Shown here: piece after piece, positions 1 to 64,000 of the stretch | Numbering within the stretch: the first letter of the stretch is position 1 | How the letters are laid out: every line of letters starts with the position of its first letter | Source of the DNA: Candidatus Aphodosoma sp. | GTDB lineage: Bacteria; Bacteroidota; Bacteroidia; Bacteroidales; Paludibacteraceae | Length of the DNA: 64,000 nucleotides | Direction of reading: 5' to 3' | NCBI GenBank assembly: GCA_045126975.1 | Contig: JBGVPL010000001.1 | Location: forward strand, 8,642 to 72,641 | Program-made: the position numbers and the translations under genes | The notes under the pieces: model-generated | Seen by the model: the letters and a program-made list of their open reading frames with translations, nothing else | Told to the model about the DNA's origin: nothing | Databases searched by the model: none

Positions 1-2025
1 AAAGTTAAAGCACGTCTTGAAGCTGACTTCCCACTTGTAGCTCCAACAGAAGTAAATATGATGGACGTTGCTCCTCAACAAATTGCTTCTATTGCTGCTG
101 CGTTGATTCCATTCTTGGAGCACGATGACGCGAACCGTGCATTGATGGGATCTAACATGATGCGTCAAGCAGTTCCATTGCTTCGTTCTGAAGCTCCTAT
201 TGTAGGTACTGGTATCGAAGGTCAAATGATTCGCGATTCTCGTACTCAAATTATGGCTGAAGGCGATGGTGTTGTTGAATTTGTTGACGCTTCTGTAATA
301 CGTATTAATTATGAACGTACTGATGATGAAGAATTCGTAAGCTTTGTTGATTCGGTTAAAGAGTATAAATTGCCTAAATTTATGCGTACTAACCAAGATA
401 CAACTATCGACCTTCGTCCTATTGTACGCAAAGGTGATAAAGTAACTAAAGGCCAAATCCTCACAGAAGGTTATTCAACTCAAAATGGAGAATTGGCTCT
501 TGGACGTAACCTTAAAGTGGCTTATATTCCTTGGAAAGGTTACAACTATGAGGATGCTATCGTGCTTAACGAACGTATTGTTCGTGAAGATATCTTTACT
601 TCAGTTCACGTGAGCGAATATTCTCTTGAAGTTCGTGAAACTAAACGTGGTGCAGAGGAACTTACTTCTGACATTCCTAACGTAAGTGAAGATGCAACTC
701 GCAACCTCGATGAAAACGGTATTATCCGTATTGGTGCTCACGTTGTACCTGGCGATATTCTTATTGGTAAAATTACTCCTAAAGGTGAAACTGACCCAAC
801 ACCAGAAGAAAAACTCCTTCGTGCTATCTTCGGTGATAAAGCAGGTGACGTTAAAGATGCATCTCTCAAAGCTTCTCCATCTCTTCGTGGTGTAATTATC
901 GGAAAAGAGTTGTATTGCAAAGCAATTAAAACTCGTAAAGATCGTATCGCCGATAAAGAAGTCCTCGACCGCATGGACGAAAACTTCAAACAAGAAGTTG
1001 CAGCATTGAAAGCGTTGTTAATCGAAAAATTGGTTGCAACTATCAATGGTAAAACTTCTCAAGGTGTTAAAGACTTTATGGGTGTTGACATTATCCCTCG
1101 TGGTAATAAATTCACTCAAAAAGTATTGAACGAAATCGATTTCAATACAGTGCAATTGACTAAATGGACAACAGATGCACATCGTAATGAAATGATTCGT
1201 GATATCATCACTAACTATTTACGTAAAGTAAAAGAACTCGACGCTCAACTTAAACGTGCTAAATTCAATCTTACTATTGGTGATGAACTTCCTTCTGGAA
1301 TTCTTCAACTTGCAAAAGTTTACGTTGCTAAAAAACGTAAAATCCGCGTAGGTGACAAGATGGCGGGTCGTCACGGTAACAAAGGTATTGTTTCTAAAGT
1401 TGTTCGTCAAGAAGATATGCCGTTCCTCGCTGATGGTACTCCAGTTGACATTTGTTTGAACCCTCTTGGTGTGCCTTCTCGTATGAACCTTGGTCAGATT
1501 TTCGAAGCTGTGCTTGGTTGGGCAGGTAAAGAACTTGGTGTTAAGTTTGCTACTCCTATCTTCGATGGTGCAGATATCGATGACCTCAACGAATGGTGTG
1601 ATAAAGCTGGTGTACCTCGTTATGGTAAAACTTATCTTTACGATGGTGGTACTGGTGAACGTTTCGACCAACCTGCAACTGTAGGTGTGACTTACTTCTT
1701 GAAACTTGGTCACATGGTTGATGATAAAATGCACGCTCGTTCTATTGGTCCTTACTCTCTCATTACTCAACAACCATTGGGTGGTAAAGCTCAATTTGGT
1801 GGTCAACGTTTCGGTGAGATGGAGGTTTGGGCACTCGAAGCATTCGGTGCATCAAGCATTCTTCAAGAAATCTTGACAGTTAAGTCTGACGACGTTATGG
1901 GTCGTGCTCGTGCTTACGAAGCAATCGTTAAAGGCGAACCTATGCCACAAGCTGGTATCCCTGAATCTCTCAACGTATTGTTGCACGAATTAGGCGGTCT
2001 TGGTCTCGACGTAACACTTGAGTAA
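1..2025 (+). CDS. rpoB: DNA-directed RNA polymerase subunit beta, C-terminal ~675 aa (5' end lies upstream of the window; frame 1 is open from base 1)
   Basis: Conserved RpoB C-terminal blocks are present ([49 protein letters not shown]). rpoC follows 38 nt downstream. Confidence 0.98.
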
Positions 2026-2063
2026 TCTACAATAAATATTAATTGCACATCAAATAAAAGACT

Positions 2064-5000
2064 ATGGCTTTTAGAAGAGATAATAAAGTAAAAACTAATT
2101 TCAGCAAAATCTCAATCGGTTTGGCTTCTCCTGAAAAAATTCTTGAGTCGTCTTATGGTGAGGTTTTGAAACCTGAAACAATCAACTATCGTACCTACAA
2201 ACCTGAACGCGATGGTTTGTTCTGCGAGCGCATTTTCGGTCCTTGTCGCGACTATGAATGTCATTGCGGTAAATACAAACGTATCCGTTATAAAGGTATT
2301 GTCTGCGATCGTTGTGGTGTAGAAGTTACTGAAAAGAAAGTACGTCGTGAACGTTCAGGTCACATCCAACTCGTTGTGCCTGTAGCTCACATTTGGTATT
2401 TCCGTTCTACTCCAAACAAGATTGGTTACCTTCTCGGTATGCCATCTAAAAAGTTGGATGCGATTATCTATTACGAAAAATACATCATTCTTCAAACTGG
2501 TGTTCTCGAAGGTGTAGAGGGTGTTGAAGTAGGTGAATTGATTGAAGAAGACCGCTATATGGAGTTGATGGATTTGTTGGCAGAAAAAGATCGCAACAAC
2601 CACCTTCTCGAAGATACTGATCCTAATAAGTTTATTTGTAAAATGGGTGCAGAAGCTATCTATGATATGCTTCGTAATCTCGACCTTGATAAACTTTCAT
2701 ACGAATTGCGTGATAAGGCTAATACTGATACATCTCAACAACGTAAAGCTGAAGCTTTGAAACGTTTGAATGTTATCGAATCTTTCCGTGCTGCTCGTCA
2801 CCGCAGTCGTCCTGAATGGATGATTCTCAAAACATTGCCTGTTATTCCACCTGAATTGCGTCCACTCGTACCACTTGATGGTGGTCGTTTCGCTACATCA
2901 GATGTTAATGACTTGTATCGTCGCGTTATTATCCGTAACAACCGTCTCAAACGTCTTATCGAAATCAAAGCTCCTGAAGTTATTCTTCGTAACGAAAAAC
3001 GTATGTTGCAAGAGGCAGTCGATTCATTGATCGATAACTCACGCAAATCTAACGCAATGAAGACTGACTCTAATCGTCCTTTGAAATCTTTGACTGATAG
3101 TTTGAAAGGTAAACAAGGTCGTTTCCGTCAAAATCTCCTCGGTAAACGTGTTGACTATTCTGCTCGTTCGGTTATCGTTGTTGGTCCTGAATTGCAAATG
3201 CACGAGTGTGGTCTTCCAAAAGATATGGCTGCTGAGCTTTACAAACCATTTATTATTCGTAAACTCATCGAACGTGGTATTGTAAAAACTGTTAAGTCAG
3301 CTAAAAAATTCATTGACCGTAAAGATCCAGTTGTTTGGGATATTCTCGAACACGTGATGAAAGGTCACCCTGTATTGCTCAACCGTGCTCCTACTCTTCA
3401 CCGTCTTGGTATTCAAGCATTCCAACCTAAGATGATTGAAGGTAAAGCAATTCAACTTCACCCACTTTCTTGTACTGCGTTCAACGCCGACTTCGACGGT
3501 GACCAGATGGCGGTTCACCTTCCACTTGGTAATGAGGCTATTCTCGAAGCTCAAATGCTTATGCTCGCTTCTCACAATATCCTCAACCCTGCTAACGGTT
3601 CGCCTATTACTGTCCCTTCTCAAGATATGGTGCTCGGTCTTTACTATATCACTAAAGCCCGTAAAGGTGTGAAAGGTGAAGGCTTGAAATTCTACTCTCC
3701 AGAAGAGGTTGAAATCGCTTACAACGAAGGTGCTGTAGATATTCACGCTATTATTTCGGTTCGTACTCACGACGTAGATAAAGAAGGTAATTTCGTTACT
3801 CGTCTTATCGAAGAAACTACTGTTGGTCGTGTTATCGTTAACAAATTTGTGCCAAAAGAGTGTGGTTATCTCAACGAATTGTTGTCTAAAAAATCACTCC
3901 GTAACGTTATCGGTCGCGTAATCGAAACTTGTGGTGTGGCTCGTACAGCAAAATTCCTCGATGATATCAAAAACCTCGGTTATCAAATGGCATTCCGTGG
4001 TGGTTTGTCTTTCAACTTGGCTGACGTTATCATCCCTGAAGAAAAAGAAGCTCTCGTTAACTCTGGTTACGAAGAGGTAGAAAATATTATGAACGATTAT
4101 AACATGGGTTATATTACTAATAACGAACGTTATAATCAAATCATCGACACTTGGACTCGTGTTAACAGCGAATTGACAAGCGTCGTAATGAAACAACTCT
4201 CTGGCGACAATCAAGGTTTCAACTCAGTTTATATGATGTTGGATTCTGGTGCCCGTGGTTCGCGTGAGCAAATTCGTCAGTTGTCAGGTATGCGTGGTTT
4301 GATGGCTAAACCTCAAAAAGCAGGTGCTGAAGGCGGTCAAATTATCGAAAACCCTATCTTGGCGAACTTTAAAGAAGGTCTTAGCGTGTTGGAGTACTTT
4401 ATTTCTACTCACGGTGCGCGTAAAGGTCTTGCCGATACAGCGTTGAAAACAGCCGATGCTGGTTACCTCACTCGTCGTCTTGTTGACGTTTCTCACGACG
4501 TTATCATTACAGAAGAAGACTGTGGTACATTGCGTGGTCTCGTTGCTACTGAAATCAAAAACAACGAAGAGGTTGTTGCATCTCTTTATGAACGTATCCT
4601 CGGTCGTGTTTCTGTTCACGATGTTATCGACCCACTTACTGGCGACCTTATCGTTGCTGCAGGTGAAGAGATTGTAGAGGCTGCTGCTAAACGTATTGAA
4701 AATTCACCAATCGAACGCGTTGAAATTCGTTCAGTGCTCACTTGTGAAGCTCGTCATGGTGTTTGTGCTAAATGTTACGGACGTAACCTTGCTACTGGTC
4801 GTATGGTTAACAAAGGTGAAGCTGTTGGTGTTATTGCTGCACAATCTATCGGTGAGCCAGGTACTCAGTTGACACTTCGTACATTCCACGTCGGTGGTGT
4901 GGCTTCGAATATTGCTGTTGACAATGGTATCACATCTAAATACGATGGTCGTCTCGAAATTGACGAACTCCGTACTGTTGATGCTGAAGATGCTACAGGT

Positions 5001-6374
5001 AATAAATATCAAGTTGTTGTAGGACGTTTGGCTGAGGCTCGTATCATCGACCACAACACAGGTATTGCTCTTACAACTCAAAATATACCTTACGGTTCTA
5101 AACTCTTTATCCCTGCTGGTTCTGAAATCAAGAAAGGTGATAAGATTTGTGAATGGGACCCATTCAACGCAGTTATCGTTTCTGAGGTTGCTGGTACTGT
5201 TCAATTCGAATCTATGGTTGAAAACTCAACTTATAAAGTAGAGTCTGACGAAACTACAGGTCTTTTGGAGAAAATTATTATCGAGTCAAAAGACAAAACT
5301 AAAGCTCCTGCAGCTCAAATTGTCGATAAAGCTGGTAATGTTCTCAAAACATACAACCTCCCAGTGGGTGCTCACTTGGTAGTTGATGCTAAACAAAAGG
5401 TTAAACCTGGTGATTTGATTGTTAAGATTCCACGTGCCGTAGGTAAAACAGGTGACATCACCGGTGGTCTTCCACGTGTTACTGAATTGTTCGAAGCACG
5501 TAACCCGTCGAACCCGGCTGTCGTTTCTGAAATCGATGGTGAAATCACATTCGGTAAAATCAAACGTGGTAACCGCGAAATCATCCTTACTTCACGTACA
5601 GGTGAAGAGAAAAAATACCTCGTGCTCTTGTCAAAACAAATTCTTGTTCAAGATGGCGACTATGTGCGTGCAGGTACTCCTCTCTCTGATGGTGCTATCA
5701 CTCCTGCCGATATCTTGGCTATTAAAGGTCCTACTGCTGTTCAAGAATATATCGTGAACGAAGTACAAGACGTTTATCGCCTCCAAGGTGTGAAAATCAA
5801 CGACAAACACTTCGAAGTTATTGTACGCCAAATGATGCGTAAAGTGCAAATTGCTGACGCAGGTGATACTCGCTTCCTCGAAGGTCAAGTTGTTGACAAA
5901 ATAGAGTTTATGGAAGAAAATGACCGTATCTGGGGCAAAAAAGTTGTTACTGATGCAGGTGATTCTACAAACTTTATGGCTGGTCAAATCGTGACAGCAC
6001 GTAAACTTCGCGATGAAAACTCGGCTCTCAAACGTCGTGATATGCGTACAGTTGAAACTCGTGATGCTATGCCAGCTACTTCTATTCAAATGCTTCAAGG
6101 TATCACACGTGCAGCTCTTCAAACTCAATCGTTTATGTCGGCTGCATCGTTCCAAGAAACTCCAAAAGTATTGAATGAAGCTGCTATTAATGGTAAAGTT
6201 GACCACCTCTTGGGTATGAAAGAAAACGTTATCGTTGGTCACAAGATTCCTGCTGGTACAGGTCTCCGCGAATACGACCACTTGTTTGTGGCTTCGCGCG
6301 AAGAGTACGAACGCATGTCTGAAGCGAGCCGTAACGTTACAGATATCGAAGAAGTTACTGAAGGAATGAATTAA
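2064..6374 (+). CDS. rpoC: DNA-directed RNA polymerase subunit beta' (1436 aa)
   Basis: Zn-finger [23 protein letters not shown], catalytic [12 protein letters not shown] motif, and full-length colinearity with RpoC. Confidence 0.98.
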
Positions 6375-6383
6375 TATTTGTAT

Positions 6384-6418
6384 AGATAAAAGACGAAGAT
6401 ACGAGATAAAAGATATAG
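6384..6418. repeat. Tandem heptamer array (AGATAAA/AGACGAA/GATACGA/GATAAAA/GATATAG)
   Basis: Five consecutive 7-nt units share GAYA and start 10 nt after the rpoC stop. Confidence 0.7.
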
Positions 6419-6461
6419 TTTAATGTCTGGTATTTAATATTTAAAATCTTTATAGTGATAA

Positions 6462-6499
6462 AATCCTCTTATTCGCTTGTCGAATAAGAGGATTTTTTT
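6462..6499 (+). terminator. Intrinsic terminator after rpoC
   Basis: Perfect 14-bp stem aatcctcttattcg/cgaataagaggatt, 5-nt loop, then T5. Confidence 0.85.
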
Positions 6500-6579
6500 G
6501 TATCTTTGCATTCGCGAATGGGTTATACTTCAACATAACTTAAATAAATTTTGTTCTGTTTCGGTTACCCCATTTTTAC

Positions 6580-6606
6580 ATTACTAATTACTCATTACTA
6601 ATTAAT
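6580..6606. repeat. Tandem heptamer array ATTACTA/ATTACTC x4 abutting the mscS-like start codon
   Basis: The units attacta attactc attacta attaata run directly into the ATG at 6607. Confidence 0.7.
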
Positions 6607-7797
6607 ATGAATACAACTATTTTACATTGGTTATCAGATTGGGGAGTGCCAGTTATGGCACATGAATGGCTCTATTGGCTAATTACACTTGTATGTGTAG
6701 GTTTTATTGTTTATCTTGTTGATTTAATTTGTCGTCGATTGGTGATACCTGCTATACGAAAAGTAACACGTAAAACCAATTTTGAGTGGGATGATATTGT
6801 GTTGAATGATGCGATGCTCAAGGATATGTCGCGTTTGGTGCCTCCTATTATGTTGGCTGTTTTGTTGCCTATGATATTTGTTGAGGGAAGCGAGACATTG
6901 GATTTTGTTTTGCGTGTCAATTATATCTATCTTGTTGTTGTTGTATCTAAGTTGGTGTGCACTTTTCTTGCTTCGTTATATGATTTGTCGCAACATAATG
7001 AGCGTTTGAAAAATCACTCGTTACAAAGTGTTTATCAAATGCTTAAGGTGTTGATAATTTGTGTGGCATTGATTATTGTGGTTAGTATTCTTATCAATAA
7101 AAATCCAGGTTATATTCTCACTGCACTTGGTGCTTCGGCTGCTGTATTGATGTTGGTATTCAAAGATATGATTGTGGGTTTAGTTGCAGGAGTGCAGTTG
7201 TCGGTCAACGATATGCTTCGTCCTGGCGATTGGATTGCTATGCCTAAATATGGTGCAGATGGCGATGTTATCGAGGTAAGTCTTACTACTGTGAAGGTGC
7301 AAAATTGGGATAAAACTATCACAACAATCCCTCCATACGCTCTTGTTAGCGATTCATTCCAAAATTGGAGAGGTATGCAAGAGAGTGGTGGTCGTCGTGT
7401 GAAGCGTGCGGTTTATATCGATATGCGTTCAATACAATTTTGTACCGAAGAGCAGATGGAAGATTTTGAAGTGAAAGGTTGGCTCGAAGGCATAGAACGT
7501 GTCGATGGTTTCCCTGTTAATTTGCATATTTTCCGTAACTATTTGGAAAAATATCTTCGTAATCATCCGCGTGTTAATCAAGGTATGACTATTATGGTGC
7601 GTCAATTGCAACCAACAGCACAAGGTCTTCCACTCGAATTATATTTCTTCTCAGATGGTACTGCATGGATTCCTTACGAGCAACTTCAAGCTGAAGTATT
7701 TGAGCATGTTTTTGCAATGTTACCAACCTTTGGTCTCCGCATCTTCCAATCTCCTATGGGTATTGATTTCACGGGTGAATCATTAAATGTAAATTAA
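6607..7797 (+). CDS. Mechanosensitive ion channel (MscS family) protein
   Basis: N-terminal TM helices followed by an MscS beta-domain signature (LSVNDMLRPGDWIAMPKYGADGDVIEVSLTTVKVQNWDKTITTIPPYALVSDSFQNW). Confidence 0.85.
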   Translation: MNTTILHWLSDWGVPVMAHEWLYWLITLVCVGFIVYLVDLICRRLVIPAIRKVTRKTNFEWDDIVLNDAMLKDMSRLVPPIMLAVLLPMIFVEGSETLDFVLRVNYIYLVVVVSKLVCTFLASLYDLSQHNERLKNHSLQSVYQMLKVLIICVALIIVVSILINKNPGYILTALGASAAVLMLVFKDMIVGLVAGVQLSVNDMLRPGDWIAMPKYGADGDVIEVSLTTVKVQNWDKTITTIPPYALVSDSFQNWRGMQESGGRRVKRAVYIDMRSIQFCTEEQMEDFEVKGWLEGIERVDGFPVNLHIFRNYLEKYLRNHPRVNQGMTIMVRQLQPTAQGLPLELYFFSDGTAWIPYEQLQAEVFEHVFAMLPTFGLRIFQSPMGIDFTGESLNVN

Positions 7798-7862
7798 TTA
7801 GTTAAAAGTTGTTTTATTCAATTTATTTATATAACTTTGTGGTGTAATAAAACGAATTGATT

Positions 7863-8426
7863 ATGTTTGATAGATTTCTTGATTTAGATGTTTATATGCA
7901 AGTCTTTTGGTCGCTTGCTTTGGTATCAACTGTAGTTTTTTTGATACAAATGGTTATGACCTTTATTGGTCTTGATAGTGATACAGAAATGGGGTCGGGT
8001 TTTGATGATGTGGAAATGGAAGGTGTGGCAGGATTTTTCTCATTTCGTAATTTTGTCAACTTTTTGCTTGGCTATGGTTGGGGTGGTGTATTGCTTGCCG
8101 AGTCTATAAAAAATATGCTTTGGTTGCAATTAGCAGCTTTGGGTATTGGTTTTTTACTTGTACTTATTTTTGTTTTCGTATTGCGTCAGGTGATGAAACT
8201 TGCAACTGATAAAACTTTCCGTCTCGAAGAGGCTGTAGGTCAGGTGGCTGATACCTATTTACGTATTCCCGCTACTAAGTCAGGTTCGGGTAAAATACTT
8301 GTAAGTGTGCGTGGTTCGATACACGAATTGGAGGCAATGACCGAAGGTGACGAAATCCCTACAGGAGCAAAAGTGCGTGTAACAAAAGCTATCGGTTCCG
8401 AATTGGTCGAAGTGGAAAAAATTTAG
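7863..8426 (+). CDS. NfeD/YqiJ-like membrane protein (partner of flotillin)
   Basis: TM helices plus a C-terminal OB-like NfeD domain (GKILVSVRGSIHELEAMTEGDEIPTGAKVRVTKAIGSELVEVEKI), immediately upstream of a flotillin gene. The ATG at 7863 is preferred over the TTG at 7857. A TAACTTTG -7 box lies at 7833-7840. Confidence 0.75.
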   Translation: MFDRFLDLDVYMQVFWSLALVSTVVFLIQMVMTFIGLDSDTEMGSGFDDVEMEGVAGFFSFRNFVNFLLGYGWGGVLLAESIKNMLWLQLAALGIGFLLVLIFVFVLRQVMKLATDKTFRLEEAVGQVADTYLRIPATKSGSGKILVSVRGSIHELEAMTEGDEIPTGAKVRVTKAIGSELVEVEKI

Positions 8427-8427
8427 A

Positions 8428-8462
8428 TAAGGAACAAGGAATAAGGAATAGGGAACAAGGCT
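8428..8462. repeat. Tandem heptamer array TAAGGAA/CAAGGAA/TAGGGAA
   Basis: Five 7-nt units start 2 nt after the nfeD-like stop. Confidence 0.8.
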
Positions 8463-8463
8463 G

Positions 8464-8507
8464 CTCTCATATTCCTCCCCTGTTTTAGGGAGGTGTCCGA
8501 ATGCTCG
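8464..8507 (+). repeat. GGGGAGG hairpin element, copy 1
   Basis: Sequence ctctcatattcctcccctgttttagggaggtgtccgaatgctcg. It contains the CCTCCCCT-GTTT-TAGGGAGG inverted repeat and is near-identical to copies at 8541, 40268 and (reverse) 16160. Confidence 0.85.
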
Positions 8508-8540
8508 TGAAAAAGCTGAAGCAGTAGGCGAAACTTTCTT

Positions 8541-8587
8541 ATATTCCTCCCCTGTTTTAGGGGAGGTGCCCAACGGGCGGAGGGGTT
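8541..8587 (+). repeat. GGGGAGG hairpin element, copy 2
   Basis: Sequence atattcctcccctgttttaggggaggtgcccaacgggcggaggggtt. An 8-bp perfect hairpin is followed by a G-rich tail and fused to a TTCAACT array. Confidence 0.9.
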
Positions 8588-8657
8588 TTCAACTTTCAAC
8601 TTTCAACTTTCAACTTTCAACTTTCAACTTTCAACTCTTAACTCTAAACTCTATAAT
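8588..8657 (+). repeat. Tandem heptamer array, TTCAACT x7 then CTTAACT/CTAAACT/CTATAAT
   Basis: Strict 7-nt period. The array ends 1 nt before the flotillin ATG (8659). Confidence 0.95.
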
Positions 8658-8658
8658 T

Positions 8659-10008
8659 ATGGCTAATCTTGCATTAATTGCTGTTATTTTGGTGGTTGTT
8701 GTATTTATCACCATTGCAGCTGTGATTCGTCGTTACAGACGTTGTCCTTCGGACAAAATTCTTGTAGTTTATGGTAGAACTGGTGGTGGCTCTGCTCGTT
8801 GTATTCATGGTGGTGGTAAATTCATTTGGCCAATCATTCAAGATTATGCCTATTTGAATCTTACACCTATTTCGATTGATGCAAACTTGACAAATGCACT
8901 TTCACGTCAAAATATACGTGTTGATGTACCTTGTCGTTTCACAGTAGGTATTTCAACCGAAGCAGATTCAATGAATAATGCGGCAGAACGTCTTTTGGGT
9001 TTGACATCTAATGAAATTCAGGAATTAGCTCGTGATATTCTTTTTGGTCAATTACGTTTGGTCATTGCTACAATGTCGATTGAAGAGATTAATAGCGACC
9101 GTGATAAATTTCTCGAAAATATCTCTAAAAACGTAGAAGTTGAGTTGAAGAAGATAGGTCTTCGCTTGATTAACGTAAACGTAACCGACATCAAAGATGA
9201 GTCGGGTTATATCGAAGCACTCGGTAAAGAGGCTGCTGCAAAAGCTATTAACGAAGCAAAAGTTAGTGTAGCAGAACAAGATAAATATGGTGAAATTGGT
9301 AAAGCCGAAGCAGTGCGTGATACTCGTATCAAGACGTCAGAGGCTAATGCTGTTGCTGTAAAAGGTGAGAACAATGCTCAAATTGAGGTAGCTAATTCTA
9401 ATGCTTTCCGTCGTGAGAAAGAGGCAGAAGCTAATCGTTTGGCTATTGCTGCTGAAAAAGTTCAACAAGCTAAAGCATTACAAGAAGCGTACGCTGCCGA
9501 ACGCGAAGCCGAGTTGGCTCGTGCCGAACGTGAGCGTTCAACTCAACAAGCCAATGTTATTGTGCCACAAGAAGTTGAAAAACAACGTCGCATTATTGAA
9601 GCAGAAGCAGAAGCTGAACGTCTTCGTGTAAATGCCAAAGGAGAGGCAGATGCGATTTATGCAAAAATGGAAGCCGAAGCAAAAGGTCTTTACGAAATTC
9701 TTACCAAACAAGCAGCAGGTTACGATCGTATGGTGCAAGCTGCTGGTGGTGATGCCAACAAAGCATATATGTTGCTCTTGCTTGAAAAATTGCCAGAATT
9801 GGTTAAAACACAAGTCGAAGCAGTTAAAGGAGTTAATATCGACCATGTTACAGTTTGGGATTCAGGCAATAATGCCGATGGCAAAGGTTCAACAGCCAAT
9901 TTCGTATCAGGTTTGATGAAATCAGTTCCCCCATTGAATGACCTCTTCGACCTAGCCGGAATGAATCTACCAGAATATCTTGGCAAAAAACAAGAAGAAA
10001 AAGAGTAA
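8659..10008 (+). CDS. Flotillin / SPFH (band 7) domain protein
   Basis: TM anchor (MANLALIAVILVVVVFITIAAVI), SPFH domain, and an Ala/Glu-rich coiled coil. The start is set at M32 of the ORF because the upstream 31 codons are read-through of the repeat array. Confidence 0.9.
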   Translation: MANLALIAVILVVVVFITIAAVIRRYRRCPSDKILVVYGRTGGGSARCIHGGGKFIWPIIQDYAYLNLTPISIDANLTNALSRQNIRVDVPCRFTVGISTEADSMNNAAERLLGLTSNEIQELARDILFGQLRLVIATMSIEEINSDRDKFLENISKNVEVELKKIGLRLINVNVTDIKDESGYIEALGKEAAAKAINEAKVSVAEQDKYGEIGKAEAVRDTRIKTSEANAVAVKGENNAQIEVANSNAFRREKEAEANRLAIAAEKVQQAKALQEAYAAEREAELARAERERSTQQANVIVPQEVEKQRRIIEAEAEAERLRVNAKGEADAIYAKMEAEAKGLYEILTKQAAGYDRMVQAAGGDANKAYMLLLLEKLPELVKTQVEAVKGVNIDHVTVWDSGNNADGKGSTANFVSGLMKSVPPLNDLFDLAGMNLPEYLGKKQEEKE

Positions 10009-10012
10009 AATA

Positions 10013-10044
10013 TTTGGTAGTTAGCGAAATAATTTGTAACTTTG
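10013..10044 (+). promoter_or_regulatory. Bacteroidetes sigma-A type promoter of rimP-nusA-infB
   Basis: TTTG (10013-10016), 20-nt spacer, TAACTTTG (10037-10044). Confidence 0.65.
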
Positions 10045-10061
10045 CATCGAATTTAAGATAT

Positions 10062-10084
10062 TGAGGGGACGAGTAGTCCCCTCA
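10062..10084 (+). promoter_or_regulatory. Leader hairpin in the rimP-nusA-infB 5' UTR
   Basis: Perfect 9-bp stem tgaggggac/gtcccctca with loop gagta, located between the predicted TSS and the rimP start. Confidence 0.5.
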
Positions 10085-10104
10085 GTTCGTAGTATTAAGT
10101 GATT

Positions 10105-10572
10105 ATGATACAAAAAGATATTATTACTAATTTGGTTATCAGCAAGTTGACTGATACGAGATATTTTTTGGTTGATGTTACGGTGTCGGCTGATAACGTG
10201 ATAAAAGTGGAAATTGATGCTGAAGATGGCGTTGATATTGATTTTTGTGTGGAGTTGAATCGCTTTATTGAGGCGAATTTTGACCGTGAAGTAGAGGATT
10301 ATGAACTTGAAGTGGGTTCGGCTGGGCTTACTTCGCCATTCAAAGTGAAGCGTCAATACGAGAAAAATCTCAATAAGGATGTTGAGGTGTTAGAGGCTAA
10401 TGGCATTAAACACGAGGGTGTGTTGGTCGAAGTGGGTGATGAGAGTTTCGTGATAGAGGAGACTAAAATGATACGTAAAGAGGGTGATAAGCGTAAAAAG
10501 GCTTATACTGAGCGTGTCGAATTCAAATATTCTGAAATAAAATATACTAAATACATAATAAACTTTAAGTAA
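10105..10572 (+). CDS. rimP: Ribosome maturation factor RimP
   Basis: Its size and its position directly upstream of nusA. The TAATG stop/start overlap with nusA implies translational coupling. Confidence 0.85.
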   Translation: MIQKDIITNLVISKLTDTRYFLVDVTVSADNVIKVEIDAEDGVDIDFCVELNRFIEANFDREVEDYELEVGSAGLTSPFKVKRQYEKNLNKDVEVLEANGIKHEGVLVEVGDESFVIEETKMIRKEGDKRKKAYTERVEFKYSEIKYTKYIINFK

Positions 10573-11822
10573 TGGCTAAAAAAGAGAAAGTAAATCTTAT
10601 TGAAACCTTTTCGGAGTTCAAAGATTTGAAGGCGATTGATCGTTCTACATTGATCAGTATTTTGGAAGATTCGTTCCGTAGCGTGATTGCTAAAATGTAT
10701 GGAACAGATGAGAACTATGACGTGATTATCAACCCTGAGACAGGCGACTGCGAAATTCTTCGTACACGTACGATTGTAGAGGACGATGAATTGGAAAATG
10801 AAAGCATGGAGATTGCGCTAAGTGCAGCTCAAGAGATAGATGAAGATTATGAAGTGGGTGAAGAGGTTGTAGATAAAGTGGAATTTTTGAGTTTTGGTCG
10901 TCGTGCTGTTCTCAACCTTCGTCAGACATTGGCTTCTCGTATCCTCGAACTTCAAAAAGAGGCTCTCTACGAAAAATATGCTGATATTCTCGGTCAAGTA
11001 GTGACTGGTGATGTTTATCAAGTATGGAAAAAAGAGGTTCTTATTTTGGATGAAGATAAAAACGAAATGCTCCTTCCAAAACAAGAGCAAATTCCAAACG
11101 ATTTCTATCGCAAAGGCGAACCTATTCGTGCGGTTGTGCTTCGTGTAGATAATAAAAATAACAACCCAAAAATCTATCTTTCACGTACTTCGCCTTTGTT
11201 CTTGGAACGTCTTATCGAACAAGAGGTACCTGAAATTCACGATGGTTTGATTACTATCAAGAAAGTGGTGCGTATTCCTGGTGAGCGTGCTAAAGTGGCT
11301 GTTGAATCATTCGATGACCGCATTGATCCAGTAGGAGCATGCGTTGGTATGAAGGGTGCACGTATTCATGGTATTGTGCGTGAATTGCGTAACGAAAATA
11401 TTGATGTTATCAACTATACAAGCAACCCAAGTCTCTATATTGCTCGCGCATTGAGTCCAGCAAAAGTACAAACTATCGAACTTGACGAAGAGAACAAAAA
11501 AGCAAATGTATATCTCCGTCCAGAAGAGATTTCGCTTGCTATTGGTAAAAATGGTAATAATATCAAATTGGCGACAATGCTTACAGGTTATACAATTGAT
11601 GTATTCCGCAACGACGTTGAAGTTGATGAGGAAGATATTTACCTTGATGAATTTAGCGATGAAATTGATAGCTGGATTATCGATGTATTGAAAGGCATCG
11701 GTTGTGATACAGCTAAAAACGTATTGGCTCTTACTCGTGAAGAGTTGATTCAACGTTCTGACCTCGAAGAAGAAACTATCGATGAGGTATTGGCTGTGTT
11801 GAAAGCAGAATTCGAAGACTAA
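10572..11822 (+). CDS. nusA: Transcription termination/antitermination factor NusA
   Basis: S1 and KH domain motifs (DPVGACVGMKGARIHGIVRELRNENIDV; SLAIGKNGNNIKLA). It lies in a rimP-nusA-infB context. Confidence 0.97.
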   Translation: MAKKEKVNLIETFSEFKDLKAIDRSTLISILEDSFRSVIAKMYGTDENYDVIINPETGDCEILRTRTIVEDDELENESMEIALSAAQEIDEDYEVGEEVVDKVEFLSFGRRAVLNLRQTLASRILELQKEALYEKYADILGQVVTGDVYQVWKKEVLILDEDKNEMLLPKQEQIPNDFYRKGEPIRAVVLRVDNKNNNPKIYLSRTSPLFLERLIEQEVPEIHDGLITIKKVVRIPGERAKVAVESFDDRIDPVGACVGMKGARIHGIVRELRNENIDVINYTSNPSLYIARALSPAKVQTIELDEENKKANVYLRPEEISLAIGKNGNNIKLATMLTGYTIDVFRNDVEVDEEDIYLDEFSDEIDSWIIDVLKGIGCDTAKNVLALTREELIQRSDLEEETIDEVLAVLKAEFED

Positions 11823-11835
11823 TTCAAAGCATAGT

Positions 11836-11884
11836 GCATAATGCATAATTCACAATTCATAATTTTCAATTCTCAATTCTCAAT
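11836..11884. repeat. Tandem heptamer array GCATAAT/TCACAAT/TCATAAT/TTTCAAT/TCTCAAT
   Basis: Seven phase-locked 7-nt units in the nusA-infB spacer. Confidence 0.85.
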
Positions 11885-11894
11885 TTAAAAATAT

Positions 11895-14840
11895 ATGGCA
11901 AGATTAGGAAAATTAGTAAAAACATTAAAGATTGGTATTGGTACTGCAACAGATTTTTTGAAATCAAAAGGTTTTACTGTAGAAGAGGATTTTAATTCTA
12001 AACTTACAGGCGAACAAGAGGCTTTACTTTTGAAGGAATTTGCTACGCCTGAAATGTTGGCTGAATTTGAAGCTCAAAAGAAAGAGTCTAAAAAGCCAAA
12101 AGTAGAAGAACCTAAAAAAGAGGCGAAGAAACCTGAGGTTAAGAAGGCAGAACCAGCAACACCACAAATTAACGTTGTGGGTAAAATAGATTTAGCTACT
12201 GTAGGTAAACCTAAAGCGGTAGAGAAAAAAGAGGAACCAAAAGTAGAACCAAAGAAAGAGGAACCTAAAAAAGAGGTTGCTCCTACTCAACCTGCGCCTA
12301 AAAAAGAGGAGAAAAAGGTTGAACCAAAACCTAAAAAAGAAGAAAAGCAAAAAGAATCAAAACCAGTCGAAAAAGAAAATCTTGCCAAAGAAAATAAAAC
12401 TGAAATAAAAGAGACACGAGACACAAGACACGAGACACAAGATAAAAAAGCAGAAGAACCTGTGGCTGAAAAGAAAGAGGAAGAAATCTTCACTTTCCGC
12501 AAAGTTGAGTTCAAGAGCGATATTAAGGTTCTTGATAAAATCGACCTTTCTGCAATAAATAGCAATACTCGTCCTGCTAAAAAATCGAAAGAGGAGTTGC
12601 GTAAAGACCGTATTGCAAAAGAACGTCAAGCAGCTGAAGCTCGTCGTAAAGCTCAAAAAGAGGCTAATAAAAAAGCACAAAAAGAGGGTAAATCAGATGA
12701 AGTATTCAGCGTAGATAAACCAAAATTGCAAGGTCCTAATGTGGTTGATAAAATCAATCTTGAAGGACAAGGCAAAGGTGGTGAAAAAGGCGACAAGAAA
12801 AAACGTAAACGTATTGGTGGCGAACGCGTTGATGTGAGCAAAGCTATGCAAGGTGGTGGTCAAAACCAAGGCGGCGGACAAAAAGAGGGTAAGAAAAAGA
12901 ATAAAAATCAAAAAACTATTCATACACCTCAAGTTAGCGAAGAAGATGTTGCACGTCAAGTAAAAGAGACTTTGGCTCGTCTTACTGAAGGTAACAAAGG
13001 TGTGAAAAAAGGTGCTAAGTATCGTAAAGAGAAACGTGAGGCCAATGCTCAACGCTTGCAAAATGAGCAAGAAATGGAACAACTCGAATCAAAAATTCTT
13101 AAATTGACCGAGTTTGTTACTGCTAACGAGTTGGCTGCGATGATGAATGTGCCTGTAACTCAAATTATTCAAACTTGCTTCAACCTCGGTTTGTTTGTTT
13201 CTATCAATCAACGTCTCGATGCTGAAACTATCAATATCGTAGCTGATGAGTTTGGTTTCCAAACTGAATTCGTTTCTGCTGATGTGGTAAATGCTATTCA
13301 AGAAGAGGAAGATAGTGAAGAAGACCTCCTCCCACGTCCACCGATTGTAACAGTGATGGGTCACGTTGACCATGGTAAAACTTCGTTGCTCGACTATATT
13401 CGTAAATCTAATGTTATTGCAGGTGAAGCTGGTGGTATCACTCAACATATTGGTGCTTACAACGTAACACTCGAAGATGGTCGTCATATCACATTCCTCG
13501 ATACTCCTGGTCACGAGGCGTTTACAGCGATGCGTGCACGTGGTGCTCAAGTTACCGATATTGCGATTATTATTGTTGCAGCCGACGACAATGTCATGCC
13601 ACAAACAGTTGAAGCTATCAACCACGCATCAGCAGCAGGTGTACCTATCGTATTTGCTATCAACAAAGTAGATAAACCAAGTGCTAATCCTGATAAGATT
13701 AAAGAGTCGCTTGCTGCGATGAATTATCTTGTAGAAGAGTGGGGTGGTAAATATCAATCACAAGACATTTCGGCTAAACACGGTATGGGTGTCAACGAGT
13801 TGCTTGAAAAAGTATTGCTCGAAGCTGAATTGCTTGACCTTAAAGCAAATCCTAACCGTAAAGCATCGGGTTCGGTTATCGAATCTTCACTTGACAAAGG
13901 ACGTGGTTATGTGGCAACTGTGCTCGTAAACAATGGTACTTTGCGCGTGGGTGATATTATGCTTGCTGGTACTGCATACGGTCGTGTGAAAGCGATGTTC
14001 AACGAACGTAACCAACGTATTAAAGAGGCTGGCCCTGCTGAACCAGTTATCGTATTGGGTCTTAATGGTGCGCCTCAAGCTGGTGATAACTTCAATATCT
14101 TCGACCAAGACCACGAAGCTCGTGATATTGCTAACAAACGTGAACAATTAGCTCGTGAACAAGGACTTCGTACTTCTAAACACCTTACTCTCGAAGAGAT
14201 TGGTCGTCGTATTGCTCTTGGCAACTTCCAAGAACTCAATCTTATCGTTAAAGGTGACGTGGATGGTTCTATTGAGGCATTGTCAGACTCGTTGTTGAAA
14301 CTCTCTACAGAAGAAATTCAAGTTAACGTAATCCATAAGGCTGTAGGTCAAATCTCTGAAAGCGACGTTATGTTGGCTACTGCGTCTAATGCGATTATCG
14401 TAGGTTTCCAAGTGCGTCCTTCTATGGAAGCTCGTAAATTGGCTGAAAAAGAAGAAGTTGATATTCGTCTTTACTCAATTATTTACGACGCAATCGAAGA
14501 GCTTAAATCTGCAATGGAAGGTATGTTGGCTCCAGATATTAAAGAAGAAATCACTGCTACACTCGAAATCCGTGAGACATTTAAAATTACAAAAGTGGGT
14601 ACAATTGCCGGATGTATGGTTAAAGAAGGTAAAATCAAACGTGGCAATAAAGTACGTCTCATTCGCGATGGTATCGTGATTTATACAGGCGAACTTGCAT
14701 CTCTCAAACGTATGAAAGATGATGTGAAAGAGGTAAATTCAGGTTACGAATGTGGTCTTAATATCGCTAACTACAACGACATCCGCATCGGTGATATCAT
14801 CGAAGCATTTGAAGAAGTAGAAGTTAAAAAGACACTTTAA
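11895..14840 (+). CDS. infB: Translation initiation factor IF-2 (981 aa)
   Basis: Lys/Glu/Pro-rich N-terminus, G domain ([28 protein letters not shown]), and C-terminal IF-2 domains. Confidence 0.98.
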
Positions 14841-14943
14841 TTAGACAAAAGATAATAGACACGAGATATAAGGCATATTTGTCTTGTGTCTCGTGTCTTT
14901 TGTATAATTTTCAACTCTCAACTCTTAACTCTTAACTCTTAAC
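14841..14943 (+). repeat. Intergenic spacer made entirely of 7-nt units: TAGACA-type array, its inverted complement (terminator-like hairpin), then a TCAACTC/TTAACTC array
   Basis: Fifteen consecutive heptamers run in one register from the base after the infB stop to the cvpA ATG. agacacgag (14857-14865) pairs with ctcgtgtct (14890-14898). Confidence 0.85.
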
Positions 14944-15489
14944 ATGAACTATTTAGATATAATATTAATTATACCACTTGCTTATGGTCTTGTGCAGGGA
15001 TTGCGCAAAGGTTTGATAAAAGAGATAGCAGGTTTGCTTGCTATTATTTTAGGTATATATTTAGCACGTTATTTTTCGTTGCCAGTTTCGCAAGCATTGA
15101 CTGAAATGACAGGTTGGGCATCGAATATTTGTACACCTTTAGCGTATGCTTTAGTGTTTATTGTTGTTTCGTTGTCGATTTCGGCATTGTCTTATATGAT
15201 TGGTAAGATTATAGGAGCTATAATGTTAGGTTGGCTTAATCGCTTGTTTGGAGCTTTGTTTGGTGTTGTGAAAATAACATTGTTGTTGAGTGTAATACTT
15301 AATTTCGTGGCAATAGTGAATCAGTATATGCCTATCAAAGAAAAGTCTATAGTGCAAGAATCGTTGTTGTATTCTCCTATTGAGAATGTAATGGGAACAG
15401 TGTTACCCTTATTGAATTTTGAGGATTTTACAACCGCAGTTCGTGAAGGTGTAGTAGAACCCGCAACAAAAGTAATAGAGGAATTATAA
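14944..15489 (+). CDS. cvpA: CvpA family membrane protein
   Basis: Typical CvpA N-terminus (MNYLDIILIIPLAYGLVQGLRKGLIKEIAGLLAIILGIYLA) and four TM segments. Confidence 0.85.
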   Translation: MNYLDIILIIPLAYGLVQGLRKGLIKEIAGLLAIILGIYLARYFSLPVSQALTEMTGWASNICTPLAYALVFIVVSLSISALSYMIGKIIGAIMLGWLNRLFGALFGVVKITLLLSVILNFVAIVNQYMPIKEKSIVQESLLYSPIENVMGTVLPLLNFEDFTTAVREGVVEPATKVIEEL

Positions 15490-15502
15490 GTTGATTTAAT
15501 AG

Positions 15503-15533
15503 AAAAGAACACGGAATACCGTGTTCTTTTTTT
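15503..15533 (+). terminator. Intrinsic terminator after cvpA
   Basis: Stem gaacacgg/ccgtgttc, loop aata, T7. Confidence 0.85.
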
Positions 15534-15586
15534 GTTAATTTAGGTTAAAAGTGGTATTTTGTATTGCATAGTACAAGATAAATATG

Positions 15587-15594
15587 TAACTTTG
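15587..15594 (+). promoter_or_regulatory. Candidate -7 box (TAACTTTG) upstream of the SDR gene
   Basis: Sequence atgTAACTTTGcaacg. No well-spaced -33 TTTG is present. Confidence 0.4.
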
Positions 15595-15607
15595 CAACGT
15601 GAAAGGT

Positions 15608-15650
15608 TATAATAGGGAACAAGGAATAGGGAACAAGGAATAGGGAGATT
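15608..15650. repeat. Tandem heptamer array GGGAACA/AGGAATA in the SDR leader
   Basis: Units tataata gggaaca aggaata gggaaca aggaata gggagat. Confidence 0.85.
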
Positions 15651-15708
15651 CTATATTTTTTTTGACTTTTGTCTCGTGTCTTTTGTTTAATGTTTAAATT
15701 TTGAGTAT

Positions 15709-16578
15709 ATGAAAAGAGCTGTTATTATAGGTGCTACGTCGGGTTTGGGGCGTGAGATTGCGATGAATCTTGTGCGTGAGGGTTGGATGGTTGGTGTGGC
15801 TGGTCGTAGGGTGGAATTGTTGGAGGATTTGCAAAGTGTAATGCAGAGAGAGCAAAATATAATTCCTTCTGCTTTGCTTGCGGATGCTCGAGCCGAGCGT
15901 ACCTACAAACAGGGGGACAATATTGAGTCGTTGCGGGTAGAAATAGAGCGGATTGATGTTACGGCAGAGGATGCTGTGGAGGGAGTTGAAAGGTTGGTTA
16001 AGAAGTTGGGTGGTATGGATTTGTTTGTGAATGTGGCGGGCGTTGGTTTTCAAAATCCTACGTTGGACCCTGTGGTTGAGAAGCGTACGTTCGATGTGAA
16101 TGGGTATGGCTTTATGCGTATGGTGGATTGGGCGTATAATTATTTTAAAGCAACGAAACAACCCCTTAGTCCTACGGACAGCTCCCCTAAAACAGGGGAG
16201 CAATATGAGAGAGAGGGGCAGATTGCTATTGTGTCGTCGATTGCGGGTACTAAGCCATTGGGTACGGCGGTGGCTTATTCGGCTACGAAGCGTATGCAGT
16301 CGCATTATTTGACGGGGTTGGCGCAGTTGGCTCGTATGGAGGGGTTGAAGATTAGGTTTACTGATATTCGTCCCGGGTTTGCGGCTACGGATATTTTGAA
16401 TCCTAATAAGCATTATCCGATGATGATGTCGAAAGAGTATGCTGGGCGATTGGCTACGCAGGCGATATTGAAGAAGAAGCGTGTGGCGGTAATTGATTGG
16501 AAGTTTGCGGTGTTGACATTCTTTTGGTCGTTGATTCCGAGATGTGTGTGGGAGAGATTGACTTTTGTGAAGAATTGA
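15709..16578 (+). CDS. SDR family oxidoreductase (289 aa, carries repeat-derived inserts)
   Basis: TGxxxGxG motif (GATSGLGREIA), NVAGVG, and catalytic YSATK. Confidence 0.85.
   Translation: MKRAVIIGATSGLGREIAMNLVREGWMVGVAGRRVELLEDLQSVMQREQNIIPSALLADARAERTYKQGDNIESLRVEIERIDVTAEDAVEGVERLVKKLGGMDLFVNVAGVGFQNPTLDPVVEKRTFDVNGYGFMRMVDWAYNYFKATKQPLSPTDSSPKTGEQYEREGQIAIVSSIAGTKPLGTAVAYSATKRMQSHYLTGLAQLARMEGLKIRFTDIRPGFAATDILNPNKHYPMMMSKEYAGRLATQAILKKKRVAVIDWKFAVLTFFWSLIPRCVWERLTFVKN
16160..16214 (-). repeat. GGGGAGG hairpin element, copy 4, inverted and in frame inside the SDR CDS
   Basis: The reverse complement ctctctcatattgctcccctgttttaggggagctgtccgtaggactaaggggtt aligns over ~50 nt with copies at 8464 and 40268. 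It is translated as PLSPTDSSPKTGEQYERE. Confidence 0.85.
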
Positions 16579-16739
16579 TGTTTGTTGTTTTAGATAGAAT
16601 GACATAAGGACATAATTTTTCTTATATACGCCTTGCTACGTCTGCAACGTATCTCGGCTGAAGAATGATAGACCTTCGGAGTTAGTTTTTTATTGTAAAA
16701 CGATAAATTTGATGTTAGTTTAGTTAAATAATGTTAAAT

Positions 16740-16748
16740 GGGGGGGGG
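16740..16748 (+). repeat. Homopolymeric G9 tract just upstream of the pspC/ABC operon promoter
   Basis: The tract a-tggggggggg-taattg sits 26-34 nt upstream of the TAACTTTG box. Confidence 0.9.
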
Positions 16749-16773
16749 TAATTGTAGTGTGGAATTTTTGTTG

Positions 16774-16781
16774 TAACTTTG
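16774..16781 (+). promoter_or_regulatory. Candidate -7 box (TAACTTTG) for the pspC-ABC-MacA-TolC operon
   Basis: Sequence ttgTAACTTTGcgg, 90 nt upstream of pspC. Confidence 0.45.
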
Positions 16782-16870
16782 CGGTGTGATGTTTGAGTGA
16801 AGTGTGTGAATGTGGGTATGATTTTTGTAGTTTTTTATAAAAATGTTTGTCTAATTAAATAGATGTTATT

Positions 16871-17059
16871 ATGGAAAAGAAATTGACTAAATCGAACAAC
16901 AAGATGTTGTCAGGGGTATTGGCTGGTATTGCTGAATATCTTGGTTGGGACCCAACAGTAGTACGAGTAGCGTATCTTTTCGCTACACTTTTCACCGCAT
17001 TTGCAGGTGTATTAGTTTATCTTTTATTGATACTCGTAATGCCAGACCCTCAAAATTAA
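16871..17059 (+). CDS. PspC domain-containing small membrane protein
   Basis: PspC-domain signature SGVLAGIAEYLGWDPTVVRVAYLFATLFTAFAGVLVYLLLILVMP. Confidence 0.8.
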   Translation: MEKKLTKSNNKMLSGVLAGIAEYLGWDPTVVRVAYLFATLFTAFAGVLVYLLLILVMPDPQN

Positions 17060-17087
17060 TTTTGTAGGTCATATTTAATCTCTACTT

Positions 17088-17747
17088 ATGATTAAATTAA
17101 GGAATATACATAAGACTTATTATTCGGCGAGTCCGTTGCATGTGTTGAAGGGAATTGATTTGGAAATCAATCAAGGGGATTTTGTGTCGATTATGGGTGC
17201 TTCGGGCTCGGGTAAATCTACGTTGCTGAATATTCTCGGGGTGTTGGATACGTATGATGAGGGGGAATATTGGCTCGATGATAGATTGATAAAAGATTTG
17301 TCGGAACGTGAGGCTGCGCACTTGCGTAATCGTACGATTGGCTTTGTGTTTCAGAGTTTTAATCTCTTGAATTTCAAGACAGCATTGGAAAATGTGGCGT
17401 TGCCGTTGTATTATCAGGGGGTGTCGCGTAAGAAACGGAATGCTATTGCGTTGGAGTATCTTGATAAGGTGGGGTTGAAGGATTGGGCTGACCATTTGCC
17501 TAATCAGATGTCGGGTGGGCAGAAACAGCGTGTGGCTATTGCTCGTGCGCTGATTGCCAAACCGCGTGTGATTCTTGCCGATGAGCCTACTGGTGCGTTG
17601 GATTCGAAGACATCGCAGGAGGTGATTGATTTGTTGAGAGATGTGTCGCGCTCGGAGGGTATTACGATGATTATTGTTACTCACGCTCCTGAAGTTGCTG
17701 AGCAAACAGACCGTATTATCCAAATTCGAGATGGCGTTATTGTGTGA
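17088..17747 (+). CDS. ABC transporter ATP-binding protein (MacB/LolD type)
   Basis: Walker A GASGSGKST, ABC signature MSGGQKQRVAIARAL, Walker B ILADEPTGALD. Confidence 0.95.
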   Translation: MIKLRNIHKTYYSASPLHVLKGIDLEINQGDFVSIMGASGSGKSTLLNILGVLDTYDEGEYWLDDRLIKDLSEREAAHLRNRTIGFVFQSFNLLNFKTALENVALPLYYQGVSRKKRNAIALEYLDKVGLKDWADHLPNQMSGGQKQRVAIARALIAKPRVILADEPTGALDSKTSQEVIDLLRDVSRSEGITMIIVTHAPEVAEQTDRIIQIRDGVIV

Positions 17748-17776
17748 TTTGCTGTTAAAATAATAGAGAATAAGTT

Positions 17777-19027
17777 ATGTTTGATATTTTTGAGGAGATA
17801 TTTGCGGCATTGAAGATGAATCGTATGCGTACGTTTCTGACAGGGTTTGCTATTGCATGGGGTATATTCATGTTGGTGGCTTTGTTGGCTGTAGGCAATG
17901 GGTTCAGTAATGCAATGTTTTCGAATTTCAGATATATGTCGCAAAATTCGGTGTCGCTATATGCTGGTCGTACGTCGATGCCATACGGAGGACGACAAAA
18001 GGGGCGCACAATCAGATTTTCGATGGCCGATTGTGAGTGGATGCGTACGCATTTGGAGGGTTGTAAGTCGTTGTCGCCGATATTCAATTTGTGGAATGGT
18101 TCGATAGCATACGGCACATTGCAATTCGATGCAAATATAACAGGCGTGAATGAGGTGTATCGTGATTTGCGAGTGTTGGAGGTGAAGCATGGACGATTTG
18201 TGAATGCGATGGATATGCACGAAAGACGTAAGGCTGTGGTGATTGACGAAAATACGGCGCGTAAGTTGTTTGGTGTGGCAGAATTGGCCGTTGGTAAGAT
18301 GGTACGATTGACAAATGGAGTGAATTTTCAAGTGGTTGGTGTGACTGAGGCTGAGTATGAGGATTTGCGTCCATCGATATTTATTCCGCTTGCGATAGCA
18401 AATGTGATATATAATCCGTCGGGATGGGTCTATGATGTATCGTATGTGTTGGAGGGGGTAGAGACAGCCGAAGAGGCAAAGGCGTATAGCGAAAGATTGC
18501 GTGGACAATTGGCGCAATATTATGGCTATGACCCTGCCGACCAAAACGCGATATGGATTTCGAATCGAGTGGAGAGTTATGAACAATCTAAAATGATATT
18601 TAATGGTATTTCGCTGTTTATTTGGGTGATAGGTATCGGCACGCTGATTGCTGGTATTGTGGGGGTTAGTAATATTATGCTGATTACGGTGAAGGAGCGC
18701 ACGCGCGAGTTTGGTATTCGTAAGGCATTGGGTGCTACGCCTAATAGCATATTGGGATTGGTGGTGCTTGAATCGTTAGTTATCACGTTGATATTTGGTT
18801 ATATAGGCATGATGATGGGGGTGGGGTTGTCGGAATTGTTGTGTATGTTTTTCCCTGAAGGAGGAGGCTCGAGTATGCAGCCAACATTCTTGTCGAATCC
18901 GACAGTAGATTTAGGTATTGTATTTTCGGCAACGATGGTGCTCGTAGTGGCTGGAGTATTAGCGGGCTATATGCCAGCGAGAAATGCAGTGAAAATTAAG
19001 CCTATTGAGGCAATGAACGCAAAATAA
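17777..19027 (+). CDS. ABC transporter permease (MacB-like periplasmic domain + FtsX)
   Basis: N-terminal TM helix, large periplasmic domain, and a C-terminal FtsX-type 3-TM bundle (ERTREFGIRKALGAT). Confidence 0.9.
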   Translation: MFDIFEEIFAALKMNRMRTFLTGFAIAWGIFMLVALLAVGNGFSNAMFSNFRYMSQNSVSLYAGRTSMPYGGRQKGRTIRFSMADCEWMRTHLEGCKSLSPIFNLWNGSIAYGTLQFDANITGVNEVYRDLRVLEVKHGRFVNAMDMHERRKAVVIDENTARKLFGVAELAVGKMVRLTNGVNFQVVGVTEAEYEDLRPSIFIPLAIANVIYNPSGWVYDVSYVLEGVETAEEAKAYSERLRGQLAQYYGYDPADQNAIWISNRVESYEQSKMIFNGISLFIWVIGIGTLIAGIVGVSNIMLITVKERTREFGIRKALGATPNSILGLVVLESLVITLIFGYIGMMMGVGLSELLCMFFPEGGGSSMQPTFLSNPTVDLGIVFSATMVLVVAGVLAGYMPARNAVKIKPIEAMNAK

Positions 19028-19137
19028 AATTCATAATTCACAATTCATAATGCATAATTAGCCATTCGGAGTTAATTTTGAACTATGAATTGTACATTAT
19101 GAATAAATTATGAATTATGCATTATGAATTATGAATT
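19028..19137. repeat. Composite palindromic element: AATTCAT/AATTCAC array, CCATTCGG core hairpin, then an inverted ATGAATT/ATGCATT array
   Basis: Left array 19028-19062, core gccattcggagttaatttt, right array about 19085-19137. The second permease ATG (19124) is the first base of an ATGAATT unit. Confidence 0.85.
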
Positions 19138-20371
19138 AATAAATGAGATTTGGCAGACGATTACGCGCAACAAGAGTCGTAGTTTGTTGACGGCTTTTGG
19201 GGTGTTTTGGGGTGTGTTTATGTTGGTGGTGATGGTGGCACTTGGCAGTGGTATCAGTCGAGGCATTATGGGACAGCTCGATGGTGTGGCACAGAATACA
19301 TCGATGATGTTTCCAAGTAATACGTCTATGCCGTATAAAGGATTCAAAAAAGGACGCACGTGGAATATGCATTCCGACGATTTAGTGGCAATGGAGCGCG
19401 AGTTCCCAGAATTGAAATATATCTCGCCTGTGATGTGGGTAAATAATGTAGGTAAAACAGCAAGAGGTACGAAGTCGGAGGAGTATAGTATGATGGGGTA
19501 CGATGCTAACTATTTCAAGATGTATCCGTTGAAAATGGTGCAAGGGCGTTGGATTAACGACATAGACCTTCGCGATACTCGAAAAGTGTGTGTCATAGGC
19601 GAAAAGGTGTTGAATGACCTCTATAAACCAGGCGAAAAAGCTGTGGGCACATTGTTGAGAGTAGGTAGTTCGTACTATACCGTGATTGGCGTAGTAAAAA
19701 AAGTTTCTGATGGTGTCAATTTCTTTGGAAATATGGATGAGATGTTGTTGGTGCCATATACAACAGCTCAAAGAATTCAAAATAGTGGTGATAAGATTGA
19801 TTGCCTATGTATTACGGCGTATGACAATGTGGAAATTGGGGATGTAGAAAAGCGCGTGGCGGCATTCGTTAAAGAGCGCAATTTAGTGAATCCCGATGAT
19901 GAAGCTGCATTGGAGTTGATAAATCTAAAAAAAATATTTGATTCGTTCTCGATGTTGTTTGGTGGGTTGAATTTTCTTGTGTGGATTGTAGGATTGGGTA
20001 CATTGTTGTCGGGTGTGATTGGGGTAAGTAATATTATGCTTGTTACGGTGCGTGAACGTACACAAGAGATAGGTATTCGTCGTGCATTAGGAGCTACACC
20101 GTTCACGATATTGAAACAGATAATGAGTGAGAGTGTGGTACTTACGGCAATAGCTGGGTTGGCTGGTTTGGTGTTTGCAGTGCTGGTATTGAGTGTGGTT
20201 GATATGGTTATGGCAATGCAACCTAATCCGGTTTTGCCATCAATTCAGTTGTCTTTCTCGTTGTCGATAGTAGCATTGGTGGTCATCATACTTGCTGGCA
20301 TGTTTGCTGGGTATTTGCCATCTAAACGAGCTCTTAGCATCAAAGCTGTCGAAGCTCTTCAAGATGAATAA
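19124..20371 (+). CDS. ABC transporter permease (MacB-like periplasmic domain + FtsX), paralog of 17777..19027
   Basis: Colinear with the preceding permease (ERTQEIGIRRALGAT). Confidence 0.9.
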   Translation: MNYELINEIWQTITRNKSRSLLTAFGVFWGVFMLVVMVALGSGISRGIMGQLDGVAQNTSMMFPSNTSMPYKGFKKGRTWNMHSDDLVAMEREFPELKYISPVMWVNNVGKTARGTKSEEYSMMGYDANYFKMYPLKMVQGRWINDIDLRDTRKVCVIGEKVLNDLYKPGEKAVGTLLRVGSSYYTVIGVVKKVSDGVNFFGNMDEMLLVPYTTAQRIQNSGDKIDCLCITAYDNVEIGDVEKRVAAFVKERNLVNPDDEAALELINLKKIFDSFSMLFGGLNFLVWIVGLGTLLSGVIGVSNIMLVTVRERTQEIGIRRALGATPFTILKQIMSESVVLTAIAGLAGLVFAVLVLSVVDMVMAMQPNPVLPSIQLSFSLSIVALVVIILAGMFAGYLPSKRALSIKAVEALQDE

Positions 20372-20480
20372 AATTTAAAAGACAGAATAACATAAGAACA
20401 AAAACATAATTGTAGTTTTAAAAAATATTTTTGTTATTTTGTTCTTTTGTCTTCAAAGAAATAATTAAATATCTAAAAAT

Positions 20481-21575
20481 ATGAAAAAAGTAATTAGAAT
20501 TTTTGTGTTTGTCCTTTTGGGGCTTGTAGTGATTGGTACGTTTGTGTATCTATATAAAAAATCGCGTCCTGAGGTGAAGGAATATCAAATTGTTACACCG
20601 GTGGTGCAGACATTGTCGAAGAAAACCATTGCTACGGGTAAGATTGAGCCACGTAATGAGGTGGAAATTAAGCCACAAATTTCGGGTATTATTAGCGAGA
20701 TATATAAGGAGGCAGGCGAAATGGTGCGTGAGGGCGATGTGATTGCTCTTATCAAAGTTATTCCTGAAATGAGTAGTCTTAACTCTGCTGAAAGTCGTGT
20801 GAATATTGCCAAGATTGATTTTGAGCAGGCAAAAACAGACTATGACCGTGCCGATAAATTGTTTGAGAAGAAGGTACTTTCGGCTGAAGAGTTTGAGAAA
20901 GAACGTGTTGCATATAATAAAGCAAAAGAGGAGTATCAGAATGCAGTTGATAATCTTGAAATCATCCGTGATGGTATTGCCAAGAGTTCAGGTGGTTATA
21001 GCAATACTCAAATTCGTGCTACTATTACGGGTTTGATTCTTGATATTCCCGTAAAAGTGGGTAACTCGGTGATTCAGAGTAATAATTTCAACGATGGTAC
21101 AACTATTTGTACTATTGCCGATATGAACGATATGATTTTCAAAGGTTCTATCGATGAGAGTGAGGTGGGGCGTATTCGTGAGGGATTACCTATCGTGCTC
21201 ACAATCGGTGCGTTGCAAGATATGAAATTCGATGCAGTGCTCGAATATGTATCGCCAAAGGGTGTTGAGGAGAGCGGTGCTGTGATGTTTGAAATCAAGG
21301 CGGCAGCATCGATTCCTGATACAGTGATGGTGCGTGCAGGCTATAGTGCCAATGCCGAGATTATCTTGATGCAACGCAAGAATGTGCTTGCTATACCTGA
21401 GGGTGTAGTAGAGATGGTGGGTGATTCGGCATTTGTATATCAATTAGATACTACAGTTGTTAATGAGCAGAAATTCAATCGTGTGCCTGTAGTGTTGGGT
21501 GTGTCGGATGGACTTAATATTGAACTTGTTGAGGGTGTAGAGCCTGATGCGCAACTTAGAGGAAACCTTAAATAA
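20481..21575 (+). CDS. Efflux transporter periplasmic adaptor subunit (MacA/HlyD family)
   Basis: Signal-anchor, lipoyl, coiled-coil and beta-barrel layout (TGKIEPRNEVEIKPQISGII...; ...IRATITGLILDIPVKVGNSV). Confidence 0.9.
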   Translation: MKKVIRIFVFVLLGLVVIGTFVYLYKKSRPEVKEYQIVTPVVQTLSKKTIATGKIEPRNEVEIKPQISGIISEIYKEAGEMVREGDVIALIKVIPEMSSLNSAESRVNIAKIDFEQAKTDYDRADKLFEKKVLSAEEFEKERVAYNKAKEEYQNAVDNLEIIRDGIAKSSGGYSNTQIRATITGLILDIPVKVGNSVIQSNNFNDGTTICTIADMNDMIFKGSIDESEVGRIREGLPIVLTIGALQDMKFDAVLEYVSPKGVEESGAVMFEIKAAASIPDTVMVRAGYSANAEIILMQRKNVLAIPEGVVEMVGDSAFVYQLDTTVVNEQKFNRVPVVLGVSDGLNIELVEGVEPDAQLRGNLK

Positions 21576-21628
21576 GGAATAGGGAATATGGAGTAGGAAA
21601 TAAGGATTTTGTTATTGTGTATTTTAAT

Positions 21629-22945
21629 ATGAAAAAAATATTAATAATTTCATTGTGCATTGTGAATTATGTATTGTGCATTGCACAGGGTTGGACTTTG
21701 GACTCGTGTATATCGTATGCTCAACAGCAGAGTTATAGCGTGATACGTGCAAATATGGCAGTTAAGAATGCCGAAATTGCTGAGCGTAGTGCGCGTGTGG
21801 CAATGACGCCATCGGTGAATGCAGGTATTGGCGAGAATCTCTCTTTTGGTTTGGTTGAGGGGGCGAACAATGTACGCGAAAATCGCACTCAATCTACTAC
21901 AAGTTTCAATGCATCAGTTTCTATGCCATTGTTTACTGGTTTGCGTATAACTAATCAAATTAAACGTACGGGAGTTGAATTGCAAGTAGCTCTTGCTGAT
22001 GTAGAGAGTGCGAAGGAGAATATTGAACTTAATGTGATGACTTATTACCTTCAAATGATGTATTCGCGTGAGATGATTGCTGTGCAAGAGAGTCAGTTGG
22101 CTTTGTCTGAACAACTCTTAGAGCGTACACGAGTGTTGGTTGATGAGGGGTGTCAGTCGGAGAGTGAACTTTATGAAATAGAGGCGCAAGTGGCTCAAAA
22201 TCGTCAGCAACTCACTGATGCTAAAAATAGTTATCGTTTAGCAGTAGTGGATTTGTGTCAGTTGATAAATTATAAAGATGTAGAGGGATTTTATAATGCA
22301 CAATTCACAATTAACAATTCACAATTTGAGATGCAAAATATTGCGTCTCTACTCCCAACACCTGATGTTGTTTATTCTCATGCAGTGGCAAATCGACCAT
22401 CTATCGAAGCTCAACAACGTCGTATTGAGAGTGCTGAATTGGCAGTGAAAGAGACTAAGGCAGAGTATTATCCTCAACTCAACCTTAATGCCTCTTGGGG
22501 TACAGGCTATTATCATACGTTTAATGGTAATAATCCTGCATTTGGTAATCAGTTTGTTGATAATGGTAGTGAGGTGATAGGTTTGTCGTTGAATATTCCA
22601 ATTTATAATCGTATGCAAGTGCGTCATGCTGTGAAGCGTCAGCAGATAGCAGTAGAGGAGGCAAAACTTTCTGAGTTAGAGATGAAAGACCGCTTGTATA
22701 AAGACATACAGTCGGCATATTACAACGCCATTGCAGCACAAGAAAAACACACTGCAGCGCAAAAAAGTCGCGAGTCAGCTGCCAAAGCCCTTGAGTTTGC
22801 AACTAATAAATATGAACTTGGTCGCCTTAGTACATACGAATATAGTGAAGCGCAAACACGTCTTCAACAGGCTCAAGCTCAAGAGACACAAGCGAAATAT
22901 GAATACTTGCTCCGTGCACGTATTTTAGAGTTTTATATGGAATAA
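21629..22945 (+). CDS. TolC family outer membrane efflux protein
   Basis: Signal peptide MKKILIISLCIVNYVLCIAQG, two TolC repeats, and it is the last gene of the ABC-MFP operon. The ATG at 21629 is preferred over the GTG at 21617. Confidence 0.9.
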   Translation: MKKILIISLCIVNYVLCIAQGWTLDSCISYAQQQSYSVIRANMAVKNAEIAERSARVAMTPSVNAGIGENLSFGLVEGANNVRENRTQSTTSFNASVSMPLFTGLRITNQIKRTGVELQVALADVESAKENIELNVMTYYLQMMYSREMIAVQESQLALSEQLLERTRVLVDEGCQSESELYEIEAQVAQNRQQLTDAKNSYRLAVVDLCQLINYKDVEGFYNAQFTINNSQFEMQNIASLLPTPDVVYSHAVANRPSIEAQQRRIESAELAVKETKAEYYPQLNLNASWGTGYYHTFNGNNPAFGNQFVDNGSEVIGLSLNIPIYNRMQVRHAVKRQQIAVEEAKLSELEMKDRLYKDIQSAYYNAIAAQEKHTAAQKSRESAAKALEFATNKYELGRLSTYEYSEAQTRLQQAQAQETQAKYEYLLRARILEFYME

Positions 22946-22969
22946 GTGGTTGTTATAGATATATTTGGT

Positions 22970-23005
22970 AGAGATGCTATTGTTTGTTAGCATCTCTTTT
23001 TTTTG
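22970..23005 (+). terminator. Intrinsic terminator after the TolC gene
   Basis: Perfect 10-bp stem agagatgcta/tagcatctct, 8-nt loop, T7. Confidence 0.85.
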
Positions 23006-23048
23006 TTTTTTGGGGAGAGGGGATTGTTTGCTTGAGGGTAAGGTTATA

Positions 23049-23110
23049 GTATGTTTATCCTATATTTATGGTATATTTATCCTATATTTATGGTATGTTA
23101 TAGTATAGGT
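23049..23110 (+). repeat. 22-bp tandem repeat (2 full copies plus a partial)
   Basis: Copies agtatgtttatcctatatttat and ggtatatttatcctatatttat, then partial ggtatgtta... Confidence 0.85.
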
Positions 23111-23225
23111 GAGGGTTGGGGGAGTATTAATTTGAAGTGAGACTGTTGATATTATTGTTTTTTTTTATTTTTGTGATTGATTTTTATGTAAAAGAGTATT
23201 TTTGAAAATGATAATAAATGTTAAA

Positions 23226-23270
23226 AAAACAACAAAAATATTCTTAAAAAAACAATATTTTTGTTGTTTT
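23226..23270. repeat. Perfect 17-bp inverted repeat overlapping the -33 region of the giant-gene promoter
   Basis: aaaacaacaaaaatatt (23226-23242) and aatatttttgttgtttt (23254-23270), separated by an 11-nt loop. Confidence 0.85.
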
Positions 23271-23271
23271 G

Positions 23272-23301
23272 TTTGTATTTATATATTTTTTTGTAACTTT
23301 A
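23272..23301 (+). promoter_or_regulatory. Candidate promoter of the giant surface-protein gene
   Basis: TTTG (23272-23275), 18-nt spacer, TAACTTTA (23294-23301; the last base deviates from the consensus). Confidence 0.4.
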
Positions 23302-23447
23302 CATCGTGAAAAATTGTTTTGTTTTTTAACTGTAAATAAATTATTATTATTATGGGAATAAGAAATCACTTTCAAAAACGGAATAATAATCCTCCATAGG
23401 AATGTTTTAGTTTATAAATAACACGATTATTAACTATTTAACTAACT

Positions 23448-26400
23448 ATGATTATGAAATTTAAGAATACTTTTTTTAGAACATTAAGAAGTGCAATATT
23501 TTTAATTGCGTTGTTTTTGGTTATGCCACAACGGAGCATGGCAGCAAGTAAACCTGGCGACCTTGATATTGGATTGAATTGGAACTGTGATGACCTAAAA
23601 ATCCGATGGGAGAAAAAAATGGCTGCATTTTATATCGATATAACCATTTATGATGAAGCTGGTGATGATGATTGGTTGGAGAATATTAATATTTATTGTA
23701 ATGGCAAATCGTTTATCAAGATAAATAGTTGGTGGGGGGGCTCGTCTAATGCTCGTTCATTCAAGGTGCATAATAGAAACGATTTTGGTAAATTGTATAT
23801 GTCATATAATGGTTGGCATTCTATACCAGGTTCAGATGTTCAGCATACTGTAGGAAAAACAGATGGATCACGTTCGTTGATTACATTTGTTTGGTTTCCA
23901 CCAGCAGGTTATATGGATCAAGATGTTACTATTAAAATTGATGGTTATGTGAAAGACTCGGGTGGAGATTCTTATTTTTACGATCGCTCAATTACTCAAA
24001 CGACATCAACATTTGATTATGAACCAAAATTGACTTCAGGTGGATGGGATTTGAGTACAGGTAATTTTAAGGTTACATTGACCGAACTTACTAACGGTGA
24101 TGCTTATTCAGAAACTAAATCTACCATTAATCTTCGTACAAAAACTCATGATGGCAGTTGGACTAAGCGCAAAGTGTCTTATACAACAAGTAAAGGGCAA
24201 AAAACAATTAATAAGACATGGGGTGAAACTAGTTATGTGAAATATTCAGACTATAATAATACAAAAATTCTTACTGCTCATCAATTTGCAAATGGTATAT
24301 CTATCAGTGCTGTTGCAGTGACAGATCCGGATGCAGGTTCGGGAAATTATACAGAAGAAAAGGTTTGGTCTAGTTCTATTCATACAGGAAGAACAGCTGT
24401 GTTTGAAAATAGAAATTTGACTATCACGCAAAATAATCGTGATATCAATCTTTCTTGGCAAGTGTATAATCCTAGTAGTTCTTCTAATCTTAATACTGCC
24501 GACTTTGCTGTAGAAAAATGGAATGGTTCGGAATGGGTTGAGATTGCAACTATTGATTATAATTATTCAAAATCATCATATTCTTATACCTATACATTGT
24601 CAGATGCTGAATGTAATAAGGGCTCTCAAACATATAAATTCCGTGTATGGAAAAAGATGTTTGCTAAACAAAAGTTGTGGCATGAATATATGTCAACGAA
24701 TGAAACATCGGCGACAATTTATACTGACTACAAGAAGGTTGAAATTACAAGTATTAGCCCTGTAGAAGGTAAAACTGAAGCTATTGTTAAATGGGCATTT
24801 ACCTCTTCTAATGGTATATGGGATGATAAAGGTGCCTATTCTTTGTCGATTAACGGAGGTGGAAATTCTCCATTTACTCCTGCATATAATGAGACTCAGT
24901 ACAAAATCAGTAGTTTACAAGGTTGTGTGAGATATGAGGTTTCTTTGTCGCAAACAGTATTGAGTAAATCTCACCATACTTCTGCTACTAAATCGTTCTT
25001 GATGCCAAACCTTAAGAGTCGTGAAATTGAGAATTTTGAGGTTTCTAAGGGTTATTATAGTGATAACGTAATGCTCAGTTGGAATGTGCCAAGTGATGCA
25101 AGTGATTTCAAATATTTCAATATTACACGTACGCCTATTGGAGGTGGTACACATGCTGTGCAAGTGACTCAAATACAACATTCTGGTTTGACATCTTATA
25201 GTTATCAAGATAAAGCTATGAATGCAGGTCAACTTTATACATATACAATTGAAGGATATTCGGAATGTGATGGTTCTCCATCGTTGGGTGCTTCGGTTAG
25301 TGACATTGGATTTAGTCAGCCATACGCAACAGTGTCGGGTAGAGTAGCATACGCTGGCGACCAAGCTGTGCCTGGCGTTACTGTGGCTGTTACAGGTGGC
25401 GATAATGCGCAAGAGAATTATTCAGTATTCTTTAATGGAGAGGATGCTGCATCGCATATCAAATTGCCAGCTGATGTAGTTGATTTCAAAAATAATGATG
25501 AAATTACTTTCCAAGCATGGATTAATCCTGATAAGTTGCATGATGGTTCATTCGTATTCTCTAAAAATTCAACTTTTGATGTTATTTTTGGTGCACAGAA
25601 TACATTGAAATTGTATATTTTAGGAGCTATGTGGGAGACAGGAAAAGTGTTTAATGCGCACGAATGGACACATCTTACCTTTATTGGAAAATATAATCGT
25701 AGTGCTAGTAAAGCGACAATGTCATATTACATCAATGGCGAATTTATAGATCAACAAGAAATTACTACAAGTAAAAATGTTGATCAATATATTGGTGATG
25801 TTTTTTATGTAGCGGCAAATTCTAACGGAACTAATGGTTATCGTGGTTACATTGATGAAATTCGTTTCTGGAATAAAGCACTTGATTCGACAACTATTGC
25901 TAACAATTATAATGCTTATCTATCAGGTCGTGAAGAGGGACTTTGGGCGTACTATCGTTGTAATGAAATTGGAATACAACAAGTATTTGACCAATCAGGA
26001 CGTAATGGTATATTTAATAAGCGCGATGGTGAACTTGGTGTAATGGCAAACCACTCTACAATGGTGCCTTCGGCAGAACAGTTGTCGAACAAAACAGTTA
26101 CTGATGCAGATGGTAATTATTTGATTAACACAGTGCCTTATACATCTGATGGCGTACAATATAACGTAGTTCCATTGTTTGGCGTTCACGAATTCTCTCC
26201 AAACAAAAAACCAATCTATGTTTCTCCTTCTTCTGTCGTATTCAATAATATAGATTTCGAAGATGTATCTTCGTTTGAAGTAGAAGGTGTGGTTTATTAC
26301 GAAAATACAACTCATCCAGTAGAAGGTTGTAATTTCTATATCGATGGTAATATCTGTTCTCGTGATGGCGAAATGGTAACTACCAATGCTGAAGGTAAAT

Positions 26401-29400
26401 TTAAACTTAGTGTGCCTATTGGCGACCACTTTATTCGCATTGAAAAACAAGGTCATGAATTTGCTAACGGAGGACGTTTCCCTGCCGACCCTAATGGAAC
26501 TGGCACTCGTTTCACATTCGAACAACCTATGAAAAACCTTACTTTCACCGACGTAACTAAAGTGACAGTTGCAGGTCGTGTTGTAGGTGGCGAAATCGAA
26601 GAGTTGAAACCTCTTGGATTTGGTGATAGTAAAGCAAATATTGGTAAAGCCGTAATCACATTGACTACTGGCTATAAGATGAATATGACTGCTGTTGCTG
26701 ATGGTGCTTCCACTTCTTACGAAGTAGGTGCTGATACTCTTTTCTTCGAAAATGCAACCGAAGCAGTTAATGGCAAAGCATACGTTCAAGGTGGCGATGT
26801 TGTTTTAGCTGAAAATATTATTATCGAAACGGACCCTGTGACAGGCGAATTTGCAGTGCAATTGCCTCCATCACAATATACTGTTTCTAATGTCTCTATT
26901 CCGTCTAACAGCGAAATATTGTTTTCTACCGAAACAATCGGTATGATTGATGCTACAAATACGTTGAATGTGAAAACCGACTCTATAGTTGGTGAAAATG
27001 GTGAAACTCGTAAGTTTGAATATATTGCATCACTCAAATTAGTTCATCGTGTAATTCCTGAGTTCACAGTGACTCATAATGCCGATGGTTCGTTTGGTGA
27101 AAAATCAATCAAGTATAGTGATATCGAAAATCCAGAAGAGGTAGAAGTTGAACTATATAAAGTATTGGATGATGGATCTATTGAATATACATTCGGTAGT
27201 CCAGTGTTTTTACAAAAATCGCCATATACGTTCCAAATGCGTGCATTCGAAGAGTATGTTAATAAAGATGGCGATGAACCTATATATGACCAAGTGCCAT
27301 TAGAAAATGCAGTTGTAACTGTTATTAATCAATTCGGAACAGGACAATTTGTTTGTATTGAAGGTGAAAATGATGGTAAAATTGATACATTACAATTGGC
27401 AGAAAATCAAGTTGCGCTTGACTCTACAGGTTCTGCTAAATATGAATTTGTGACAGGTTTTCCTAATATCATCGAACCTTATACTCTTGGCATGAATATT
27501 AAGTATAATACCAATGGTCAAGATCTTGAGTGGAGTCAAAATTCAACATTCCAAGCAATTGTATTTGGTGAATTGCCATCAGGTACTAACTTTGTGACAT
27601 CTGGGCCTGACAAAGTGATGATGATTCTTCGTGATCCTGCTGGTTCTAACTCTTATTCGTTCTACGAAAAGGGTGTTACGATAACCGAAGTTGAACAAGA
27701 TGGTGGCTCGTTTATTACAAATAACGAATTGACAACTATTACTAAATTGGGTGTCGAAGCGAATACATTTGTGGGTAGTCCTATTGGTTTTGGTGTAATT
27801 ACAGAAGCAAAAGCTAAATGCGACCTTGAAGTGGGACTTAATATTAATTATAATTATTCAGGTTATAGTGAGTGGACAACCACCACCACAACAACAGAAC
27901 GTATAAGCACATCTGCTGAAGCTGATTATGTAGGTTCAAATGGCGATGTATTCGTAGGTGCTGCAACTAATATCTTGTTCGGTAATGCTCGTAGTATTGG
28001 TTTGCAACGTAATGTTGAAGATGGTACATTTTCTATTGCACGTACCGATGTTATTACAACTGGTACTGAGTTTTCAACAGGATTTAAGTATACTCAATAT
28101 TATGTTGAAAATGTATTGATTCCTAACCTATATCTCACTCGTAATTCTTTGTTGCAACAAGTATCTTCAGTTGAAGGTATTGTGAATAATAGCGAAGAAC
28201 CAATATATGTTACTACTCTTTCGCCTGAAGATGAGCGTTTTGGTAGTGATAACTTTGATGAAGAGGTATGGGGCAATAAGGCTGTAGGGAAAGATAAATT
28301 GATTGGTCCAAGTTATACAATGATTCTTCCTGCAACATTAGATCCTAATGTTGTGTATGAAGATAAAGTACGTTGGCATAATTCTCAAATTAGTAAATGG
28401 ATTCAAACTCTTGCTGATAATGAAGAAGCGAAAGTAAAAGCAATTAAAGAGCGTGAAACTTATCTTCAAGAGAATCATTCATTCGATGCCGGTGCTGTTA
28501 TTGAATCGTCAATTCAAACTTGTGAGGTTGAAACAACAAATGATGCTCACGAATTTGAAACTTTGGTAGTGGCTGGTGCTTCAACAGGTGGTCTTATTAA
28601 TGGTACTGGTGTTGCTTTTACAGCTAAAACTGAAACTGGTGGTCGCTACTTTGGGTATACTGAAAATTCAAATGAAACTTGCCTTACTACAGGCTATGTG
28701 CTTCAAGATGCTGGTTATAATGATGCACTTACTATTGATGTACTCAATTCGCCTGATGGTTTTGGCCCTATCTTCTCAACTCGTGGAGGTCAAACTTCTT
28801 GTCCTTATGAAGCTGCCGAAGTAACTAAATACTATGAACCAGGAACTGAAATTTCTACCGCTACAATGCAAATTGAAATTCCACAACTTACTGTAGTAAA
28901 TGCTTTTGCAACTGAAGTTCCTGCAGGTAAAGCTGCTACTTATACTCTTCGTCTTGAAAATCTTTCAGAAACAGGCGATGATATTTGGTTTGACCTTGGT
29001 GTTATTGATGCTACTAATCCTAAAGGAGCTATCATTACAATGGATGGTGCTCCTCTTACAGAGACAGGTCGTGCAATGTTGGTGCCAGCTGGTAGTACTT
29101 TGGAAAAAACTATCCAACTCAAACAATCTGATCTTGGTGTACTCGATTTCGAAAACATTCAAATAGTACTTAAATCAGAATGTCAAGGCGACATTGCTGA
29201 TACGGTTTCTATTTCAGCTAACTTTGTTCCTTCTTGCTCTGATATTACATTGCAGATAGAAGATCGTATATTGAATTCTTATACAGGTTCAGACCTTCAA
29301 ATTGTAGTGAAAGACTTTGACCGTGCGTTCCGCAACTTCAAGGGTGTACGCATCCAATACAAAGGTGAGCGTGATACTGAATGGACTCTTGCTCAAGAAT

Positions 29401-32400
29401 ATGTTGTGAACGAAGATGATAAGACCGAAGCGAACATACTTCTTTCGGCCAACTCTATCAACTACATATTTGATATGTCTAATTCGGCATTGCTTCCAGA
29501 CCAAACTTATATGTTCCGTGCTATCACGATGTGCGACTTTGGTTCGGGTGAAATTCATAACGAATCTGAAACTATCAGTGTAATAAAAGATATGGCTAAA
29601 CCTATGTTGCTCGGCAACCCTTCGCCTGCAAATGGTATTTTGACTGCCGATGGCGAAGTGTCGGTTACTTTCAACGAAGACATCAAATCTTCAAGTCTTC
29701 GCGATGTGGATAACTTCATCGTTAAAGCGAAATTGAATGGCTACCGTGTTGACCATAACGTGGCTATGAGTCTTACCGAAGGTGCTGGTGCTGCTACTGA
29801 AGCCGACATTGATTTGAGTGGTCGCGACTTCGCTTTCAACTTCTGGTTGAATTACTCAAATGCAGGTACTGTCATCGAACATGGTCAAGCCTCTACTAAA
29901 TTTGCTGTAGCACTCAACGATGCTGGTAATCTTGTTGTAACTATTAATGGTAATGTTTATACCTCAACTGCTACTGTACCTGCCGATAAATGGGTATTTA
30001 TGTCAGTATCTTATAAATATGCTCAAGGCAATAGTCGCCTCACTGCTCACTACGCAATCGATGCTTCATCTGTAGAGTTGTTTATGAATAATGCTGTAGA
30101 TGACTACTTAGGTAACGGTCGTTTGGCTGTAGGCGAAGGTTTGAATGCTAAGATGCACGAACTCACAATGTGGAACAATGCTCGCGAATTTGCTGTAGCG
30201 CAAAGCGAAATGTATGAATCTAAACGCCCAAGCACTCTTAATTTGATTGGTTACTGGCGTATGGATGAAGGTCATGGCACTGTGGCTGAAGATTGTGTAC
30301 GCAATCGTCATCTTACTCTCCCTGCAACTAATGTATGGTATATCGCTGGCGAAAATGTCGCTCTTACTCTCAATGGTGAACAATATGCAGCAATGAATAT
30401 CGCAACTGTTGCTCCATACGAAACAGAAGACTTTATGTTCGAACTTTGGTTCCGTGGCGATAAACAATCTGGTGCTTCTACTTTGTTCACAAATAGCAAA
30501 GGTTTCAGCGTCGGATTTGATGCAGAAGGCAATTTGTTAATGCACAATGCACAATGCACAATGCATAATTATCTTGATAATCAATGGCACCATTTGGCAA
30601 TCAATTCGCTCCGCAATGGCGCAACTATTCTCTATGTCGATGGCGTAGCAGTTAAACAAATAGCATCTAAAGCATCTGCTACAATCGCAAGCGATCGTCT
30701 TGTAATTGGTGCTGACTGCTATCACCCAGAAAGTGATGCGAATAATTGGGAATATCGCAACTACTTCCGTGGCGAAATTGATGAAATCCGTTTGTGGAAT
30801 GCTTCTCTTACAGCCGATCATATTCGCGAAAATATGTATAATCGCGTAGATGCTGATGCCGAAGGTTTGGCAGCATACTACCCATTCGAGAAAACAACGG
30901 TTAATGAATACAATCAAGCTGAGGTAGTATTTGACCTTGCCGACCATAGCGCAAACAGTATGGGTGAACTTGAAGTTTCTGAACTCAATGCTCAACTCTC
31001 AACCGAAAACACTCCTGCTCTTAAGGTGGCTCCTGAATTGCAAAATGTAGCATTCTCGTTCGTAGCTTCTGAGCGCAAAGTGGTTATCAATCTCAACGAA
31101 GCCGCTGATATTATCGAGGGTACTACAATTCAATTCACAGTGCGTGATGTTTATGATGCAAACAACAACTTGTCGGTTCCTGTAATCTGGAATGCTTACG
31201 TTCAACGTAACCTCCTCAAATGGAGCGAAGAAGAAGTTGTAGTTGAAAAACAATCGCTCGAAACTCGTACATTCTCAGTCGATGTTATCAACAAAGGCGC
31301 TGCTTCTGAATCTTGGTATATCAACAATCTCCCAACTTGGCTTACTGCCGATGTAGAGGCTGGTAGTCTTAACCCATTGTCTGATATCTCTATCAACTTC
31401 ACCATTAGCGCAGCATTGCCTATCGGTCGTTACGAAGAGGTTATTTATCTCGTTGGCAACAACAATATCTACGAACCTTTGGTTGTAACCGTCAACGTTA
31501 TAGGCGAAACTCCTGATTGGTCAGTTAATCCCGACGATTTCGAACATTCTATGTCTATGATTGGTCAGTTGCAAGTGGCTGGTATCACATCCGAAGATGT
31601 CGAAGACCGTGTAGCTGCATTCATCGATGGCGAATGTGTAGGTATTGCATCTCCTATCTACAATGCTCGTTATGATGCTTACTTTGTAATGCTTAATATT
31701 TATAGCAATGGCAACAACCAACCTGTAGCATTTAAAGTCTTTGATGCAAGCACAGGCAATGTCTATCCTGCTGTAGAAACAAGTAGTGCAGTGACATTTG
31801 TAACAAATAGCGTGATTGGTAATATGAACAACCCATTCATTTGGAATGCAAAAGATCTTCTTGAGCAAACAATCAATATGAATCGTGGTTGGAATTGGAG
31901 TTCACTCTATGTTGAGCCTGAAAGCAATTTAGTAACTGATATATTATCTCCTATTGCTTCTGCTGTTGAAATCGCTAAAGATAAATCATCATACGCAATG
32001 TATGGCAATCGTCAATGGCGTGGTGGCTTGACTGAAATCAACGTTGGTAAGATGTATAAAGTGAAAATGCGTAGAGCTACAATTCTTAGTGTAGTTGGAG
32101 AAAAAGTTAATCCTTCAGACGAATTGATAAAAGTGAATTCGGGTTGGAATTGGATTGGTTACACTACATCTTTCAATCTTTCTGTTGCTGATGCATTTGC
32201 CGACCTTAATCCACAAGATGGTGATGTAGTGAAGAGCAAAAACGACTTTGCTATCTACAACTCTTACGAATGGGTAGGTACACTCACTGCTCTTGCTCCT
32301 GGTAGTGGTTATATGTATTATTCAACTGCTAAAGAAGTAAAAGAATTTACATATCCATCTCAATCATCAGCTCAACCTTCGCAAATGCGAGTAGTTCAAC

Positions 32401-32933
32401 GTCGTTCAAATGAGTTTATTGTTGATGATAACAGTAATTATTCAGGTAATATGACAATTGTTGCTGTAGTTAAGAATGGTGATGTAATTGAGACTGCAAC
32501 TGAAGTGGGAGTATTTGCTGGAGCGGAATGTCGTGGTGCAAACGTGAGTGAAGCCGATGGATTAGTATTCCTTACTATTGCTGGCGAAGGTTATGGCGAT
32601 GTGCTTACATTTAAAGTGAAAGTAGGTAATAAAATTTATGAAGTAGAAGAAACTATTATTTTTGAAGATGACGCTATTCTTGGTACAATAGAAGAGCCGA
32701 TGGTTATTTCTATTGATGCATATATAGAAACTAATGTTGAGGATAAGGTAATTACTTCTGCTAATGTTTATACTTGCGATGGTCAACTTGTAGTTGAGGG
32801 TTGGGATGCTGACTATGTAGTTTACGATGCAGTTGGTCGTATAATTTATACTGGCTCAGCTCAATCAATCTCACTTCCACGAGGAGTTTATATGGTTCAC
32901 CTTGGTGGCGAAACTCAAAAGGTAGTTTTATAG
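23448..32933 (+). CDS. Giant (3161 aa) secreted surface protein with three LamG/concanavalin-like domains, a CarboxypepD_reg-like fold and a T9SS type A C-terminal sorting domain
   Basis: Signal peptide ending SMA-AS. LamG signatures: GYIDEIRFWNKAL (about 25850), MHELTMWNNAR (about 30150) and GEIDEIRLWNASL (about 30780). Also ATVSGRVAYAGDQAVPGVTVAVTG, and a C-terminus LPRGVYMVHLGGETQKVVL typical of Por_Secre_tail. Confidence 0.85.
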   Translation: MIMKFKNTFFRTLRSAIFLIALFLVMPQRSMAASKPGDLDIGLNWNCDDLKIRWEKKMAAFYIDITIYDEAGDDDWLENINIYCNGKSFIKINSWWGGSSNARSFKVHNRNDFGKLYMSYNGWHSIPGSDVQHTVGKTDGSRSLITFVWFPPAGYMDQDVTIKIDGYVKDSGGDSYFYDRSITQTTSTFDYEPKLTSGGWDLSTGNFKVTLTELTNGDAYSETKSTINLRTKTHDGSWTKRKVSYTTSKGQKTINKTWGETSYVKYSDYNNTKILTAHQFANGISISAVAVTDPDAGSGNYTEEKVWSSSIHTGRTAVFENRNLTITQNNRDINLSWQVYNPSSSSNLNTADFAVEKWNGSEWVEIATIDYNYSKSSYSYTYTLSDAECNKGSQTYKFRVWKKMFAKQKLWHEYMSTNETSATIYTDYKKVEITSISPVEGKTEAIVKWAFTSSNGIWDDKGAYSLSINGGGNSPFTPAYNETQYKISSLQGCVRYEVSLSQTVLSKSHHTSATKSFLMPNLKSREIENFEVSKGYYSDNVMLSWNVPSDASDFKYFNITRTPIGGGTHAVQVTQIQHSGLTSYSYQDKAMNAGQLYTYTIEGYSECDGSPSLGASVSDIGFSQPYATVSGRVAYAGDQAVPGVTVAVTGGDNAQENYSVFFNGEDAASHIKLPADVVDFKNNDEITFQAWINPDKLHDGSFVFSKNSTFDVIFGAQNTLKLYILGAMWETGKVFNAHEWTHLTFIGKYNRSASKATMSYYINGEFIDQQEITTSKNVDQYIGDVFYVAANSNGTNGYRGYIDEIRFWNKALDSTTIANNYNAYLSGREEGLWAYYRCNEIGIQQVFDQSGRNGIFNKRDGELGVMANHSTMVPSAEQLSNKTVTDADGNYLINTVPYTSDGVQYNVVPLFGVHEFSPNKKPIYVSPSSVVFNNIDFEDVSSFEVEGVVYYENTTHPVEGCNFYIDGNICSRDGEMVTTNAEGKFKLSVPIGDHFIRIEKQGHEFANGGRFPADPNGTGTRFTFEQPMKNLTFTDVTKVTVAGRVVGGEIEELKPLGFGDSKANIGKAVITLTTGYKMNMTAVADGASTSYEVGADTLFFENATEAVNGKAYVQGGDVVLAENIIIETDPVTGEFAVQLPPSQYTVSNVSIPSNSEILFSTETIGMIDATNTLNVKTDSIVGENGETRKFEYIASLKLVHRVIPEFTVTHNADGSFGEKSIKYSDIENPEEVEVELYKVLDDGSIEYTFGSPVFLQKSPYTFQMRAFEEYVNKDGDEPIYDQVPLENAVVTVINQFGTGQFVCIEGENDGKIDTLQLAENQVALDSTGSAKYEFVTGFPNIIEPYTLGMNIKYNTNGQDLEWSQNSTFQAIVFGELPSGTNFVTSGPDKVMMILRDPAGSNSYSFYEKGVTITEVEQDGGSFITNNELTTITKLGVEANTFVGSPIGFGVITEAKAKCDLEVGLNINYNYSGYSEWTTTTTTTERISTSAEADYVGSNGDVFVGAATNILFGNARSIGLQRNVEDGTFSIARTDVITTGTEFSTGFKYTQYYVENVLIPNLYLTRNSLLQQVSSVEGIVNNSEEPIYVTTLSPEDERFGSDNFDEEVWGNKAVGKDKLIGPSYTMILPATLDPNVVYEDKVRWHNSQISKWIQTLADNEEAKVKAIKERETYLQENHSFDAGAVIESSIQTCEVETTNDAHEFETLVVAGASTGGLINGTGVAFTAKTETGGRYFGYTENSNETCLTTGYVLQDAGYNDALTIDVLNSPDGFGPIFSTRGGQTSCPYEAAEVTKYYEPGTEISTATMQIEIPQLTVVNAFATEVPAGKAATYTLRLENLSETGDDIWFDLGVIDATNPKGAIITMDGAPLTETGRAMLVPAGSTLEKTIQLKQSDLGVLDFENIQIVLKSECQGDIADTVSISANFVPSCSDITLQIEDRILNSYTGSDLQIVVKDFDRAFRNFKGVRIQYKGERDTEWTLAQEYVVNEDDKTEANILLSANSINYIFDMSNSALLPDQTYMFRAITMCDFGSGEIHNESETISVIKDMAKPMLLGNPSPANGILTADGEVSVTFNEDIKSSSLRDVDNFIVKAKLNGYRVDHNVAMSLTEGAGAATEADIDLSGRDFAFNFWLNYSNAGTVIEHGQASTKFAVALNDAGNLVVTINGNVYTSTATVPADKWVFMSVSYKYAQGNSRLTAHYAIDASSVELFMNNAVDDYLGNGRLAVGEGLNAKMHELTMWNNAREFAVAQSEMYESKRPSTLNLIGYWRMDEGHGTVAEDCVRNRHLTLPATNVWYIAGENVALTLNGEQYAAMNIATVAPYETEDFMFELWFRGDKQSGASTLFTNSKGFSVGFDAEGNLLMHNAQCTMHNYLDNQWHHLAINSLRNGATILYVDGVAVKQIASKASATIASDRLVIGADCYHPESDANNWEYRNYFRGEIDEIRLWNASLTADHIRENMYNRVDADAEGLAAYYPFEKTTVNEYNQAEVVFDLADHSANSMGELEVSELNAQLSTENTPALKVAPELQNVAFSFVASERKVVINLNEAADIIEGTTIQFTVRDVYDANNNLSVPVIWNAYVQRNLLKWSEEEVVVEKQSLETRTFSVDVINKGAASESWYINNLPTWLTADVEAGSLNPLSDISINFTISAALPIGRYEEVIYLVGNNNIYEPLVVTVNVIGETPDWSVNPDDFEHSMSMIGQLQVAGITSEDVEDRVAAFIDGECVGIASPIYNARYDAYFVMLNIYSNGNNQPVAFKVFDASTGNVYPAVETSSAVTFVTNSVIGNMNNPFIWNAKDLLEQTINMNRGWNWSSLYVEPESNLVTDILSPIASAVEIAKDKSSYAMYGNRQWRGGLTEINVGKMYKVKMRRATILSVVGEKVNPSDELIKVNSGWNWIGYTTSFNLSVADAFADLNPQDGDVVKSKNDFAIYNSYEWVGTLTALAPGSGYMYYSTAKEVKEFTYPSQSSAQPSQMRVVQRRSNEFIVDDNSNYSGNMTIVAVVKNGDVIETATEVGVFAGAECRGANVSEADGLVFLTIAGEGYGDVLTFKVKVGNKIYEVEETIIFEDDAILGTIEEPMVISIDAYIETNVEDKVITSANVYTCDGQLVVEGWDADYVVYDAVGRIIYTGSAQSISLPRGVYMVHLGGETQKVVL

Positions 32934-32947
32934 AACTATACTTTGAA

Positions 32948-32985
32948 ATAAAAAAGGAGGCACAAAATTTTGTGCCTCCTTTTTT
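32948..32985. terminator. Bidirectional intrinsic terminator between convergent genes
   Basis: Perfect 12-bp palindrome ggaggcacaaaa/ttttgtgcctcc flanked by an A-run and a T-run. Confidence 0.85.
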
Positions 32986-33005
32986 ATTTCTGTTTGTTGT
33001 AAAAT

Positions 33006-35360
33006 TTAAATTTTAATACAAATCAATTTTTGTGTGATTTTTGAACCATTAAGATGGGTAGCTTGAATTACTAATATATATAACCCTGCAGGTATTGTCT
33101 CGCTGTTAGAGTTGGTTCCATTCCAAAGAGTATAACTTTGTGGAGTAGAGAGTTGATTGTCGGTGATATGGCAGACATGCGCTCCATTTCGTGTATAGGC
33201 ATTGATGGAGATAGTGTAGCCTGCTGATGGGAGATTGTGGTGAATGACAAGGTGGTCTTGATGCCCATCGTTATCGGGCGAAAAGGTAGTGTTTTCGAGC
33301 CAGAAGTGTTGGCTTGACTCGTTGTTTTCGAGATTGATGTTTTGAGAATTTTGCCAACCAGCAGTGTTTTGAGAATTTTTATTAACCACCTCCCCTTTGG
33401 GTTCTCCCCTTAAGATAGGGGGAGAATACATAGCACTACTGCTCCAATTGTCAGGCGATTGGGTAGGAGCCATTGGGTCGATGCGTTCGAGCGATATATC
33501 GTGCAAGTCGGTGAGTAGGGGGTGATGCCATGAGTCGGAGTAGTGTATTTCATCTATAATATTCCCACTGCGGTCGGTGAGTACGAGAGAGCCTTCGGTT
33601 GCAGGCATTGATGGTAAGGTTGATACAAAGTATATAGATTGTGGATTAACCTCTAACGCACAATGGATTGTACTTGTGTCGGGTGAGATTACTGCGAATC
33701 CACGTGGCGGTAATATTTTGCTTGTTGAACAGAATATTTTTGAGTTTTTTAGGTTATTGTCTTCATCTCTATTTGAAAGCATTAGGCGACTGAGGTCGAT
33801 ATAGAAATCGCTGTTGTTGTAGAGTTCGACGAATTTGCTATTACCACTGCTTACGTATGGCATTAACTCGTTGAAAATTACATCTATATATTGCGCTTGG
33901 TGGGGTAGCGCGAGGGTGATAGTGGTATCGGGCATACTCCAATTACTCACGCATCTTATATCCGAAAAAGTGATGTCGATAGTATATGTAGAGTCCAGTG
34001 GCTCAACGAGGTATAGGTTGAGTATTTCGCGTTGAGGCTCTACCCAATTGAGCGATTTGAGCGAATTGCCCGTTATAGATATAGATTTTTGAAGTTCAAT
34101 GATTTCGCCTTGCATTGGTTTATTGAAATAGATTTGTATAGAGCGGTTGTTTTCTATGCCAAAACTTGTGATGCAAGGTATTAACTCATCAGGAATTGAG
34201 CAAGCAATACTATTTATTTCGGCAGGTGTACCTCCTCGTGGGTCAATCGAAGGCCCCCATGTTGTAGAGTTAGAGAGAGGATTGTTAGGGTCGTGGCGTT
34301 CGAGCGACCAGCCTCCGTCGGCTTTGAATGGCTCGGAGGCGTACCAATCGGTTGTGTATTCGACAAAAGAGATAGTGTTGTTTTGTCTGTTCTTTAGTGT
34401 GAGTAGATTGCCATCATTTGTGAGTGCAGGCATAGATTCTACGATGCAGATTTTGTGGGTAATAGCTGAGAGTTCGAGTGCAGAGTTGTATGAACAAAGC
34501 ACTGCATAATCGTTAGGCTCAAGTATATAGTCACCCAATGTGCCAGTTTTGGCAGAAGTGGCGATTTTGCACCCTTCGAGGGTAAGAGTGCGGTCGGTAG
34601 TGTTGTAGATTTCTATCCATTCCACTTCGGGTAGTTGTACTGATGGATTAGGCTTTGCCATGATTTCTGTAAATACAATATCGCCAGCATTTATCAGTTC
34701 TGTTTCAGTAGGCTTATCGCCACAATTCACACTATTGATGCGGAGATTGTAAGGATTATTCGGGTTTTCGAAAAGGAGAAAGCCTGTAGATGTTGAATTT
34801 TGTATTGAATTGAGAGTTGAGAATTGAGAGTTGAGAATTTCTGTGTCAGCTGTATTACATTTTATTTGCCAATTTTTGTTGTTGTGGAATATTAGGCAAG
34901 AGAGATTGGTGAAACCATAAGGGATTGAACGTTCGGAAGTTGCTATTATTTCGGTTGTTTTGTTCTCGTAAATGAAATATATAAGTCTGTTTTCTAAATT
35001 TATTTCCAAAAAGAATCCAGCTCCGTCGCTGAGAGAGGGTAATGAGGATGATAGGTAGAATCGGATTATGCCAGTTGAATTTTGTGTAAGTTCGAATGTT
35101 ATGTTGCATCCCCACCAAGTGTTGTCTGTTATAGTGTTGGCTGTGCGGAATGAGCCTTTTTTCAATTGGCTATCGGCAACCTCTCCCGTAGGGTGTAATT
35201 CAACGGCATATTTATCATTGTTTTCTACTATTTTGGCATCCATGTCGGTCATAAACCATCGAGGATTAGTTGTATAATTACCATCTGAAAAGTCGTCGTA
35301 GAATTGGGCAAAAGAGATGTTGGCGAAAAGCAGAAGTAGGAATGTTAAATAATTTTTCAT
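33006..35360 (-). CDS. Lamin tail domain (LTD x2) protein with a T9SS type B C-terminal sorting domain
   Basis: Signal peptide MKNYLTFLLLLFANISFAQ. LTD motifs FTEIMAKPNP...VEWIEIYN and FNELMPYVSSGNSKFVELYN. C-terminal FSPDNDGHQDHL...WNGTN...IPAGLYILVI. The start is set at M23 of the ORF. Confidence 0.75.
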   Translation of the reverse strand: MKNYLTFLLLLFANISFAQFYDDFSDGNYTTNPRWFMTDMDAKIVENNDKYAVELHPTGEVADSQLKKGSFRTANTITDNTWWGCNITFELTQNSTGIIRFYLSSSLPSLSDGAGFFLEINLENRLIYFIYENKTTEIIATSERSIPYGFTNLSCLIFHNNKNWQIKCNTADTEILNSQFSTLNSIQNSTSTGFLLFENPNNPYNLRINSVNCGDKPTETELINAGDIVFTEIMAKPNPSVQLPEVEWIEIYNTTDRTLTLEGCKIATSAKTGTLGDYILEPNDYAVLCSYNSALELSAITHKICIVESMPALTNDGNLLTLKNRQNNTISFVEYTTDWYASEPFKADGGWSLERHDPNNPLSNSTTWGPSIDPRGGTPAEINSIACSIPDELIPCITSFGIENNRSIQIYFNKPMQGEIIELQKSISITGNSLKSLNWVEPQREILNLYLVEPLDSTYTIDITFSDIRCVSNWSMPDTTITLALPHQAQYIDVIFNELMPYVSSGNSKFVELYNNSDFYIDLSRLMLSNRDEDNNLKNSKIFCSTSKILPPRGFAVISPDTSTIHCALEVNPQSIYFVSTLPSMPATEGSLVLTDRSGNIIDEIHYSDSWHHPLLTDLHDISLERIDPMAPTQSPDNWSSSAMYSPPILRGEPKGEVVNKNSQNTAGWQNSQNINLENNESSQHFWLENTTFSPDNDGHQDHLVIHHNLPSAGYTISINAYTRNGAHVCHITDNQLSTPQSYTLWNGTNSNSETIPAGLYILVIQATHLNGSKITQKLICIKI

Positions 35361-35436
35361 AAATGCTTTATTATCTGAAAAAAAAATCTTAATTTTGCAG
35401 CGTGGTGTGTTGTGTGCTTGGTACACTAATCGACCG

Positions 35437-35467
35437 CAAATTTACGATAATTAGTTTAATTAACAAA
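35437..35467 (-). promoter_or_regulatory. Promoter of the LTD gene (minus strand)
   Basis: On the minus strand: TTTG (complement of 35464-35467), 19-nt spacer, TAAATTTG (complement of 35437-35444). Confidence 0.55.
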
Positions 35468-35484
35468 ATTTTAAATAACTTATT

Positions 35485-36504
35485 ATGAGAGTGGCAATTG
35501 TGGGCGCAAGTGGCGCCGTTGGACAAGAGTTTTTGCGTGTGTTAGCAGAACGTAATTTCCCTATTACGGAGTTGAAATTGTTTGGCTCATCACGCAGTGC
35601 AGGTCGTGAATATGAATTCCGAGGTAAGAAAATCATGGTGCAAGAGTTGCGTCATGGCGATGATTTCAAGGATTTAGATATAGTATTTACATCGGCAGGT
35701 GGGTCGATTTCGCAAGAATATGCCGAAGATATCACACGTTTTGGTGCTGTGATGATTGATAATTCGAGCGCATTCCGTATGGATGAAGATGTGCCATTGG
35801 TAGTGCCAGAAGTGAATGCCGAAGATGCACTTAATCGTCCTCGTAATATTATTGCTAATCCAAACTGTACTACAATCCAAATGGTTGTAGCATTGAAAGC
35901 AATTGAGAATTTGTCGCATATTCGTCGTGTGCATGTGTCAACATATCAAGCAGCTTCGGGTGCAGGTGCTACTGCGATGGCTGAGCTCGAACAACAATAT
36001 CGTGAAGTGTTGGCAGGCGAGCCTGTTACGGTCGATAAATTTGCTTATCAATTAGCTTATAACCTTATACCTCAAGTGGATGTATTTACCGAAAATGGTT
36101 ATACCAAAGAGGAGATGAAGATGTATAACGAAACACGAAAGATTATGCACTCTGACATTCAAGTGAGTGCTATGTGCGTGCGAGTGCCATCGTTGCGAGC
36201 TCACTCTGAGTCTATTTGGGTAGAGACAGAACGTCATATCTCGGTGGCAGAAGCTCGTGAGGCATTTGAGAAAGCTGAAGGTGTTGTGGTTATGGATAAT
36301 CCAGCTGCGAAAGAATATCCAATGCCATTGTTCCTTTCGGGTAAAGATCCAGTGTATGTAGGTCGTATACGTGAGGATTTGAGTAATCCTAATGGGTTGA
36401 CATTTTGGAGTGTGAGCGATCAAATCAAGAAAGGTGCAGCACTTAATGCTGTGCAAATTGCGGAATACTTAATCAAGGAGCAAGGAATAAGGAGCAAGGA
36501 ATAA
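35485..36504 (+). CDS. asd: Aspartate-semialdehyde dehydrogenase
   Basis: [16 protein letters not shown] Rossmann N-terminus and the active-site region [10 protein letters not shown]. The last ~9 codons and the stop lie inside a CAAGGAA/TAAGGAA array. Confidence 0.95.
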
Positions 36505-36599
36505 GGAATAAGGTCGAGATTTTGCATTGCAAAAGCGAGACCATTAGATCAAGAGTAAATTATGTTTTTATGTCATTCTGTCTAAAAAAATATGAAAAT

Positions 36600-37649
36600 A
36601 TGAAAAAAATATTATTCTCAGTATTAGCAATTTTGATGTTGGTAGCTTGCAATCAAGCTCCAAAAGGTTATACAATCAATGGTACACTTGCGACTAACGA
36701 ATTTGATGGCAAGTGGGTGTATGTGGTTGAATCGTTGCGTAAATTTGAGCCAATCGATAGTGCACAAATAGTAGATGCACGATTTGATATGGATGGTGTG
36801 GCTGATGAGCCAAAAATGCTTGTTGTGGTTGTGACAGATGCTGAACGCAAAATGGTAGAACAAGGTGTAGGTGCATATTTCATTCTTGAAAATGGCAATA
36901 TCATTATGAATGTCGATACAGCCTATGCTATGACCGTAACTGGTACGGATTTCAATCGTGCGTATGCCGAATATGACTCAATTATTATGTCGTTTGACGA
37001 GCGTTGCCGAGTGATTACAGAAGGAGAAGGTACAAATGCCGAAAAATTTGAAGCTATTACAGCAGAACGTAATAACTATAAATCAACCCTCAAATCATTG
37101 TTGTTGCCATTCGTAGGCACTCAACCTGCTCTCGAAATGGCGAAAGACATCAAACACCTTTTCTCTAATGAGGAGTTTGCTGAGTTGATGCCAACCGACA
37201 CAACAAAGGCTCGCACAGCAGAGCAACCATATATGGCTGTGGGTAGTTATATTACTGATGAAGCTACTCCTAATGCCGATGGCGACACTATTCGTTGGAT
37301 GGATGTTATTTCGCAACACGATTATACGCTCATCGACTTTTGGGCGTCTTGGTGTGGCCCATGTATGCGCTCTATGCCGGGACTTAAAGCGTTGTATGCA
37401 GAACACTCAGGCGAACATTTTGAAATTATAGGTATTTCATTGGATAATAGTCGTGAAAGATGGCTTGGTGCTATCGAAAGCAAAGAACTTAACTGGGTGC
37501 AACTCACAAACCTTATGTTCTGGGATGAACCAATGGTGAAACGTTTTGAAATTCCTTATATTCCATCAACTATGTTGGTTGACCGCGAAGGTAAAATCAT
37601 CATTCGCAATCCTAATCACGATGAATTAAAAATTTATTTGGCAAGATGA
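36600..37649 (+). CDS. TlpA-family thiol:disulfide oxidoreductase lipoprotein (DUF4369-like N-domain + thioredoxin fold)
   Basis: Lipobox LMLVAC, YTINGTL...DGKWVYV N-domain, and WASWCGPC active site. The start is set at M27 (MKKILFSVLAIL). Confidence 0.85.
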   Translation: MKKILFSVLAILMLVACNQAPKGYTINGTLATNEFDGKWVYVVESLRKFEPIDSAQIVDARFDMDGVADEPKMLVVVVTDAERKMVEQGVGAYFILENGNIIMNVDTAYAMTVTGTDFNRAYAEYDSIIMSFDERCRVITEGEGTNAEKFEAITAERNNYKSTLKSLLLPFVGTQPALEMAKDIKHLFSNEEFAELMPTDTTKARTAEQPYMAVGSYITDEATPNADGDTIRWMDVISQHDYTLIDFWASWCGPCMRSMPGLKALYAEHSGEHFEIIGISLDNSRERWLGAIESKELNWVQLTNLMFWDEPMVKRFEIPYIPSTMLVDREGKIIIRNPNHDELKIYLAR

Positions 37650-38683
37650 GAATATTCCCTGCAGAGTGGGCTCCACAACAATTTGTGCAACTCACATGGC
37701 CTCACGCTGATACCGATTGGGCATATATGCTCGAGGAGGTGCATGCGTGTTTCAAGAATATAGCACGTGAAGTAGCTAAGCGTCAGCAGTTGCTTATTGT
37801 TGCGCCTGATGTGGAGGAGGTGCGTCGTCAGATTGCCGATGAGGTGAATATGGCGAATGTGCGTTTGGTGGAGTTGCCATCTAACGACACTTGGGCTCGC
37901 GACCATGGAGGAATTACTATCTTTGAGACACGAGACACGAGACACGAGAGACGAGACTCAATATATCCGGTTATTCTCGATTTTCAGTTTAATGGCTGGG
38001 GATTGAAGTTCGCTTCAGATAAAGATAATTTGATTACTGAGCGTTTGTATCGTGGCGGTCATCTTTTTGGCGAATTGCGCAATTGTCGTAATTTTGTATT
38101 CGAAGGTGGCTCTATCGAGAGCGATGGCGAAGGTACATTGTTGACAACATCAGAATGTCTTTTGTCGCCAAACCGCAATGCCACTATGTTGCGTGCCGAT
38201 ATCGAGAAATATCTTTTGGATACATTAGGCGCACGTCAACTCCTTTGGCTTGATCATGGTTATCTTGCTGGCGACGACACCGATTCGCATATCGACACTT
38301 TGGCTCGTTTATGTCCTAACAATACAATATTATACGTAAAATGCGATGATGTGAACGATGAGCATTACGAGGCATTGCACCATATGGAAACTCAGCTCAA
38401 AACCTTCCGTACGCTCGCAGGCGAACCTTATCGCTTAATTGCTTTGCCTATGGCGCATCCTGCCTTCGAAGATGACGAGCGAATACCTGCAACATACGCC
38501 AACTATTTAGTTATTAATGGCGCAGTGCTTGTGCCTACGTATGGTACGGATTTAGATGCTACGGCATTAGCGCAAGTAGGCAAGGCATTTCCTGACAGAG
38601 AGATTGTTGGAGTGGATTGCCAAGCTTTGATTCGTCAGCATGGGTCATTGCACTGTGTGACAATGCAATATCCTTGTGTTTGA
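37646..38683 (+). CDS. aguA: Agmatine deiminase
   Basis: FPAEWAPQ, WARDHGG, FNGWG, DSHIDTLARL and a C-terminal GSLHCVTMQ catalytic Cys. ATGA overlap with the upstream gene. Confidence 0.92.
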   Translation: MRIFPAEWAPQQFVQLTWPHADTDWAYMLEEVHACFKNIAREVAKRQQLLIVAPDVEEVRRQIADEVNMANVRLVELPSNDTWARDHGGITIFETRDTRHERRDSIYPVILDFQFNGWGLKFASDKDNLITERLYRGGHLFGELRNCRNFVFEGGSIESDGEGTLLTTSECLLSPNRNATMLRADIEKYLLDTLGARQLLWLDHGYLAGDDTDSHIDTLARLCPNNTILYVKCDDVNDEHYEALHHMETQLKTFRTLAGEPYRLIALPMAHPAFEDDERIPATYANYLVINGAVLVPTYGTDLDATALAQVGKAFPDREIVGVDCQALIRQHGSLHCVTMQYPCV

Positions 38684-38729
38684 TAAAGATAATTTAATAG
38701 TTAGTAATAATCAGTAAAATTTAAAGAAT

Positions 38730-39305
38730 ATGAAAAAAGTAATTGTTATTTCGTTGTTATTCTTCTCATTGTTGTCAATGGGTTGTGCAAAAACACCTAT
38801 AGCTAAAGTTTGGGTGAATTCTAAAGTGGAGTGTTGTGGCGTGAATAATCCGATAAATAATTTTGGTTGGTTAGATTTTAAACAAAATGCAAATAACCAT
38901 GATTTTTCGTGTGTTTTGTTGTTTAAGAATAATGCGACTCAGGAATATTGCATTGCTGTTCATAATGTTGATGGTATGAGAACAGGAATGTTTTTAGTAG
39001 CAATGGATGGAATAACACTTTATGATTGCAATGGTGTGAAATTGGATAGAGGTGCTTATTTTAATGGAAAACCACGTTATGACCTTTATAAAAATTCTAT
39101 TACAACACAAGACAAGAAATTGAATAAACGAATTAATAAGGTAAATAAACGCTACAATAAATTGGAGAAGAAATTGGAAAAAGCTCGCGTTAAAATAACA
39201 GAGCCGGCTCCAAATTTGCAACCACCTCGTCCATGTGAAAGTTGTGGTGAGTTTATGAAAACATATACTTTAGTGGATATTGTGGCTTACTCTTATGTAA
39301 AATAA
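38730..39305 (+). CDS. Hypothetical Cys-rich lipoprotein with a Lys-rich coiled-coil segment
   Basis: Signal/lipobox MKKVIVISLLFFSLLSMGC. No recognisable family. AT-rich, and sits between aguA and aguB. Confidence 0.6.
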   Translation: MKKVIVISLLFFSLLSMGCAKTPIAKVWVNSKVECCGVNNPINNFGWLDFKQNANNHDFSCVLLFKNNATQEYCIAVHNVDGMRTGMFLVAMDGITLYDCNGVKLDRGAYFNGKPRYDLYKNSITTQDKKLNKRINKVNKRYNKLEKKLEKARVKITEPAPNLQPPRPCESCGEFMKTYTLVDIVAYSYVK

Positions 39306-39340
39306 AGAGTGCTATTTGTGTAAAAAAATACGATTAAATA

Positions 39341-40216
39341 ATGAAAATAGGTATAATACAACAATCAATAACTCCCGATGTGGAGGCAAACAAGAAGATG
39401 CTACGTGACGAGATAGTGAAAGCAAGTCGTGAGGGAGCTGAACTTGTAGTACTTCAAGAGTTGCATAATACACCTTATTTCTGTCAAACAGAGAATACTG
39501 AGTTGTTTAATCTTGCAGAGCCAATACCTGGTCCGTCAACTGAATTCTATTCGCAAGTGGCGGCTGAGTGTGGTGTTGTGTTAGTTACTTCGTTGTTTGA
39601 GCGTCGTGCTGCAGGTTTGTATCACAATACTGCTGTGGTGTTTGAAAAAGATGGCTCTATTGCAGGAAAATATCGCAAAATGCACATTCCTGATGACCCA
39701 GCTTATTACGAGAAATTCTATTTCACTCCAGGCGACTTAGGTTTCGAGCCAATTCAAACTTCGGTTGGTCGTCTTGGTGTATTAGTTTGTTGGGATCAAT
39801 GGTATCCTGAAGCAGCTCGATTGATGGCATTGGCAGGAGCGGAACTCTTGATTTACCCTACTGCTATTGGTTGGGAAAGTACTGATACTGATGAAGAAAA
39901 AGCTCGTCAACGAGAGGCTTGGATTACTGTTCAACGCGGTCATGCTGTGGCAAATGGATTGCCTGTAGTTAGTGTGAATCGTGTAGGGCATGAGCCTGAC
40001 CCAAGTGGTGCAACTAATGGCATTTTGTTTTGGGGTAGTAGTTTTGTGGCTGGTCCTCAAGGCGAGTTCCTCTATCAAGCACCATCAGATAAAACCGACC
40101 GTAAGGTGATAGATGTTGATATGAAGCGTAGTGAAAATGTGCGCCGTTGGTGGCCATTCCTTCGCGATCGCCGCATCGAAAACTATGGCGATATCACAAA
40201 ACGATTTTTAAAATAA
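39341..40216 (+). CDS. aguB: N-carbamoylputrescine amidase (CN-hydrolase family)
   Basis: The nitrilase-superfamily E-K-C triad context (VLQELHNTPYFC; YRKMHIPD; VLVCWDQWYPEAAR), and pairing with aguA. Confidence 0.9.
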   Translation: MKIGIIQQSITPDVEANKKMLRDEIVKASREGAELVVLQELHNTPYFCQTENTELFNLAEPIPGPSTEFYSQVAAECGVVLVTSLFERRAAGLYHNTAVVFEKDGSIAGKYRKMHIPDDPAYYEKFYFTPGDLGFEPIQTSVGRLGVLVCWDQWYPEAARLMALAGAELLIYPTAIGWESTDTDEEKARQREAWITVQRGHAVANGLPVVSVNRVGHEPDPSGATNGILFWGSSFVAGPQGEFLYQAPSDKTDRKVIDVDMKRSENVRRWWPFLRDRRIENYGDITKRFLK

Positions 40217-40371
40217 GGAATAGGGAACAAGGAATAAGGAATAAGGAGCAGGGAACAAGGTCGTCCGATATTCCTCCCCTGTTTTAGGGGAGGTGCCCGT
40301 AGGGCGGAGGGGTTTTCAACTTTCAACTAAAAAAACGGTGGGTCTCGCTACTCGTTACTTGCTACTAAATA
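40214..40371 (+). repeat. Composite repeat block: TAAGGAA-type array (starts on the aguB stop), GGGGAGG hairpin element copy 3 (40268-40316), TTCAACT x2, then a CTCGCTA/CTTGCTA array
   Basis: Same module order as the block at 8428-8657. Element copy 3 is atattcctcccctgttttaggggaggtgcccgtagggcggaggggtt. Confidence 0.9.
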
Positions 40372-40379
40372 TCTGATAT

Positions 40380-41633
40380 ATGCAAAGAAAAGATTTTGAA
40401 ATAATGGCACCTGCGGGTTCGTGGGAGAGCCTTCAAGCAGCAATACAAGCTGGTGCCGATTCGGTATATTTTGGTATTGAACGTCTTAATATGCGTTCTC
40501 GCTCATCAAGCAATTTCACTACAGAGGATTTGCATCGCATTGTAGAGCGTTGTAAAGAGGCTGGCATTAAATCTTACCTCACAATTAATACAATTATCTA
40601 TGACGAAGACCTTGAACTCATGCGTGAAATCGTAGATAACGCAAAAGAGGCGGGTGTGAGTGCTATTATTGCAGCCGATGTAGCTGTGATGCAATATGCT
40701 ATTTCGCAAGGTGTTGAGGTTCACCTCAGTACTCAACTCAATATATCTAACGTTGAGGCATTGCGTTTCTATGCTCAATTTGCAGATGTAGTAGTATTGG
40801 CTCGTGAGCTTAATATGAATCAAGTAGCTGAAATCCACCGTCGTATCGTAGAGGAAAATATCGTGGGTCGCAATGGCGAATTGATTCGTATCGAGATGTT
40901 CTGTCATGGTGCTTTGTGTATGGCTGTGTCGGGTAAATGCTATCTTTCTTTGCACGAACTTAATGCTTCAGCCAATCGTGGAGCTTGCATGCAAGTATGT
41001 CGTCGTGCATATCGTGTTCATGACGAAGATTCTGATATTGAACTCACTGTAGATAATAAATATATCATGTCGCCTAAAGACTTGAAGACTATTCATTTTA
41101 TGAATAAGATGATGGATTCGGGTGTGCGTGTATTCAAAATCGAAGGTCGCGCTCGTGGACCTGAGTATGTGAAGGCTGTGGTGTCGTGTTATAATGAGGC
41201 AATCGAAGCACATCTTACCAATACATTTACTGACGAGAAGGTGGCAGATTGGGATGTACGACTCTCAAAAGTGTTTAATCGTGGTTTCTGGGATGGTTAT
41301 TATCTCGGTCAACGCCTTGGTGAGTGGAGTCACAATTATGGCTCAAAAGCTACTCATAAGAAGGTATATATTGGTAAGTGTACTAACTTCTTCCAAAAAA
41401 TTGGTGTAGCAGAGTTCTTACTCGAAGCACAAACTCTCTCTGTAGGCGATGAAATTCTTGTAACAGGCGAAACTACAGGTGCATACGAAGATGTAGTAGA
41501 AGAGGTACGTGTAGATTTGAAACCAGTTGAAATAGTCGAAAAAGGTACATATTTCAGTATCAAAACAAAAGACGTTGTTCGTCGCAACGACAAATTATTC
41601 AAAATCGTACCATCTGACGAATTGCAAAAATAA
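40380..41633 (+). CDS. Peptidase U32 family protein
   Basis: Typical U32 N-terminus (EIMAPAGSWESLQAAIQAGADSVYFG) and the conserved E..CHGALCMAVSGKCYLS region. Confidence 0.9.
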   Translation: MQRKDFEIMAPAGSWESLQAAIQAGADSVYFGIERLNMRSRSSSNFTTEDLHRIVERCKEAGIKSYLTINTIIYDEDLELMREIVDNAKEAGVSAIIAADVAVMQYAISQGVEVHLSTQLNISNVEALRFYAQFADVVVLARELNMNQVAEIHRRIVEENIVGRNGELIRIEMFCHGALCMAVSGKCYLSLHELNASANRGACMQVCRRAYRVHDEDSDIELTVDNKYIMSPKDLKTIHFMNKMMDSGVRVFKIEGRARGPEYVKAVVSCYNEAIEAHLTNTFTDEKVADWDVRLSKVFNRGFWDGYYLGQRLGEWSHNYGSKATHKKVYIGKCTNFFQKIGVAEFLLEAQTLSVGDEILVTGETTGAYEDVVEEVRVDLKPVEIVEKGTYFSIKTKDVVRRNDKLFKIVPSDELQK

Positions 41634-41653
41634 TTATTTATAATCTATAATTT

Positions 41654-42799
41654 ATGAAAAAAACACTACTGTTTTTATTGTGCATTGTGTGCAGTGTATT
41701 GTGCATTAATGTGAATGCTGAAACTCTTGAAGAAAAAGTGGCTCGTCTTGAAGCTAAACTTGCTACGCTCGAAGCAAAAACTGAAGCAACAGATTCGGTG
41801 ATTACAGCCGAAGTGGTTGAACCTAAAAAGAAAATGCAACCTATTTCGGTGAAATTCGATGCTCGTTTCGACTGGCAGTCTTCTTTTACTCATAATGCTG
41901 ATGCTAAACCAAGTTATGCATCTAATTTCAATGGACGCTATATCATGTTTATGCTTGATGGTAATATCAGTCCAAAATTCTCTTACTCTTTGCGTTATCG
42001 TATGATTCACCCAAGTCATGAGAATTCTTGGCGTGGTGTTTTCAATGCAACCGACTGGGCACAACTTACTTATCGTCCTACAAAGAATTGGGAAATCACA
42101 GCAGGTAAAATGCTTGTGTTCTATGGTTCTTATGAATTTGACAAAAACCCTCTTGATGTTTATATGTGGTCAGGTTGGGGTGGTCGTGTAGGCTGTTTCC
42201 AATTTGGTGTATTGGGTAAATATATTACTAATGATGGACGTAATAATATCCTTTTCCAAATCAATAATTCACCATTTGCCGACCCTCTCAGTTTAGGTGC
42301 AATGTATAGCTATTCTGTTCAATGGAATGGTAATTTTGGAGTATTCAATGCACTCTATTCTGATAATTTAATTGAATATCAGCCAGGTCGTTTCATAAAT
42401 TACATTTCACTTGGTAATCAATTCAATTTTGGTCCTGCAACTATTGAACTCGACTATATGAATCGTTATGGTGCTCGTGGCACAAATTTCTTTGGCGATT
42501 TTTCATTTATCGGGCGAGTTAAATATAATGTATGCGATCAGTTAACTATTTTTGCTAAAGGTGGTCTTGACTATAATATGAATGAAGAGGTTGTTGATTT
42601 GCTTATATTGCCTGGTGAACGTAATGTTTATTATGGTGCAGGTCTTGAATTTTATCCAATTAAAAATAGCAAAAATGTGCGTATCCATGCATTCTGGCAA
42701 TCGGGTAATAACAATCTTGGTATCGACGGGCAAGCATGGAATGTGCACAATGTTGGTATAGGTTTCAAATGGAGATTGGTTGCCTTCGAACGTCAATAA
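41654..42799 (+). CDS. Putative outer-membrane porin (OprO/P-like beta-barrel with an N-terminal coiled coil)
   Basis: Signal peptide, LEEKVARLEAKLATLEAKTEA coiled coil, alternating aromatic beta-strand pattern, and a C-terminal ...GIGFKWRLVAFERQ. Confidence 0.5.
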   Translation: MKKTLLFLLCIVCSVLCINVNAETLEEKVARLEAKLATLEAKTEATDSVITAEVVEPKKKMQPISVKFDARFDWQSSFTHNADAKPSYASNFNGRYIMFMLDGNISPKFSYSLRYRMIHPSHENSWRGVFNATDWAQLTYRPTKNWEITAGKMLVFYGSYEFDKNPLDVYMWSGWGGRVGCFQFGVLGKYITNDGRNNILFQINNSPFADPLSLGAMYSYSVQWNGNFGVFNALYSDNLIEYQPGRFINYISLGNQFNFGPATIELDYMNRYGARGTNFFGDFSFIGRVKYNVCDQLTIFAKGGLDYNMNEEVVDLLILPGERNVYYGAGLEFYPIKNSKNVRIHAFWQSGNNNLGIDGQAWNVHNVGIGFKWRLVAFERQ

Positions 42800-42923
42800 G
42801 ATAATGTAGAAAATAGTAGGGACGCTCGGTTCGAGCTTCCGTTAATGAATAATATTTAATAAACGAAGGGAAGTTGAGTATTGTATTCTTGCTACTCGCT
42901 ACTCGCTACTAAAAATCTAAACA

Positions 42924-44069
42924 ATGAAAAAATTTAAAGACCTAAAATTCACAACAAAGCGTACTATTGAAGCTTTGATTTTCCTTGTGATTTTCTTTGC
43001 GATATTTGGTTATATCGCTAATCGTATGGGTATGGCTAATATGCTTAATACCATTATGCAAACATCGTATCGTCTTTTGATTGATACTTGTTTCTATCTT
43101 ATGGGTATCACTGTGTTGTCGGGTGCTTTGGGTAAATTGCTCACTGAGTTTGGTGTAGTTCGTTTGCTCGAAAATATCTTGAAACCATTCATGAAACCGC
43201 TTTACAACCTTCCTGGTGTTGCGGCACTTGGTGCAGTGTTGACTTTCTTGTCTGATAATCCTGCAATTATCTCGTTGGCTAATGACAAAAACTTCAGCCA
43301 ATACTTCAAAAAATATCAACTTATTTCGCTTACTAACTTTGGTACAGCGTTCGGTATGGGTCTTGTGGTAATTGCCTTTATGACTGGTAAAGGTTTTGCT
43401 TCTGGCGCATTGATTGGTCTTGTTGGTGCTGTGATTGGTAGTGTTGTCTCTACTCGTATTATGCAACGTTCTATTATTAAGGCATATCCTAACTTTAAAG
43501 AAGAGGGTGCTGCTGGTGGTAATGAACAAGAGATTTCGTTTAAATCAGATGAAGGTGCATTCCTTCGTGGTTTGAATGCAATTCTCGATGGTGGTAAAAC
43601 TGGTGTTGAACTTGGTCTTGCAATTATTCCAGGTGTATTGATTATCTCTACATTTGTGATGATTCTCACATTTGGTGCATCAGCTACAGGCGAATATACA
43701 GGTGCTGCTTACGAAGGTGTGAAAGTATTACCTTGGTTGGCAAGCAAAATCGACTTCGTATTCCAATGGTTGTTTGGCTTCCAACACCCTGAGTTGGTTG
43801 CTTATCCTATCACAGCTCTCGGTGCAGTAGGTGCGGCTCTTGGTCTTATCCCTACATTCATGGAACAAGGATTTGTTGATAACAACGTAATCGCAGTATT
43901 TACAGCTATGGGTATGTGTTGGTCAGGTTTCCTTTCAACTCATACAGCTATGCTCGATTCACTTGGCTATCGTCAACTTACATCAAAAGCAATCGCAGCT
44001 CACACTATCGGTGGTCTTTGTGCCGGTATCGCAGCTCACTGGTTGTTTGTGTTGATACAACTTTTCTGA
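42924..44069 (+). CDS. Polytopic membrane protein, nucleoside-recognition (Gate) domain-like
   Basis: About 10 predicted TM segments. The N-terminal half resembles Gate/SpmA-type proteins (LGKLLTEFGVVRLLENILKPFMKPLYNLPG). The family assignment is tentative. Confidence 0.45.
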   Translation: MKKFKDLKFTTKRTIEALIFLVIFFAIFGYIANRMGMANMLNTIMQTSYRLLIDTCFYLMGITVLSGALGKLLTEFGVVRLLENILKPFMKPLYNLPGVAALGAVLTFLSDNPAIISLANDKNFSQYFKKYQLISLTNFGTAFGMGLVVIAFMTGKGFASGALIGLVGAVIGSVVSTRIMQRSIIKAYPNFKEEGAAGGNEQEISFKSDEGAFLRGLNAILDGGKTGVELGLAIIPGVLIISTFVMILTFGASATGEYTGAAYEGVKVLPWLASKIDFVFQWLFGFQHPELVAYPITALGAVGAALGLIPTFMEQGFVDNNVIAVFTAMGMCWSGFLSTHTAMLDSLGYRQLTSKAIAAHTIGGLCAGIAAHWLFVLIQLF

Positions 44070-44093
44070 TAAAGTGATATTATAAAATATGAG

Positions 44094-44130
44094 GTGCCTG
44101 CAAATTATAGTTTGCAGGCACTATTGTTTT
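44094..44130 (+). terminator. Intrinsic terminator
   Basis: Perfect 11-bp stem gtgcctgcaaa/tttgcaggcac, loop ttatag, and a T-rich tail. Confidence 0.8.
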
Positions 44131-44155
44131 GTGATAAAATTTTGTTATACAAATA

Positions 44156-44187
44156 TTTGGTAGTTTCGAGAAAAAGTTGTAACTTTG
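44156..44187 (+). promoter_or_regulatory. Promoter of rpsF-rpsR-rplI
   Basis: TTTG (44156-44159), 20 nt, TAACTTTG (44180-44187). It shares the same ATATTTGGTAG -33 context as the rimP promoter. Confidence 0.65.
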
Positions 44188-44278
44188 CATCCGATTTTGC
44201 GGGGTATGCTCTGTAATGGAGTAAAAGCCTTGTAAATAACAAATAATCAATAATTTATTAACAAAAAATTCTATCATT

Positions 44279-44623
44279 ATGATGAATCATTATGAAACAG
44301 CTTTCATTTTGACTCCCGTTTTGTCTGACGTTCAGATGAAGGAAGCTGTAGAAAAATTCAAAGGTTTCTTGGTAGCTAATGGCGCAGAAATCGAAAATGA
44401 GGAGTTGTGGGGTTTGAAAAAATTGGCTTACCCTATCCAAAAGAAATCAACAGGTTTCTATTCACTTCTTCAATTCAAAGCAGAACCATCAATGGTTGCT
44501 AAACTTGAATTGCAATTCCGTCGTGATGAGCGCGTACTCCGTTTCTTGACATTCCGTCTTGATAAATACGCTCTCGAATATGCTAACAAACGTATTAACA
44601 AAGCTAAACAAGAGGAGAAATAA
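44279..44623 (+). CDS. rpsF: 30S ribosomal protein S6
   Basis: [16 protein letters not shown]... typical S6; operon with S18 and L9. Confidence 0.95.
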
Positions 44624-44626
44624 TTT

Positions 44627-44893
44627 ATGGCAGCAAATCAAGAAGTACGTTATTTGACTCCTGTTGCAGTCGATAACACAAAGAAAAAATATTGCCGTTT
44701 CAAAAGAATGGGCATTAAATATGTAGACTACAAAGACCCTGAATTCTTGAAAAAATTCTTGAACGAGCAAGGTAAAATCCTTCCACGTCGTATCACTGGT
44801 ACTTCGTTGAAATTCCAACGCAAAGTTGCGCAAGCTGTTAAACGTGCTCGCCACCTCGCTTTGCTCCCTTATGTAACTGATATGTTGAAATAA
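44627..44893 (+). CDS. rpsR: 30S ribosomal protein S18
   Basis: [48 protein letters not shown]. Confidence 0.96.
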
Positions 44894-44912
44894 TAAAACT
44901 GGAGGAATATAT

Positions 44913-45368
44913 ATGGAACTTATTTTGAAAGAAGACGTAGCTAACTTGGGCTACAAAGACGATATCGTAAACGTAAAACGTGGTTACGGTCGTAACTACC
45001 TTATTCCTACAGGTAAAGCAGTAATCGCTACTGAATCAGCTCGTAAAGTGTTGGCTGAAAATCTTCGTCAACGTGCTCACAAATTGGCTCAAATCAAAGC
45101 TGATGCTGAAGCTATGGCTGAAAAAATCAACGGTCTCGAAATCACTATCGTTACTAAAACTTCTGCTACTGGTACTATCTTTGGTGCTGTTAACAGCATT
45201 CAAGTGGCTGAAGAATTGGCTAAACTTGGTCACGAAATCGACCGTAAAACTATCGTTATCAAAGACGCTATCAAAGAAGTTGGTACTTACAACGCTGTAG
45301 TTAAACTTCACAAAGAAGTTGCTGCTACAATCACTTTGAACGTAGTTGCTGAAGCTGCTGCTGAGTAA
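44913..45368 (+). CDS. rplI: 50S ribosomal protein L9
   Basis: MELILKEDVANLGYKDDIVNVKRGYGRNYLIPTGKAV. Confidence 0.96.
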   Translation: MELILKEDVANLGYKDDIVNVKRGYGRNYLIPTGKAVIATESARKVLAENLRQRAHKLAQIKADAEAMAEKINGLEITIVTKTSATGTIFGAVNSIQVAEELAKLGHEIDRKTIVIKDAIKEVGTYNAVVKLHKEVAATITLNVVAEAAAE

Positions 45369-45395
45369 TTATTTACTTATAACGTATAATATAGA

Positions 45396-45432
45396 AAAAT
45401 CCGTTATCATTTGTGGTAACGGATTTTTTTTT
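45396..45432 (+). terminator. Intrinsic terminator after rplI
   Basis: 10-bp stem atccgttatc/ggtaacggat (one G-U pair), 6-nt loop, T8. Confidence 0.85.
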
Positions 45433-45710
45433 GTGCTGAAGGTGGGTTTGTGGTGTGGTTGAGGCTTGTTTTGTGGTGTTGTGTGGGTGGATGTAATTGG
45501 TTGGAGGGGTGTGTTAGATTGGTGTTTTTATAGGGAAAAGTTGGAAAATGAGAAAAATTTGGGTTGAGTAGGGTGGTTTTTTGGTGATATTTTGGGGTGA
45601 AATGGGGCGAAAAATGTGTTGTATGACATAAAAATGATGGTAAACTGAAAATTTTTCTCTTTGATTATTAGGTGGTTGGCAGTTTTTAGTGAAAAAATAT
45701 TGAAAAATAT

Positions 45711-45741
45711 TTTGTGGGTAAGGAAAAATGTTGTAACTTTG
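45711..45741 (+). promoter_or_regulatory. Promoter of tRNA-Arg
   Basis: TTTG (45711-45714), 19 nt, TAACTTTG (45734-45741). The tRNA starts 22 nt downstream. Confidence 0.65.
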
Positions 45742-45762
45742 CAACCGCAAAAGAGAAACAAC

Positions 45763-45836
45763 GGCTCCATAGCTCAACTGAATAGAGCATCGCACTACGG
45801 ATGCGAAGGTTACAGGTTTGAATCCTGTTGGAGTCA
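45763..45836 (+). tRNA. tRNA-Arg (anticodon ACG), 74 nt, no encoded CCA
   Basis: Hand-folded cloverleaf. Acceptor ggctcca/tggagtc (one G-U), anticodon stem tcgca/tgcga with loop CU-ACG-GA, T arm acagg-tttgaat-cctgt, discriminator A. Confidence 0.93.
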
Positions 45837-45843
45837 CAAAAGT

Positions 45844-45875
45844 AGAGACGCAATATTTTGTGTCTCTTTTTTTTG
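45844..45875 (+). terminator. Intrinsic terminator after tRNA-Arg
   Basis: Stem agagacgcaa/ttgtgtctct (one G-U), loop tatt, T8. Confidence 0.8.
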
Positions 45876-45991
45876 TCTTTTTTTTGTGGGTATTATGGTT
45901 AGTTCGATTCGTTTGACCTGTCCGACTTGTCTGATAAGTCCAACAGTTGACTTTCGACTATTGACTTTTTTTGAAAAAATAGTGATAAATG

Positions 45992-46023
45992 TTTGGCTGT
46001 TTGGAAATAATGTCGTATCTTTG
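45992..46023 (+). promoter_or_regulatory. Promoter of rplM-rpsI
   Basis: TTTG (45992-45995), 20 nt, TATCTTTG (46016-46023). It leaves a ~130-nt leader before rplM. Confidence 0.55.
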
Positions 46024-46158
46024 CAGTCCGAAATATTATCCATGCCGTATAGGCGAAAAATTTCAGGAAGTTAATTGTGTTTGAGTGAATTAGCCCGCTC
46101 CTACATAGCCCGAATCCTGATAGAAATTATTTAATTATCATTTAAAACTTAATTAATT

Positions 46159-46614
46159 GTGGATACTTTAAGCTTTAAAACACTCTCAGTAAACAAAGCT
46201 ACTGCACAAAAAGAGTGGATCCTTATCGATGCAACAGACCTCGTATTGGGTCGTATGGCATCAAAAGTTGCGAAACTTCTTCGTGGTAAATACAAACCAA
46301 GTTTCACTCCTCACGTAGATTGTGGTGACAACGTAATCATCATCAACGCTGAAAAAGTGAAATTGACTGGTAACAAATGGAATGACCGTGTTTATCTTTC
46401 ACACACAGGTTACCCAGGTGGTCAACGTGAAATTACTCCTGCTCAATTGATGGCTAAGAGCCCTGAAAAACTTATCAAAAAAGTTGTAAAAGGTATGCTC
46501 CCTAAAAACATCCTTGCAGGCGCTTTGCTTGACAATCTTTATGTATATGCAGGTTCTGAACACCCACACGCTGCTCAACAACCAAAACAAATCGATTTAA
46601 ACCTTATTAAATAA
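46159..46614 (+). CDS. rplM: 50S ribosomal protein L13 (GTG start)
   Basis: WILIDATDLVLGRMASKVAKLLRGKYKPSFTPHVDCGDNVIIINAEKV. Confidence 0.96.
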   Translation: MDTLSFKTLSVNKATAQKEWILIDATDLVLGRMASKVAKLLRGKYKPSFTPHVDCGDNVIIINAEKVKLTGNKWNDRVYLSHTGYPGGQREITPAQLMAKSPEKLIKKVVKGMLPKNILAGALLDNLYVYAGSEHPHAAQQPKQIDLNLIK

Positions 46615-46622
46615 TAGAAGAA

Positions 46623-47009
46623 ATGGAAGTAATCAACGCTATCGGTAGAAGAAAAGCTGCAATCGCACGCGTTTTCGTAAAAGAAGGTAAAGGCGACATC
46701 ACTATCAACGGTCGTGAACTTGCTAATTATTTCCCTTCTTCAATGCTTCAATTCGTAGTTAACCAACCTCTTAACGTAGTTAACGCTCTTGGTAAATACG
46801 ATATCAAAGTAAACCTTAAAGGTGGTGGTTTCAACGGTCAAGCTGAGGCTCTTCGTCTTGGTATCGCTCGCGCTCTTGTAAAAATCAATGCTGAAGACAA
46901 ACACGCTCTTAAAGCTGCTGGATTCCTTACTCGTGACGCTCGCGTTGTTGAACGTAAAAAACCAGGTCAACCAAAAGCTCGTAAACGTTTCCAATTCTCA
47001 AAACGTTAA
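46623..47009 (+). CDS. rpsI: 30S ribosomal protein S9
   Basis: GRRKAAIARVFV...GGGFNGQAEALRLGIARAL...RKKPGQPKARKRFQFSKR. Confidence 0.97.
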   Translation: MEVINAIGRRKAAIARVFVKEGKGDITINGRELANYFPSSMLQFVVNQPLNVVNALGKYDIKVNLKGGGFNGQAEALRLGIARALVKINAEDKHALKAAGFLTRDARVVERKKPGQPKARKRFQFSKR

Positions 47010-47224
47010 TCTTTTTGGACGACTATTATTCTGCTACAGCATGAGATGGTTGAGGTTGTGTTTAATGCCGCGAGGTTTCCTAAACTCTCAACTCTCAACT
47101 CTCAACTGAGAATATGTTTAGTATCTAAATCATTTAGACTCAATGCTCCGTCATTGACTACTTGAATGATTGCTTAAACAAAAAAAAGTAAAAAGAAAGT
47201 AAACTATTAAAAAAACAAACAATT

Positions 47225-48025
47225 ATGTCTGTACAATTTCAAGAACTTCTTGATGCAGGTGCACACTTTGGTCACCTCCGCCGTAAATGGAACCCAGCAA
47301 TGGCTCCATATATCTTCATGGAACGCAATGACATCCACATCATTGACCTCCACAAAACTGTAGCTAAAATCGACGAAGCTGCTGCAGCAATGAAACAAAT
47401 TGCTAAATCTGGCAAACGCGTTCTTTTCGTAGCTACTAAAAAACAAGCTAAACAAGTTGTAGCTGATCTTGCAACAGAAGCTGGCATGCCTTACATCACT
47501 GAACGTTGGGCTGGTGGTATGTTGACAAACTTCCCTACAATTCGTAAAGCTATCAAAAAAATGGGTGCTATCGATAAAATGGCTAATGATGGTACTTTTG
47601 ATGCTCTTTCAAAACGCGAAAAACTCCAAATCACTCGTCAACGCGCTAAACTCGAAAAGAACCTTGGTTCTATCGCTGACCTTAGCCGTCTCCCAGCTGC
47701 AATCTTTGTAGTTGACGTTATGAAAGAACACATCGCTGTTGCTGAAGCTCAACGTCTTGGTATTCCAGTATTTGGTATCGTAGATACTAACTCTAACCCT
47801 AACGGTATCGATTTCGTTATCCCTGCTAACGACGACGCTACAAAAGCTATCGAAGTAATCGTTGCTGAAATGGTTAAAGCTCTTAAAGAAGGCGCTCAAG
47901 AACGCAAAATCGAACGCGCTGAAGAAGAAGGTGCTGAACAACCAGAAGTAAAAGAAAAACGCACACGCGCTAAAAAAGGTGCTAAAGCTGAAAAAGCAGA
48001 AGCTCCAGCTGAAGACAAAGAATAA
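47225..48025 (+). CDS. rpsB: 30S ribosomal protein S2
   Basis: LLDAGAHFGHLRRKWNPAMAPYIF...RWAGGMLTNF, with an acidic/Lys-rich C-terminal tail. Confidence 0.97.
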   Translation: MSVQFQELLDAGAHFGHLRRKWNPAMAPYIFMERNDIHIIDLHKTVAKIDEAAAAMKQIAKSGKRVLFVATKKQAKQVVADLATEAGMPYITERWAGGMLTNFPTIRKAIKKMGAIDKMANDGTFDALSKREKLQITRQRAKLEKNLGSIADLSRLPAAIFVVDVMKEHIAVAEAQRLGIPVFGIVDTNSNPNGIDFVIPANDDATKAIEVIVAEMVKALKEGAQERKIERAEEEGAEQPEVKEKRTRAKKGAKAEKAEAPAEDKE

Positions 48026-48232
48026 TATTTCTTTAGAGTAGAAAGTCGTAAGTCGTTGGTCGTAAGACTTTAGATGCTACGAATTGTTCAATGCCGAAAG
48101 GTCTTGCTACTTATATCTTGCTACTTGCTACTAATAATATAAAGCGTTATAGATTCTCAGCTCCAAGCCGTGATTCTCTAACGCTTTTTATAAAATTGAA
48201 CTAATTTATAAACTCTTAAATACTTTACTACT

Positions 48233-49051
48233 ATGGCAGTAACAATGGCGGAAATTTCTAAACTCCGCACTATGACAGGCGCAGGTATGATGGACTGTAA
48301 AAACGCCCTCACCGAAGCTAATGGCGACATGGAACAAGCTATCGAACTTATCCGTAAACGTGGTCAAGCTATCGCAGCTAAACGTAGCGACCGTGAAGCA
48401 TCTGAAGGTTGCGTTCTCGCTGGCGTTAAAGATGGTTTCGCAGCTATCGTAGCTTTGAAATGTGAAACTGACTTCGTTGCTAAAAACGCTGATTTCATTG
48501 CTCTTACTCAACTTATCCTCGATACTACTCTTGCTAACAAACCAGCTAACCTCGAAGCACTTAACGCTATCGCTATCGAAGGTCGTACAATCGCTGAACT
48601 CGTAACTGACCGTTCAGGTGTTACTGGTGAAAAAATGGAAATCGGTTACTACGAATTCGTTGAAGGCGCAACTGTAGTTGAATACATCCACCCAGGTAAC
48701 AAACTCGCTACTATCGTTGCTTTCGCTGAAGCTGGTGTTGACCACCAAGTAGGTCGCGACGTAGCTATGCAAGCTGCAGCTATGAACCCAGTTGCTCTTA
48801 ACCGTGACTCTGTTCCTGCTGACGTTATCGCTAAAGAATTGGAAATTGGTCGTGAAAAAGCTCGCGAAGAAGGTAAACCAGAAGCTATTCTTGATAGAAT
48901 TGCTCAAGGTCGTTTGGATAAATTCTTCAAAGAATCTACACTTGTAGAACAAGAGTTCATCAAAGACAACAAAATGACTGTAGGTGCTTACGCTAAAGCA
49001 AACAACGCTACTCCAACAGCATTCAAACGCGTAACTCTTAACCAAGACTAA
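48233..49051 (+). CDS. tsf: Translation elongation factor Ts
   Basis: UBA-like N-terminus ISKLRTMTGAGMMDCKNALTEANGDMEQAIELIRKRG, directly downstream of rpsB. Confidence 0.96.
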   Translation: MAVTMAEISKLRTMTGAGMMDCKNALTEANGDMEQAIELIRKRGQAIAAKRSDREASEGCVLAGVKDGFAAIVALKCETDFVAKNADFIALTQLILDTTLANKPANLEALNAIAIEGRTIAELVTDRSGVTGEKMEIGYYEFVEGATVVEYIHPGNKLATIVAFAEAGVDHQVGRDVAMQAAAMNPVALNRDSVPADVIAKELEIGREKAREEGKPEAILDRIAQGRLDKFFKESTLVEQEFIKDNKMTVGAYAKANNATPTAFKRVTLNQD

Positions 49052-49083
49052 TCTATTGAACTAATATAGTTTAATATTATAAA

Positions 49084-49119
49084 AAAGCTGTATCACTTGA
49101 TTGTGGTACAGCTTTTTTG
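49084..49119 (+). terminator. Intrinsic terminator after tsf
   Basis: 11-bp stem agctgtatcac/gtggtacagct (one G-U), loop ttgatt, T5. Confidence 0.85.
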
Positions 49120-49388
49120 CTTTTGGGGGTCGTGGTGTCAAATTATAAAAATATTATTCCTGAAAAAATAGACACATTTGAATTTTCAAACTTTCAAATT
49201 TTCAAACTTTTGAAATTATTTTGCCTGCCAATACACAATGAGAGTGGGTATAAATTTTGGCGGTTTTCTTGCTTGCAGTTTGCTTGCACCTTACCGTTGG
49301 GTTCGGTTCTAGAATACACATTGTGAGTGTGTATTGGACCTCTCCAACTTCGCAACTTCGTAAGTTCGCAAATTGTATTTTTTTGTTT

Positions 49389-51134
49389 TTATTGTTCGGT
49401 TGTCTCGATAGGTGTATATTTAGCAATTGTTTTCCAAATTTTCGTGCGTTTGTATTTATTTAGACTCTCTTTGGGTACTTTAATTTCTTTTATATCGAAT
49501 GAGTCAGGTTCTATGATTGGTGGTTTGGAATTTAGGATTGTGATGGATTTCAGTGAAGAACAATTTGTAAATGCGTCTTTGTTTATATAATTCACTGATT
49601 CTGGAATGATAATTTCTTTGATTGATGAACATCCATGGAATGCATATTTACCTATTTTAGTTACTTGCTTAGGAATAGTTATTGATTTTAAAGCCTCGCA
49701 ACCCATAAAAGCCCAATCCATAATTTTGTTAATAGTATTAGGCAAAACAACTGCTTCAAGAGATGTACACCCTGCAAATAGGCTATCATTAATTGTTGTT
49801 ACACCATCGGGTATGCAAATAGATTTTAATGACACACAATAATCAAAAGCATGACTTTCAATATCAATTAAATTATCAGAAAGGATAATGTTGGCTAGTT
49901 TTATGCAAGTGCTAAATGCAGCATCTTCAATGCATTTGACACTATTTGGTATTATTATAGAAGTGAGAGAAGTACATCTTTCAAATGCATAGAAACATAT
50001 TTCTTCTACAGTATCGGGTATTGTAATTGTTTTGAGAGACGAACAATTTCGGAATATTTCACCCTCAATCCTATTTATTTTTTCTGGTAGTTTAACTGAT
50101 GTAAGCGAAGTACAATTTTCAAAGGCTCCTTTATAAAGATGGGTTACACTATTAGGAATTGATATAGACTGAAGTGAAGAACAATCTAAAAACGCATAAT
50201 AACCAACTATTTCTAAACTATCAGGAAGAGTAATCGTTTTTAAGTTCTTACACTGATAGAACGCGTAATCGCAAATACAAGTTGTACCTTCTTTTATATC
50301 AATATGAAAATCAATAGGCATTTCACCTTTGTATTTATAAAAACAATTATTTATATAAATAGGTCCGTCTTGCTGATCATCCAACCATTGAGTACCATCA
50401 AAAACATTGCCATCTAAAGATGTTACGCTTTTAGGAATTGTAATATTTTTAAGAGATTTACAGTCTATGAATGCTTCATATTCTATATTAGTAACACCTT
50501 CAGGAATAACGATGCTTGTTAATGAAACACATTCAGCAAACGCTGATTCAGCTATGCAAATTATGCTATCAGGAAGCGTAATATCAGTAAGAGATGAACA
50601 ATTACCAAATGTATAATCTTGAATTATAGTCACTTTGCTTGGTATATTGATTGATGAAAGTGCAGTACAATTAGCAAATGCGTAATCATCTATAGTGACA
50701 ATACTATTCGGTAATACAATTGAGCGAAGCGACGAACATCCCTCAAAAGCCGAACTCTCAATCTCTTTAACACCATTAGGAATTATAATTGATTCAAGCG
50801 AAGTACAACCTTTGAATGTCTCAAACTGAATAGTTTTGATTTTTTTAGGTAGCACTATTGATTTAAGTGACTCGCAATTGGCAAATGCACACATTGTGAT
50901 TTCTTTTATGTAATCAGGAATTACAATAGTTTCAAGCAACTTGCAATATGAAAAAGCATAAATACCAATTTTAGTAACTTTGTACTCTACACCTTCATAG
51001 ATTACTTTTTCTGGAATGTTTATTTCTGTAGACTTACAACAATAGTCAGCATTGACTATCGTAGCAGTCTTATGCCTATTATTGAATATATAACAGATAT
51101 TATCAATCAAAATTTCTTTCTTTATTTTTTTCAT
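49389..51134 (-). CDS. BspA-type leucine-rich repeat (LRR_5) protein, 581 aa, no signal peptide and no T9SS tail
   Basis: About 20 tandem ~23-aa units of the form IP.SV..I...AF..C..L.SI. The N-terminus MKKIKKEILIDNICYIF has no hydrophobic signal sequence. Confidence 0.85.
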   Translation of the reverse strand: MKKIKKEILIDNICYIFNNRHKTATIVNADYCCKSTEINIPEKVIYEGVEYKVTKIGIYAFSYCKLLETIVIPDYIKEITMCAFANCESLKSIVLPKKIKTIQFETFKGCTSLESIIIPNGVKEIESSAFEGCSSLRSIVLPNSIVTIDDYAFANCTALSSINIPSKVTIIQDYTFGNCSSLTDITLPDSIICIAESAFAECVSLTSIVIPEGVTNIEYEAFIDCKSLKNITIPKSVTSLDGNVFDGTQWLDDQQDGPIYINNCFYKYKGEMPIDFHIDIKEGTTCICDYAFYQCKNLKTITLPDSLEIVGYYAFLDCSSLQSISIPNSVTHLYKGAFENCTSLTSVKLPEKINRIEGEIFRNCSSLKTITIPDTVEEICFYAFERCTSLTSIIIPNSVKCIEDAAFSTCIKLANIILSDNLIDIESHAFDYCVSLKSICIPDGVTTINDSLFAGCTSLEAVVLPNTINKIMDWAFMGCEALKSITIPKQVTKIGKYAFHGCSSIKEIIIPESVNYINKDAFTNCSSLKSITILNSKPPIIEPDSFDIKEIKVPKESLNKYKRTKIWKTIAKYTPIETTEQ

Positions 51135-51148
51135 AGGGTAGAGGGATG

Positions 51149-52141
51149 TTATAAATATCGTTCAACAAGGTAATCTCTATAATCTTTATGTTCATTCTTA
51201 TAATTTTCGTCTAAGTAAGAAATAACCTTTTGGTAGGTGATATGGCGGAAATCAATTCCATCAGCTTTTGCAATTGAAGCAAAAGCTTCTATTTCTTCTT
51301 GGTGTTCTTTTGCTTCTTCTGAATTTGGCACATCATACCATAAGTACAATAAAATGATTTCTTTGTTTTTTAGTATTTCTTTGTCGTCGTCGGTTCTTAG
51401 TCCGAGTATATGTTTAATAAGTTGTGCTGCATCTAAACGCTTAGTTTTTCTCAATACTTCTATTGATTCTTTTATTTCACAATTTTCAATTTGATAATTC
51501 TGGGCATGTATAGCATTTGCTAATTTTTCTATGTGTGGTATTTCTTTCCATAATGACTCTTTTTTAATATATGAATCTTGCATTTCAGAATTTTTATTAC
51601 TTCCATCGATATATGGTTCTGTAAATTTTGATTCTATGGCAATAATCTGATCTTCAAACTCTATCATTACATCTAAATTTGGGGTTCCAAATTTTACTTT
51701 TTTTATTATTTCGCCGTCCTTGTATTTTATTTGGAGTTTTTCTTCAAATTTTATTATTTTAACATCTCCCACTTTATCATTATCATTTACAAGTCCTAAT
51801 GCTATCAAAAGAGGAGTTCTATTCATTTCCTGATTTTGCCAATATTGAAAAAGATTAACTACTAATGCAGAAGAAGAATGAAGTGCAGACATTTTAGGTC
51901 TATGGGTAATTGTTTTTGTTTCGCTACCTCCTCCTTTATTGTAAGCATTAATATTTTCAGGTCTTAACCCTTTTGTTTTATTATCAATTGGGAATAGATT
52001 ATCTTCAATTGTTTCTAAATAATTTTTATCTTCACACTCTTCACCATCAATAATCTTACCACTAACAAGTGTTTTGTCTTCTGCCCATTTTTGTTGTTTA
52101 TCTAGAATTAAATACATAGCTGTTGTTTCTTTTTTTGCCAT
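51149..52141 (-). CDS. PD-(D/E)XK restriction-endonuclease-like protein (330 aa), family not recognised
   Basis: Candidate catalytic core GTPNLDVMIEF...IIAIESKFTEPY (D...E-x-K), plus an upstream MSALHSSSALVVNLF block. It lies 14 nt upstream of the LRR gene on the same strand. No methyltransferase is nearby. Confidence 0.5.
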   Translation of the reverse strand: MAKKETTAMYLILDKQQKWAEDKTLVSGKIIDGEECEDKNYLETIEDNLFPIDNKTKGLRPENINAYNKGGGSETKTITHRPKMSALHSSSALVVNLFQYWQNQEMNRTPLLIALGLVNDNDKVGDVKIIKFEEKLQIKYKDGEIIKKVKFGTPNLDVMIEFEDQIIAIESKFTEPYIDGSNKNSEMQDSYIKKESLWKEIPHIEKLANAIHAQNYQIENCEIKESIEVLRKTKRLDAAQLIKHILGLRTDDDKEILKNKEIILLYLWYDVPNSEEAKEHQEEIEAFASIAKADGIDFRHITYQKVISYLDENYKNEHKDYRDYLVERYL

Positions 52142-52178
52142 AACTTTTACATTTTAAGGTTAATACTAAATTTTAACG

Positions 52179-52209
52179 CAAAGGTAATCTTTTTTATTTA
52201 TTTGTCAAA
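52179..52209 (-). promoter_or_regulatory. Canonical Bacteroidetes promoter for the nuclease-LRR operon (minus strand)
   Basis: On the minus strand: TTTG (complement of 52206-52209), 19 nt, TACCTTTG (complement of 52179-52186). It sits about 38 nt upstream of the ATG at 52141. Confidence 0.65.
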
Positions 52210-52237
52210 CTTTTTTGGGTTATTTGAGAGTGAGTTT

Positions 52238-52441
52238 TTAATAAATGTTTTGATTGTCTTTGTCGTCTTGCTGGTTAAATTCTGAATCGGTCGAATTTTC
52301 TGAATCGAGGGTATCTAGTTCAGATTGTTTATTAGGATCCCATTTTGTACTCCACAAGAGTCGGAATCCTCGTCGTTGTTTACATTCTTCTGGCGTTAGA
52401 ATGGCTGATTTTTTAATTACGATGTTTCGTTTTGTTTTCAT
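52238..52441 (-). CDS. Hypothetical small protein (67 aa; basic N-terminus, acidic C-terminus); coding status uncertain
   Basis: ORF only. No recognisable motif or promoter. It lies in the AT-rich island upstream of the nuclease-like gene. Confidence 0.25.
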   Translation of the reverse strand: MKTKRNIVIKKSAILTPEECKQRRGFRLLWSTKWDPNKQSELDTLDSENSTDSEFNQQDDKDNQNIY

Positions 52442-52980
52442 ACTGATTATAGTTTTAATTGGTTTGATATTTTATCGATTGAAAAAAGGAAGCCCCCCTA
52501 TATATAATACGAATATCGATTTTAATTTCGGAGAATTTTATTTGTTATTATAAACAGATAAAAACATTTTTTAACATTGGTAATTTTATTATTTTATTGA
52601 TTGTTAGATTTTTATTTTGATTTATTGGGTTAGTATAGTGGTGCAATATACCTAAAACTTTAACGTTTGTTTACTAAACTTTAACTTATTTTAAGATAAA
52701 AATCGTGTATAAAGATGATTTTTTAGCCTGTTTTTGCTTGAAAAAGCACTAATTTAGAGCTAAAATTGGCTTGTTTTTTAGTGTGATTTTTCGAGAAATC
52801 GTCATATTTTGTAGAAAAAAGGAAATATTTTGGCAGTTTTCTTCGGTATATGTTGCTTGAAGTTTGCTTGAGGTAAGGTGGAAAAATTGGTACAGAATGA
52901 GTGGGTGGGGAGTCGAGAAATAGATGTTTTTAGGGGAAGGGTTAGTTGTGTTTTGTCTGTATAGAAATGGGGTTAAATGA

Positions 52981-53024
52981 AAAAAGAGGCTGTGTCTGAA
53001 TTTTGACACAGCCTCTTTTTTTTG
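52981..53024 (-). terminator. Intrinsic (bidirectional-type) terminator downstream of lon
   Basis: Perfect 12-bp stem agaggctgtgtc/gacacagcctct, 8-nt loop, flanked by A6 on the left and T7 on the right. Confidence 0.85.
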
Positions 53025-53031
53025 TTGTGTG

Positions 53032-55428
53032 TTACTTCTCGATGGCGATTGAGAGGGCATCTGCCATGTTGCGGACGAAGTGGAATTGGAGGCCATCGAG
53101 GTATTCTTGTTGGATTTCGTTCACATCTTTTTGGTTATCAACGCAGAGAATAATCTCTTTGATACCAGCACGTTTGGCTGCAAGGATTTTCTCTTTTATA
53201 CCACCCACAGGGAGAAGTTTGCCACGAAGGGTGATTTCGCCAGTCATAGCAAGACGGTTTTTAACCTTACGACCTGTAAAACTTGAAACCAAAGCAGTGA
53301 GGATTGCAATACCAGCCGATGGTCCGTCTTTTGGAATAGCACCTTCTGGCACGTGAATATGCACACTGTGGTTTTCGAGGTCTTCATCACTGATACCTAA
53401 TTGCTTGTTGTGAGATTTGATATATTCGAGAGCCAATTGAGCCGACTCTTTCATCACGTCGCCAAGATTACCAGTGAGCGAGAGTTTACCGCCCTTTTGA
53501 GTGTTGATAGACGACTCGATATAGAGAATTTCGCCACCCACTTGAGTCCAAGCCAAGCCTGTAACTACACCGCAATATTCGCTGATGTCGTACATATCGT
53601 GGTCGATGTGCGACACGCCGAGATATTCTTGAAGACTATCAGGCTTGATAGTTGTAGTGAACTCAGGGTCAATAGCGATGTTTTTAGCCACTTTGCGCAT
53701 GATTTTAGCAATAGTGCGGTCGAGTGAGCGGACACCACTTTCGCGAGTGTAGTTGTCGATAATTGCACGTACGGCAGGTTTAGAGAACTTGAGTTGGTTC
53801 TTTTTGATACCGTGAATCTCAAGTTGTTTTGGTATGAGGTGGCGTGTTGCAATTTCGATTTTTTCCTCTGTGATATAGCCACTAACCTCGATTAGCTCCA
53901 TACGGTCGAGAAGCGGTTTAGAGATAGTATTGAGGTCGTTGGCAGTGGCGATGAAGAGCACGTTAGACAAGTCGTAGTCGATATCGAGGAAATTGTCGTG
54001 GAACGCATTATTTTGTTCAGGGTCAAGCACTTCGAGAAGTGCAGATGCAGGGTCGCCTTTGAAGTCGGAATTGACTTTGTCGATTTCGTCGAGCACAAAT
54101 ACAGGGTTAGACGAGCCACATTTATTGAGATTTTGGATAATGCGACCAGGCATAGCACCGATGTAAGTGCGACGGTGACCACGGATTTCTGCTTCGTCGT
54201 GAAGACCACCGAGCGATACGCGTACGTATTTGCGACCAAGGGTTTCGGCAATAGACTTTCCGAGCGAAGTTTTACCAACTCCCGGAGGACCATAGAGGCA
54301 GATGATAGGCGATTTGAGGTCGCCTTTTAGTTTGAGCACAGCGAGGTGTTCGATGATGCGGTCTTTGACTTTCTCCATGCCAAAGTGGTCGCGGTCAAGC
54401 ACTTTTTGTGCTTTTTTGAGGTCGAAATTGTCTTTAGTAAACTCGTTCCAAGGGAGATTAACGATAGTTTCGACGTAGGTAAGTTGAACAGAGAAATCAG
54501 GAGAGTTAGGGTGCATGCGCTCAAGTTTGCGCACTTCACGCTCAAAAGTTTCACGCACCTTGTCGCTCCATTTTTTAGATTTAGCCTTCTCTTTAAGAGC
54601 CTGTACGTCTTGACTTGCTGTGTCACCGCCCAACTCCTCTTGAATAGTCTTCATTTGTTGTTGAAGATAGTATTCGCGTTGTTGCTGGTCGATGTCGAGA
54701 CGAGCTTTATTTTGGATAGAGGCTTTTATTTCAAGGAGTTGAGATTCTTTTGTGAGAATATCGAGAAGGAGGTAGCCACGCTCGGTGAGGTCGTTGAGTT
54801 CGAGGAGTTTTACCTTGTCGCTCAACGAGATGCTGAAGTTAGAGCAGATGAAATTGATGAGGCTAACAGGTTTTTCGATATTGCGGATAGCGAAAGTGGC
54901 TTCGTCGGGAATTGAATTAGAATTCTTGATTATGCGGATAGCCAACTCTTTGAGAGCTTCGACAAGAGCAGTGAATACTCGGTCGTCTTGTGCAGGCTCA
55001 ATCTCATCCATGATATTTATTTTCACGGTATGGAAAGGCGATTCGCTGATCAATTCGGTGGCAGTGGCACGTTTTTTACCTTGAAGGATGACAGTTGTAG
55101 TGCCATCAGGCATTTCGAGTATGCGCACGATGCGAGCCACCGTACCCATAGGGTAGATGTCTTGCAAAGTAGGATTTTCGATTTTGGCATTTATTTGTGT
55201 ACCGACAAAGAGTTCGCCCTCTTTTTGATATACTTCGCGCACCAAACGGAGACTCTTTTTGCGACCTACGGTGATAGGCATCACTACTTTAGGAAACAAA
55301 ATCATATTGCGCAAAGGCAACAACGGGAGAATGTCGTTGTCTTGGCACTCGATTGGCGACTCCTCATCATCAGCAATAAGCGGAATCATGTCGGCTTGCA
55401 CTTCGTTGATTTCTTCTGATAAAAACAT
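53032..55428 (-). CDS. lon: ATP-dependent Lon protease (LonA)
   Basis: LON N-domain, Walker A GPPGVGKTS, and protease domain with PKDGPSAGIAILTALVS (catalytic Ser). The start is set at M19 (MFLSEEINE). Confidence 0.97.
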   Translation of the reverse strand: MFLSEEINEVQADMIPLIADDEESPIECQDNDILPLLPLRNMILFPKVVMPITVGRKKSLRLVREVYQKEGELFVGTQINAKIENPTLQDIYPMGTVARIVRILEMPDGTTTVILQGKKRATATELISESPFHTVKINIMDEIEPAQDDRVFTALVEALKELAIRIIKNSNSIPDEATFAIRNIEKPVSLINFICSNFSISLSDKVKLLELNDLTERGYLLLDILTKESQLLEIKASIQNKARLDIDQQQREYYLQQQMKTIQEELGGDTASQDVQALKEKAKSKKWSDKVRETFEREVRKLERMHPNSPDFSVQLTYVETIVNLPWNEFTKDNFDLKKAQKVLDRDHFGMEKVKDRIIEHLAVLKLKGDLKSPIICLYGPPGVGKTSLGKSIAETLGRKYVRVSLGGLHDEAEIRGHRRTYIGAMPGRIIQNLNKCGSSNPVFVLDEIDKVNSDFKGDPASALLEVLDPEQNNAFHDNFLDIDYDLSNVLFIATANDLNTISKPLLDRMELIEVSGYITEEKIEIATRHLIPKQLEIHGIKKNQLKFSKPAVRAIIDNYTRESGVRSLDRTIAKIMRKVAKNIAIDPEFTTTIKPDSLQEYLGVSHIDHDMYDISEYCGVVTGLAWTQVGGEILYIESSINTQKGGKLSLTGNLGDVMKESAQLALEYIKSHNKQLGISDEDLENHSVHIHVPEGAIPKDGPSAGIAILTALVSSFTGRKVKNRLAMTGEITLRGKLLPVGGIKEKILAAKRAGIKEIILCVDNQKDVNEIQQEYLDGLQFHFVRNMADALSIAIEK

Positions 55429-55885
55429 ATTTTTAGACTTATAGTAGCGAGTTTTTTTGAATGCATAATGCATAATGCACAATTATATTGGCTTCGCTTG
55501 TTAATATTTTATTTTGAATATGCCATAATGTCTTGAGTTCTGTGGTTTGTTTTTGATGTTTATTGTGACAATATGGCACTATTTGTCTATTTTCGAGACT
55601 TTAGAGGTTCGTTTTAGCCTCCACTATATATTATACAATCGGTGTGCCAAAAGTAGAGAATGAGGAGTTAGGAATGAGGAGTTAGAAATTAGTATTTTGG
55701 AATTAGGAGTAAGGGAGATTTTTTGAAGAGAGATGTGTTGTTTTTTCTTTTTTTTTTTACTATCTTTGTGGTGATTTTTGGGTTGTGATGTCTTGAGAAC
55801 TGTGTTTTAGTATTTAATTTGTTGGTTTTTAGTTGGTTGTATATTGTTTTTATGAGGTTCTATAAAGAGTTGTGTCGTTGGAAAT

Positions 55886-56000
55886 GGCGGATAATGTGAA
55901 AAATATAGGTGTTTTTACAACGGATAATGTGAAAAATGAGTATAAATTACGGCGGATAATGTGAAAAAAGTATGTGTTTTTATGGCGGATAATGTGAAAT
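55886..56000 (+). repeat. Four direct repeats of (G)GCGGATAATGTGAAAAA at 32-33 bp spacing, upstream of the AAA ATPase gene
   Basis: Copies start at 55886, 55920, 55951 and 55984. The last copy, preceded by AT, reads ATGGCGGATAATGTGAAA and resembles the gene start ATGGCAGAGAAAATGAAG at 56022. Confidence 0.85.
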
Positions 56001-56021
56001 TAGATTAAAAATAGTTGTAAT

Positions 56022-57359
56022 ATGGCAGAGAAAATGAAGAGAAAAGTGGATTTGTATCTTAACGCTTGGAAAGAGAATAAAGACAGAAAGCCACTGATAA
56101 TAAAAGGAGCTCGGCAGATAGGAAAAACACACTCTATAGAGCAGTTTGCATATAGTAATTATAAATGTGTGGTAGAAATAAATTTTGTTGAGCAAGAACA
56201 GTATAAAAGTATTTTTGACCAAGGATTCGAGGTTGATGTAATTGTTAAAAATATATCATTGTTGAATCCTGAGTTAGAGGTTATTCCAAATCAGACACTA
56301 TTTTTCTTTGATGAGTTGCAAGCTTGTCCTAATTGTGCGACATCGTTAAAGTTTTTTAAATTGGATGGTCGTTATGATGTTATTTGTTCTGGCTCGTTGA
56401 TGGGAATAAATTATAAGGAAATAGAGTCGAATAGTGTGGGGTATAAAGAAGACTATGAAATGTATTCGATGGATTTTGAGGAGTTTTTGTGGGCAAAAGG
56501 TTATTCAGATGATTTTATCGAAGAGTTGTATCAGCACATGCGTGATGTAAAGCCTTTTTCGCAATTGCAAATGGATGTCCTTTATGAATTATTTCGAGAT
56601 TATGTTGTAGTAGGAGGTATGCCAGAAGTAGTAAAAACATATATTTCGAATAAAAATTTTAGTGGTGTATTGTCAATACAGCGTCAGTTATTGCTTGATT
56701 ATGAAGAAGATATTACTAAATATGTAGAAGGATTAGATAAGGCAAAAGTTAAGTCTGTATATAGTCATATATCTGCCTTTTTGGCAAAAGAAAATAAGCG
56801 TTTTCAGGTAACAAAAATAGGGCGTAATGCACGAAATCGTGATTATGTAGGTTGTGTTGAGTGGTTGGCAGATGCTGGAATTATAAATGTTTGTTATTGT
56901 TTGAATTATCCTGAATTGCCATTAAAGGGGAATTACGATCCTAAGTTGTATAAAATATATTTTCAAGATACAGGATTGTTGATTGCTTCGTTGGATGATG
57001 AAGCTCAAGAAGATTTGCGTAGGAACAAGAATTTAGGCACTTATAAGGGGGCTATTTATGAGAATATTGTTGGTGATATGCTTGTAAAACAGGGTTATAA
57101 TCTTTATTATTACAATAGCGATAAACCATCTCTTGAAATGGATTTTTTTGTGAGAGATTATAACTCGCTTATACCTGTTGAAGTTAAGGCAAAAGACAAT
57201 GCGACTGCATCGCTTAATACCCTTATAAAATCAGATGCTTATCCTGATGTAAAATATGGAATAAAATTCTGTTATAAAAATATAGGTTTTGATGGTAAAT
57301 TTTATACATTCCCTTATTTTTTGACATTCTTATTGAAAAGGTTTTTGTTAGAACATTAG
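56022..57359 (+). CDS. AAA-family ATPase with a DUF4143-like C-terminal PD-(D/E)XK domain
   Basis: Walker A GARQIGKT, Walker B LFFFDELQ, and C-terminal EMDFFV...LIPVEVKAKDN (D...E-x-K). Confidence 0.8.
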   Translation: MAEKMKRKVDLYLNAWKENKDRKPLIIKGARQIGKTHSIEQFAYSNYKCVVEINFVEQEQYKSIFDQGFEVDVIVKNISLLNPELEVIPNQTLFFFDELQACPNCATSLKFFKLDGRYDVICSGSLMGINYKEIESNSVGYKEDYEMYSMDFEEFLWAKGYSDDFIEELYQHMRDVKPFSQLQMDVLYELFRDYVVVGGMPEVVKTYISNKNFSGVLSIQRQLLLDYEEDITKYVEGLDKAKVKSVYSHISAFLAKENKRFQVTKIGRNARNRDYVGCVEWLADAGIINVCYCLNYPELPLKGNYDPKLYKIYFQDTGLLIASLDDEAQEDLRRNKNLGTYKGAIYENIVGDMLVKQGYNLYYYNSDKPSLEMDFFVRDYNSLIPVEVKAKDNATASLNTLIKSDAYPDVKYGIKFCYKNIGFDGKFYTFPYFLTFLLKRFLLEH

Positions 57360-57403
57360 GAATTTTAGGGGGAGGATAAGCAATGTGAGTTGAATAGGAA
57401 TTA

Positions 57404-57445
57404 TAAAAAAATCCTGCATCATTTGGGGGTGATGCAGGATTTTTT
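57404..57445. terminator. Bidirectional intrinsic terminator between convergent genes
   Basis: Stem atcctgcatca/tgatgcaggat, loop tttggggg, A7 on the left and T5 on the right. Confidence 0.8.
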
Positions 57446-57456
57446 ATGAATTATTT

Positions 57457-58005
57457 TTATTTAAAGAGATTTAACAAATCTCTTTCGAATTTACCTGTAG
57501 GCTCACATTGTATAGCCGTATATGGAGTTAAGTGTTTTTGAAAGAAATTATCAATATATTCTAATTGATATTCTCCTGATATATTTGAAATATTCACACT
57601 TATGTAAGTTTTATTATCTTCAGTTTCTCTAACTCTAACATTAAAACTGCATGTTACTTTGTGATTTACTCCTTTTTTTGTATAAGGGAATGCAAACCAA
57701 GCATTAGGTTTAGTTAAATCTCCATATTCATCTTCTGCAGCGCATAATGGATATTTAATTGTTATATTTGAAGCTACAATAATACCACTTTCTTTTTCAA
57801 GTGTAGCAATTGGAATACTCTGTTCTGCGAAAAAATCAATAACTTTATTCCATACCTCATTAAAAGCAGATGAAGTTGTTATTGATGTTTTATTAATTGT
57901 ATAATTACCTCTTAATATAGGCTGTGAACTTCCACAGGAAGATGCAATTATTACACAAAATGTAGCACAAATGGCTGTGATTGAAAAGAGTTTGAAATTT
58001 TTCAT
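57457..58005 (-). CDS. Hypothetical lipoprotein (182 aa)
   Basis: Lipoprotein signal MKNFKLFSITAICATFCVIIASSCGS. The start is set at M43 of the ORF. AT-rich, no recognised family. Confidence 0.6.
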   Translation of the reverse strand: MKNFKLFSITAICATFCVIIASSCGSSQPILRGNYTINKTSITTSSAFNEVWNKVIDFFAEQSIPIATLEKESGIIVASNITIKYPLCAAEDEYGDLTKPNAWFAFPYTKKGVNHKVTCSFNVRVRETEDNKTYISVNISNISGEYQLEYIDNFFQKHLTPYTAIQCEPTGKFERDLLNLFK

Positions 58006-58112
58006 AATAAAAAAAAGTTTTATAAAGTTGTTTTGCAATATTGCCGAGAGGGAGATGACGGCTGCGCTAACTTTATCAAACTTTTTTGTGTTAGGTGAGT
58101 AGTGGGTATAAA

Positions 58113-58298
58113 AAAAGCGCAACTTCGTCATACGCCTCTAGGCTCACCACAAGCCCCACATACCTATGAGAAGTCGCGCGGATGACCGCGTAACTATCCC
58201 AATGATATGTGTTAAATAAAGCTCAATTGCGGATGAGGTGGTGATTCAGAGGCGATTGCGCTTTACTATAATGTTTGATGTACGGATGAAACGTAACA
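58113..58298 (-). ncRNA. Candidate structured small RNA (rod-like, about 150-185 nt) with its own promoter and terminator; identity unknown (6S-like is one hypothesis)
   Basis: A long-range helix in three segments: 58114-58122/58256-58264 (9 bp), 58133-58139/58248-58254 (7 bp) and 58144-58150/58238-58244 (7 bp). It also has an internal hairpin cgcgg-auga-ccgcg, a U7 run after the closing stem on the minus strand, a minus-strand TACCTTTG box (complement of 58305-58312), and no plausible ORF. Confidence 0.45.
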
Positions 58299-58360
58299 TC
58301 GGTGCAAAGGTAGTATATTTTTTTGATATGGGCAAGGTTTTGTAAGAAAAGATTGAGGTA

Positions 58361-58410
58361 AAAAAATAAGAAGGCTATGTGAAAATTTTACACAGCCTTC
58401 TTTTATTTTT
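58361..58410 (-). terminator. Intrinsic terminator downstream of fmt
   Basis: Stem aagaaggct(a)tgtg/cacagccttctt with an AT loop, flanked by A and T runs. Confidence 0.8.
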
Positions 58411-58422
58411 TTATGTTGATTA

Positions 58423-59367
58423 TTATAATGTATGTATAGTGTATTGAGTGAGGTCGGTGCCTCGCATGAGGTCGGCGGCTGGCATGCGTTTTTTGCCTGC
58501 GAGTTGTACTTGGTCGAGGTGAATGTAGCCGTCTTGTACTGCTACTTTCAATACTTTTTTGCCGTCGCAAACGAGTGTGTTAGCAGGGTGGGTTGGGGAG
58601 CAGAGCTCTTTGCTGACTTCGTAGATTTTCATATTTGTGGTATTGCCTTCGGCGTCAGCGAGTTCGATCCATGCAGCTGGATAAGGAGCAAGACCTCGAA
58701 CGAGGTTGCGTACGGATTCGGCTGTGGTGTTGAAATTGATTCGGCAAGTGTCTTTGAAGATTTTTGGCGCAGGTTTTAGTTCGCCTTCAGGTTGAGGAAT
58801 TGATGCTACATTGCCAGATTCGATTTGGTTGACAGTTTGGAGTACGAGGTCGGAGCCGAGGTACATTAGTTTATCGTGGACTATGCCAGCATTGTCGTCA
58901 GGGGCAATGTCGATTTTTTGTTGCATGATGATGTTGCCGGTGTCGATTTCGTGTTGAAGGAAGAAGGTTGTTATGCCTGTTTCGGTTTCGCCATTGATGA
59001 CTGCCCAGTTGATTGGGGCTGCTCCGCGATATTGAGGTAGGAGTGAGGCGTGGAGATTGAATGTGCCGAGTGGTGGCATGTTCCATACGATTTCGGGTAG
59101 CATGCGGAAGGCTACGACGATTTGGAGGTCGGCTTGATATGAGCGAAGTTCTTCAACGAACTCTGGGTCTTTGAGGTTGACTGGTTGAAGGATAGGTAGG
59201 TTGACCGAGAGTGCGTATTCTTTGACTGGTGAGAATTGGATTTTGTGGCCACGACCGGCTGGTTTGTCGGGCATAGTGACAACGGCAACGATGTTTTTAC
59301 CTGCTTCGACTAAGCGGCGTAGAGGTTCTACGGCGAAGTCGGGGGTTCCCATGTAGATTATTTTCAT
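58423..59367 (-). CDS. fmt: Methionyl-tRNA formyltransferase
   Basis: MKIIYMGTPDFAVEPLRRL..., the HASLLPQYRGAAPINWAVINGE formyltransferase motif, and the C-terminal domain. Confidence 0.96.
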   Translation of the reverse strand: MKIIYMGTPDFAVEPLRRLVEAGKNIVAVVTMPDKPAGRGHKIQFSPVKEYALSVNLPILQPVNLKDPEFVEELRSYQADLQIVVAFRMLPEIVWNMPPLGTFNLHASLLPQYRGAAPINWAVINGETETGITTFFLQHEIDTGNIIMQQKIDIAPDDNAGIVHDKLMYLGSDLVLQTVNQIESGNVASIPQPEGELKPAPKIFKDTCRINFNTTAESVRNLVRGLAPYPAAWIELADAEGNTTNMKIYEVSKELCSPTHPANTLVCDGKKVLKVAVQDGYIHLDQVQLAGKKRMPAADLMRGTDLTQYTIHTL

Positions 59368-59573
59368 ATTTTAGCATTTTAGTAACGAGTAGCGAGTAGC
59401 GAGACTTTTGATACTCGGCTTCGCCTCGTTATTTTTTATAGATTTTAGTAGCGAGAAGTGAGACATACTCGCTTTGTTCGTTTTATTTTTTTTGAACGTA
59501 AATTCTCGCTAATTATCCATAAATTAAGAATAAGTTTTTGATTAATTTATGGTAATTTGTGTTTGAAAGAAAG

Positions 59574-60506
<933 letters not shown>

Positions 60507-60561
60507 ATTTCGAATAATTTGAAATTTGAAATTTGAAATTTGAAAGTTGTTTGTGTTGTAT

Positions 60562-60592
60562 TTTGTAGTGTGAATTTTTTTTTGTACTTTTG
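60562..60592 (+). promoter_or_regulatory. Promoter of pdxJ
   Basis: TTTG (60562-60565), 19 nt, TACTTTTG (60585-60592). Confidence 0.55.
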
Positions 60593-60654
60593 TGGTCAAT
60601 TTGAGAAGACCCATTAAGCGCAAAGTTACAAATAAAATTTGATATATAAAAACT

Positions 60655-61368
60655 ATGACACAACTAAGTGTAAACGTAAATAAAATAGCAACGATACGTA
60701 ATGCTCGAGGAGGTAATAATCCAGATGTATTGAAGGTAGCGTTGGATTGTGAGAAGTTTGGTGCTCAGGGAATTACGGTGCATCCACGACCAGATGAACG
60801 TCATATTACAGGACAAGATGTTTTGGATTTAAAGCCTGCCTTGACAACAGAATTTAATATAGAGGGTAACCCAGATGAGAGGTTTATTGACTTGGTTAGC
60901 AGAGTGAAACCAGCACAGGTTACGTTGGTGCCAGATGCTCCAGGAGTGTTGACTTCGAATGCAGGATGGGATTGTATTGCGAATTTTGAGCATTTGAAAG
61001 GGCTTGTTGATTTGTTTAAGGCGCAAGGTATCAGAGTTTCGATATTCGTTGGTACTGATATAGAAAATATTAAGGCTGCGGCTCGTACGGGGGCAGATAG
61101 AATAGAACTTTATACTGAGCCATACGCAGCGCAATATCATCAAGACAGAGAGGCGGCAGTGGCTCCATACGTGCATGCGGCAGTTGCGGCTCACGAATTG
61201 GGCTTGGGTATCAATGCGGGTCATGACTTGGATTTGCATAACTTGGCTTATTTTCATGAGTGTGTACCATTCCTCGATGAAGTTTCGATTGGTCATGCGT
61301 TGATTTGCGATGCGCTTTATCTTGGTTTGGAAGAGACGATAAAGAGGTATTTGGAGTGCTTGAAATAG
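60655..61368 (+). CDS. pdxJ: Pyridoxine 5'-phosphate synthase
   Basis: [17 protein letters not shown]..., [16 protein letters not shown]; full-length PdxJ. Confidence 0.96.
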
Positions 61369-61407
61369 ATTACAGATTATAGATAACAGATTACAGATAA
61401 TAGATTT
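61366..61407 (+). repeat. Tandem heptamer array TAGATTA/CAGATTA/TAGATAA x6 that begins on the pdxJ stop codon
   Basis: Units tagatta cagatta tagataa cagatta cagataa tagattt. The 7-nt register continues to the exbB ATG at 61431. Confidence 0.9.
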
Positions 61408-61430
61408 TAAATTTTCAACTTTATAAAATT

Positions 61431-62147
61431 ATGTTACTTTTACAAGAAACACAAATGGTAGCAACAATGGCTGCCGACACATTGAATGCTATGGCTCCAG
61501 TGGTTGAAGAGCCAGCAAAACTTAACTTTTTTGAGATGTGCCTCAAAGGCGGTTGGATTATGATTCCGCTTGCGTTGATGCTCATTTTTGCTATTTATAT
61601 TTTTATTGAACGTTTGATTGTTACGCGTCAGGCTTCGAAAGAGGACGCTACGTTTATGAATCGTATTAAAGATTATATTTATGATGGTAAACTTGATGCA
61701 GCATTGAAACTTTGTCGTGATACAAAATCGCCTTCGGCACGTATGATTGAAAAAGGTATCTCTCGTCTTGGTCGTCCGATGTCGGATGTGTTGGTGGCAA
61801 TCGAAAATGTTGGTAATATTGAAATTGCAAAACTTGAAAAAGGACTTTCGTTGTTGGCTACTATCTCGGGTGGAGCTCCGATGTTAGGTTTCTTGGGTAC
61901 TGTGATGGGTATGGTGCAAGCTTTCTTCGAAATGGAACAAGCTGGTGGTAACACAATCAACCTTAGTCAGTTGTCTGGTGGTATTTATACAGCAATGGTT
62001 ACTACAGTAGCAGGTCTTATTGTGGGTGTATGTGCTTATTTTGCATATAATTATCTTGTAGGTCGCGTGAACGAAGTGATGCGTCGTCTTGAAATGCGTA
62101 GCATGGAATTCCTCGATTTGCTAAATGAACCAGCAGCAGTTAAATAA
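61431..62147 (+). CDS. exbB: MotA/TolQ/ExbB proton-channel family protein
   Basis: Three TM segments and a conserved C-terminal core (LATISGGAPMLGFLGTVMGMVQAF). Confidence 0.9.
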   Translation: MLLLQETQMVATMAADTLNAMAPVVEEPAKLNFFEMCLKGGWIMIPLALMLIFAIYIFIERLIVTRQASKEDATFMNRIKDYIYDGKLDAALKLCRDTKSPSARMIEKGISRLGRPMSDVLVAIENVGNIEIAKLEKGLSLLATISGGAPMLGFLGTVMGMVQAFFEMEQAGGNTINLSQLSGGIYTAMVTTVAGLIVGVCAYFAYNYLVGRVNEVMRRLEMRSMEFLDLLNEPAAVK

Positions 62148-62245
62148 TTCATAATTCACAATTCATAATTCATAATTAACCATTCGGTGTTAATTTTATG
62201 ATTATGAACTAAAAATTATGAATTATGCATTATGCATTATGAATT
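62146..62245. repeat. Composite palindromic element, second copy: AATTCAT/AATTCAC array, ACCATTCGG core hairpin, inverted ATGAATT/ATGCATT array
   Basis: Left array 62146-62180 overlaps the exbB stop. Core attaaccattcggtgttaatttt. Right array 62197-62245. Same architecture as 19028-19137. Confidence 0.9.
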
Positions 62246-62254
62246 GAAAAAGTT

Positions 62255-62668
62255 ATGGCTTTAAAGAAATCAAACAAAATAGATGCTTCATTTTCGATGT
62301 CGTCGATGACTGACATTATATTCTTGTTGTTGTTATTCTTTATGATAGCATCGACAATGTCGGCTCCAAACGATATGAAAGTGAATTTGCCTCAATCGTC
62401 GGCAAAGACCGCAACAAAGGCAAATATTGTGAAAATAGGTATCACTGCAGAGGGCGAATATAGTATTGCAGATAATGGTTCAGAACCACGTGCTGTGCAT
62501 TTTGAAGAAATTGAACCATATCTTCAAACAGTGTATGTGGCAGATTCTACTACATACGTGGCATTGCATGCAGATGAATTGGTGCCTTATCGTGAAATTG
62601 TGAAAATACTTGATATAGCTAACGAAAATCGCCTTAAATTGGTGATAGCTACAAAAGTTAAGGAATAA
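62255..62668 (+). CDS. exbD: Biopolymer transporter ExbD/TolR
   Basis: MSSMTDIIFLLLLFFMI TM segment plus the ExbD periplasmic domain. TAATG overlap with the next gene. Confidence 0.9.
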   Translation: MALKKSNKIDASFSMSSMTDIIFLLLLFFMIASTMSAPNDMKVNLPQSSAKTATKANIVKIGITAEGEYSIADNGSEPRAVHFEEIEPYLQTVYVADSTTYVALHADELVPYREIVKILDIANENRLKLVIATKVKE

Positions 62669-63489
62669 TGCAATTAAAGAAATCAGAAATACAATCGGCT
62701 ATTGCCACTACTATAATCTGTATCATCATCTTGTTGATATTGATATTCTGCGGAATGACAGCACACAAGAATGAGATGGATGAGGGGGTAATGGTGTCGT
62801 TGGGTTATGCAGAGGAGGGTTTTGGCGAGAGCATGCCTAATCCGACTCCAGCTCCAGAAGCTGCACCTGTGCCTACTCCAGCTCCTCAGCCTGCCGCTCC
62901 AGAGGTATCATCTCCATCGGAAGAAGATTTGATGACACAGGAAGACCCATCGGTGGCACTTGAGGCTGAGAAAAAACGTAAAGAGGCTGAAGAAGAGGCT
63001 CGTCGTCGTGCTGAAGAGGAGCGTATTGCTCGTGAGAAAGCAGAGCAAGAACGTATTGCTCGAGAAAAGGCAGAAGAAGAGGCTCGTATTAAAGCCGAAC
63101 AAGAGGCTAAGAAGAATCAAGCAAGCAATCTTGCAGGTTCGGCATTCCAAAATGTGGGTAAAGGTCAAGGTCAGACTAAAGGTGAAGCACAACAAGGTAA
63201 TCCTGCAGGTCAAGGTTCGCAAGGTGGTCACTCGTGGTCGCTTAATGGACGTGATTTGTTGAGTAAATTGGCTCAACCATCATATCAAGGTAATGAAGAG
63301 GGACGTATAGTGGTAGAAATACGTGTAGATGCTTCGGGTAATGTAATTTCTGCTGCTATCACTAAAGGCACTACAATTACTAATGAAACATTGCGTAATG
63401 CTGCAGTTACAGCAGCAAAGAAAAATAAATTCTCGACTGGTGGCGGTGTCGCAATTGGTACAATTACATATAATTTTAGATTAAATTAA
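62668..63489 (+). CDS. tonB: Energy transducer TonB-family protein
   Basis: N-terminal TM anchor, Pro-rich then Glu/Lys/Ala-rich spacer, and a C-terminal TonB domain (GRIVVEIRVDASGNVISAAITKGTTITNETLRNAAVTAAKKNKF). Confidence 0.85.
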   Translation: MQLKKSEIQSAIATTIICIIILLILIFCGMTAHKNEMDEGVMVSLGYAEEGFGESMPNPTPAPEAAPVPTPAPQPAAPEVSSPSEEDLMTQEDPSVALEAEKKRKEAEEEARRRAEEERIAREKAEQERIAREKAEEEARIKAEQEAKKNQASNLAGSAFQNVGKGQGQTKGEAQQGNPAGQGSQGGHSWSLNGRDLLSKLAQPSYQGNEEGRIVVEIRVDASGNVISAAITKGTTITNETLRNAAVTAAKKNKFSTGGGVAIGTITYNFRLN

Positions 63490-63546
63490 AAACGAGCGTA
63501 GCGAGTAAGTTTTATATCTTGCTATTCGCTACTAAAAATTTATATT

Positions 63547-64000
63547 ATGGTTTATTTATTTTTAGGTACTGGCTTCGAAGAGGTAGAAGCGGTAGCAACG
63601 ATTGATGTTTTGCGTCGTGCAGAGGTCGAACTTACAACTGTTTCAGTAATGAACGAACGTGCAGTAGAGGGGGCTCATGGTGTACGTATTGAGGCAGATA
63701 AAATGTTTGATGAAGTTGATTTGTCAAAAGCAGAGATGCTTATACTTCCTGGTGGTATGCCTGGTACGTTGAATCTTGGAGCGCATGAAGGTTTAGTGGC
63801 ATCACTTCGTGAACAGAATAAGCGTGGAGGTTGGATTGCAGCGATTTGTGCAGCTCCATCAATACTTGGTAAAATGCATCTTTTGCGTAATCGTGAGGCA
63901 GTTTGCTATCCTGGTTTCGAAGACCAATTGGAAGAGGCGTTTGTGTCGAAAGACAGGGTGAAAGTGTCAGGCAATATAGTTACTTCTAAGGGACCTGGTT
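63547..64000 (+). CDS. DJ-1/PfpI family protein (3' end beyond the window)
   Basis: The open frame from the ATG at 63547 reads MVYLFLGTGFEEVEAVATIDVLRRA...LILPGGMPG...AAICAAPSILG (nucleophile-elbow Cys). No stop occurs before base 64000. Confidence 0.85.
   Translation, partial: MVYLFLGTGFEEVEAVATIDVLRRAEVELTTVSVMNERAVEGAHGVRIEADKMFDEVDLSKAEMLILPGGMPGTLNLGAHEGLVASLREQNKRGGWIAAICAAPSILGKMHLLRNREAVCYPGFEDQLEEAFVSKDRVKVSGNIVTSKGPG

Follow-up and report, generated by a model that had tools for sequence, protein, structure and literature searches.

Tandem arrays of heptanucleotides lie at gene boundaries in a core-chromosome window of Candidatus Aphodosoma sp. (the whole 64,000-nt stretch analysed); they are real and quick to change between strains. 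At somewhat better than even odds (roughly 55%), the arrays are heptanucleotide SSRs of the STRR/LSSR type that slippage generates at gene boundaries, where they are seeded, that selection filters and that are occasionally copied between loci. The host belongs to an uncultured gut lineage of the Bacteroidota (Bacteroidales), the source being MAGs of ruminant gut, and its genome is 88% coding. Arrays were detected with Tandem Repeats Finder, a stricter array finder, and lag-7 identity compared with dinucleotide shuffles. Gene calls came from a simple ORF finder and cover a fraction of the genome. The independent assemblies compared were ENA k141 contigs, TONG22-1 scaffolds and one NCBI MAG.

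The intergenic DNA has a strong excess of period 7, with lag-7 identity of 0.360 compared with 0.296 +/- 0.0056 in dinucleotide shuffles (z 11.4; about 11-12), and harmonics at lag 14 (z 7.9) and lag 21 (z 5.6). Coding DNA shows period 3 only. Tandem Repeats Finder reported period 7, 14 or 21 in 52 of 103 rows, which correspond to about 32 arrays in the window. These fall at or near every coordinate listed in the earlier note, and the listed intervals have lag-7 identity of 0.43-1.00 against a background of 0.30, confirming that the arrays exist. The stricter finder, applied to periods 5-12, detected 23 arrays of period 7 and 0-1 for every other period. Units mutate yet keep their 7-nt phase, as had been proposed, because most arrays have 0% indels in Tandem Repeats Finder; where units combine into super-units of 14 and 21 nt, matching rises to 100%.

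The earlier note overstated the extent of the arrays in describing almost all of the intergenic DNA as built from them. The stricter detector places 7.3% of intergenic bases in arrays (0.58% of coding bases), and the intervals listed previously total 1,111 nt, or 15% of 7,426 intergenic nt. The array-free intergenic remainder (6,263 nt, 84%) has a lag-7 z of 3.2, not above lag 5 (3.8) or lag 8 (4.0), and thus carries no period-7-specific signal. Arrays are present in 15 of the 33 spacers longer than 40 nt, rather than in nearly every spacer. Ordinary non-repeat terminators at 6460-6496, 15501-15532 and 22970-22997 lie among the arrays.

The unit "families" grade into each other via single mismatches. 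Several unit types are present, but the proposed count of at least eight is soft, since single-linkage clustering at <=1 mismatch, with rotation and reverse complement allowed, yields six clusters, one of which unites TTTCAAC, TTAACTC, AATTCTC, AATTCAT, AATGCAC, CATTGTG and AATTTGA. The common register claimed for concatenated families holds within contiguous arrays and for some neighbours (14841 to 14911, 70 nt, and 15608 to 15664, 56 nt, both multiples of 7), but not from 8428 to 8588 (160 nt) or from 40214 to 40344 (130 nt).

Table 1. Heptanucleotide arrays and composite elements in the window (fold z, folding relative to shuffled sequence).
Position	Strand	Feature	Context
6384..6418	+	GATAnnA array, weak, degenerate	After rpoC stop (6374); lag-7 identity 0.57, weakest listed item
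6580..6604	+	ATTACTA x3.6 leader array	Ends 3 nt short of MscS-like gene ATG (6607)
8428..8462	+	TAAGGAA/CAAGGAA/TAGGGAA x5 trailer array	Starts 3 nt past stop at 8426; left module of composite element A
8544..8586	+	Composite element A core, G-rich double hairpin (TTCCTCCCCTGTTTTAGGGGAGGTGCCCAACGGGCGGAGGGGT)	Exact copies at 8544 and 40271; no Rfam family match; 26-nt core present in 13 metagenome contigs (GC 0.39-0.55)
8587..8657	+	TTTCAAC x7, then TCTTAAC, then TCTAAAC, single phase	6 nt before flotillin ATG (8659); TTTCAAC 7.1 copies, 100% matches
11829..11885	+	Continuous in-phase array, GCATAAT to TCACAAT, TCATAAT, TTTCAAT to TCTCAAT	Whole nusA-infB spacer; unstructured, fold z -0.21; units differ in sister species
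12411..12442	+	GAGACAC x4.6	In infB, in frame, translated
14841..14903	+	Inverted GAGACAC/GTGTCTC, 19-bp hairpin then TTTGT	Directly 3' of infB; unchanged in 10 strains
14911..14945	+	TCAACTC/TTAACTC x5 leader array	Abuts cvpA ATG (14944)
15608..15650	+	TAGGGAA/CAAGGAA array, 14-nt super-unit	100% matches at period 14
15664..15691	+	GTCTCGT/GTCTTTT half-array, GAGACAC family	Upstream of SDR gene; 90% identity to 14878-14908
16179..16203	-	Element A hairpin copy (TTGCTCCCCTGTTTTAGGGGAGCTG)	Within SDR ORF; translation SSPKTGEQ
19028..19138	+	Composite element B: AATTCAT x4, core (TAATTAGCCATTCGGAGTTAATTTT), inverted ATGAATT x4	Right arm contributes start codon and MNYEL N-terminus of second MacB permease (19124)
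21571..21607	+	TAAGGAA-family trailer array	Overlaps HlyD-like gene stop (21575)
21651..21683	+	CATTGTG x4.7	Part of TolC-like signal peptide (SLCIVNYVLCIA)
22295..22326	+	AATTCAC x4.6	In TolC-like ORF, in frame (AQFTINNSQF)
30539..30569	+	AATGCAC x4.4	In LamG domain of 3161-aa protein, in frame (MHNAQCTMHN)
34807..34839	-	TCTCAAC x4 (gene sense strand)	In LTD / type IX secretion protein, in frame
36474..36515	+	CAAGGAG/TAAGGAA x6	Encodes asd last codons and stop; stops in further frames; unstructured, z -1.3
37925..37957	+	GAGACAC x4.7	In agmatine deiminase, in frame
40212..40371	+	Composite element A, second copy: TAAGGAA x7, G-rich core (40271-40313), TTTCAAC x2 (40314-40328), CTCGCTA x4	TAAGGAA overlaps aguB stop; CTCGCTA runs to 9 nt before U32 peptidase ATG
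42888..42915	+	CTTGCTA/CTCGCTA x4 leader array	14 nt upstream of ATG at 42924
47080..47107	+	CTCAACT x4	Upstream of rpsB; 100% matches
48043..48137	+	AAGTCGT and CTTGCTA arrays, imperfect hairpin	Between rpsB and tsf; fold z -3.0
55460..55487	-	ATGCATT-type array	Overlaps annotated lon start (minus-strand gene); ATG in rotating frames
55658..55713	+	GAATGAG GAGTTAG array, period 14, x4	
59378..59475	-	TAGCGAG/CTCGCTA inverted arrays, two hairpins	Sense CTCGCTA x3 14 nt upstream of fmt ATG; fold z -3.0
60031..60100	-	TCAACTC x4.7 and degenerate element A core	In nadK, in frame (…GGVPKGGGGQTLNSQLSTLNS…)
60516..60549	-	TTCAAAT x4.9 leader array	Ends 10 nt before true nadK ATG (60506)
61366..61422	+	AGATTAC/AGATAAC x6, then AAATTTT CAACTTT	pdxJ stop to 9 nt before exbB ATG; unstructured, fold z +0.8
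62144..62245	+	Composite element B, second copy	Occupies exbB-exbD spacer; fold z -4.2
63493..63538	+	TAGCGAG / CTTGCTA-TTCGCTA hairpin	Before ATG at 63547; fold z -2.1

Array orientation tracks transcription rather than DNA strand. C-poor arrays with stop codons start at gene stop codons, G-poor arrays terminate 1-14 nt upstream of ATG, and arrays adjoining the minus-strand genes fmt, nadK and the LTD protein gene are flipped to match. G content is 5.8% across 36 leader arrays and C content is 7.4% across 28 trailer arrays; array-free leaders (G 10%) and array-free trailers (C 11%) have the same skew in weaker form. In trailer arrays, 2-3 of the sense-strand frames contain stops. In G-poor leader arrays of the TTTCAAC, AATTCTC, GCTACTC, AACTCTC and CTTGCTA types, stops fall in 0-1 frame on the sense strand and in 2-3 frames on the antisense strand; certain other arrays ending close to a start codon do contain sense stops.

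Opposed arrays form hairpins, in agreement with the earlier note. Five loci fold far better than shuffled sequence: 14838-14912 (dG -32.6, z -9.2), 19025-19140 (z -6.2), 62140-62255 (z -4.2), 48020-48140 (z -3.0) and, on the minus strand, 59370-59480 (z -3.0). Alternative alleles and sister-species spacers likewise fold into hairpins. Consistent with the proposed terminator position, the 14841-14903 hairpin is the first listed of the terminator-like sites in 6000-23500 and has the longest stem (19 pairs).

Seven arrays, absent from the previous list, lie in frame within genes (infB, nadK, aguA, tolC and others). The infB array is an allele within the species: it is present in the window, L005 and L009, and an unrelated stretch of about 50 nt occupies its place in the seven remaining conspecific strains and in every sister species. 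InfB is 981 aa long where the array is present and 987 aa where it is absent. Compared with PDB 1zbr, the agmatine deiminase array inserts about 8 residues, in a protein of 345 aa in 5/5 strains. Compared with NAD kinases in the PDB, the nadK array inserts 18 residues, and its length is the same in 11 strains; in the sister species L024 its place is taken by another degenerate period-7 segment, 51 nt shorter. In-ORF arrays are constant in length among strains, as expected if selection removes frameshifts.

The arrays are not an assembly artefact, since they recur in >20 independent assemblies, with differences there of 7, 14 or 28 nt. Whole units are gained or lost between strains in steps of 7, 14 or 28 nt. 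The TCAACTC array at 14911 has 3, 4 or 5 units depending on the conspecific strain; the TTTCAAC array at 8587, with 7 units in the window, has 3 in L165, where the locus reads x3 + x2; and the TAGGGAA/CAAGGAA array at 15608 differs in length by -7, +14 or about -28 nt. Steps of -7 nt separate L104 from L103, L107 from the window, and L111 from L109.

Orthologous spacers also hold different unit families by strain and by species, and strains with 99% identity in the flanking genes can have different units at one such spacer. At 61369-61430, ACAGATT/ATAGATA units of the window correspond to CGAGACA/CGAGATA units of L103 in the same register and with a common AGA core, and a variant unit can therefore spread through an array without a phase break; the 61366..61422 array is represented in other strains by GAGACAC-type units of matching phase or by AGGAATA units. 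The spacer at 62144..62245 shows 7-nt differences or has a GAGGTTA/AACTCTC hairpin allele instead, spacers being wholly unlike between strains despite 99.3-100% identity of exbB and exbD. The 59378..59475 spacer has haplotypes of 206 nt and roughly 100 nt, 63493..63538 is replaced in L111 by a GTTGAAA/TCAACTC hairpin (z -3.1), and the nusA-infB spacer has differing units across nine Aphodosoma species. Further gut Bacteroidales MAGs, with GC 0.50-0.55, show the same phenomenon with other units.

The earlier note saw no obvious mechanism for the 7-nt phasing; the strain comparisons supply steps of 7, 14 and 28 nt, in-phase concerted change and occasional inter-locus copying. The generator is probably replication slippage. 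A 7-nt loop exceeds the loop sizes known to be recognised by E. coli mismatch repair. Local sequence at gene boundaries would seed the arrays, since almost nowhere else in a genome that is 88% coding is a tandem duplication harmless. As 7 and 3 have no common factor, a codon within a heptamer recurs in all three frames, and an array with a stop codon or ATG would still end or start a protein at any copy number. This would also explain why arrays take on the composition that their site already has, namely C-poor with stops in trailers and G-poor without sense stops in leaders. An array arising in either arm of a terminator hairpin already in place may be copied into the other arm, through selection for pairing or through template switching at quasi-palindromes, giving inverted array pairs.

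Slippage alone fails to account for several findings. Near-identical composite modules with non-repetitive cores occupy separate loci (61 nt at 95%; 52 nt at 94%, the latter between element B at 19028..19138 and 62146-62197). In infB, a 32-nt GAGACAC array stands in place of about 50 nt of unrelated coding sequence, with flanks otherwise identical in the alignment. Arrays within nadK, aguA, tolC and the LamG domain, and the recurrence of identical units at many loci, are likewise left unexplained. Some modules have been copied between loci, and coding genes have occasionally taken up arrays in frame within tolerant loops. Some "replaced" spacers may instead have been imported through homologous recombination and not rebuilt in place, consistent with the mosaic nature of the strains, whose genes are 88-100% identical. 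The slippage proposal also leaves the step of 7, rather than 5, 6 or 8, unaccounted for.

The description "STRR-like" is apt as an analogy, in that the units are heptanucleotides of several types per genome at many dispersed, strongly intergenic loci. The arrays are not STRR proper, because the host is a member of the Bacteroidales and the canonical units CCCCAGT, TTGGTCA and CAACAGT never occur in tandem here. The earlier note knew of no equivalent in Bacteroidota, but TAACTGA direct repeats have been described in five Bacteroidetes genomes, including Paludibacter propionicigenes, Flexibacter litoralis, Gramella forsetii and Aequorivita sublithincola, and G. forsetii and A. sublithincola have other heptamer direct repeats in the same spacers (MacGregor 2015, PMC4679880). 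Our literature search turned up no description of a dense multi-family system in Aphodosoma or gut Bacteroidales, and the statement is thus partly borne out. According to Mrazek 2007, as summarised in PMC4679880, no class of long SSR is commoner in prokaryotes than the heptanucleotides, and slippage is the proposed cause.

The Aphodosoma arrays are thus a new example of a repeat type known from cyanobacteria, not a new kind of system. Bacteroidota make little use of Shine-Dalgarno pairing. Inverted array pairs may serve as terminator or RNA-stabilising hairpins, and the direct G-poor arrays would provide unstructured leaders that suit Bacteroidota translation initiation.

Tandem heptamer arrays are a real feature of this DNA. 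Tandem Repeats Finder returned 103 rows, 52 of them with a period of 7, 14 or 21, and these collapse to about 32 arrays whose positions match the heptanucleotide runs described in the earlier note. Across the 7.4 kb of intergenic DNA used for autocorrelation, lag-7 identity is 0.360, compared with 0.296 ± 0.0056 in dinucleotide shuffles (z 11.4). A second run repeated the result, with an overall z of 11–12, and harmonics appear at lag 14 (z 7.9) and lag 21 (z 5.6). Coding DNA shows period 3 only. A strict detector finds 23 arrays of period 7, with 0–1 at any of the remaining periods between 5 and 12. Array coverage is 7.3% in intergenic versus 0.58% in coding bases. The units keep their 7-nt phase, as had been proposed, because most arrays show zero internal indels.

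The arrays are less pervasive than the earlier note supposed. It had described intergenic DNA as consisting almost entirely of arrays recurring in nearly every spacer; the intervals it listed total 1,111 nt, or 15% of intergenic DNA, and arrays occur in just 15 of the 33 spacers longer than 40 nt. The 84% of intergenic DNA outside arrays has no period-7-specific signal (lag-7 z 3.2, compared with 3.8 at lag 5 and 4.0 at lag 8), and ordinary hairpin terminators are found alongside the arrays. Nor do the units fall into eight discrete families. Single linkage at one mismatch, with rotation and reverse complement permitted, gives six clusters, one of which unites TTTCAAC, TTAACTC, AATTCTC, AATTCAT, AATGCAC, CATTGTG and AATTTGA. 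Since single-mismatch clustering joins the unit types in this way, discrete families were dropped for a continuum. In the nusA-infB spacer, a single unbroken array shifts gradually from GCATAAT to TCTCAAT.

The window has a GC content of 39%, is 88% coding according to a simple ORF caller, and is core chromosome. Its genes run from the end of rpoB through rpoC, an MscS-like channel, flotillin, rimP-nusA-infB, cvpA and an SDR gene to a MacB-type ABC exporter with HlyD and TolC, a 3161-aa LamG protein and an LTD / type IX secretion protein, followed by asd, aguA, aguB, a U32 peptidase, rpsF, rplI, tRNA-Arg and rplM-rpsI-rpsB-tsf, and then by a BspA-type LRR protein, lon, fmt, nadK, pdxJ and exbB-exbD-tonB. 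At the Rfam gathering threshold, tRNA alone was matched in the window. NusA is 97–100% identical to that of Candidatus Aphodosoma sp. and 'Paludibacteraceae bacterium' MAGs from yak, cattle, buffalo and roe-deer gut, and because Aphodosoma is a genus within Bacteroidales, the assignment of the host to Bacteroidota is correct. In the closest sister-species contig, L011 (NusA 100% identical, DNA about 91–92% identical to the window), one segment of the window has no BLAST match and the matching L011 segments lie only ~18 nt apart, so the NfeD-like and flotillin genes seem to be missing there; this region appears variable between species.

Positions of features discussed in the text (window coordinates unless stated otherwise)
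Feature	Position	Remark
Module A	8429–8653 and 40212–40328	95% identity over 61 nt
43-nt G-rich double-hairpin element, TTCCTCCCCTGTTTTAGGGGAGGTGCCCnnnGGGCGGAGGGGT	8544–8586 and 40271–40313	
Further copy of this element	near 8470–8495	partial
Further copy of this element	60064–60100	degenerate, in ORF, minus strand
Further copy of this element	16179–16203	degenerate, in ORF
Module B	19028 and 62146	94% identity over 52 nt
Replaced spacer and first codons of the first MacB permease	17748–17830	compared with conspecific contigs L004 and L008
Spacer with three allele types	61369–61430	AGATTAC-type units in the window, GAGACAC-type in seven strains, AGGAATA units in two
Spacers with alternative alleles of other unit types	62148–62254 and 63490–63546	the alleles tested fold as hairpins too
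Putative terminator	14857–14898	intrinsic-terminator features found: 19 pairs, then TTTGT
Regions examined for pairing of trailer and leader arrays	8424–8560, 11820–11896 and 36470–36572	structured no more than shuffles
Longest ORF of nadK	59574–60623	ATG at 60506 comes after a TTCAAAT array
Longest ORF of flotillin	8566–10008	ATG at 8659 comes after a TTTCAAC array
Longest ORF of lon	53032–55482	
33-nt tandem repeat, GGCGGATAATGTGAAAAATGAGGTGTTTTTAC	55886–55999	3.5 copies, in the long spacer that separates lon from the gene for the AAA_14/DUF4143 ATPase; not related to heptamers
11/22-nt tandem repeat, TTATGGTATGTTTATCCTATAT	23044–23106	2.5 copies, upstream of the gene for the 3161-aa LamG protein
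Segment without a BLAST match in sister-species contig L011	7800–10012	
Spacer made wholly of heptamer arrays	1055–1510 of sister-species contig L019	~450 nt

Comparison of strains shows that the arrays change by whole units. CvpA and ExbD each recur, as exact protein matches, in over 80 blocks of the public collection. Ten independent assemblies were compared for the CvpA locus and ten for the ExbD locus, with spacers extracted by flanking anchors and aligned with MAFFT; a BLAST indel-length spectrum with cheap gap penalties was discarded, as it was swamped by spurious 1–2-nt gaps. The genes of these assemblies are 95–100% identical to the window, with mosaic exceptions, and arrays are present in all of them, with whole-unit differences. 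The TCAACTC array has 3, 4 or 5 units across strains, the TAGGGAA/CAAGGAA array shows length differences of −7, +14 and about −28 nt, and the pdxJ-exbB and exbB-exbD spacers hold three more 7-nt differences. For TTTCAAC, the array of the window counts 7 units and that of the metagenome contig L165 counts 3. Where 14- or 21-nt super-units occur, they show 100% matches.

An origin of the arrays in chance, low-complexity sequence or misassembly has virtually no chance of being right. The window belongs to a short-read MAG and its spacers are AT-rich, as such an origin would have it, but the excess over dinucleotide shuffles (z 11–12) is period-7 specific, and the same arrays recur in more than 20 independent assemblies of differing assembly sources. 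The last result rules out the assembly artefact that the earlier note had allowed for.

Between species, and at some sites between strains, the units themselves differ. Specifically, the orthologous nusA-infB spacer differs in content among Aphodosoma species whose DNA is 80–92% identical, with GCATAAT/AATTCTC units in the window, TTAATAA plus TTTTTAA, CTAAACT, or inverted AGTCAAC in other species, and a plain hairpin plus degenerate TAACTAA units in another. A heptamer array is not evident in this spacer of the more distant relatives L021–L023, L033, L037, L041, L080 and L081. At the strain-variable spacer with three allele types, the AGATTAC-type and GAGACAC-type alleles have a common AGA core in identical register, so that the difference looks like concerted change in place. 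The exbB and exbD genes flanking the variable spacers are 99.3–100% identical among strains. In the conspecific contigs L103–L112 and L001–L010, most genes are 98–100% identical to the window and single genes 88–92% (fmt in L111, tonB in L104, pdxJ in L107 and the ABC ATPase in L007). These mosaic genes indicate frequent homologous recombination with diverged lineages, which may explain some apparent spacer 'replacements'.

Array orientation tracks gene direction, not DNA strand. In a pool of arrays from the window and eight sister species, lying no more than 40 nt from an ATG or stop codon, the 36 arrays that end before an ATG contain 5.8% G on the sense strand (usual units TTTCAAC, TCAACTC, AATTCTC, GCTACTC, TTCAAAT, CTAAACT and TTTTTAA), and the 28 that start past a stop contain 7.4% C (usual units TAAGGAA, AATTTGA, TAATTAA, TGAGGAA and TAGTTAT). 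Array-free leaders (G 10%) and array-free trailers (C 11%) have the same skew in weaker form. Leader arrays end 1–14 nt upstream of the ATG in sense orientation, for genes of both strands; at the minus-strand genes for fmt, nadK and the LTD protein, the adjoining arrays are flipped to match. Many trailer arrays start from 5 nt before to 3 nt after the stop codon, which therefore lies inside the first unit. Trailer arrays carry sense-strand stops in two to three frames, and G-poor leader arrays carry sense stops in at most one frame and antisense stops in two to three. The start codon itself is within an ATGAATT array at 19124 and at lon, and the stop codon is within an array at asd and aguB.

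Inverted arrays had been claimed to form hairpins, and inverted arrays of the same type do beat shuffles at five loci (fold z between −3 and −9.2). Of the terminator-like sites in its region, the GAGACAC hairpin that follows infB is listed first and has the longest stem. The remaining inverted arrays have good folds, but several are without a clear T-run or overlap the next start. Direct arrays are unstructured, with leader-array fold z at or above 0. Trailer and leader arrays do not always pair, judging from the folding of three regions listed in the table.

The longest ORFs of nadK, flotillin and lon read through leader arrays, so their start codons are probably wrong; for annotation, such arrays are a likely source of wrong start-codon calls. 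The gene callers used for public assemblies list NadK at 310, 341 or 346 aa.

Seven in-frame arrays lie in real ORFs. Their hosts are infB, a TolC-like protein (signal peptide and loop), a LamG domain, the LTD protein, agmatine deiminase and NAD kinase. Compared with solved structures, NadK has 18 extra residues and AguA about 8, precisely at the array; thus, heptamer arrays can be translated within essential enzymes. None of the in-ORF arrays, including that of AguA, varies in length among strains. Lookups with PdxJ, the ABC ATPase and the 191-aa protein gave short contigs only, which served solely to establish the constant AguA length. The infB array is an allele carried by the window and two strains. 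At this site, seven other strains and every sister species show roughly 50 nt of unrelated, K/E/P-coding DNA, a net difference of 18 nt. The nadK site of sister-species contig L024 holds a different, degenerate period-7 segment.

Two composite elements, with 2–4 copies each in the window, combine arrays with a conserved core; most arrays lie outside them. Module A consists of a TAAGGAA array, a 43-nt G-rich double hairpin and a TTTCAAC array, and degenerate copies of it lie within nadK and the SDR gene. A 26-nt core of the double-hairpin element is found exactly in 13 metagenome contigs (L165–L177) with GC of 0.39–0.55. These contigs come from several different organisms and have unrelated flanks, and the element is often beside similar hairpin elements containing CGTCTCCCTAACACAGGGAGAC. 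It matches no Rfam family; a MicA hit around element A (E 0.7) is not credible. The element may be REP/MITE-like and common to gut Bacteroidales. Module B consists of an AATTCAT array, a conserved core and an inverted ATGAATT array, and its core is present or absent among strains in the ABC-permease spacer. Some strains have a replaced spacer and replaced first codons at the first MacB permease. The protein then starts MNYELIGE…, resembling the tandem paralogue at 19124 (MNYELINE…), with this N-terminus encoded by an ATGAATT array. The change looks like gene conversion between tandem paralogues plus a 165-nt insertion.

Array-rich loci are found in most Aphodosoma species. Arrays are absent at the locus of a relative with 85% NusA identity, and the Dysgonomonas, Proteiniphilum and Fermentimonas loci have 0–1 array each. 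Several other ruminant Bacteroidales MAGs with GC of 0.50–0.55 carry their own unit types in up to 18 copies. One spacer of sister-species contig L019 is wholly (TGAGGAA)x33 followed by (TCTTAAC/TCTAAAC)x31 on the sense strand; arrays of such length may be collapsed in short-read assemblies. A giant hairpin between (TGAGGAA)x33 and (TCTTAAC)x31 was discarded, since the fold is not significant (z +0.44). Among viral contigs, GAGACAC x3 occurs in 3 and TCAACTC x3 in 49; the array-richest have GC of 0.49–0.69, and period-7 arrays predominate in these contigs. The viral arrays are uninformative on mechanism. The IMG/VR contigs L128, L145 and L150, of about 50% GC, have 3–5 exact TCAACTC x3 matches and 6–7 period-7 arrays each, with all matches on one strand in L150 and most on one strand in L128 and L145.

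Step sizes, drift that keeps the phase, the restriction to a single period and the literature (PMC4679880, summarizing Mrazek 2007) all favour slippage as the generator of these heptanucleotide SSRs, which would be of the STRR/LSSR kind; we give this reading a probability of about 0.55. Local sequence at gene boundaries, where arrays are tolerated, would seed them, and the composition and structure constraints already acting on leaders, trailers and terminators would filter them. An array that bears a stop or start codon would be robust to its own instability, since 7 and 3 have no common factor. Copying between loci also takes place to some extent, as shown by the composite modules, the infB replacement allele and the in-ORF arrays. 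There is a real rival, in which the arrays are arms of small non-autonomous foldback-, MITE- or REP-like elements moved in trans by a transposase encoded elsewhere, the heptamers being reiterated binding or cleavage sites and whole cassettes being inserted or exchanged at gene boundaries, occasionally inside genes. The near-identical copies of both modules, the degenerate module A copies in nadK and the SDR gene, the presence-absence of the module B core, the spread of the module A core over contigs of different GC, the infB allele and the fact that entire spacers differ among 99%-identical strains would all fit. We nonetheless consider this rival unlikely: neither target-site duplications nor fixed ends are seen (no duplication is evident at element B), the 64-kb window contains no transposase, element length differs by single units, many arrays are direct only and without an inverted partner, and in-phase unit drift at orthologous sites resembles evolution in place. 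Moreover, the element-B polymorphism at 17748 also recodes the downstream N-terminus like that of the tandem paralogue, a pattern that resembles gene conversion more than transposition.

In another rival, the arrays are selected cis-regulatory platforms. If they offered a trans-acting protein many binding sites on mRNA or DNA, the protein being ribosomal protein S1, a KH or cold-shock protein or a GGA binder like CsrA, for example, their orientation with transcription, their abutment on start and stop codons, the G-poor, unstructured leaders and the GGA every 7 nt in TAAGGAA and TGAGGAA arrays would be explained, and MacGregor 2015 (PMC4679880) made such a proposal for a like anatomy. However, units at one gene are fully different between strains and sister species, many unrelated units occupy equivalent positions, the adjoining genes are unrelated housekeeping genes, and no candidate binding protein was found; array-free leaders have the same composition, so the arrays may simply conform to it. 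These points make the platform explanation distinctly unlikely; a CsrA sponge made of GGA-rich arrays has no evidence and is retained solely within it. It is very unlikely that the arrays are contingency loci in which copy-number change switches or tunes the adjacent gene. Leader-array copy number is polymorphic and some arrays contain a start codon (19124, lon) or stop codon (asd, aguB), yet nusA/infB, the ribosomal protein genes, fmt, nadK and exbBD have housekeeping rather than surface or restriction roles, the in-ORF arrays are length-invariant, and ATG or stop codons in all three frames would buffer a 7-nt change without switching. Finally, we hold it decidedly doubtful that a dedicated activity, not passive slippage, writes and exchanges heptamer-array cassettes at gene boundaries and in coding loops in several uncultured gut Bacteroidales lineages. 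It might reside in an enzyme resembling a nuclease or transposase, in a templated polymerase or in targeted gene conversion, and might be linked to the widely distributed G-rich hairpin element. If so, the arrays would be modular, fast-rewritable terminators and translation leaders, and STRR-type repeats of other phyla might have a like origin.

Short tandemly repeated repetitive (STRR) sequences of heterocystous cyanobacteria were reportedly described by Mazel et al. in 1990. They are heptanucleotide repeats, with several unit types per genome, dispersed as short, mostly intergenic arrays; we know of neither an established function nor an established generating mechanism. The window is similar in its tandem heptanucleotide unit and in having several unit types (at least six clusters, about 32 arrays) over many mostly intergenic loci. 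In contrast, its host belongs to Bacteroidales, its units are AT-rich and intergrade, its arrays are anchored at stop and start codons and follow the direction of transcription, many of them have an inverted partner, and strain-level turnover is documented. The canonical STRR units CCCCAGT, TTGGTCA and CAACAGT have no tandem copy on either window strand. REP/BIME sequences, MITEs and Rickettsia palindromic elements are small intergenic palindromes after stops, present or absent between strains, and the Rickettsia elements also insert in frame into protein-coding genes and are translated. Small palindromes after stops with strain presence-absence, and in-frame translated arrays, may be their counterparts here, but the arms are tandem heptamers of variable number, and the 64-kb window revealed neither a fixed element length or terminal motif nor a target-site duplication or cognate transposase. 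Whereas SSR copy-number change at phase-variable contingency loci alters the frame or promoter spacing of surface or variable genes, the in-ORF arrays are length-invariant and the genes are housekeeping genes.

Long simple sequence repeats (LSSRs; units of 5–11 nt; Mrazek, Guo & Shah 2007, as summarized in PMC4679880; see also PMC4692102) are, in that summary, dominated by heptanucleotides, mainly intergenic, scattered over phylogenetic lineages and attributed to slippage; it places Burkholderia, cyanobacteria, actinobacteria and Xanthomonas among the top genomes and does not name gut Bacteroidales. Similarly, repeats of 5–11-nt units are longer and more frequent than chance in the window, heptanucleotides predominate (z 11–12), and copy number changes between strains in whole-unit steps of 7, 14 and 28 nt, a slippage signature. 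The hairpin and composite architecture has no counterpart in the summary of LSSRs in PMC4679880. TAACTGA direct repeats are forward-oriented and precede start codons by a few nucleotides in marine Beggiatoaceae, cyanobacteria and five Bacteroidetes including Paludibacter, the same spacers of Gramella and Aequorivita carry 'other heptamer direct repeats', and the Beggiatoaceae repeats were proposed to be multi-site binding arrays for a trans-acting protein (MacGregor 2015, PMC4679880). The forward leader arrays ending 1–14 nt before ATG are alike in placement. Other than that, TAACTGA is represented in the window by 7 single copies and 0 tandem copies, and instead of one dominant unit there are many units, stop-codon arrays, inverted pairs and in-ORF arrays.

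Heptamer arrays of this kind are already established in cyanobacteria and other phyla, and heptamer direct repeats were noted earlier in a few Bacteroidetes (PMC4679880). Our literature search found no description of a dense multi-unit heptamer system in gut Bacteroidales, and nothing specific on Aphodosoma or on Bacteroidales heptamer repeats. To our knowledge, and in the literature searched, the origin and function of STRR-type heptamer repeats are unexplained. The Aphodosoma lineage is sampled in many ruminant-gut metagenomes, with closely related strains and about eleven sister species, so that gain, loss, unit drift and inter-locus copying can be read directly from population data, which is difficult for the cyanobacterial examples. 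The chief value of the system is as a population-genomic handle on the origin of such repeats.

Follow-up and report, generated by a model that had tools for sequence, protein, structure and literature searches.

In the 64-kb window analysed here (64,000 nucleotides of a contig from Candidatus Aphodosoma sp., Paludibacteraceae), a short hairpin element is found between genes and also, in frame, inside genes. This raises the question of the nature of this element and of the way in which it spreads. The first-pass annotation of this DNA had listed six copies. All six are recovered where it had placed them, by pattern matches and by an HMM trained on these copies, which was used alongside explicit counts of base pairs and triads. 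Run against the window, the HMM returns exactly the same six sequences (E values of 4e-19 to 5e-12) plus one weak match at 15907-15927. The hairpin pattern CCTCCCCT-N5-AGGGGAGG, allowing up to three mismatches, gives four matches in the window versus 0.03 expected, and the subfamily pattern gives four versus 0 expected. The count of six has nevertheless to be raised by one, to include a decayed copy in the SDR coding sequence (Table 1).

Table 1. Copies of the element and adjoining heptamer arrays in the 64-kb window.
Feature	Position	Strand	Basis or remark
AAGGAAC/AAGGAAT heptamer array	8429..8460	+	upstream of A1
A1, truncated 5' half plus 39-nt spacer	8462..8535 (copy 8464-8507)	+	HMM, strain alignment
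A2, intact copy	8542..8587	+	HMM, E = 3.6e-19
A2, TATT	8542-8545		
A2, pyrimidine arm CCTCCCCT	8546-8553		
A2, loop	8554-8558		
A2, purine arm AGGGGAGG	8559-8566		
A2, hairpin 2 (GCCC-AAC-GGGC)	8568-8578		
A2, mirror tail (GGAGGGG)	8579-8585		
A2, TT	8586-8587		
TTTCAAC/AACTCTA heptamer array	8587..8653	+	abuts the A2 tail; copy number differs between strains
Seventh copy, decayed long form, inside SDR CDS	~15856-15925	-	weak HMM match, protein and DNA alignments
A4, GCTCCCCT subfamily, inside SDR CDS	16160..16205	-	HMM
B1, CTCCCCCT subfamily, partly decayed, in LTD/CHU_C gene	33384..33431	-	HMM
AATAAGG heptamer array	40212..40260	+	upstream of A3
A3, intact copy	40269..40314	+	HMM, DNA fold, triplex finder
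(CTCAACT)n heptamer array	60031..60063	-	3' of B2; also at the empty site
B2, CTCCCCCT subfamily, hairpin 1 decayed, in nadK	60059..60115	-	alignment with the empty site, L001 and L002

A2 and A3 differ only in the loop of the second hairpin (AAC and GTA, respectively). Folding of A2 as DNA yields both hairpins (z = -3.5), and a triplex finder matches it with 0 mismatches. A1 is a real copy but not a complete one: hairpin 1 carries a 1-nt deletion, only the beginning of hairpin 2 is present, and the copy lies in a 72-nt block that is subject to presence/absence polymorphism, many near-identical strains lacking it (L187, L189, L191, L193-L196). The structure of A4 is intact (DNA fold, z = -5.0); the strand opposite to it, within the SDR CDS (15709-16578, plus strand), reads PLSPTDSSPKTGEQY. 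In the seventh copy, TATT-GTCCCCCT-GTTTG is followed by a degenerate purine arm and part of a long-form module, and the whole falls within a 34-residue insertion of the SDR relative to its orthologues. B1 folds weakly (z = -1.5). It is located in frame between the LTD and CHU_C domains (Pfam) of an 806-aa, type IX secretion-sorted protein. B2 is a 57-nt in-frame insertion encoding CYSPSVLGGVPKGGGGQTL in nadK (59574-60509, minus strand), with junctions ambiguous by 2 nt (TC). The peptides quoted in the first-pass annotation are indeed encoded by these genes (YSPSVLGGVPKGGGG in NadK, YSPPILRGEPKGEVV from B1 in the LTD/CHU_C protein, SPKTGEQYE in the SDR).

Further copies exist beyond the window. 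In a scan with one genome per species, at least 92 stretches match, and the stretches listed hold at least 149 HMM matches, with at least 137 good copies. The hosts are mostly Candidatus Aphodosoma and MAGs designated 'Paludibacteraceae/Bacteroidaceae bacterium', from animal guts. The repeat is a real, abundant mobile family of uncultured gut Bacteroidales, with a length of about 46 nt (range 46-50 nt). Copies are found in both orientations and, inside coding sequences, on either strand. Inverted doublets are arranged head-to-head, and 15 of 16 associate unlike subfamilies. By eye, the element is enclosed by an outer stem or by terminal inverted repeats in a few subgroups only.

The element had been described as palindromic. 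The hairpin is confirmed, but a second covarying hairpin and a mirror tail accompany it. From 5' to 3', the order is TATT (126 of 149 copies have it), a pyrimidine arm of 8 nt, a loop of 5 nt, the complementary purine arm, a mini-hairpin linker of 11-15 nt, often with a C-GNA-G triloop, and a 7-nt G-rich tail repeating the purine arm in mirror order. Four subfamilies are distinguished by compensatory changes in the arms (CCTCCCCT/AGGGGAGG, CTCCCCCT/AGGGGGAG, GTCCCCCT/AGGGGGAC and GCTCCCCT/AGGGGAGC). Pairing is observed in 97% of cells, with double changes at 7 of 12 pairs, a level reached by 0 of 500 shuffles; for the 8-bp arm pair alone, 98% of cells are paired and double changes occur at three pairs. 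Intact copies fold as DNA with z values of -3.5 to -5 (ViennaRNA, which leaves the triplex out of the model). The mirror rule for the tail gives canonical triads in 93% of cells; shuffles reach 79%, slid registers no more than 61% and direct-repeat registers 60-65%. In the Bacteroidales family, this covariation corresponds to few independent events (the four subfamilies). In the GTCCCCCT and GCTCCCCT subfamilies, the outer triad holds a non-canonical position. At A2 and A3, the triplex finder gives perfect 7/7 matches.

The same mirror arrangement is found at loci encoding DUF559 proteins, discussed below. There, a perfect mirror third strand lies within 27 nt in 139 of 302 perfect pyrimidine/purine hairpins counted strand-wise, the ceiling being about half because each hairpin is counted on both strands; only 29 of the 302 have a direct copy in place of the mirror. 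The third strands of the 139 hairpins carry A or T opposite A. T in that position agrees with T·A-T triads and excludes an alternative Watson-Crick pairing. A structure in which the tail pairs with the pyrimidine arm instead (CCCCT/AGGGG) was rejected: it explains how long the G run is but not the bases 5' of the A, and it fails in lineages with T opposite A in the third strand. A G-quadruplex was rejected as well, there being just three long G runs and the covariation being with the pyrimidine arm. From its sequence, the design is that of a predicted class II purine-motif intrastrand triplex, as in E. coli BoxC/PIT/TM_ECO. Class II triplexes and PIT elements reportedly go back to Hoyne and colleagues in 2000. 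In a single-stranded element, the tail would fold back antiparallel onto the hairpin, with G·G-C and A·A-T triads. Such a triplex was formed in vitro by TM_ECO, and an in vivo DMS footprint of TM_ECO in E. coli gave no protection (PMC4666352). It may also form in vivo in the repeats described here.

The mirror-tail design places the element beside BoxC/TM_ECO rather than with plain palindromes. These intrastrand triplex repeats are found in E. coli, other Proteobacteria and Cyanobacteria (Holder et al., 2015, PMC4666352). Both groups have the class II order of pyrimidine arm, purine arm and mirror purine third segment, which tolerates A/T, and both consist of short (34-50 nt), G/C-rich, dispersed, multi-copy repeats showing local instability and strain polymorphism. 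Both also form inverted doublets of two different subtypes (in E. coli, type A is always with type B) and have a DUF559 gene alongside, ycjD in E. coli. However, the Bacteroidales repeats show no similarity to the TM_ECO sequence and do not conform to its pattern, CCCTCNCCC-N3-6-GGGNGAGGG-N3-GGGNGAGGG, with 9-nt stems and an always intergenic location. Their arms are of 7-8 nt instead of 9 nt, and a structured mini-hairpin (11-15 nt) occupies the second spacer, which measures 3 nt in TM_ECO; the ITxF search, limited to loops of 1-6 nt, does not cover this length. Moreover, they have a conserved 5' TATT, their doublets are head-to-head whereas those of E. coli are tail-to-tail, about a third of the copies are in frame in genes, and the host phylum is Bacteroidota. 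Thus, they have the TM_ECO/BoxC design but stand outside that sequence family.

Triplex repeats of the BoxC/PIT/TM type have been known since the 1990s, and we know of no mechanism for their spread and of no partner protein. A survey published in 2015 found no link between them and mobile elements (PMC4666352). In the present data, small cassettes encoding a DUF559 nuclease, of the Vsr-like PD-(D/E)xK type, have this repeat design at their ends. DUF559 genes flanked by inverted copies occur at loci L021, L062, L047, L096-L098 and L125. The proteins of L021, L047, L062 and L091 match PF04480 with 89-104 bits (cut-off 20.6), PDB 3HRL is matched with E = 2e-20, and the NCBIfam name is merely 'DUF559 domain-containing protein'. 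To our knowledge, no function has been assigned to this large family of small nucleases, for which a structure has been solved.

Across 80 DUF559 loci drawn from varied metagenomes, the density of triplex motifs is 1.98/kb within 200 nt of the gene versus 0.11/kb elsewhere, an 18-fold enrichment. A motif is found within 300 nt of the gene in 34 of 39 DUF559 protein clusters, at loci whose GC content ranges from 35 to 68%. An inward-facing motif is present upstream of 44 of 78 DUF559 genes versus 2 of 36 control ORFs (Fisher p = 9e-8). Relative to the gene, the flanking motifs are oriented differently in different lineages (e.g. L140 versus L103). Cassettes with 81-100% identical proteins are inserted in unrelated flanks; homology between them begins at the first base of the motif (L152/L156) or 8-12 nt ahead of it (L103/L107/L130/L131). 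L021 and L096, both of the Bacteroidales family, share a doublet-gene-motif block and nothing else. In E. coli, a degenerate motif is found at the 3' end of ycjD, and a full TM_ECO downstream. Strains having ycjD contain more TMs, a difference that is confounded by phylogroup. Beside the approximately 137 Bacteroidales copies, just 3-4 DUF559 genes were seen, and none in the window. A comparison of insertion and array junctions gave neither a clear target-site duplication nor a clear cleavage site.

The DUF559 association joins the question of how the repeats spread to that of the role of DUF559, and leads to the hypothesis that YcjD and other DUF559 proteins bind and nick the folded motifs. 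In the explanation that we favour, and hold to be rather probable as a whole, the family consists of non-autonomous repeats of Aphodosoma-like gut Bacteroidales, with a triplex design shared with the ends of DUF559 cassettes, which persist as gene-less relatives of these ends and survive in frame inside genes. Such relatives would be the solo copies as well as the head-to-head doublets, in which unlike subfamilies are joined. The DUF559 nuclease may recognise and nick the folded ends, which would then be moved, copied or excised; DUF559 would thereby be the enzyme mobilising the repeats, in a partnership resembling that of RAYT transposases with REP/REPIN sequences. More tentatively, and with a little less than even confidence, DUF559 and triplex-forming terminal motifs may represent an unrecognised class of mobile elements across bacterial phyla, BoxC/TM_ECO and the Bacteroidales family being gene-less derivatives mobilised in trans. 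Such a class would give PF04480/YcjD a function and explain the spread of intrastrand-triplex repeats.

Alternatively, DUF559 may be a selfish, homing-type nuclease gene that settles in triplex repeats or doublets. The repeats would then be landing pads that spread otherwise, for instance by recombination or gene conversion, or when structured DNA is replicated wrongly. A Vsr-like fold is used by the homing endonuclease I-Bth0305I, which has been grouped with Vsr and DUF559 (PMC3424549). DUF559 genes are indeed located between motifs or between doublets; gene-less doublets occur, those of E. coli being oriented as an empty target would be (PMC4666352), and E. coli strains devoid of ycjD keep 1-4 motifs. 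In the search for an empty site of ycjD in E. coli, the alternative allele proved to be the eefRABCD operon and hence no empty site. Homing is nevertheless unlikely in our opinion. The start of cassette homology at the outer edge of the motif argues that the motifs travel with the gene, and the motif variant differs from one DUF559 lineage to the next. Moreover, solo copies far outnumber the genes, and sit in coding sequences and heptamer arrays rather than in doublets.

It may also be asked whether the repeats are ordinary REP/REPIN- or MITE-type sequences, mobilised by a Y1 (RAYT/IS200) or DDE transposase, with the tail and DUF559 being incidental. They are short hairpins that have a conserved tetranucleotide, TATT, at the 5' end and form inverted doublets, as in REP/BIME/REPIN systems, where a single small nuclease gene is likewise flanked by repeats and hundreds of copies are gene-less. 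However, the flanked gene is here a PD-(D/E)xK DUF559 and not an HUH/Y1 enzyme, the 5' motif differs from the GT[AG]G of REP, and a mirror tail is present. No RAYT homologue adjoins any copy in 1.09 Mb of loci. The best tblastn match of E. coli RayT in these sequences has E = 0.012, and a search with the local Y1-like ORF as query gave no gene adjoining a copy. This single ORF, in L011 and some 1 kb away from a copy, scores 20.1 bits in Pfam against a cut-off of 23, and ispE lies between it and the copy. As to MITEs, the element is asymmetric, with neither terminal inverted repeats nor a clear target-site duplication. The covariation of tail and purine arm in mirror sense is not what a plain hairpin predicts, and the 18-fold enrichment near DUF559 also speaks against a transposase of this kind, which we find improbable.

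An action as RNA (for example as a small RNA, a cis-acting regulator, or a hairpin with a stabilising or terminating effect) would agree with the two covarying hairpins and with the many intergenic copies. T runs follow A2 and A3 but are absent from most copies, and an RNA does not account for the occurrence of the element in both orientations and on either strand inside coding sequences. At gathering thresholds, the Rfam scan of the window returned one tRNA as the sole match and nothing at the repeats, and the permissive scan of 8380-8680 gave only a chance match to MicA (E = 0.7). C-G-closed GNA triloops, GCGAAGC included, are said to be hallmarks of DNA mini-hairpins, according to work of Hirao and colleagues in the 1990s. 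RNA does not support purine-motif triplexes (PMC4666352). A role as RNA is very improbable.

The copies inside genes are insertions, as orthologues or near-identical strains lack the inserted 18-20 residues. Of the two outcomes that the first-pass annotation had named as refuting it, a lack of further copies and an ancestral origin of the copies in genes, neither was observed. In near-identical strains, the NadK sequence is shorter by exactly 57 nt; the 18 residues of A4 are missing from many SDR orthologues (including P0130, P0135, P0136, P0140 and P0152), and the 19-20 residues of B1 from all LTD/CHU_C orthologues (P0241-P0247, P0251). We give practically no credence to ancestral coding motifs or chance similarities, which the likeness of peptides between proteins (YSPPVLGG...) might suggest: apart from these orthologues and strains, the same DNA is found intergenically in both orientations, and zero matches are expected by chance. 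Target-site duplications, which the first-pass annotation had thought worth looking for, are nowhere clear: comparison of the filled and empty nadK sites gives only a 2-nt ambiguous junction, and the SDR junction is blurred by divergence. It should be noted that deletion through replication slippage could also account for the nadK polymorphism.

Tallied over the family, 44 of 137 copies (about 32%) lie within stop-to-stop open reading frames 150 codons or more in length, and Pfam identifies genuine genes around such copies, e.g. those for FeoB, MatE and CcsA. The element can be read without a stop in four of its six frames, and only those four are used in long ORFs; thus, copies or copy-plus-array combinations with a length that is a multiple of 3 survive within genes. 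Encoded peptides include YSPPVLGGVPEGGGG and PLSPTDSSPKTGEQY. The surviving inserts are Gly/Pro-rich stretches of 15-20 residues, probably in surface loops, that then decay in place. Their common residence in frame and their absence from orthologues make the analogy with Rickettsia palindromic elements (RPEs), drawn in the first-pass annotation, an apt one. RPEs too are short, structured in-frame inserts giving a tolerated peptide and present or absent among orthologues. They are about 100-150 bp long and known only from Rickettsia, and we know of no triplex design or partner nuclease for them. The repeats studied here are unrelated in sequence, measure 46-57 nt and often go together with heptamer arrays. 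The likeness is one of behaviour only: by sequence, length and host, they are not RPEs.

In this clade of gut Bacteroidales, structured repeats and heptamer arrays insert in frame into housekeeping genes (nadK, feoB, ccsA, those of MATE pumps). The inserts vary among near-identical strains, generating variation in protein length that would be misread by gene callers and in orthologue-based analyses of MAGs. If the proposed mechanism holds, the DUF559-repeat system together with the heptamer arrays would act, in the Aphodosoma-like clade, as a generator of in-frame protein insertions. The (CTCAACT)n array 3' of B2 is translated within nadK as NSQLSTLNS.

Copies are often located next to or within unstable heptamer arrays. 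The module order of a TAAGGAA array, the element and a TTCAACT array, reported earlier, does occur at the two intergenic sites in the window, but the family as a whole does not follow it: a period-7 array, mostly (C/T)TCAACT, directly follows the tail in 24 of 105 copies, and only 4 of 105 have one upstream. The non-general module order, the seventh copy, the mirror-tail triplex design of this family and its association with DUF559 are new to the present analysis. Very small mobile repeats, mutually nested and located within tandem heptamer arrays in heptanucleotide-rich genomes, are reportedly also found in cyanobacteria (small dispersed repeats and STRR arrays, attributed to Elhai and colleagues in 2008); they belong to another phylum, have other sequences, and are said not to have been described as triplex-type or as frequent in-frame inserts. 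At the individual sites, the ends of A2 abut the arrays directly, with no target-site duplication, and A2 is the sole copy at its site in 7 of 10 related strains. At the A3 spacer, the alternative allele of other strains is an unrelated sequence rather than an empty site. Finally, in a 99%-identical strain, a 75-nt module is nested inside A4 of the SDR gene.

Direct reading of the window bears out the six copies of the GGGGAGG hairpin element named by the first-pass annotation, with the CCTCCCCT-GTTTT-AGGGGAGG hairpin as described there. With up to 3 mismatches allowed, the hairpin pattern gives 4 matches in the window versus 0.03 expected from shuffles; the pattern of the diverged subfamily gives 4 versus 0 expected. 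An HMM trained on the six copies recovers them at E 4e-19 to 5e-12, plus one weak match (15907-15927). Translation reproduces the peptides quoted for NadK, SDR and an 806-residue protein, the last having lamin-tail (LTD) domains and a CHU_C type IX secretion signal (Pfam). Outside the window, a scan of GTDB species-representative genomes with a degenerate 30-nt core pattern found at least 92 stretches with the element, in which the HMM has at least 149 matches, at least 137 of them scoring 25 bits or more. Among the matches listed, the hosts are nearly all Candidatus Aphodosoma spp. and MAGs named "Bacteroidaceae bacterium" or "Paludibacteraceae bacterium"; the gut samples are from humans, yak, buffalo, goat and roe deer. 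Three of the MAGs have contigs with 88-92% nucleotide identity to the window, which places its source among uncultured, Aphodosoma-like Bacteroidales. This is a real, abundant and structured repeat family, and the earlier finding is confirmed and richer than first described.

Element copies in the window and DUF559 ORFs bracketed by inverted copies or doublets
Feature	Sequence	Position	Strand	Remark
Element copy	window	8464-8507		
Element copy	window	8541-8587		
Element copy	window	16160-16214		
Element copy	window	33384-33431		
Element copy	window	40268-40316		
Element copy	window	60066-60112		
Seventh copy, decayed long-form	window	~15856-15925	-	inside SDR CDS, within a 34-residue insertion missing from orthologues such as P0136; unlisted in the first-pass annotation
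DUF559 ORF	locus L021	1659-2111		
DUF559 ORF	locus L062	6420-6800		
DUF559 ORF	locus L047	3807-4229		

The element opens with TATT (126 of 149 parsed HMM matches among those listed), followed by a pyrimidine arm of 8 nt and the purine arm complementary to it, with a 5-nt loop (GTTTT or GTCTT) between the two. After a further 1-2 nt come hairpin 2 (2-5 bp stem, 3-5-nt loop), a G-rich tail of 7-8 nt and TT. Four main subfamilies, set apart by compensatory changes, have the arms CCTCCCCT/AGGGGAGG (41 copies among the matches listed), GTCCCCCT/AGGGGGAC (36), CTCCCCCT/AGGGGGAG (34) and GCTCCCCT/AGGGGAGC (11); the CTCCCCCT group is the one previously called diverged. Stems of hairpin 2 are highly variable in sequence and keep their pairing (GCCC/GGGC, GTCC/GGAC, GGTC/GACC, GGCC/GGCC, CCAC/GTGG, GC/GC). 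Compensatory change is seen in both hairpins: when 50 distinct copies are aligned free of gaps, 97% of the cells are paired and both sides have changed in 7 of 12 pairs, and no shuffle or slid register comes near this pairing. As single-stranded DNA, intact copies are predicted to fold into exactly the two hairpins (z -3.5 to -5), the decayed copies in NadK and LTD having z -0.35 and -1.5, respectively. C-GNA-G triloops are frequent in hairpin 2, including GCGAAGC, a well-known DNA mini-hairpin of exceptional stability, reportedly from work by Hirao and colleagues in the 1990s.

Far from being a chance run of G, the tail mirrors the purine arm in each subfamily: GGAGGGG for (A)GGGGAGG, GAGGGGG for (A)GGGGGAG and TGAGGGG for (A)GGGGAGC. 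Canonical purine-motif triads, with G over G-C and with A or T over A-T, make up 93% of the cells in the mirror register, versus 79% in shuffles (maximum 83%), at most 61% in slid registers and 60-65% in direct-repeat registers. The tail gives the element the predicted make-up of a class II purine-motif intrastrand triplex, that is, a pyrimidine domain, a purine domain and a 3' reverse-Hoogsteen domain (Hoyne et al., 2000; Holder et al., 2015, PMC4666352). Since purine-motif triplexes do not form in RNA (PMC4666352) and the triloops are of DNA type, single-stranded DNA is indicated as the active form, and it can be proposed that the element folds in cells as a single-stranded DNA triplex.

Among intrastrand-triplex repeats, the element stands as a new variant from Bacteroidales. 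The E. coli representative of the class, BoxC/PIT/TM_ECO, reads CCCTCNCCC-N3-6-GGGNGAGGG-N3-GGGNGAGGG. Triplex formation has been shown for it in vitro, all its copies are intergenic, and it is found in inverted doublets that comprise two subtypes; neither a function nor a mobilising agent was found in those studies (Hoyne et al., 2000; Holder et al., 2015, PMC4666352). The Bacteroidales element differs in sequence and arm length, and its long, structured linker exceeds the 1-6-nt loop limit of the search in the TM_ECO paper. As in E. coli, doublets are heterotypic (15 of 16 among the matches listed), and 14 of the 16 are head-to-head. Wide in-frame residence in genes is unusual for the class.

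At copy-rich loci, inverted copies or doublets bracket a small ORF of the DUF559 family (PF04480), Vsr-like PD-(D/E)xK nucleases (PMC3424549). A metagenome scan with an alignment of the bracketed proteins, in which loci were picked by protein alone, gave 80 DUF559 loci from soils, sediments, fresh water and guts (GC 35 to 68%). In these, a generic class II motif finder (7-nt arms, at most 1 mismatch each) returned 370 raw matches versus 0 in shuffled sequence; merged motifs amount to 1.98 per kb within 200 nt of the DUF559 gene versus 0.11 per kb elsewhere. An inward-facing motif is found upstream of 44/78 genes, at the 3' end of 37/73 and on both sides of 28/71, as against 2/36, 1/36 and 0/36 for control ORFs of the same loci (p 1e-6 to 1e-7). 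Grouping the proteins at 70% identity or more gives 39 clusters, of which 34 have a motif no farther than 300 nt away. The motif is lineage-specific in sequence (CCCCTCC/GGAGGGG/GGGGTGG, CTCCTCC/GGAGGAG/GAGGTGG, E. coli-like CCCTCTC/GAGAGGG/GGGTGAG) and conforms in every case to the mirror rule, A being faced by A or T. In an unbiased strand-wise count, where each hairpin is counted on both strands and the ceiling is about half, the 302 perfect hairpins include 139 with a perfect mirror third strand and 29 with a direct copy. T-for-A substitutions in the third strand rule out that the tail is explained by alternative Watson-Crick pairing. Cassettes whose DUF559 proteins are 81-100% identical lie in unrelated flanking DNA. 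The common sequence begins with base 1 of the upstream motif in one pair with identical proteins (L152/L156) and 8-12 nt before the motif in L103, L107, L130 and L131, while two loci of the Bacteroidales family (L021/L096) have only the doublet-gene-motif block in common; the motifs are thus the ends of a discrete unit placed in different contexts. Several of these cassette motifs have the GGCCCGAAGGGCC mini-hairpin linker, as in the Bacteroidales family. A C-GAA-G mini-hairpin linker also occurs in high-GC soil DUF559 lineages. Class II motifs are strongly associated with DUF559 cassette ends across phyla.

In E. coli K-12 the only DUF559 gene is ycjD. It has a degenerate triplex motif at its end, and a full TM_ECO follows about 170 nt downstream. 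In this region (1351040-1351830), about 40 nt of the ycjD 3' end are duplicated downstream, ahead of the full TM_ECO, and a perfect 14-bp inverted repeat lies upstream of the gene. Present in 3378 of 5426 complete E. coli genomes and missing from 38%, ycjD takes the place of eefRABCD in phylogroups A, B1 and C according to a published survey (PMC12817139). Megablast of a single TM_ECO sequence against an evenly spaced genome sample detects about 4.4 places in ycjD-positive genomes and about 1.8 in ycjD-negative ones, in agreement with the strain differences reported in 2015; this is suggestive only, because it is confounded by phylogeny. No literature linking DUF559 or ycjD with BoxC/TM repeats was found, subscription-only literature lying outside the search.

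The association suggests that DUF559 may recognise and nick the folded triplex, and that solo copies may be mobilised in trans, in the manner of RAYT/REP. The main rival explanation is that DUF559 is a homing-type gene using the repeats as targets. A plain REP/RAYT model is contradicted, as the only RAYT-like ORF in 1.09 Mb (L011 5143-5667, minus strand; HFH motif; Pfam Y1_Tnp 20.1 bits, below cut-off) is some 1 kb away from an element copy, with ispE between. If functional, the DUF559 link would explain the spread of triplex repeats and would give a function to a large uncharacterised protein family. Another locus, with four element copies, has an ORF (L027 226-588) that we take by eye to be a four-helix bundle resembling the 23S rRNA intervening-sequence protein.

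Gain and loss of the element are seen between strains. At the 8.5-kb site, 7 of 10 strains with an identical downstream protein have a single intact element. A block of 72 nt (shortened copy and spacer) is added in the window and in three further strains, and heptamer copy numbers vary throughout. The alternative allele at the 40.3-kb site is an unrelated spacer. In NadK, where the loop after RAEI is hypervariable among 120 close orthologues, two proteins otherwise 98-100% identical to that of the window lack exactly CYSPSVLGGVPKGGGGQTL; their DNA (L001, L002) lacks exactly 57 nt beside a CTCAACT array present in both alleles, the filled/empty junction being ambiguous by 2 nt. More distant orthologues (87-91% identity) have the element in this position too, so the near-identical strains may owe their empty site to a precise loss. 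The nadK and 8.5-kb comparisons contradict a MITE model.

Of 105 copies among the matches listed, 24 have a period-7 array directly against the tail and only 4 have one upstream. The module order proposed earlier (TAAGGAA array, element, TTCAACT array) thus holds locally in the window and not as a general rule. Heptamer arrays may be preferred neighbours or targets of the element. They occupy almost every intergenic spacer of the window (units AATTCAC, AACTCTC, AAGGAAT, GAGACAC and others; for instance 6580-6604, 11829-11886, 14913-14943, 19028-19138, 34810-34836, 47083-47107 and 62144-62245), vary in copy number between near-identical strains, and lie in some cases inside CDS, giving 7-residue periodic peptides such as NSQLSTLNS.

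Within genes, 44 of 137 copies among the matches listed lie in open frames of at least 150 codons. Pfam domains that flank or surround a copy bear out that such genes are real; they include FeoB (with the copy in its cytosolic helical domain), MatE, a cytochrome c assembly protein and a transglutaminase-like protein. Two of the six element frames are closed because the loop creates TAG or TAA. The other four are all in use, as Y[SC]PPVLGG... (the commonest), IFLPCLRGG... and, on the opposite strand, NPL.LR.LPLKQG.N and PL.PTD.SPKTGE.Y, often co-translated with the downstream heptamer array as NSQLSTLNS. That such copies are ancestral coding sequence is contradicted by orthologues without the inserted residues: besides NadK, many SDR orthologues lack 18 residues and 8 of 8 LTD/CHU_C orthologues lack 19-20. 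One SDR orthologue has another copy at a different site. The in-gene copies are, as first proposed, in-frame insertions. An RNA function is contradicted too, Rfam giving only tRNA in the window and nothing credible at the element.

The SDR gene of a strain 99% identical to the window (L199) has an extra 75-nt module nested between purine arm and hairpin 2, which long-form copies elsewhere carry in this position too and which may be a second mobile module targeting the element. It reads ACCGAC...GCAAGAGCAGAAGGCA...TGCCTTGCAAGGAGGAGG...GTCAAA, occupies exactly this position in three different subfamilies, and is also found at L027 3378-3445, L081 ~300-378 and L090 5763-5870; in SDR it is in frame (25 residues) and present or absent between near-identical strains. 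Elsewhere (L058 4132-4385), a unit of about 112 nt is repeated three times in tandem as CTAAACTAAAAATAAACACTCAAAACTATGG..., element, ...TTTCAACTAA; its upstream context is shared with many unrelated loci (L042, L075, L093, L057, L038, L029, L040), and the opposite strand of its upstream part has a TAnnTTTG-like box. Outside the element family, the window also has a 33-nt tandem repeat (55886-55999, 3.5 copies) and a 22-nt one (23044-23099, 2.5 copies).

What the first reader, a model, noticed from the sequence alone, without database searches (positions are those of the whole stretch)
41676..41717. Signal-peptide hydrophobic cores of two outer-membrane proteins are encoded by CATTGTG heptamer arrays
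In the porin-like gene, tattgtg cattgtg tgcagtg tattgtg cattaat is translated as LLCIVCSVLCINV. In the TolC gene (21651-21685), cattgtg cattgtg aattatg tattgtg cattgca is translated as SLCIVNYVLCIA. In this orientation the family cycles through C-I-V-H-C-A-L codons, which is hydrophobic. The opposite orientation (AATGCAC) gives polar N-A-Q-C-T-M-H and is the one found in soluble loops (22295, 30539). This suggests the repeats are recruited as ready-made h-regions at 5' ends of exported-protein genes.
Basis: partly seen in the sequence, partly recalled or inferred. Interest (0 to 1): 0.65.

Follow-up and report, generated by a model that had tools for sequence, protein, structure and literature searches.

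The report
Seven-base repeats encode signal-peptide cores
In this gut or rumen Bacteroidales genome and its relatives, tandem arrays of the 7-base unit CATTGTG repeatedly form the hydrophobic core of export signals on unrelated secreted proteins, while the same repeat in the opposite direction forms polar linkers inside proteins; I found no earlier description of this.

Summary

**The two genes.**
- Porin (41654-42799) reads LLCIVCSVLCINV across 41676-41710.
- TolC (21629-22945) reads SLCIVNYVLCIA across 21651-21685.
- Both stretches are decayed CATTGTG-type heptamer arrays.
- Orthologues carry better versions at the same place. Three porin lineages have a perfect (TTGTGCA)x4 reading LCIVHCALCI, and one TolC orthologue has five units with a single mismatch.
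- Other orthologues have ordinary, non-periodic signal peptides of about the same length.

**Across genomes.**
- A scan of species-representative genomes found 67 perfect arrays of at least 3 units in 60 Bacteroidota loci.
- Thirteen lie in the sense direction within the first 25 codons of exported-protein genes, and none lie there antisense.
- Random placement predicts 3% (P = 9e-8).
- Elsewhere inside genes the split is 1 sense to 18 antisense (Fisher P = 4e-8).
- Arrays upstream of start codons show no direction bias (8 sense, 11 antisense).

**Explanation.** A fast-turning-over heptamer repeat family enters coding DNA and is filtered by what it encodes. HCALCIV is hydrophobic and NAQCTMH is polar.

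**Open points.**
- Phase variation of the Neisseria Opa kind was not seen in assemblies and could not be tested in reads.
- The perfect porin array is identical in three diverged lineages, which is unexplained.

The parts
41654..42799 (+). Porin O/P-like outer-membrane protein gene. The signal peptide is codons 1-22 (41654-41719), MKKTLLFLLCIVCSVLCINVNA|ETLEEK.
   Evidence: Pfam Porin_O_P. The identical protein occurs in several independent assemblies. A metatranscriptome contig covers 41450-42050.
41676..41710 (+). Decayed CATTGTG-type heptamer array that encodes the h-region LLCIVCSVLCIN. Units 2-3 have diverged from the perfect form.
   Evidence: Orthologues L125, L129 and L136 have a perfect (TTGTGCA)x4 at the same columns.
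21629..22945 (+). TolC-family outer-membrane efflux protein gene, last gene of a MacB/HlyD/TolC cluster. The signal peptide is codons 1-19 (21629-21685), MKKILIISLCIVNYVLCIA|QGW.
   Evidence: Pfam OEP, E = 1.9e-60.
21651..21685 (+). Heptamer array CATTGTG CATTGTG AATTATG TATTGTG CATTGCA that encodes the h-region SLCIVNYVLCIA.
   Evidence: TRF: period 7, 4.7 copies. Orthologue L133 has TATTGTG CATCGTG CATTGTG CATTGTG CATTGCA, and L134 is non-periodic with the same length.
22295..22327 (+). Array of the same family in the opposite direction (AATGCAC/AATTCAC), in frame inside TolC at residues 223-233 (NAQFTINNSQF), in the segment before the best-scoring OEP stretch.
   Evidence: In orthologues this segment is hypervariable. 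Variants include NAQCTMHNAQ, NSQFSILNSQFSTLNSQFS (the AATTCTC array) and SDLSDQSDLSD, with 7-residue length steps.
30537..30570 (+). Near-perfect AATGCAC array (4.4 copies), in frame in a 3161-residue secreted Laminin_G-type protein at residue 2364. It reads MHNAQCTMHN and lies just before a Laminin_G_2 match.
55458..55484 (-). CATTATG/CATTGTG array, sense relative to the 816-residue minus-strand gene. It lies at or about 30 nt upstream of the likely start MFLSEE.
19026..19142 (+). Spacer between the two MacB permease genes. An AATTCAT-type array (19026-19058) is followed by its complement, an AATTATG-type array (19074-19142). The second array contains the start codon at 19124 (ATGAATTATGAATTA = MNYEL).
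62143..62246 (+). A second inverted pair of arrays from the same family (62143-62180 and 62196-62246), ending 9 nt before the start codon at 62255.
11828..11887 (+). Intergenic composite array (AATGCAT / AATTCAC / AATTCTC units), 8 nt upstream of the 981-residue ORF at 11895 (read as infB).

Best explanation
The window comes from a Paludibacteraceae (Bacteroidales) genome that is packed with short tandem arrays of 7-base units. The arrays belong to several related families, lie mostly between genes, and change in copy number and unit sequence between strains.

Seven is not a multiple of three, so an array is read as one 7-residue repeat whatever the frame. CATTGTG gives HCALCIV: no stop codon, mean Kyte-Doolittle hydropathy +2.3. 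Its complement gives NAQCTMH: no stop codon, hydropathy -0.7.

Arrays that arise or expand inside genes survive only where the encoded peptide is tolerated. The hydrophobic direction survives as the h-region of Sec signal peptides, between a conserved MKK n-region and the cleavage site. The polar direction survives in loops and inter-domain linkers.

In the porin and TolC genes of the window, such arrays are the h-regions and have since decayed by substitution. The substitutions mainly remove the unfavourable His.

Shown here:
- the arrays and their translations;
- perfect or near-perfect arrays at the same place in orthologues;
- recurrence in unrelated exported proteins;
- the rule linking direction to position.

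Inferred, not shown:
- that these peptides actually direct export and are cleaved;
- that the filter is selection at the protein level;
- how the arrays arise (slippage or expansion in steps that keep the frame, most simply three units, or 21 nt).
For: - Array family and excess over chance.
- Translations.
- Porin orthologue DNA: a perfect (TTGTGCA)x4 in L125 (99% identical protein), L136 (90%) and L129 (84%). Other alleles differ only in units 2-3. P0053 keeps the n-region ATGAAAAAAACACTA but has a non-periodic h-region.
- TolC orthologues: LCIVHCALCIA with five units in L133. The variant unit AATTATG, also found in intergenic arrays of the window, appears in L132 and the window. Non-array orthologues read MKKIIIILLVVVATLSASAQ at equal length.
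- Across genomes: 13 of 67 Bacteroidota arrays lie sense in the first 25 codons, against 3% expected, P = 9e-8. Nine of the 10 proteins scanned matched families that are usually exported.
- The SP arrays start 5-16 codons after the ATG, in different phases, and are 21-33 nt long. This points to independent events.
- Three further decayed signal-peptide arrays were not part of the ascertainment.
- Direction by position: 13:0 at the N-terminus and 1:18 in the rest of the gene, Fisher P = 4e-8. Upstream of starts the split is 8:11, with no bias.
- Of the heptamer families in the window, only C/TATTGTG is open in all frames, strongly hydrophobic and free of Pro and charged residues.
- Polar arrays lie in probable linkers: before the best OEP stretch in TolC, between the NAD-kinase domains, before Laminin_G and LTD domains, and 172 residues into the 981-residue ORF read as infB.
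- TolC loop length changes in 7-residue steps.
- Intergenic arrays differ by one 7-nt unit between strains.
Against: - No signal-peptide predictor or experiment was available. Export and cleavage are inferred from the MKK n-region, the A-x-A or A|Q type cleavage sites, and the exported families of the mature domains.
It is a sample whose order is unknown.
- Genes were called from ORFs only.
- Some of the 13 cases are orthologous pairs (L053/L100; L055 and a second array in L087), so independent events number about 11.
- In the neighbour-joining tree of mature porins, the non-array signal peptides are nested within array-bearing lineages. The direction of change (array replacing an ordinary h-region, or the reverse) is therefore not established.
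- The perfect array shows no synonymous change across three lineages. A purely protein-level filter does not predict this.
Confidence: 0.8

Rival explanations
1. Phase-variation switch, as in Neisseria opa. The arrays sit in leader peptides because gain or loss of one 7-nt unit shifts the reading frame and switches an outer-membrane protein on or off. Coding for a hydrophobic core is only the condition that allows the switch to sit there.
For: - The unit length is not a multiple of 3 and the array lies inside the ORF, in surface or outer-membrane proteins.
- Some orthologues carry 4-5 perfect units.
- Intergenic arrays do change by single units between strains.
- There is a precedent: CTCTT repeats in the opa leader peptide (PMC3960869).
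Against: - Every full-length orthologue N-terminus listed keeps the same signal-peptide register, apart from a few with insertions or different 5' ends.
- The three truncated-looking protein classes checked at the DNA level (MNYALC..., MCCALC...) are gene callers choosing an internal GTG or ATG. They are not frameshifts.
- The window's own arrays have at most 2 perfect units, which is poor material for slippage.
- Exported enzymes such as GH3 and a histidine phosphatase carry such arrays too.
- Read-level variation could not be examined, because the runs are held only as contigs.
Confidence: 0.1
2. The array works as a nucleotide-level element at the 5' end of the gene, for example a binding site or an unstructured translation-initiation region. 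Its translation is incidental.
For: - The perfect 33-nt array is identical in three porin lineages that differ at 25-36% of third codon positions nearby.
- Other heptamer families abut start codons within 0-14 nt throughout the window, and the position is kept while the unit changes between strains.
- TAACTGA heptamer arrays next to start codons have been proposed to be regulatory (PMC4679880).
Against: - CATTGTG arrays within 150 nt upstream of starts show no direction bias (8 sense, 11 antisense).
- Inside genes, direction follows the hydropathy of the encoded peptide (13:0 against 1:18).
- The decayed alleles keep hydrophobicity rather than sequence.
Confidence: 0.07
3. Chance or codon-usage convergence. 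Leu/Cys/Ile/Val-rich h-regions in an AT-rich genome use TTG, TGC, ATT and GTG, and so merely look like CATTGTG repeats.
For: - The non-array TolC orthologue L134 also has a T/G-rich h-region (TTGTTGGTTGTGGTGG).
- The porin array in the window is imperfect and TRF does not call it.
Against: - Arrays are perfect over 4-5 units, synonymous positions included, in orthologues and in 13 unrelated proteins.
- Cys- and His-rich h-regions are unusual for signal peptides.
- The window holds 10 arrays against 0.03 expected.
- The same family, with the same variant units, lies between genes and, reversed, inside genes.
Confidence: 0.02
4. Exchange of a signal-peptide cassette. One array-containing signal peptide spread among genes by recombination, rather than arrays forming independently.
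For: - Signal-peptide alleles do not follow the tree of the mature porin.
- Several Candidatus Aphodosoma signal peptides look alike (MKRL..CALCIVHCAFSQ).
Against: - Array phase, length (21-33 nt), distance from the ATG (5-16 codons), n-regions and cleavage regions all differ between genes.
- Array and non-array orthologues share the same n-region nucleotides.
- Between lineages that carry the perfect allele, the flanking n- and c-regions differ.
Confidence: 0.03

Closest known systems
CTCTT pentamer coding repeats in the leader peptide of Neisseria opa genes (PMC3960869)
   Same: - A tandem simple-sequence repeat whose unit is not a multiple of 3 lies inside the 5' coding region of an outer-membrane protein gene.
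- It is translated as part of the leader peptide.
   Different: - In opa the copy number varies at high frequency and switches the gene on and off. Here no frameshifted copy-number variant was found in assemblies, and the window's arrays are decayed.
- The unit is 7 nt and belongs to a genome-wide, mostly intergenic family.
- The same unit recurs in many unrelated exported proteins across Bacteroidales families.
Heptamer direct-repeat arrays: TAACTGA repeats of Beggiatoaceae, Cyanobacteria and a few Bacteroidetes (PMC4679880). From my own knowledge, also the cyanobacterial STRR repeats.
   Same: - Abundant arrays with a 7-nt period, specific to certain lineages.
- Mostly intergenic and often within a few nucleotides of start codons.
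- Patchy phylogenetic distribution.
- Occasionally translated as a 7-residue repeat in one direction.
   Different: - The unit sequences differ.
- In the passages read, that paper does not link the repeats to signal peptides. The term occurs 0 times in its text.
- Here the link between array direction and protein position is the main result.
Tandem repeats in Borg elements that create intrinsically disordered protein regions (PMC9879509)
   Same: Fast-evolving nucleotide tandem repeats that arise within ORFs and add new peptide segments under selection for what they encode. This matches the polar arrays in linkers here.
   Different: - Those are in archaeal extrachromosomal elements.
- As I recall, their coding repeat units are divisible by 3.
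- The product there is disordered polar segments, not hydrophobic export signals.
Bacteroidetes Sec/SPI signal peptides and the Q-rule (PMC5837995)
   Same: - MKK n-region, hydrophobic core, and small residues before the cleavage site.
- TolC and most of the 13 cross-genome cases place Gln directly after the predicted cleavage site (...CIA|Q, ...AFS|Q, ...SA|Q).
   Different: Ordinary h-regions are Leu/Ala/Val/Ile/Phe-rich and not periodic at the nucleotide level. These are Cys- and His-containing with a 7-residue period.

Membership tests
Sec-type (signal peptidase I) signal peptide | Positively charged n-region directly after the start Met | tested here: met
   Both genes start MKK. Array and non-array orthologues share this n-region.
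Sec-type (signal peptidase I) signal peptide | Hydrophobic h-region of roughly 7-15 residues | tested here: met
   The porin has LLFLLCIVCSVLCI and TolC has ILIISLCIVNYVLCI. The repeat HCALCIV has mean hydropathy +2.3.
Sec-type (signal peptidase I) signal peptide | c-region with small residues at -3/-1, and a mature domain from an exported family | tested here: met
   The sites read VNA|E in the porin and CIA|Q in TolC (the latter fits the Q-rule, PMC5837995). The mature domains are Porin_O_P and OEP. No SignalP score was available.
Sec-type (signal peptidase I) signal peptide | Demonstrated export and cleavage | not testable with these tools
   This needs N-terminal proteomics or reporter fusions.
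Heptanucleotide tandem-repeat (SSR) array | At least 3 head-to-tail copies with period 7 | tested here: met
   TolC: TRF gives 4.7 copies and 80% matches. Porin: only 3 of 5 units fit in the window, but orthologues have a perfect x4 at the same place.
Heptanucleotide tandem-repeat (SSR) array | The same unit family occurs elsewhere in the genome as arrays | tested here: met
   The window holds 10 arrays of the [CTA]ATT[GA]TG family, both intergenic and intragenic.
Heptanucleotide tandem-repeat (SSR) array | Copy-number change between strains | tested here: met
   There is a one-unit (7 nt) difference in the ARGGAAY array at 40212-40260 between the window and L125/L127. The TolC loop changes in 7-residue (21 nt) steps. 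No copy-number change was seen within the signal-peptide arrays themselves.
Phase-variable contingency locus (opa-like) | Repeat unit not divisible by 3, lying inside the ORF | tested here: met
   7-nt units lie in codons 8-19 of both genes.
Phase-variable contingency locus (opa-like) | Copy-number variants that shift the frame, between strains or within populations | tested here: not met
   Assemblies show none. The truncated protein calls checked are start-codon choices, not frameshifts. Variation within populations could not be tested, because the runs are held only as contigs.
Phase-variable contingency locus (opa-like) | Long uninterrupted repeat tract | tested here: not met
   The window has at most 2 perfect consecutive units in either gene. 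Some orthologues have 4.
TAACTGA / STRR-type heptamer repeats | The specific unit sequence (TAACTGA, or the cyanobacterial STRR units) | tested here: not met
   The units here are CATTGTG, AATTCAY, ARGGAAY, AACTCTY, GAGACAC and GCTACTC.
TAACTGA / STRR-type heptamer repeats | Abundant, mostly intergenic arrays, often directly upstream of start codons | tested here: met
   The window holds about 35 period-7 arrays in 64 kb. Many lie 0-14 nt before start codons.

The most novel reading that the evidence does not exclude
Perfect CATTGTG arrays inside signal peptides are kept uniform at the DNA level by slippage or gene conversion. The heptamer-array system of Bacteroidales would then act as a standing generator of new peptide modules: export signals in one direction and linkers in the other. 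In its perfect state an array might also be a frameshift switch for surface and outer-membrane proteins. Alleles would be either 'live' (perfect and homogenised) or 'locked' (interrupted, with the His removed).
Probability: 0.2. Interest if true: 0.8.

Novelty: new variant of a known kind. Interest (0 to 1): 0.65.

Why it matters
- **Origin of a functional protein segment.** The hydrophobic core of an export signal comes repeatedly from a non-coding-type simple repeat. Because 7 and 3 share no factor, every frame gives the same peptide, and direction alone decides whether it is hydrophobic or polar.
- **Natural experiment on signal peptides.** Cys- and His-containing periodic cores appear to work. 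The His is then removed repeatedly, which shows how little information an h-region needs.
- **A marker.** Arrays reading HCALCIV flag exported proteins in uncultured gut and rumen Bacteroidales.
- **Annotation error.** Gene callers start inside the arrays at GTG or ATG and so cut off the signal peptide. About 28 of the 120 TolC orthologues listed begin MNYAL....
- **Possible new switch.** If perfect arrays slip, this would be a phase-variation mechanism not yet recognised in major gut commensals.

Tried and rejected
- **First null model discarded.** The first null for 'N-terminal' (any ATG within 20 codons upstream) gave 9%, because internal Met codons qualified. I replaced it with a stricter definition: a stop within 40 codons upstream, K or R near the Met, and at least 150 aa downstream.
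- **Suspected frameshift alleles rejected.** Proteins beginning MNYALCIAQGW (TolC) and MCCALCINLNA (porin) looked like frameshifted 'off' alleles. The DNA is in frame, and the gene caller had chosen an internal GTG or ATG.
- **Minus-strand 816-residue gene.** The ORF at 53032-55482 seemed to be a third signal-peptide case. Its N-terminal sequence shows no signal peptide, and the array is at or upstream of the likely start.
- **Read-level test not possible.** Runs that hold the window are kept only as contigs, so rare +/-7 nt variants cannot be seen.
- **Metagenome scan gave little.** The scan for porin relatives returned only 5 loci.
- **Literature.** Searches for the repeat, its peptides, and repeats in signal peptides found no description of this.
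- **Secondary arrays alone are weak.** Outside the window there are 3 signal-peptide cases among about 36 arrays. This only supports the main test.
- **Searches not run.** I did not use the last large protein search on a synthetic HCALCIV query, because signal-peptide-length matches would fall below its E-value range. Structure prediction of TolC was not run. The loop assignment rests on Pfam domain boundaries and on length variation among orthologues.
Full report
**What is at the coordinates**

The window has about 40% G+C, and most genes lie on the + strand. The porin protein is identical in MAG GCA_045119015.1 and in several gut and rumen assemblies. Close homologues are labelled Paludibacteraceae.

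- The gene at 41654-42799 (+) matches Porin_O_P and begins MKKTLLFLLCIVCSVLCINVNA|ETLEEK.
- The gene at 21629-22945 (+) matches OEP (TolC family). It closes a MacB/MacB/HlyD/TolC cluster and begins MKKILIISLCIVNYVLCIA|QGW.

**Is it more than chance?**

The window holds about 35 tandem arrays of period 7, from several related unit families.

- For the family [CTA]ATT[GA]TG, a scan of 28 nt with at most 3 mismatches finds 10 arrays. First-order Markov simulations give a mean of 0.03.
- Two of the 10 lie sense in the h-regions of the 7 signal peptides in the window. P is about 2.7e-4.
- TRF calls the TolC array (4.7 copies). The porin array is more decayed, and TRF does not call it.

**Orthologues**

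Porin:
- Many orthologues, from 99% down to about 71% identity, read LLCIVHCALCIN, the exact translation of (CATTGTG)n.
- At the DNA level, L125 (99% identical protein), L136 (90%) and L129 (84%) carry a perfect TTGTGCA x4 in the same columns.
- The window and four other alleles differ only within units 2-3. The variants seen are CSVL, STAL, SSAL, CCAL, CCTL and CSAL.
- Every such variant replaces the His.
- A group of orthologues (P0053-P0060) keeps the same n-region nucleotides but has an ordinary non-periodic core, MKKTLFIFSFVAIAFTSVFAQ.

TolC:
- Orthologues show the same range. L133 has TATTGTG CATCGTG CATTGTG CATTGTG CATTGCA (LCIVHCALCIA).
- L132 and the window have one AATTATG unit, a variant also found in intergenic arrays of the window.
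- L134 has a non-periodic core of the same length.

The periodicity is therefore a nucleotide-level feature, clearer in relatives than in the window.

**Enrichment across genomes**

The hits come from many phyla.
- In the 60 Bacteroidota loci, 13 of 67 arrays lie sense, 5-16 codons after an M[KR]-type start of an ORF of at least 150 aa. None lie there antisense.
- Random insertion of an array into the same loci meets the same criteria 3.0% of the time. That is a 6.5-fold excess, binomial P = 9e-8.
- In other phyla the count is 1 of 63, and that case looks like an upstream array rather than a signal peptide.
- Ten of the 13 proteins were scanned against Pfam. Nine matched OEP/TolC, OmpA, an outer-membrane beta-barrel, GH3, GHL10 with a T9SS sorting domain, PKD, Big_5, DUF4835 or a histidine phosphatase, and one had no match. 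By my reading these families are usually exported.
- Most of the 13 place Gln after the predicted cleavage site, as expected for this phylum (PMC5837995).
- The arrays differ in phase, in length (21-33 nt) and in flanking residues, so they are mostly separate events. Two pairs look orthologous.
- Three further decayed arrays in signal peptides turned up that were not part of the ascertainment.

**The orientation rule**

Classifying all 67 Bacteroidota arrays against simple ORF calls gives the counts below.

| Position of the array | Sense | Antisense |
|---|---|---|
| First 25 codons of a gene | 13 | 0 |
| Interior of a gene | 1 | 16 |
| Last 25 codons of a gene | 0 | 2 |
| Within 150 nt upstream of a start | 8 | 11 |

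Another 16 arrays are otherwise intergenic or unclassifiable.

- Direction depends on position within genes: Fisher P = 4e-8.
- Direction is unbiased just upstream of starts (P = 0.65). This argues that the filter acts on the encoded peptide, not on the DNA or RNA near the 5' end.
- HCALCIV has mean hydropathy +2.3 and NAQCTMH has -0.7. Neither direction contains a stop in any frame.
- Among the window's heptamer families, only C/TATTGTG is open in all frames, strongly hydrophobic and free of Pro and charge.

In the window the antisense arrays sit where the rule predicts:
- TolC residues 223-233, before the best-scoring OEP stretch. This segment is hypervariable in orthologues, carries other heptamer families there, and changes length in 7-residue steps.
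- Residue 2364 of a 3161-residue Laminin_G-type protein, just before a domain.

Polar arrays of other families lie in similar places:
- between the two NAD-kinase domains;
- before an LTD domain;
- 172 residues into the 981-residue ORF read as infB;
- within an agmatine-deiminase-like enzyme.

**Mechanism**

The best-supported account is as follows. A lineage-specific heptamer repeat family turns over quickly. For example, there is a one-unit difference between strains at 40212-40260, and different units occupy the same spacer position in other strains. The family also arises or expands within genes.

Because 7 and 3 share no factor, any frame yields the same 7-residue repeat. Only frame-preserving changes (three units, 21 nt) survive. 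Selection keeps the hydrophobic direction in signal-peptide cores and the polar direction in linkers. Later substitutions improve the core by removing His.

From my own knowledge, many random hydrophobic sequences can replace a signal sequence (Kaiser et al., Science 1987). This makes such capture plausible. Export and cleavage themselves are inferred, not shown. A metatranscriptome contig covers the 5' end of the porin gene.

**What does not fit**

- The perfect porin array is identical over 33 nt in three lineages. Their first 300 mature-coding nucleotides differ at 37-50 positions (25-36% of third codon positions), and their n- and c-regions also differ. P(0) per pair is 0.002-0.013.
- Alleles are either perfect or differ by 3-5 changes. 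No single-step intermediates were seen.
- Signal-peptide alleles do not follow the tree of the mature protein. Non-array signal peptides are nested among array-bearing lineages.

These points suggest homogenisation of perfect arrays or some nucleotide-level constraint. They also leave the direction of change open.

**Rivals**

- Opa-like phase variation is the obvious analogue (PMC3960869). No frameshifted allele was found, and the truncated-looking database proteins are start-codon miscalls. Read-level data were not available.
- A nucleotide-level 5' element is weakened by the lack of direction bias upstream of starts.
- Codon-usage coincidence is excluded by the perfect arrays.
- Spread of a single signal-peptide cassette is unlikely, given the different phases and flanks.

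**Comparison with what is known, and novelty**

- Heptamer arrays are known from Beggiatoaceae, Cyanobacteria and a few Bacteroidetes (PMC4679880).
- Coding repeats in a leader peptide are known from Neisseria.
- Repeats that build new protein segments are known from Borgs (PMC9879509).
- Searches of the held literature found no report that a heptamer array family supplies signal-peptide cores, or of the direction-by-position rule.

I rate it a new variant of a known kind, with interest 0.65.

Noticed in passing
window 8427-8457, 15611-15646, 21570-21606, 36474-36513, 40212-40260: ARGGAAY arrays, which carry stops in all three frames (KE*GIRN), sit on or within a few nucleotides after the stop codons of + strand genes. 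They seem to mark gene ends.
   Followed up: partly
window 6579-6607, 8585-8655, 14909-14945, 40344-40366, 42886-42912, 59380-59404 (-), 62196-62246: Pyrimidine-rich arrays (AACTCTY, TTTCAAC, GCTACTC, ATTACTA) end 0-14 nt before start codons. In other strains a different heptamer or 14-mer occupies the same place upstream of the U32 peptidase gene, so the position is kept while the unit changes.
   Followed up: partly
window 19026-19142 and 62143-62246: Intergenic spacers hold an AATTCAT-type array followed by its reverse complement. These could pair as a long hairpin. The start codon at 19124 lies inside one array.
   Followed up: no
window 22250-22360 (TolC residues about 208-245), and proteins P0115-P0234: The TolC segment before the second OEP stretch is hypervariable among orthologues. 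It holds different heptamer-derived peptides (NAQCTMHNAQ, NSQFSILNSQFS, SDLSDQSDLSD) and changes length in 7-residue steps.
   Followed up: partly
window 12409-12442, 37923-37957, 34807-34839, 60029-60065: Polar heptamer arrays are translated inside the 981-residue ORF read as infB ([11 protein letters not shown]), a PAD_porph enzyme ([11 protein letters not shown]), an LTD/CHU_C protein (ILNSQFSTLNS), and between the two domains of NAD kinase (TLNSQLSTLNS).
   Followed up: partly
loci L007-L124 (genome scan): Perfect CATTGTG arrays also occur in unrelated phyla, with several loci per genome in some MAGs: Vicinamibacteria MFD02840.bin.2.172, Clostridium sp. CSMAG_105, Phycisphaeraceae, Ruminococcus and Chloroflexota. 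There they are mostly intergenic. The patchy distribution is unexplained.
   Followed up: no
L132 1470-1520, L135 368-420; proteins P0118, P0020, P0051 and others: Gene callers often start these genes at a GTG or ATG inside the array (MNYALCIAQGW..., MCCALCINLNA...). This cuts off the signal peptide. About 28 of the 120 TolC orthologues listed are affected.
   Followed up: yes
L125, L129, L136 (porin 5' ends): The perfect 33-nt array is identical in three lineages, although nearby third codon positions differ by 25-36%. Alleles are either perfect or changed at several positions.
   Followed up: partly
L126-L129 about 2459-2897, compared with window 41633-41654: Some strains and species carry a PDDEXK_3-family gene between the U32 peptidase and porin genes. 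The window, L125 and L131 lack it.
   Followed up: no
window 41672-41707, laid against run X5: A 19.5-kb contig from a bovine gut run matches only the array. Its flanks read ATGAATTATAAAAAAATCTTATTGT...CTGTCTATGCTCAAAC. This looks like another gene whose N-terminus carries the same array.
   Followed up: no
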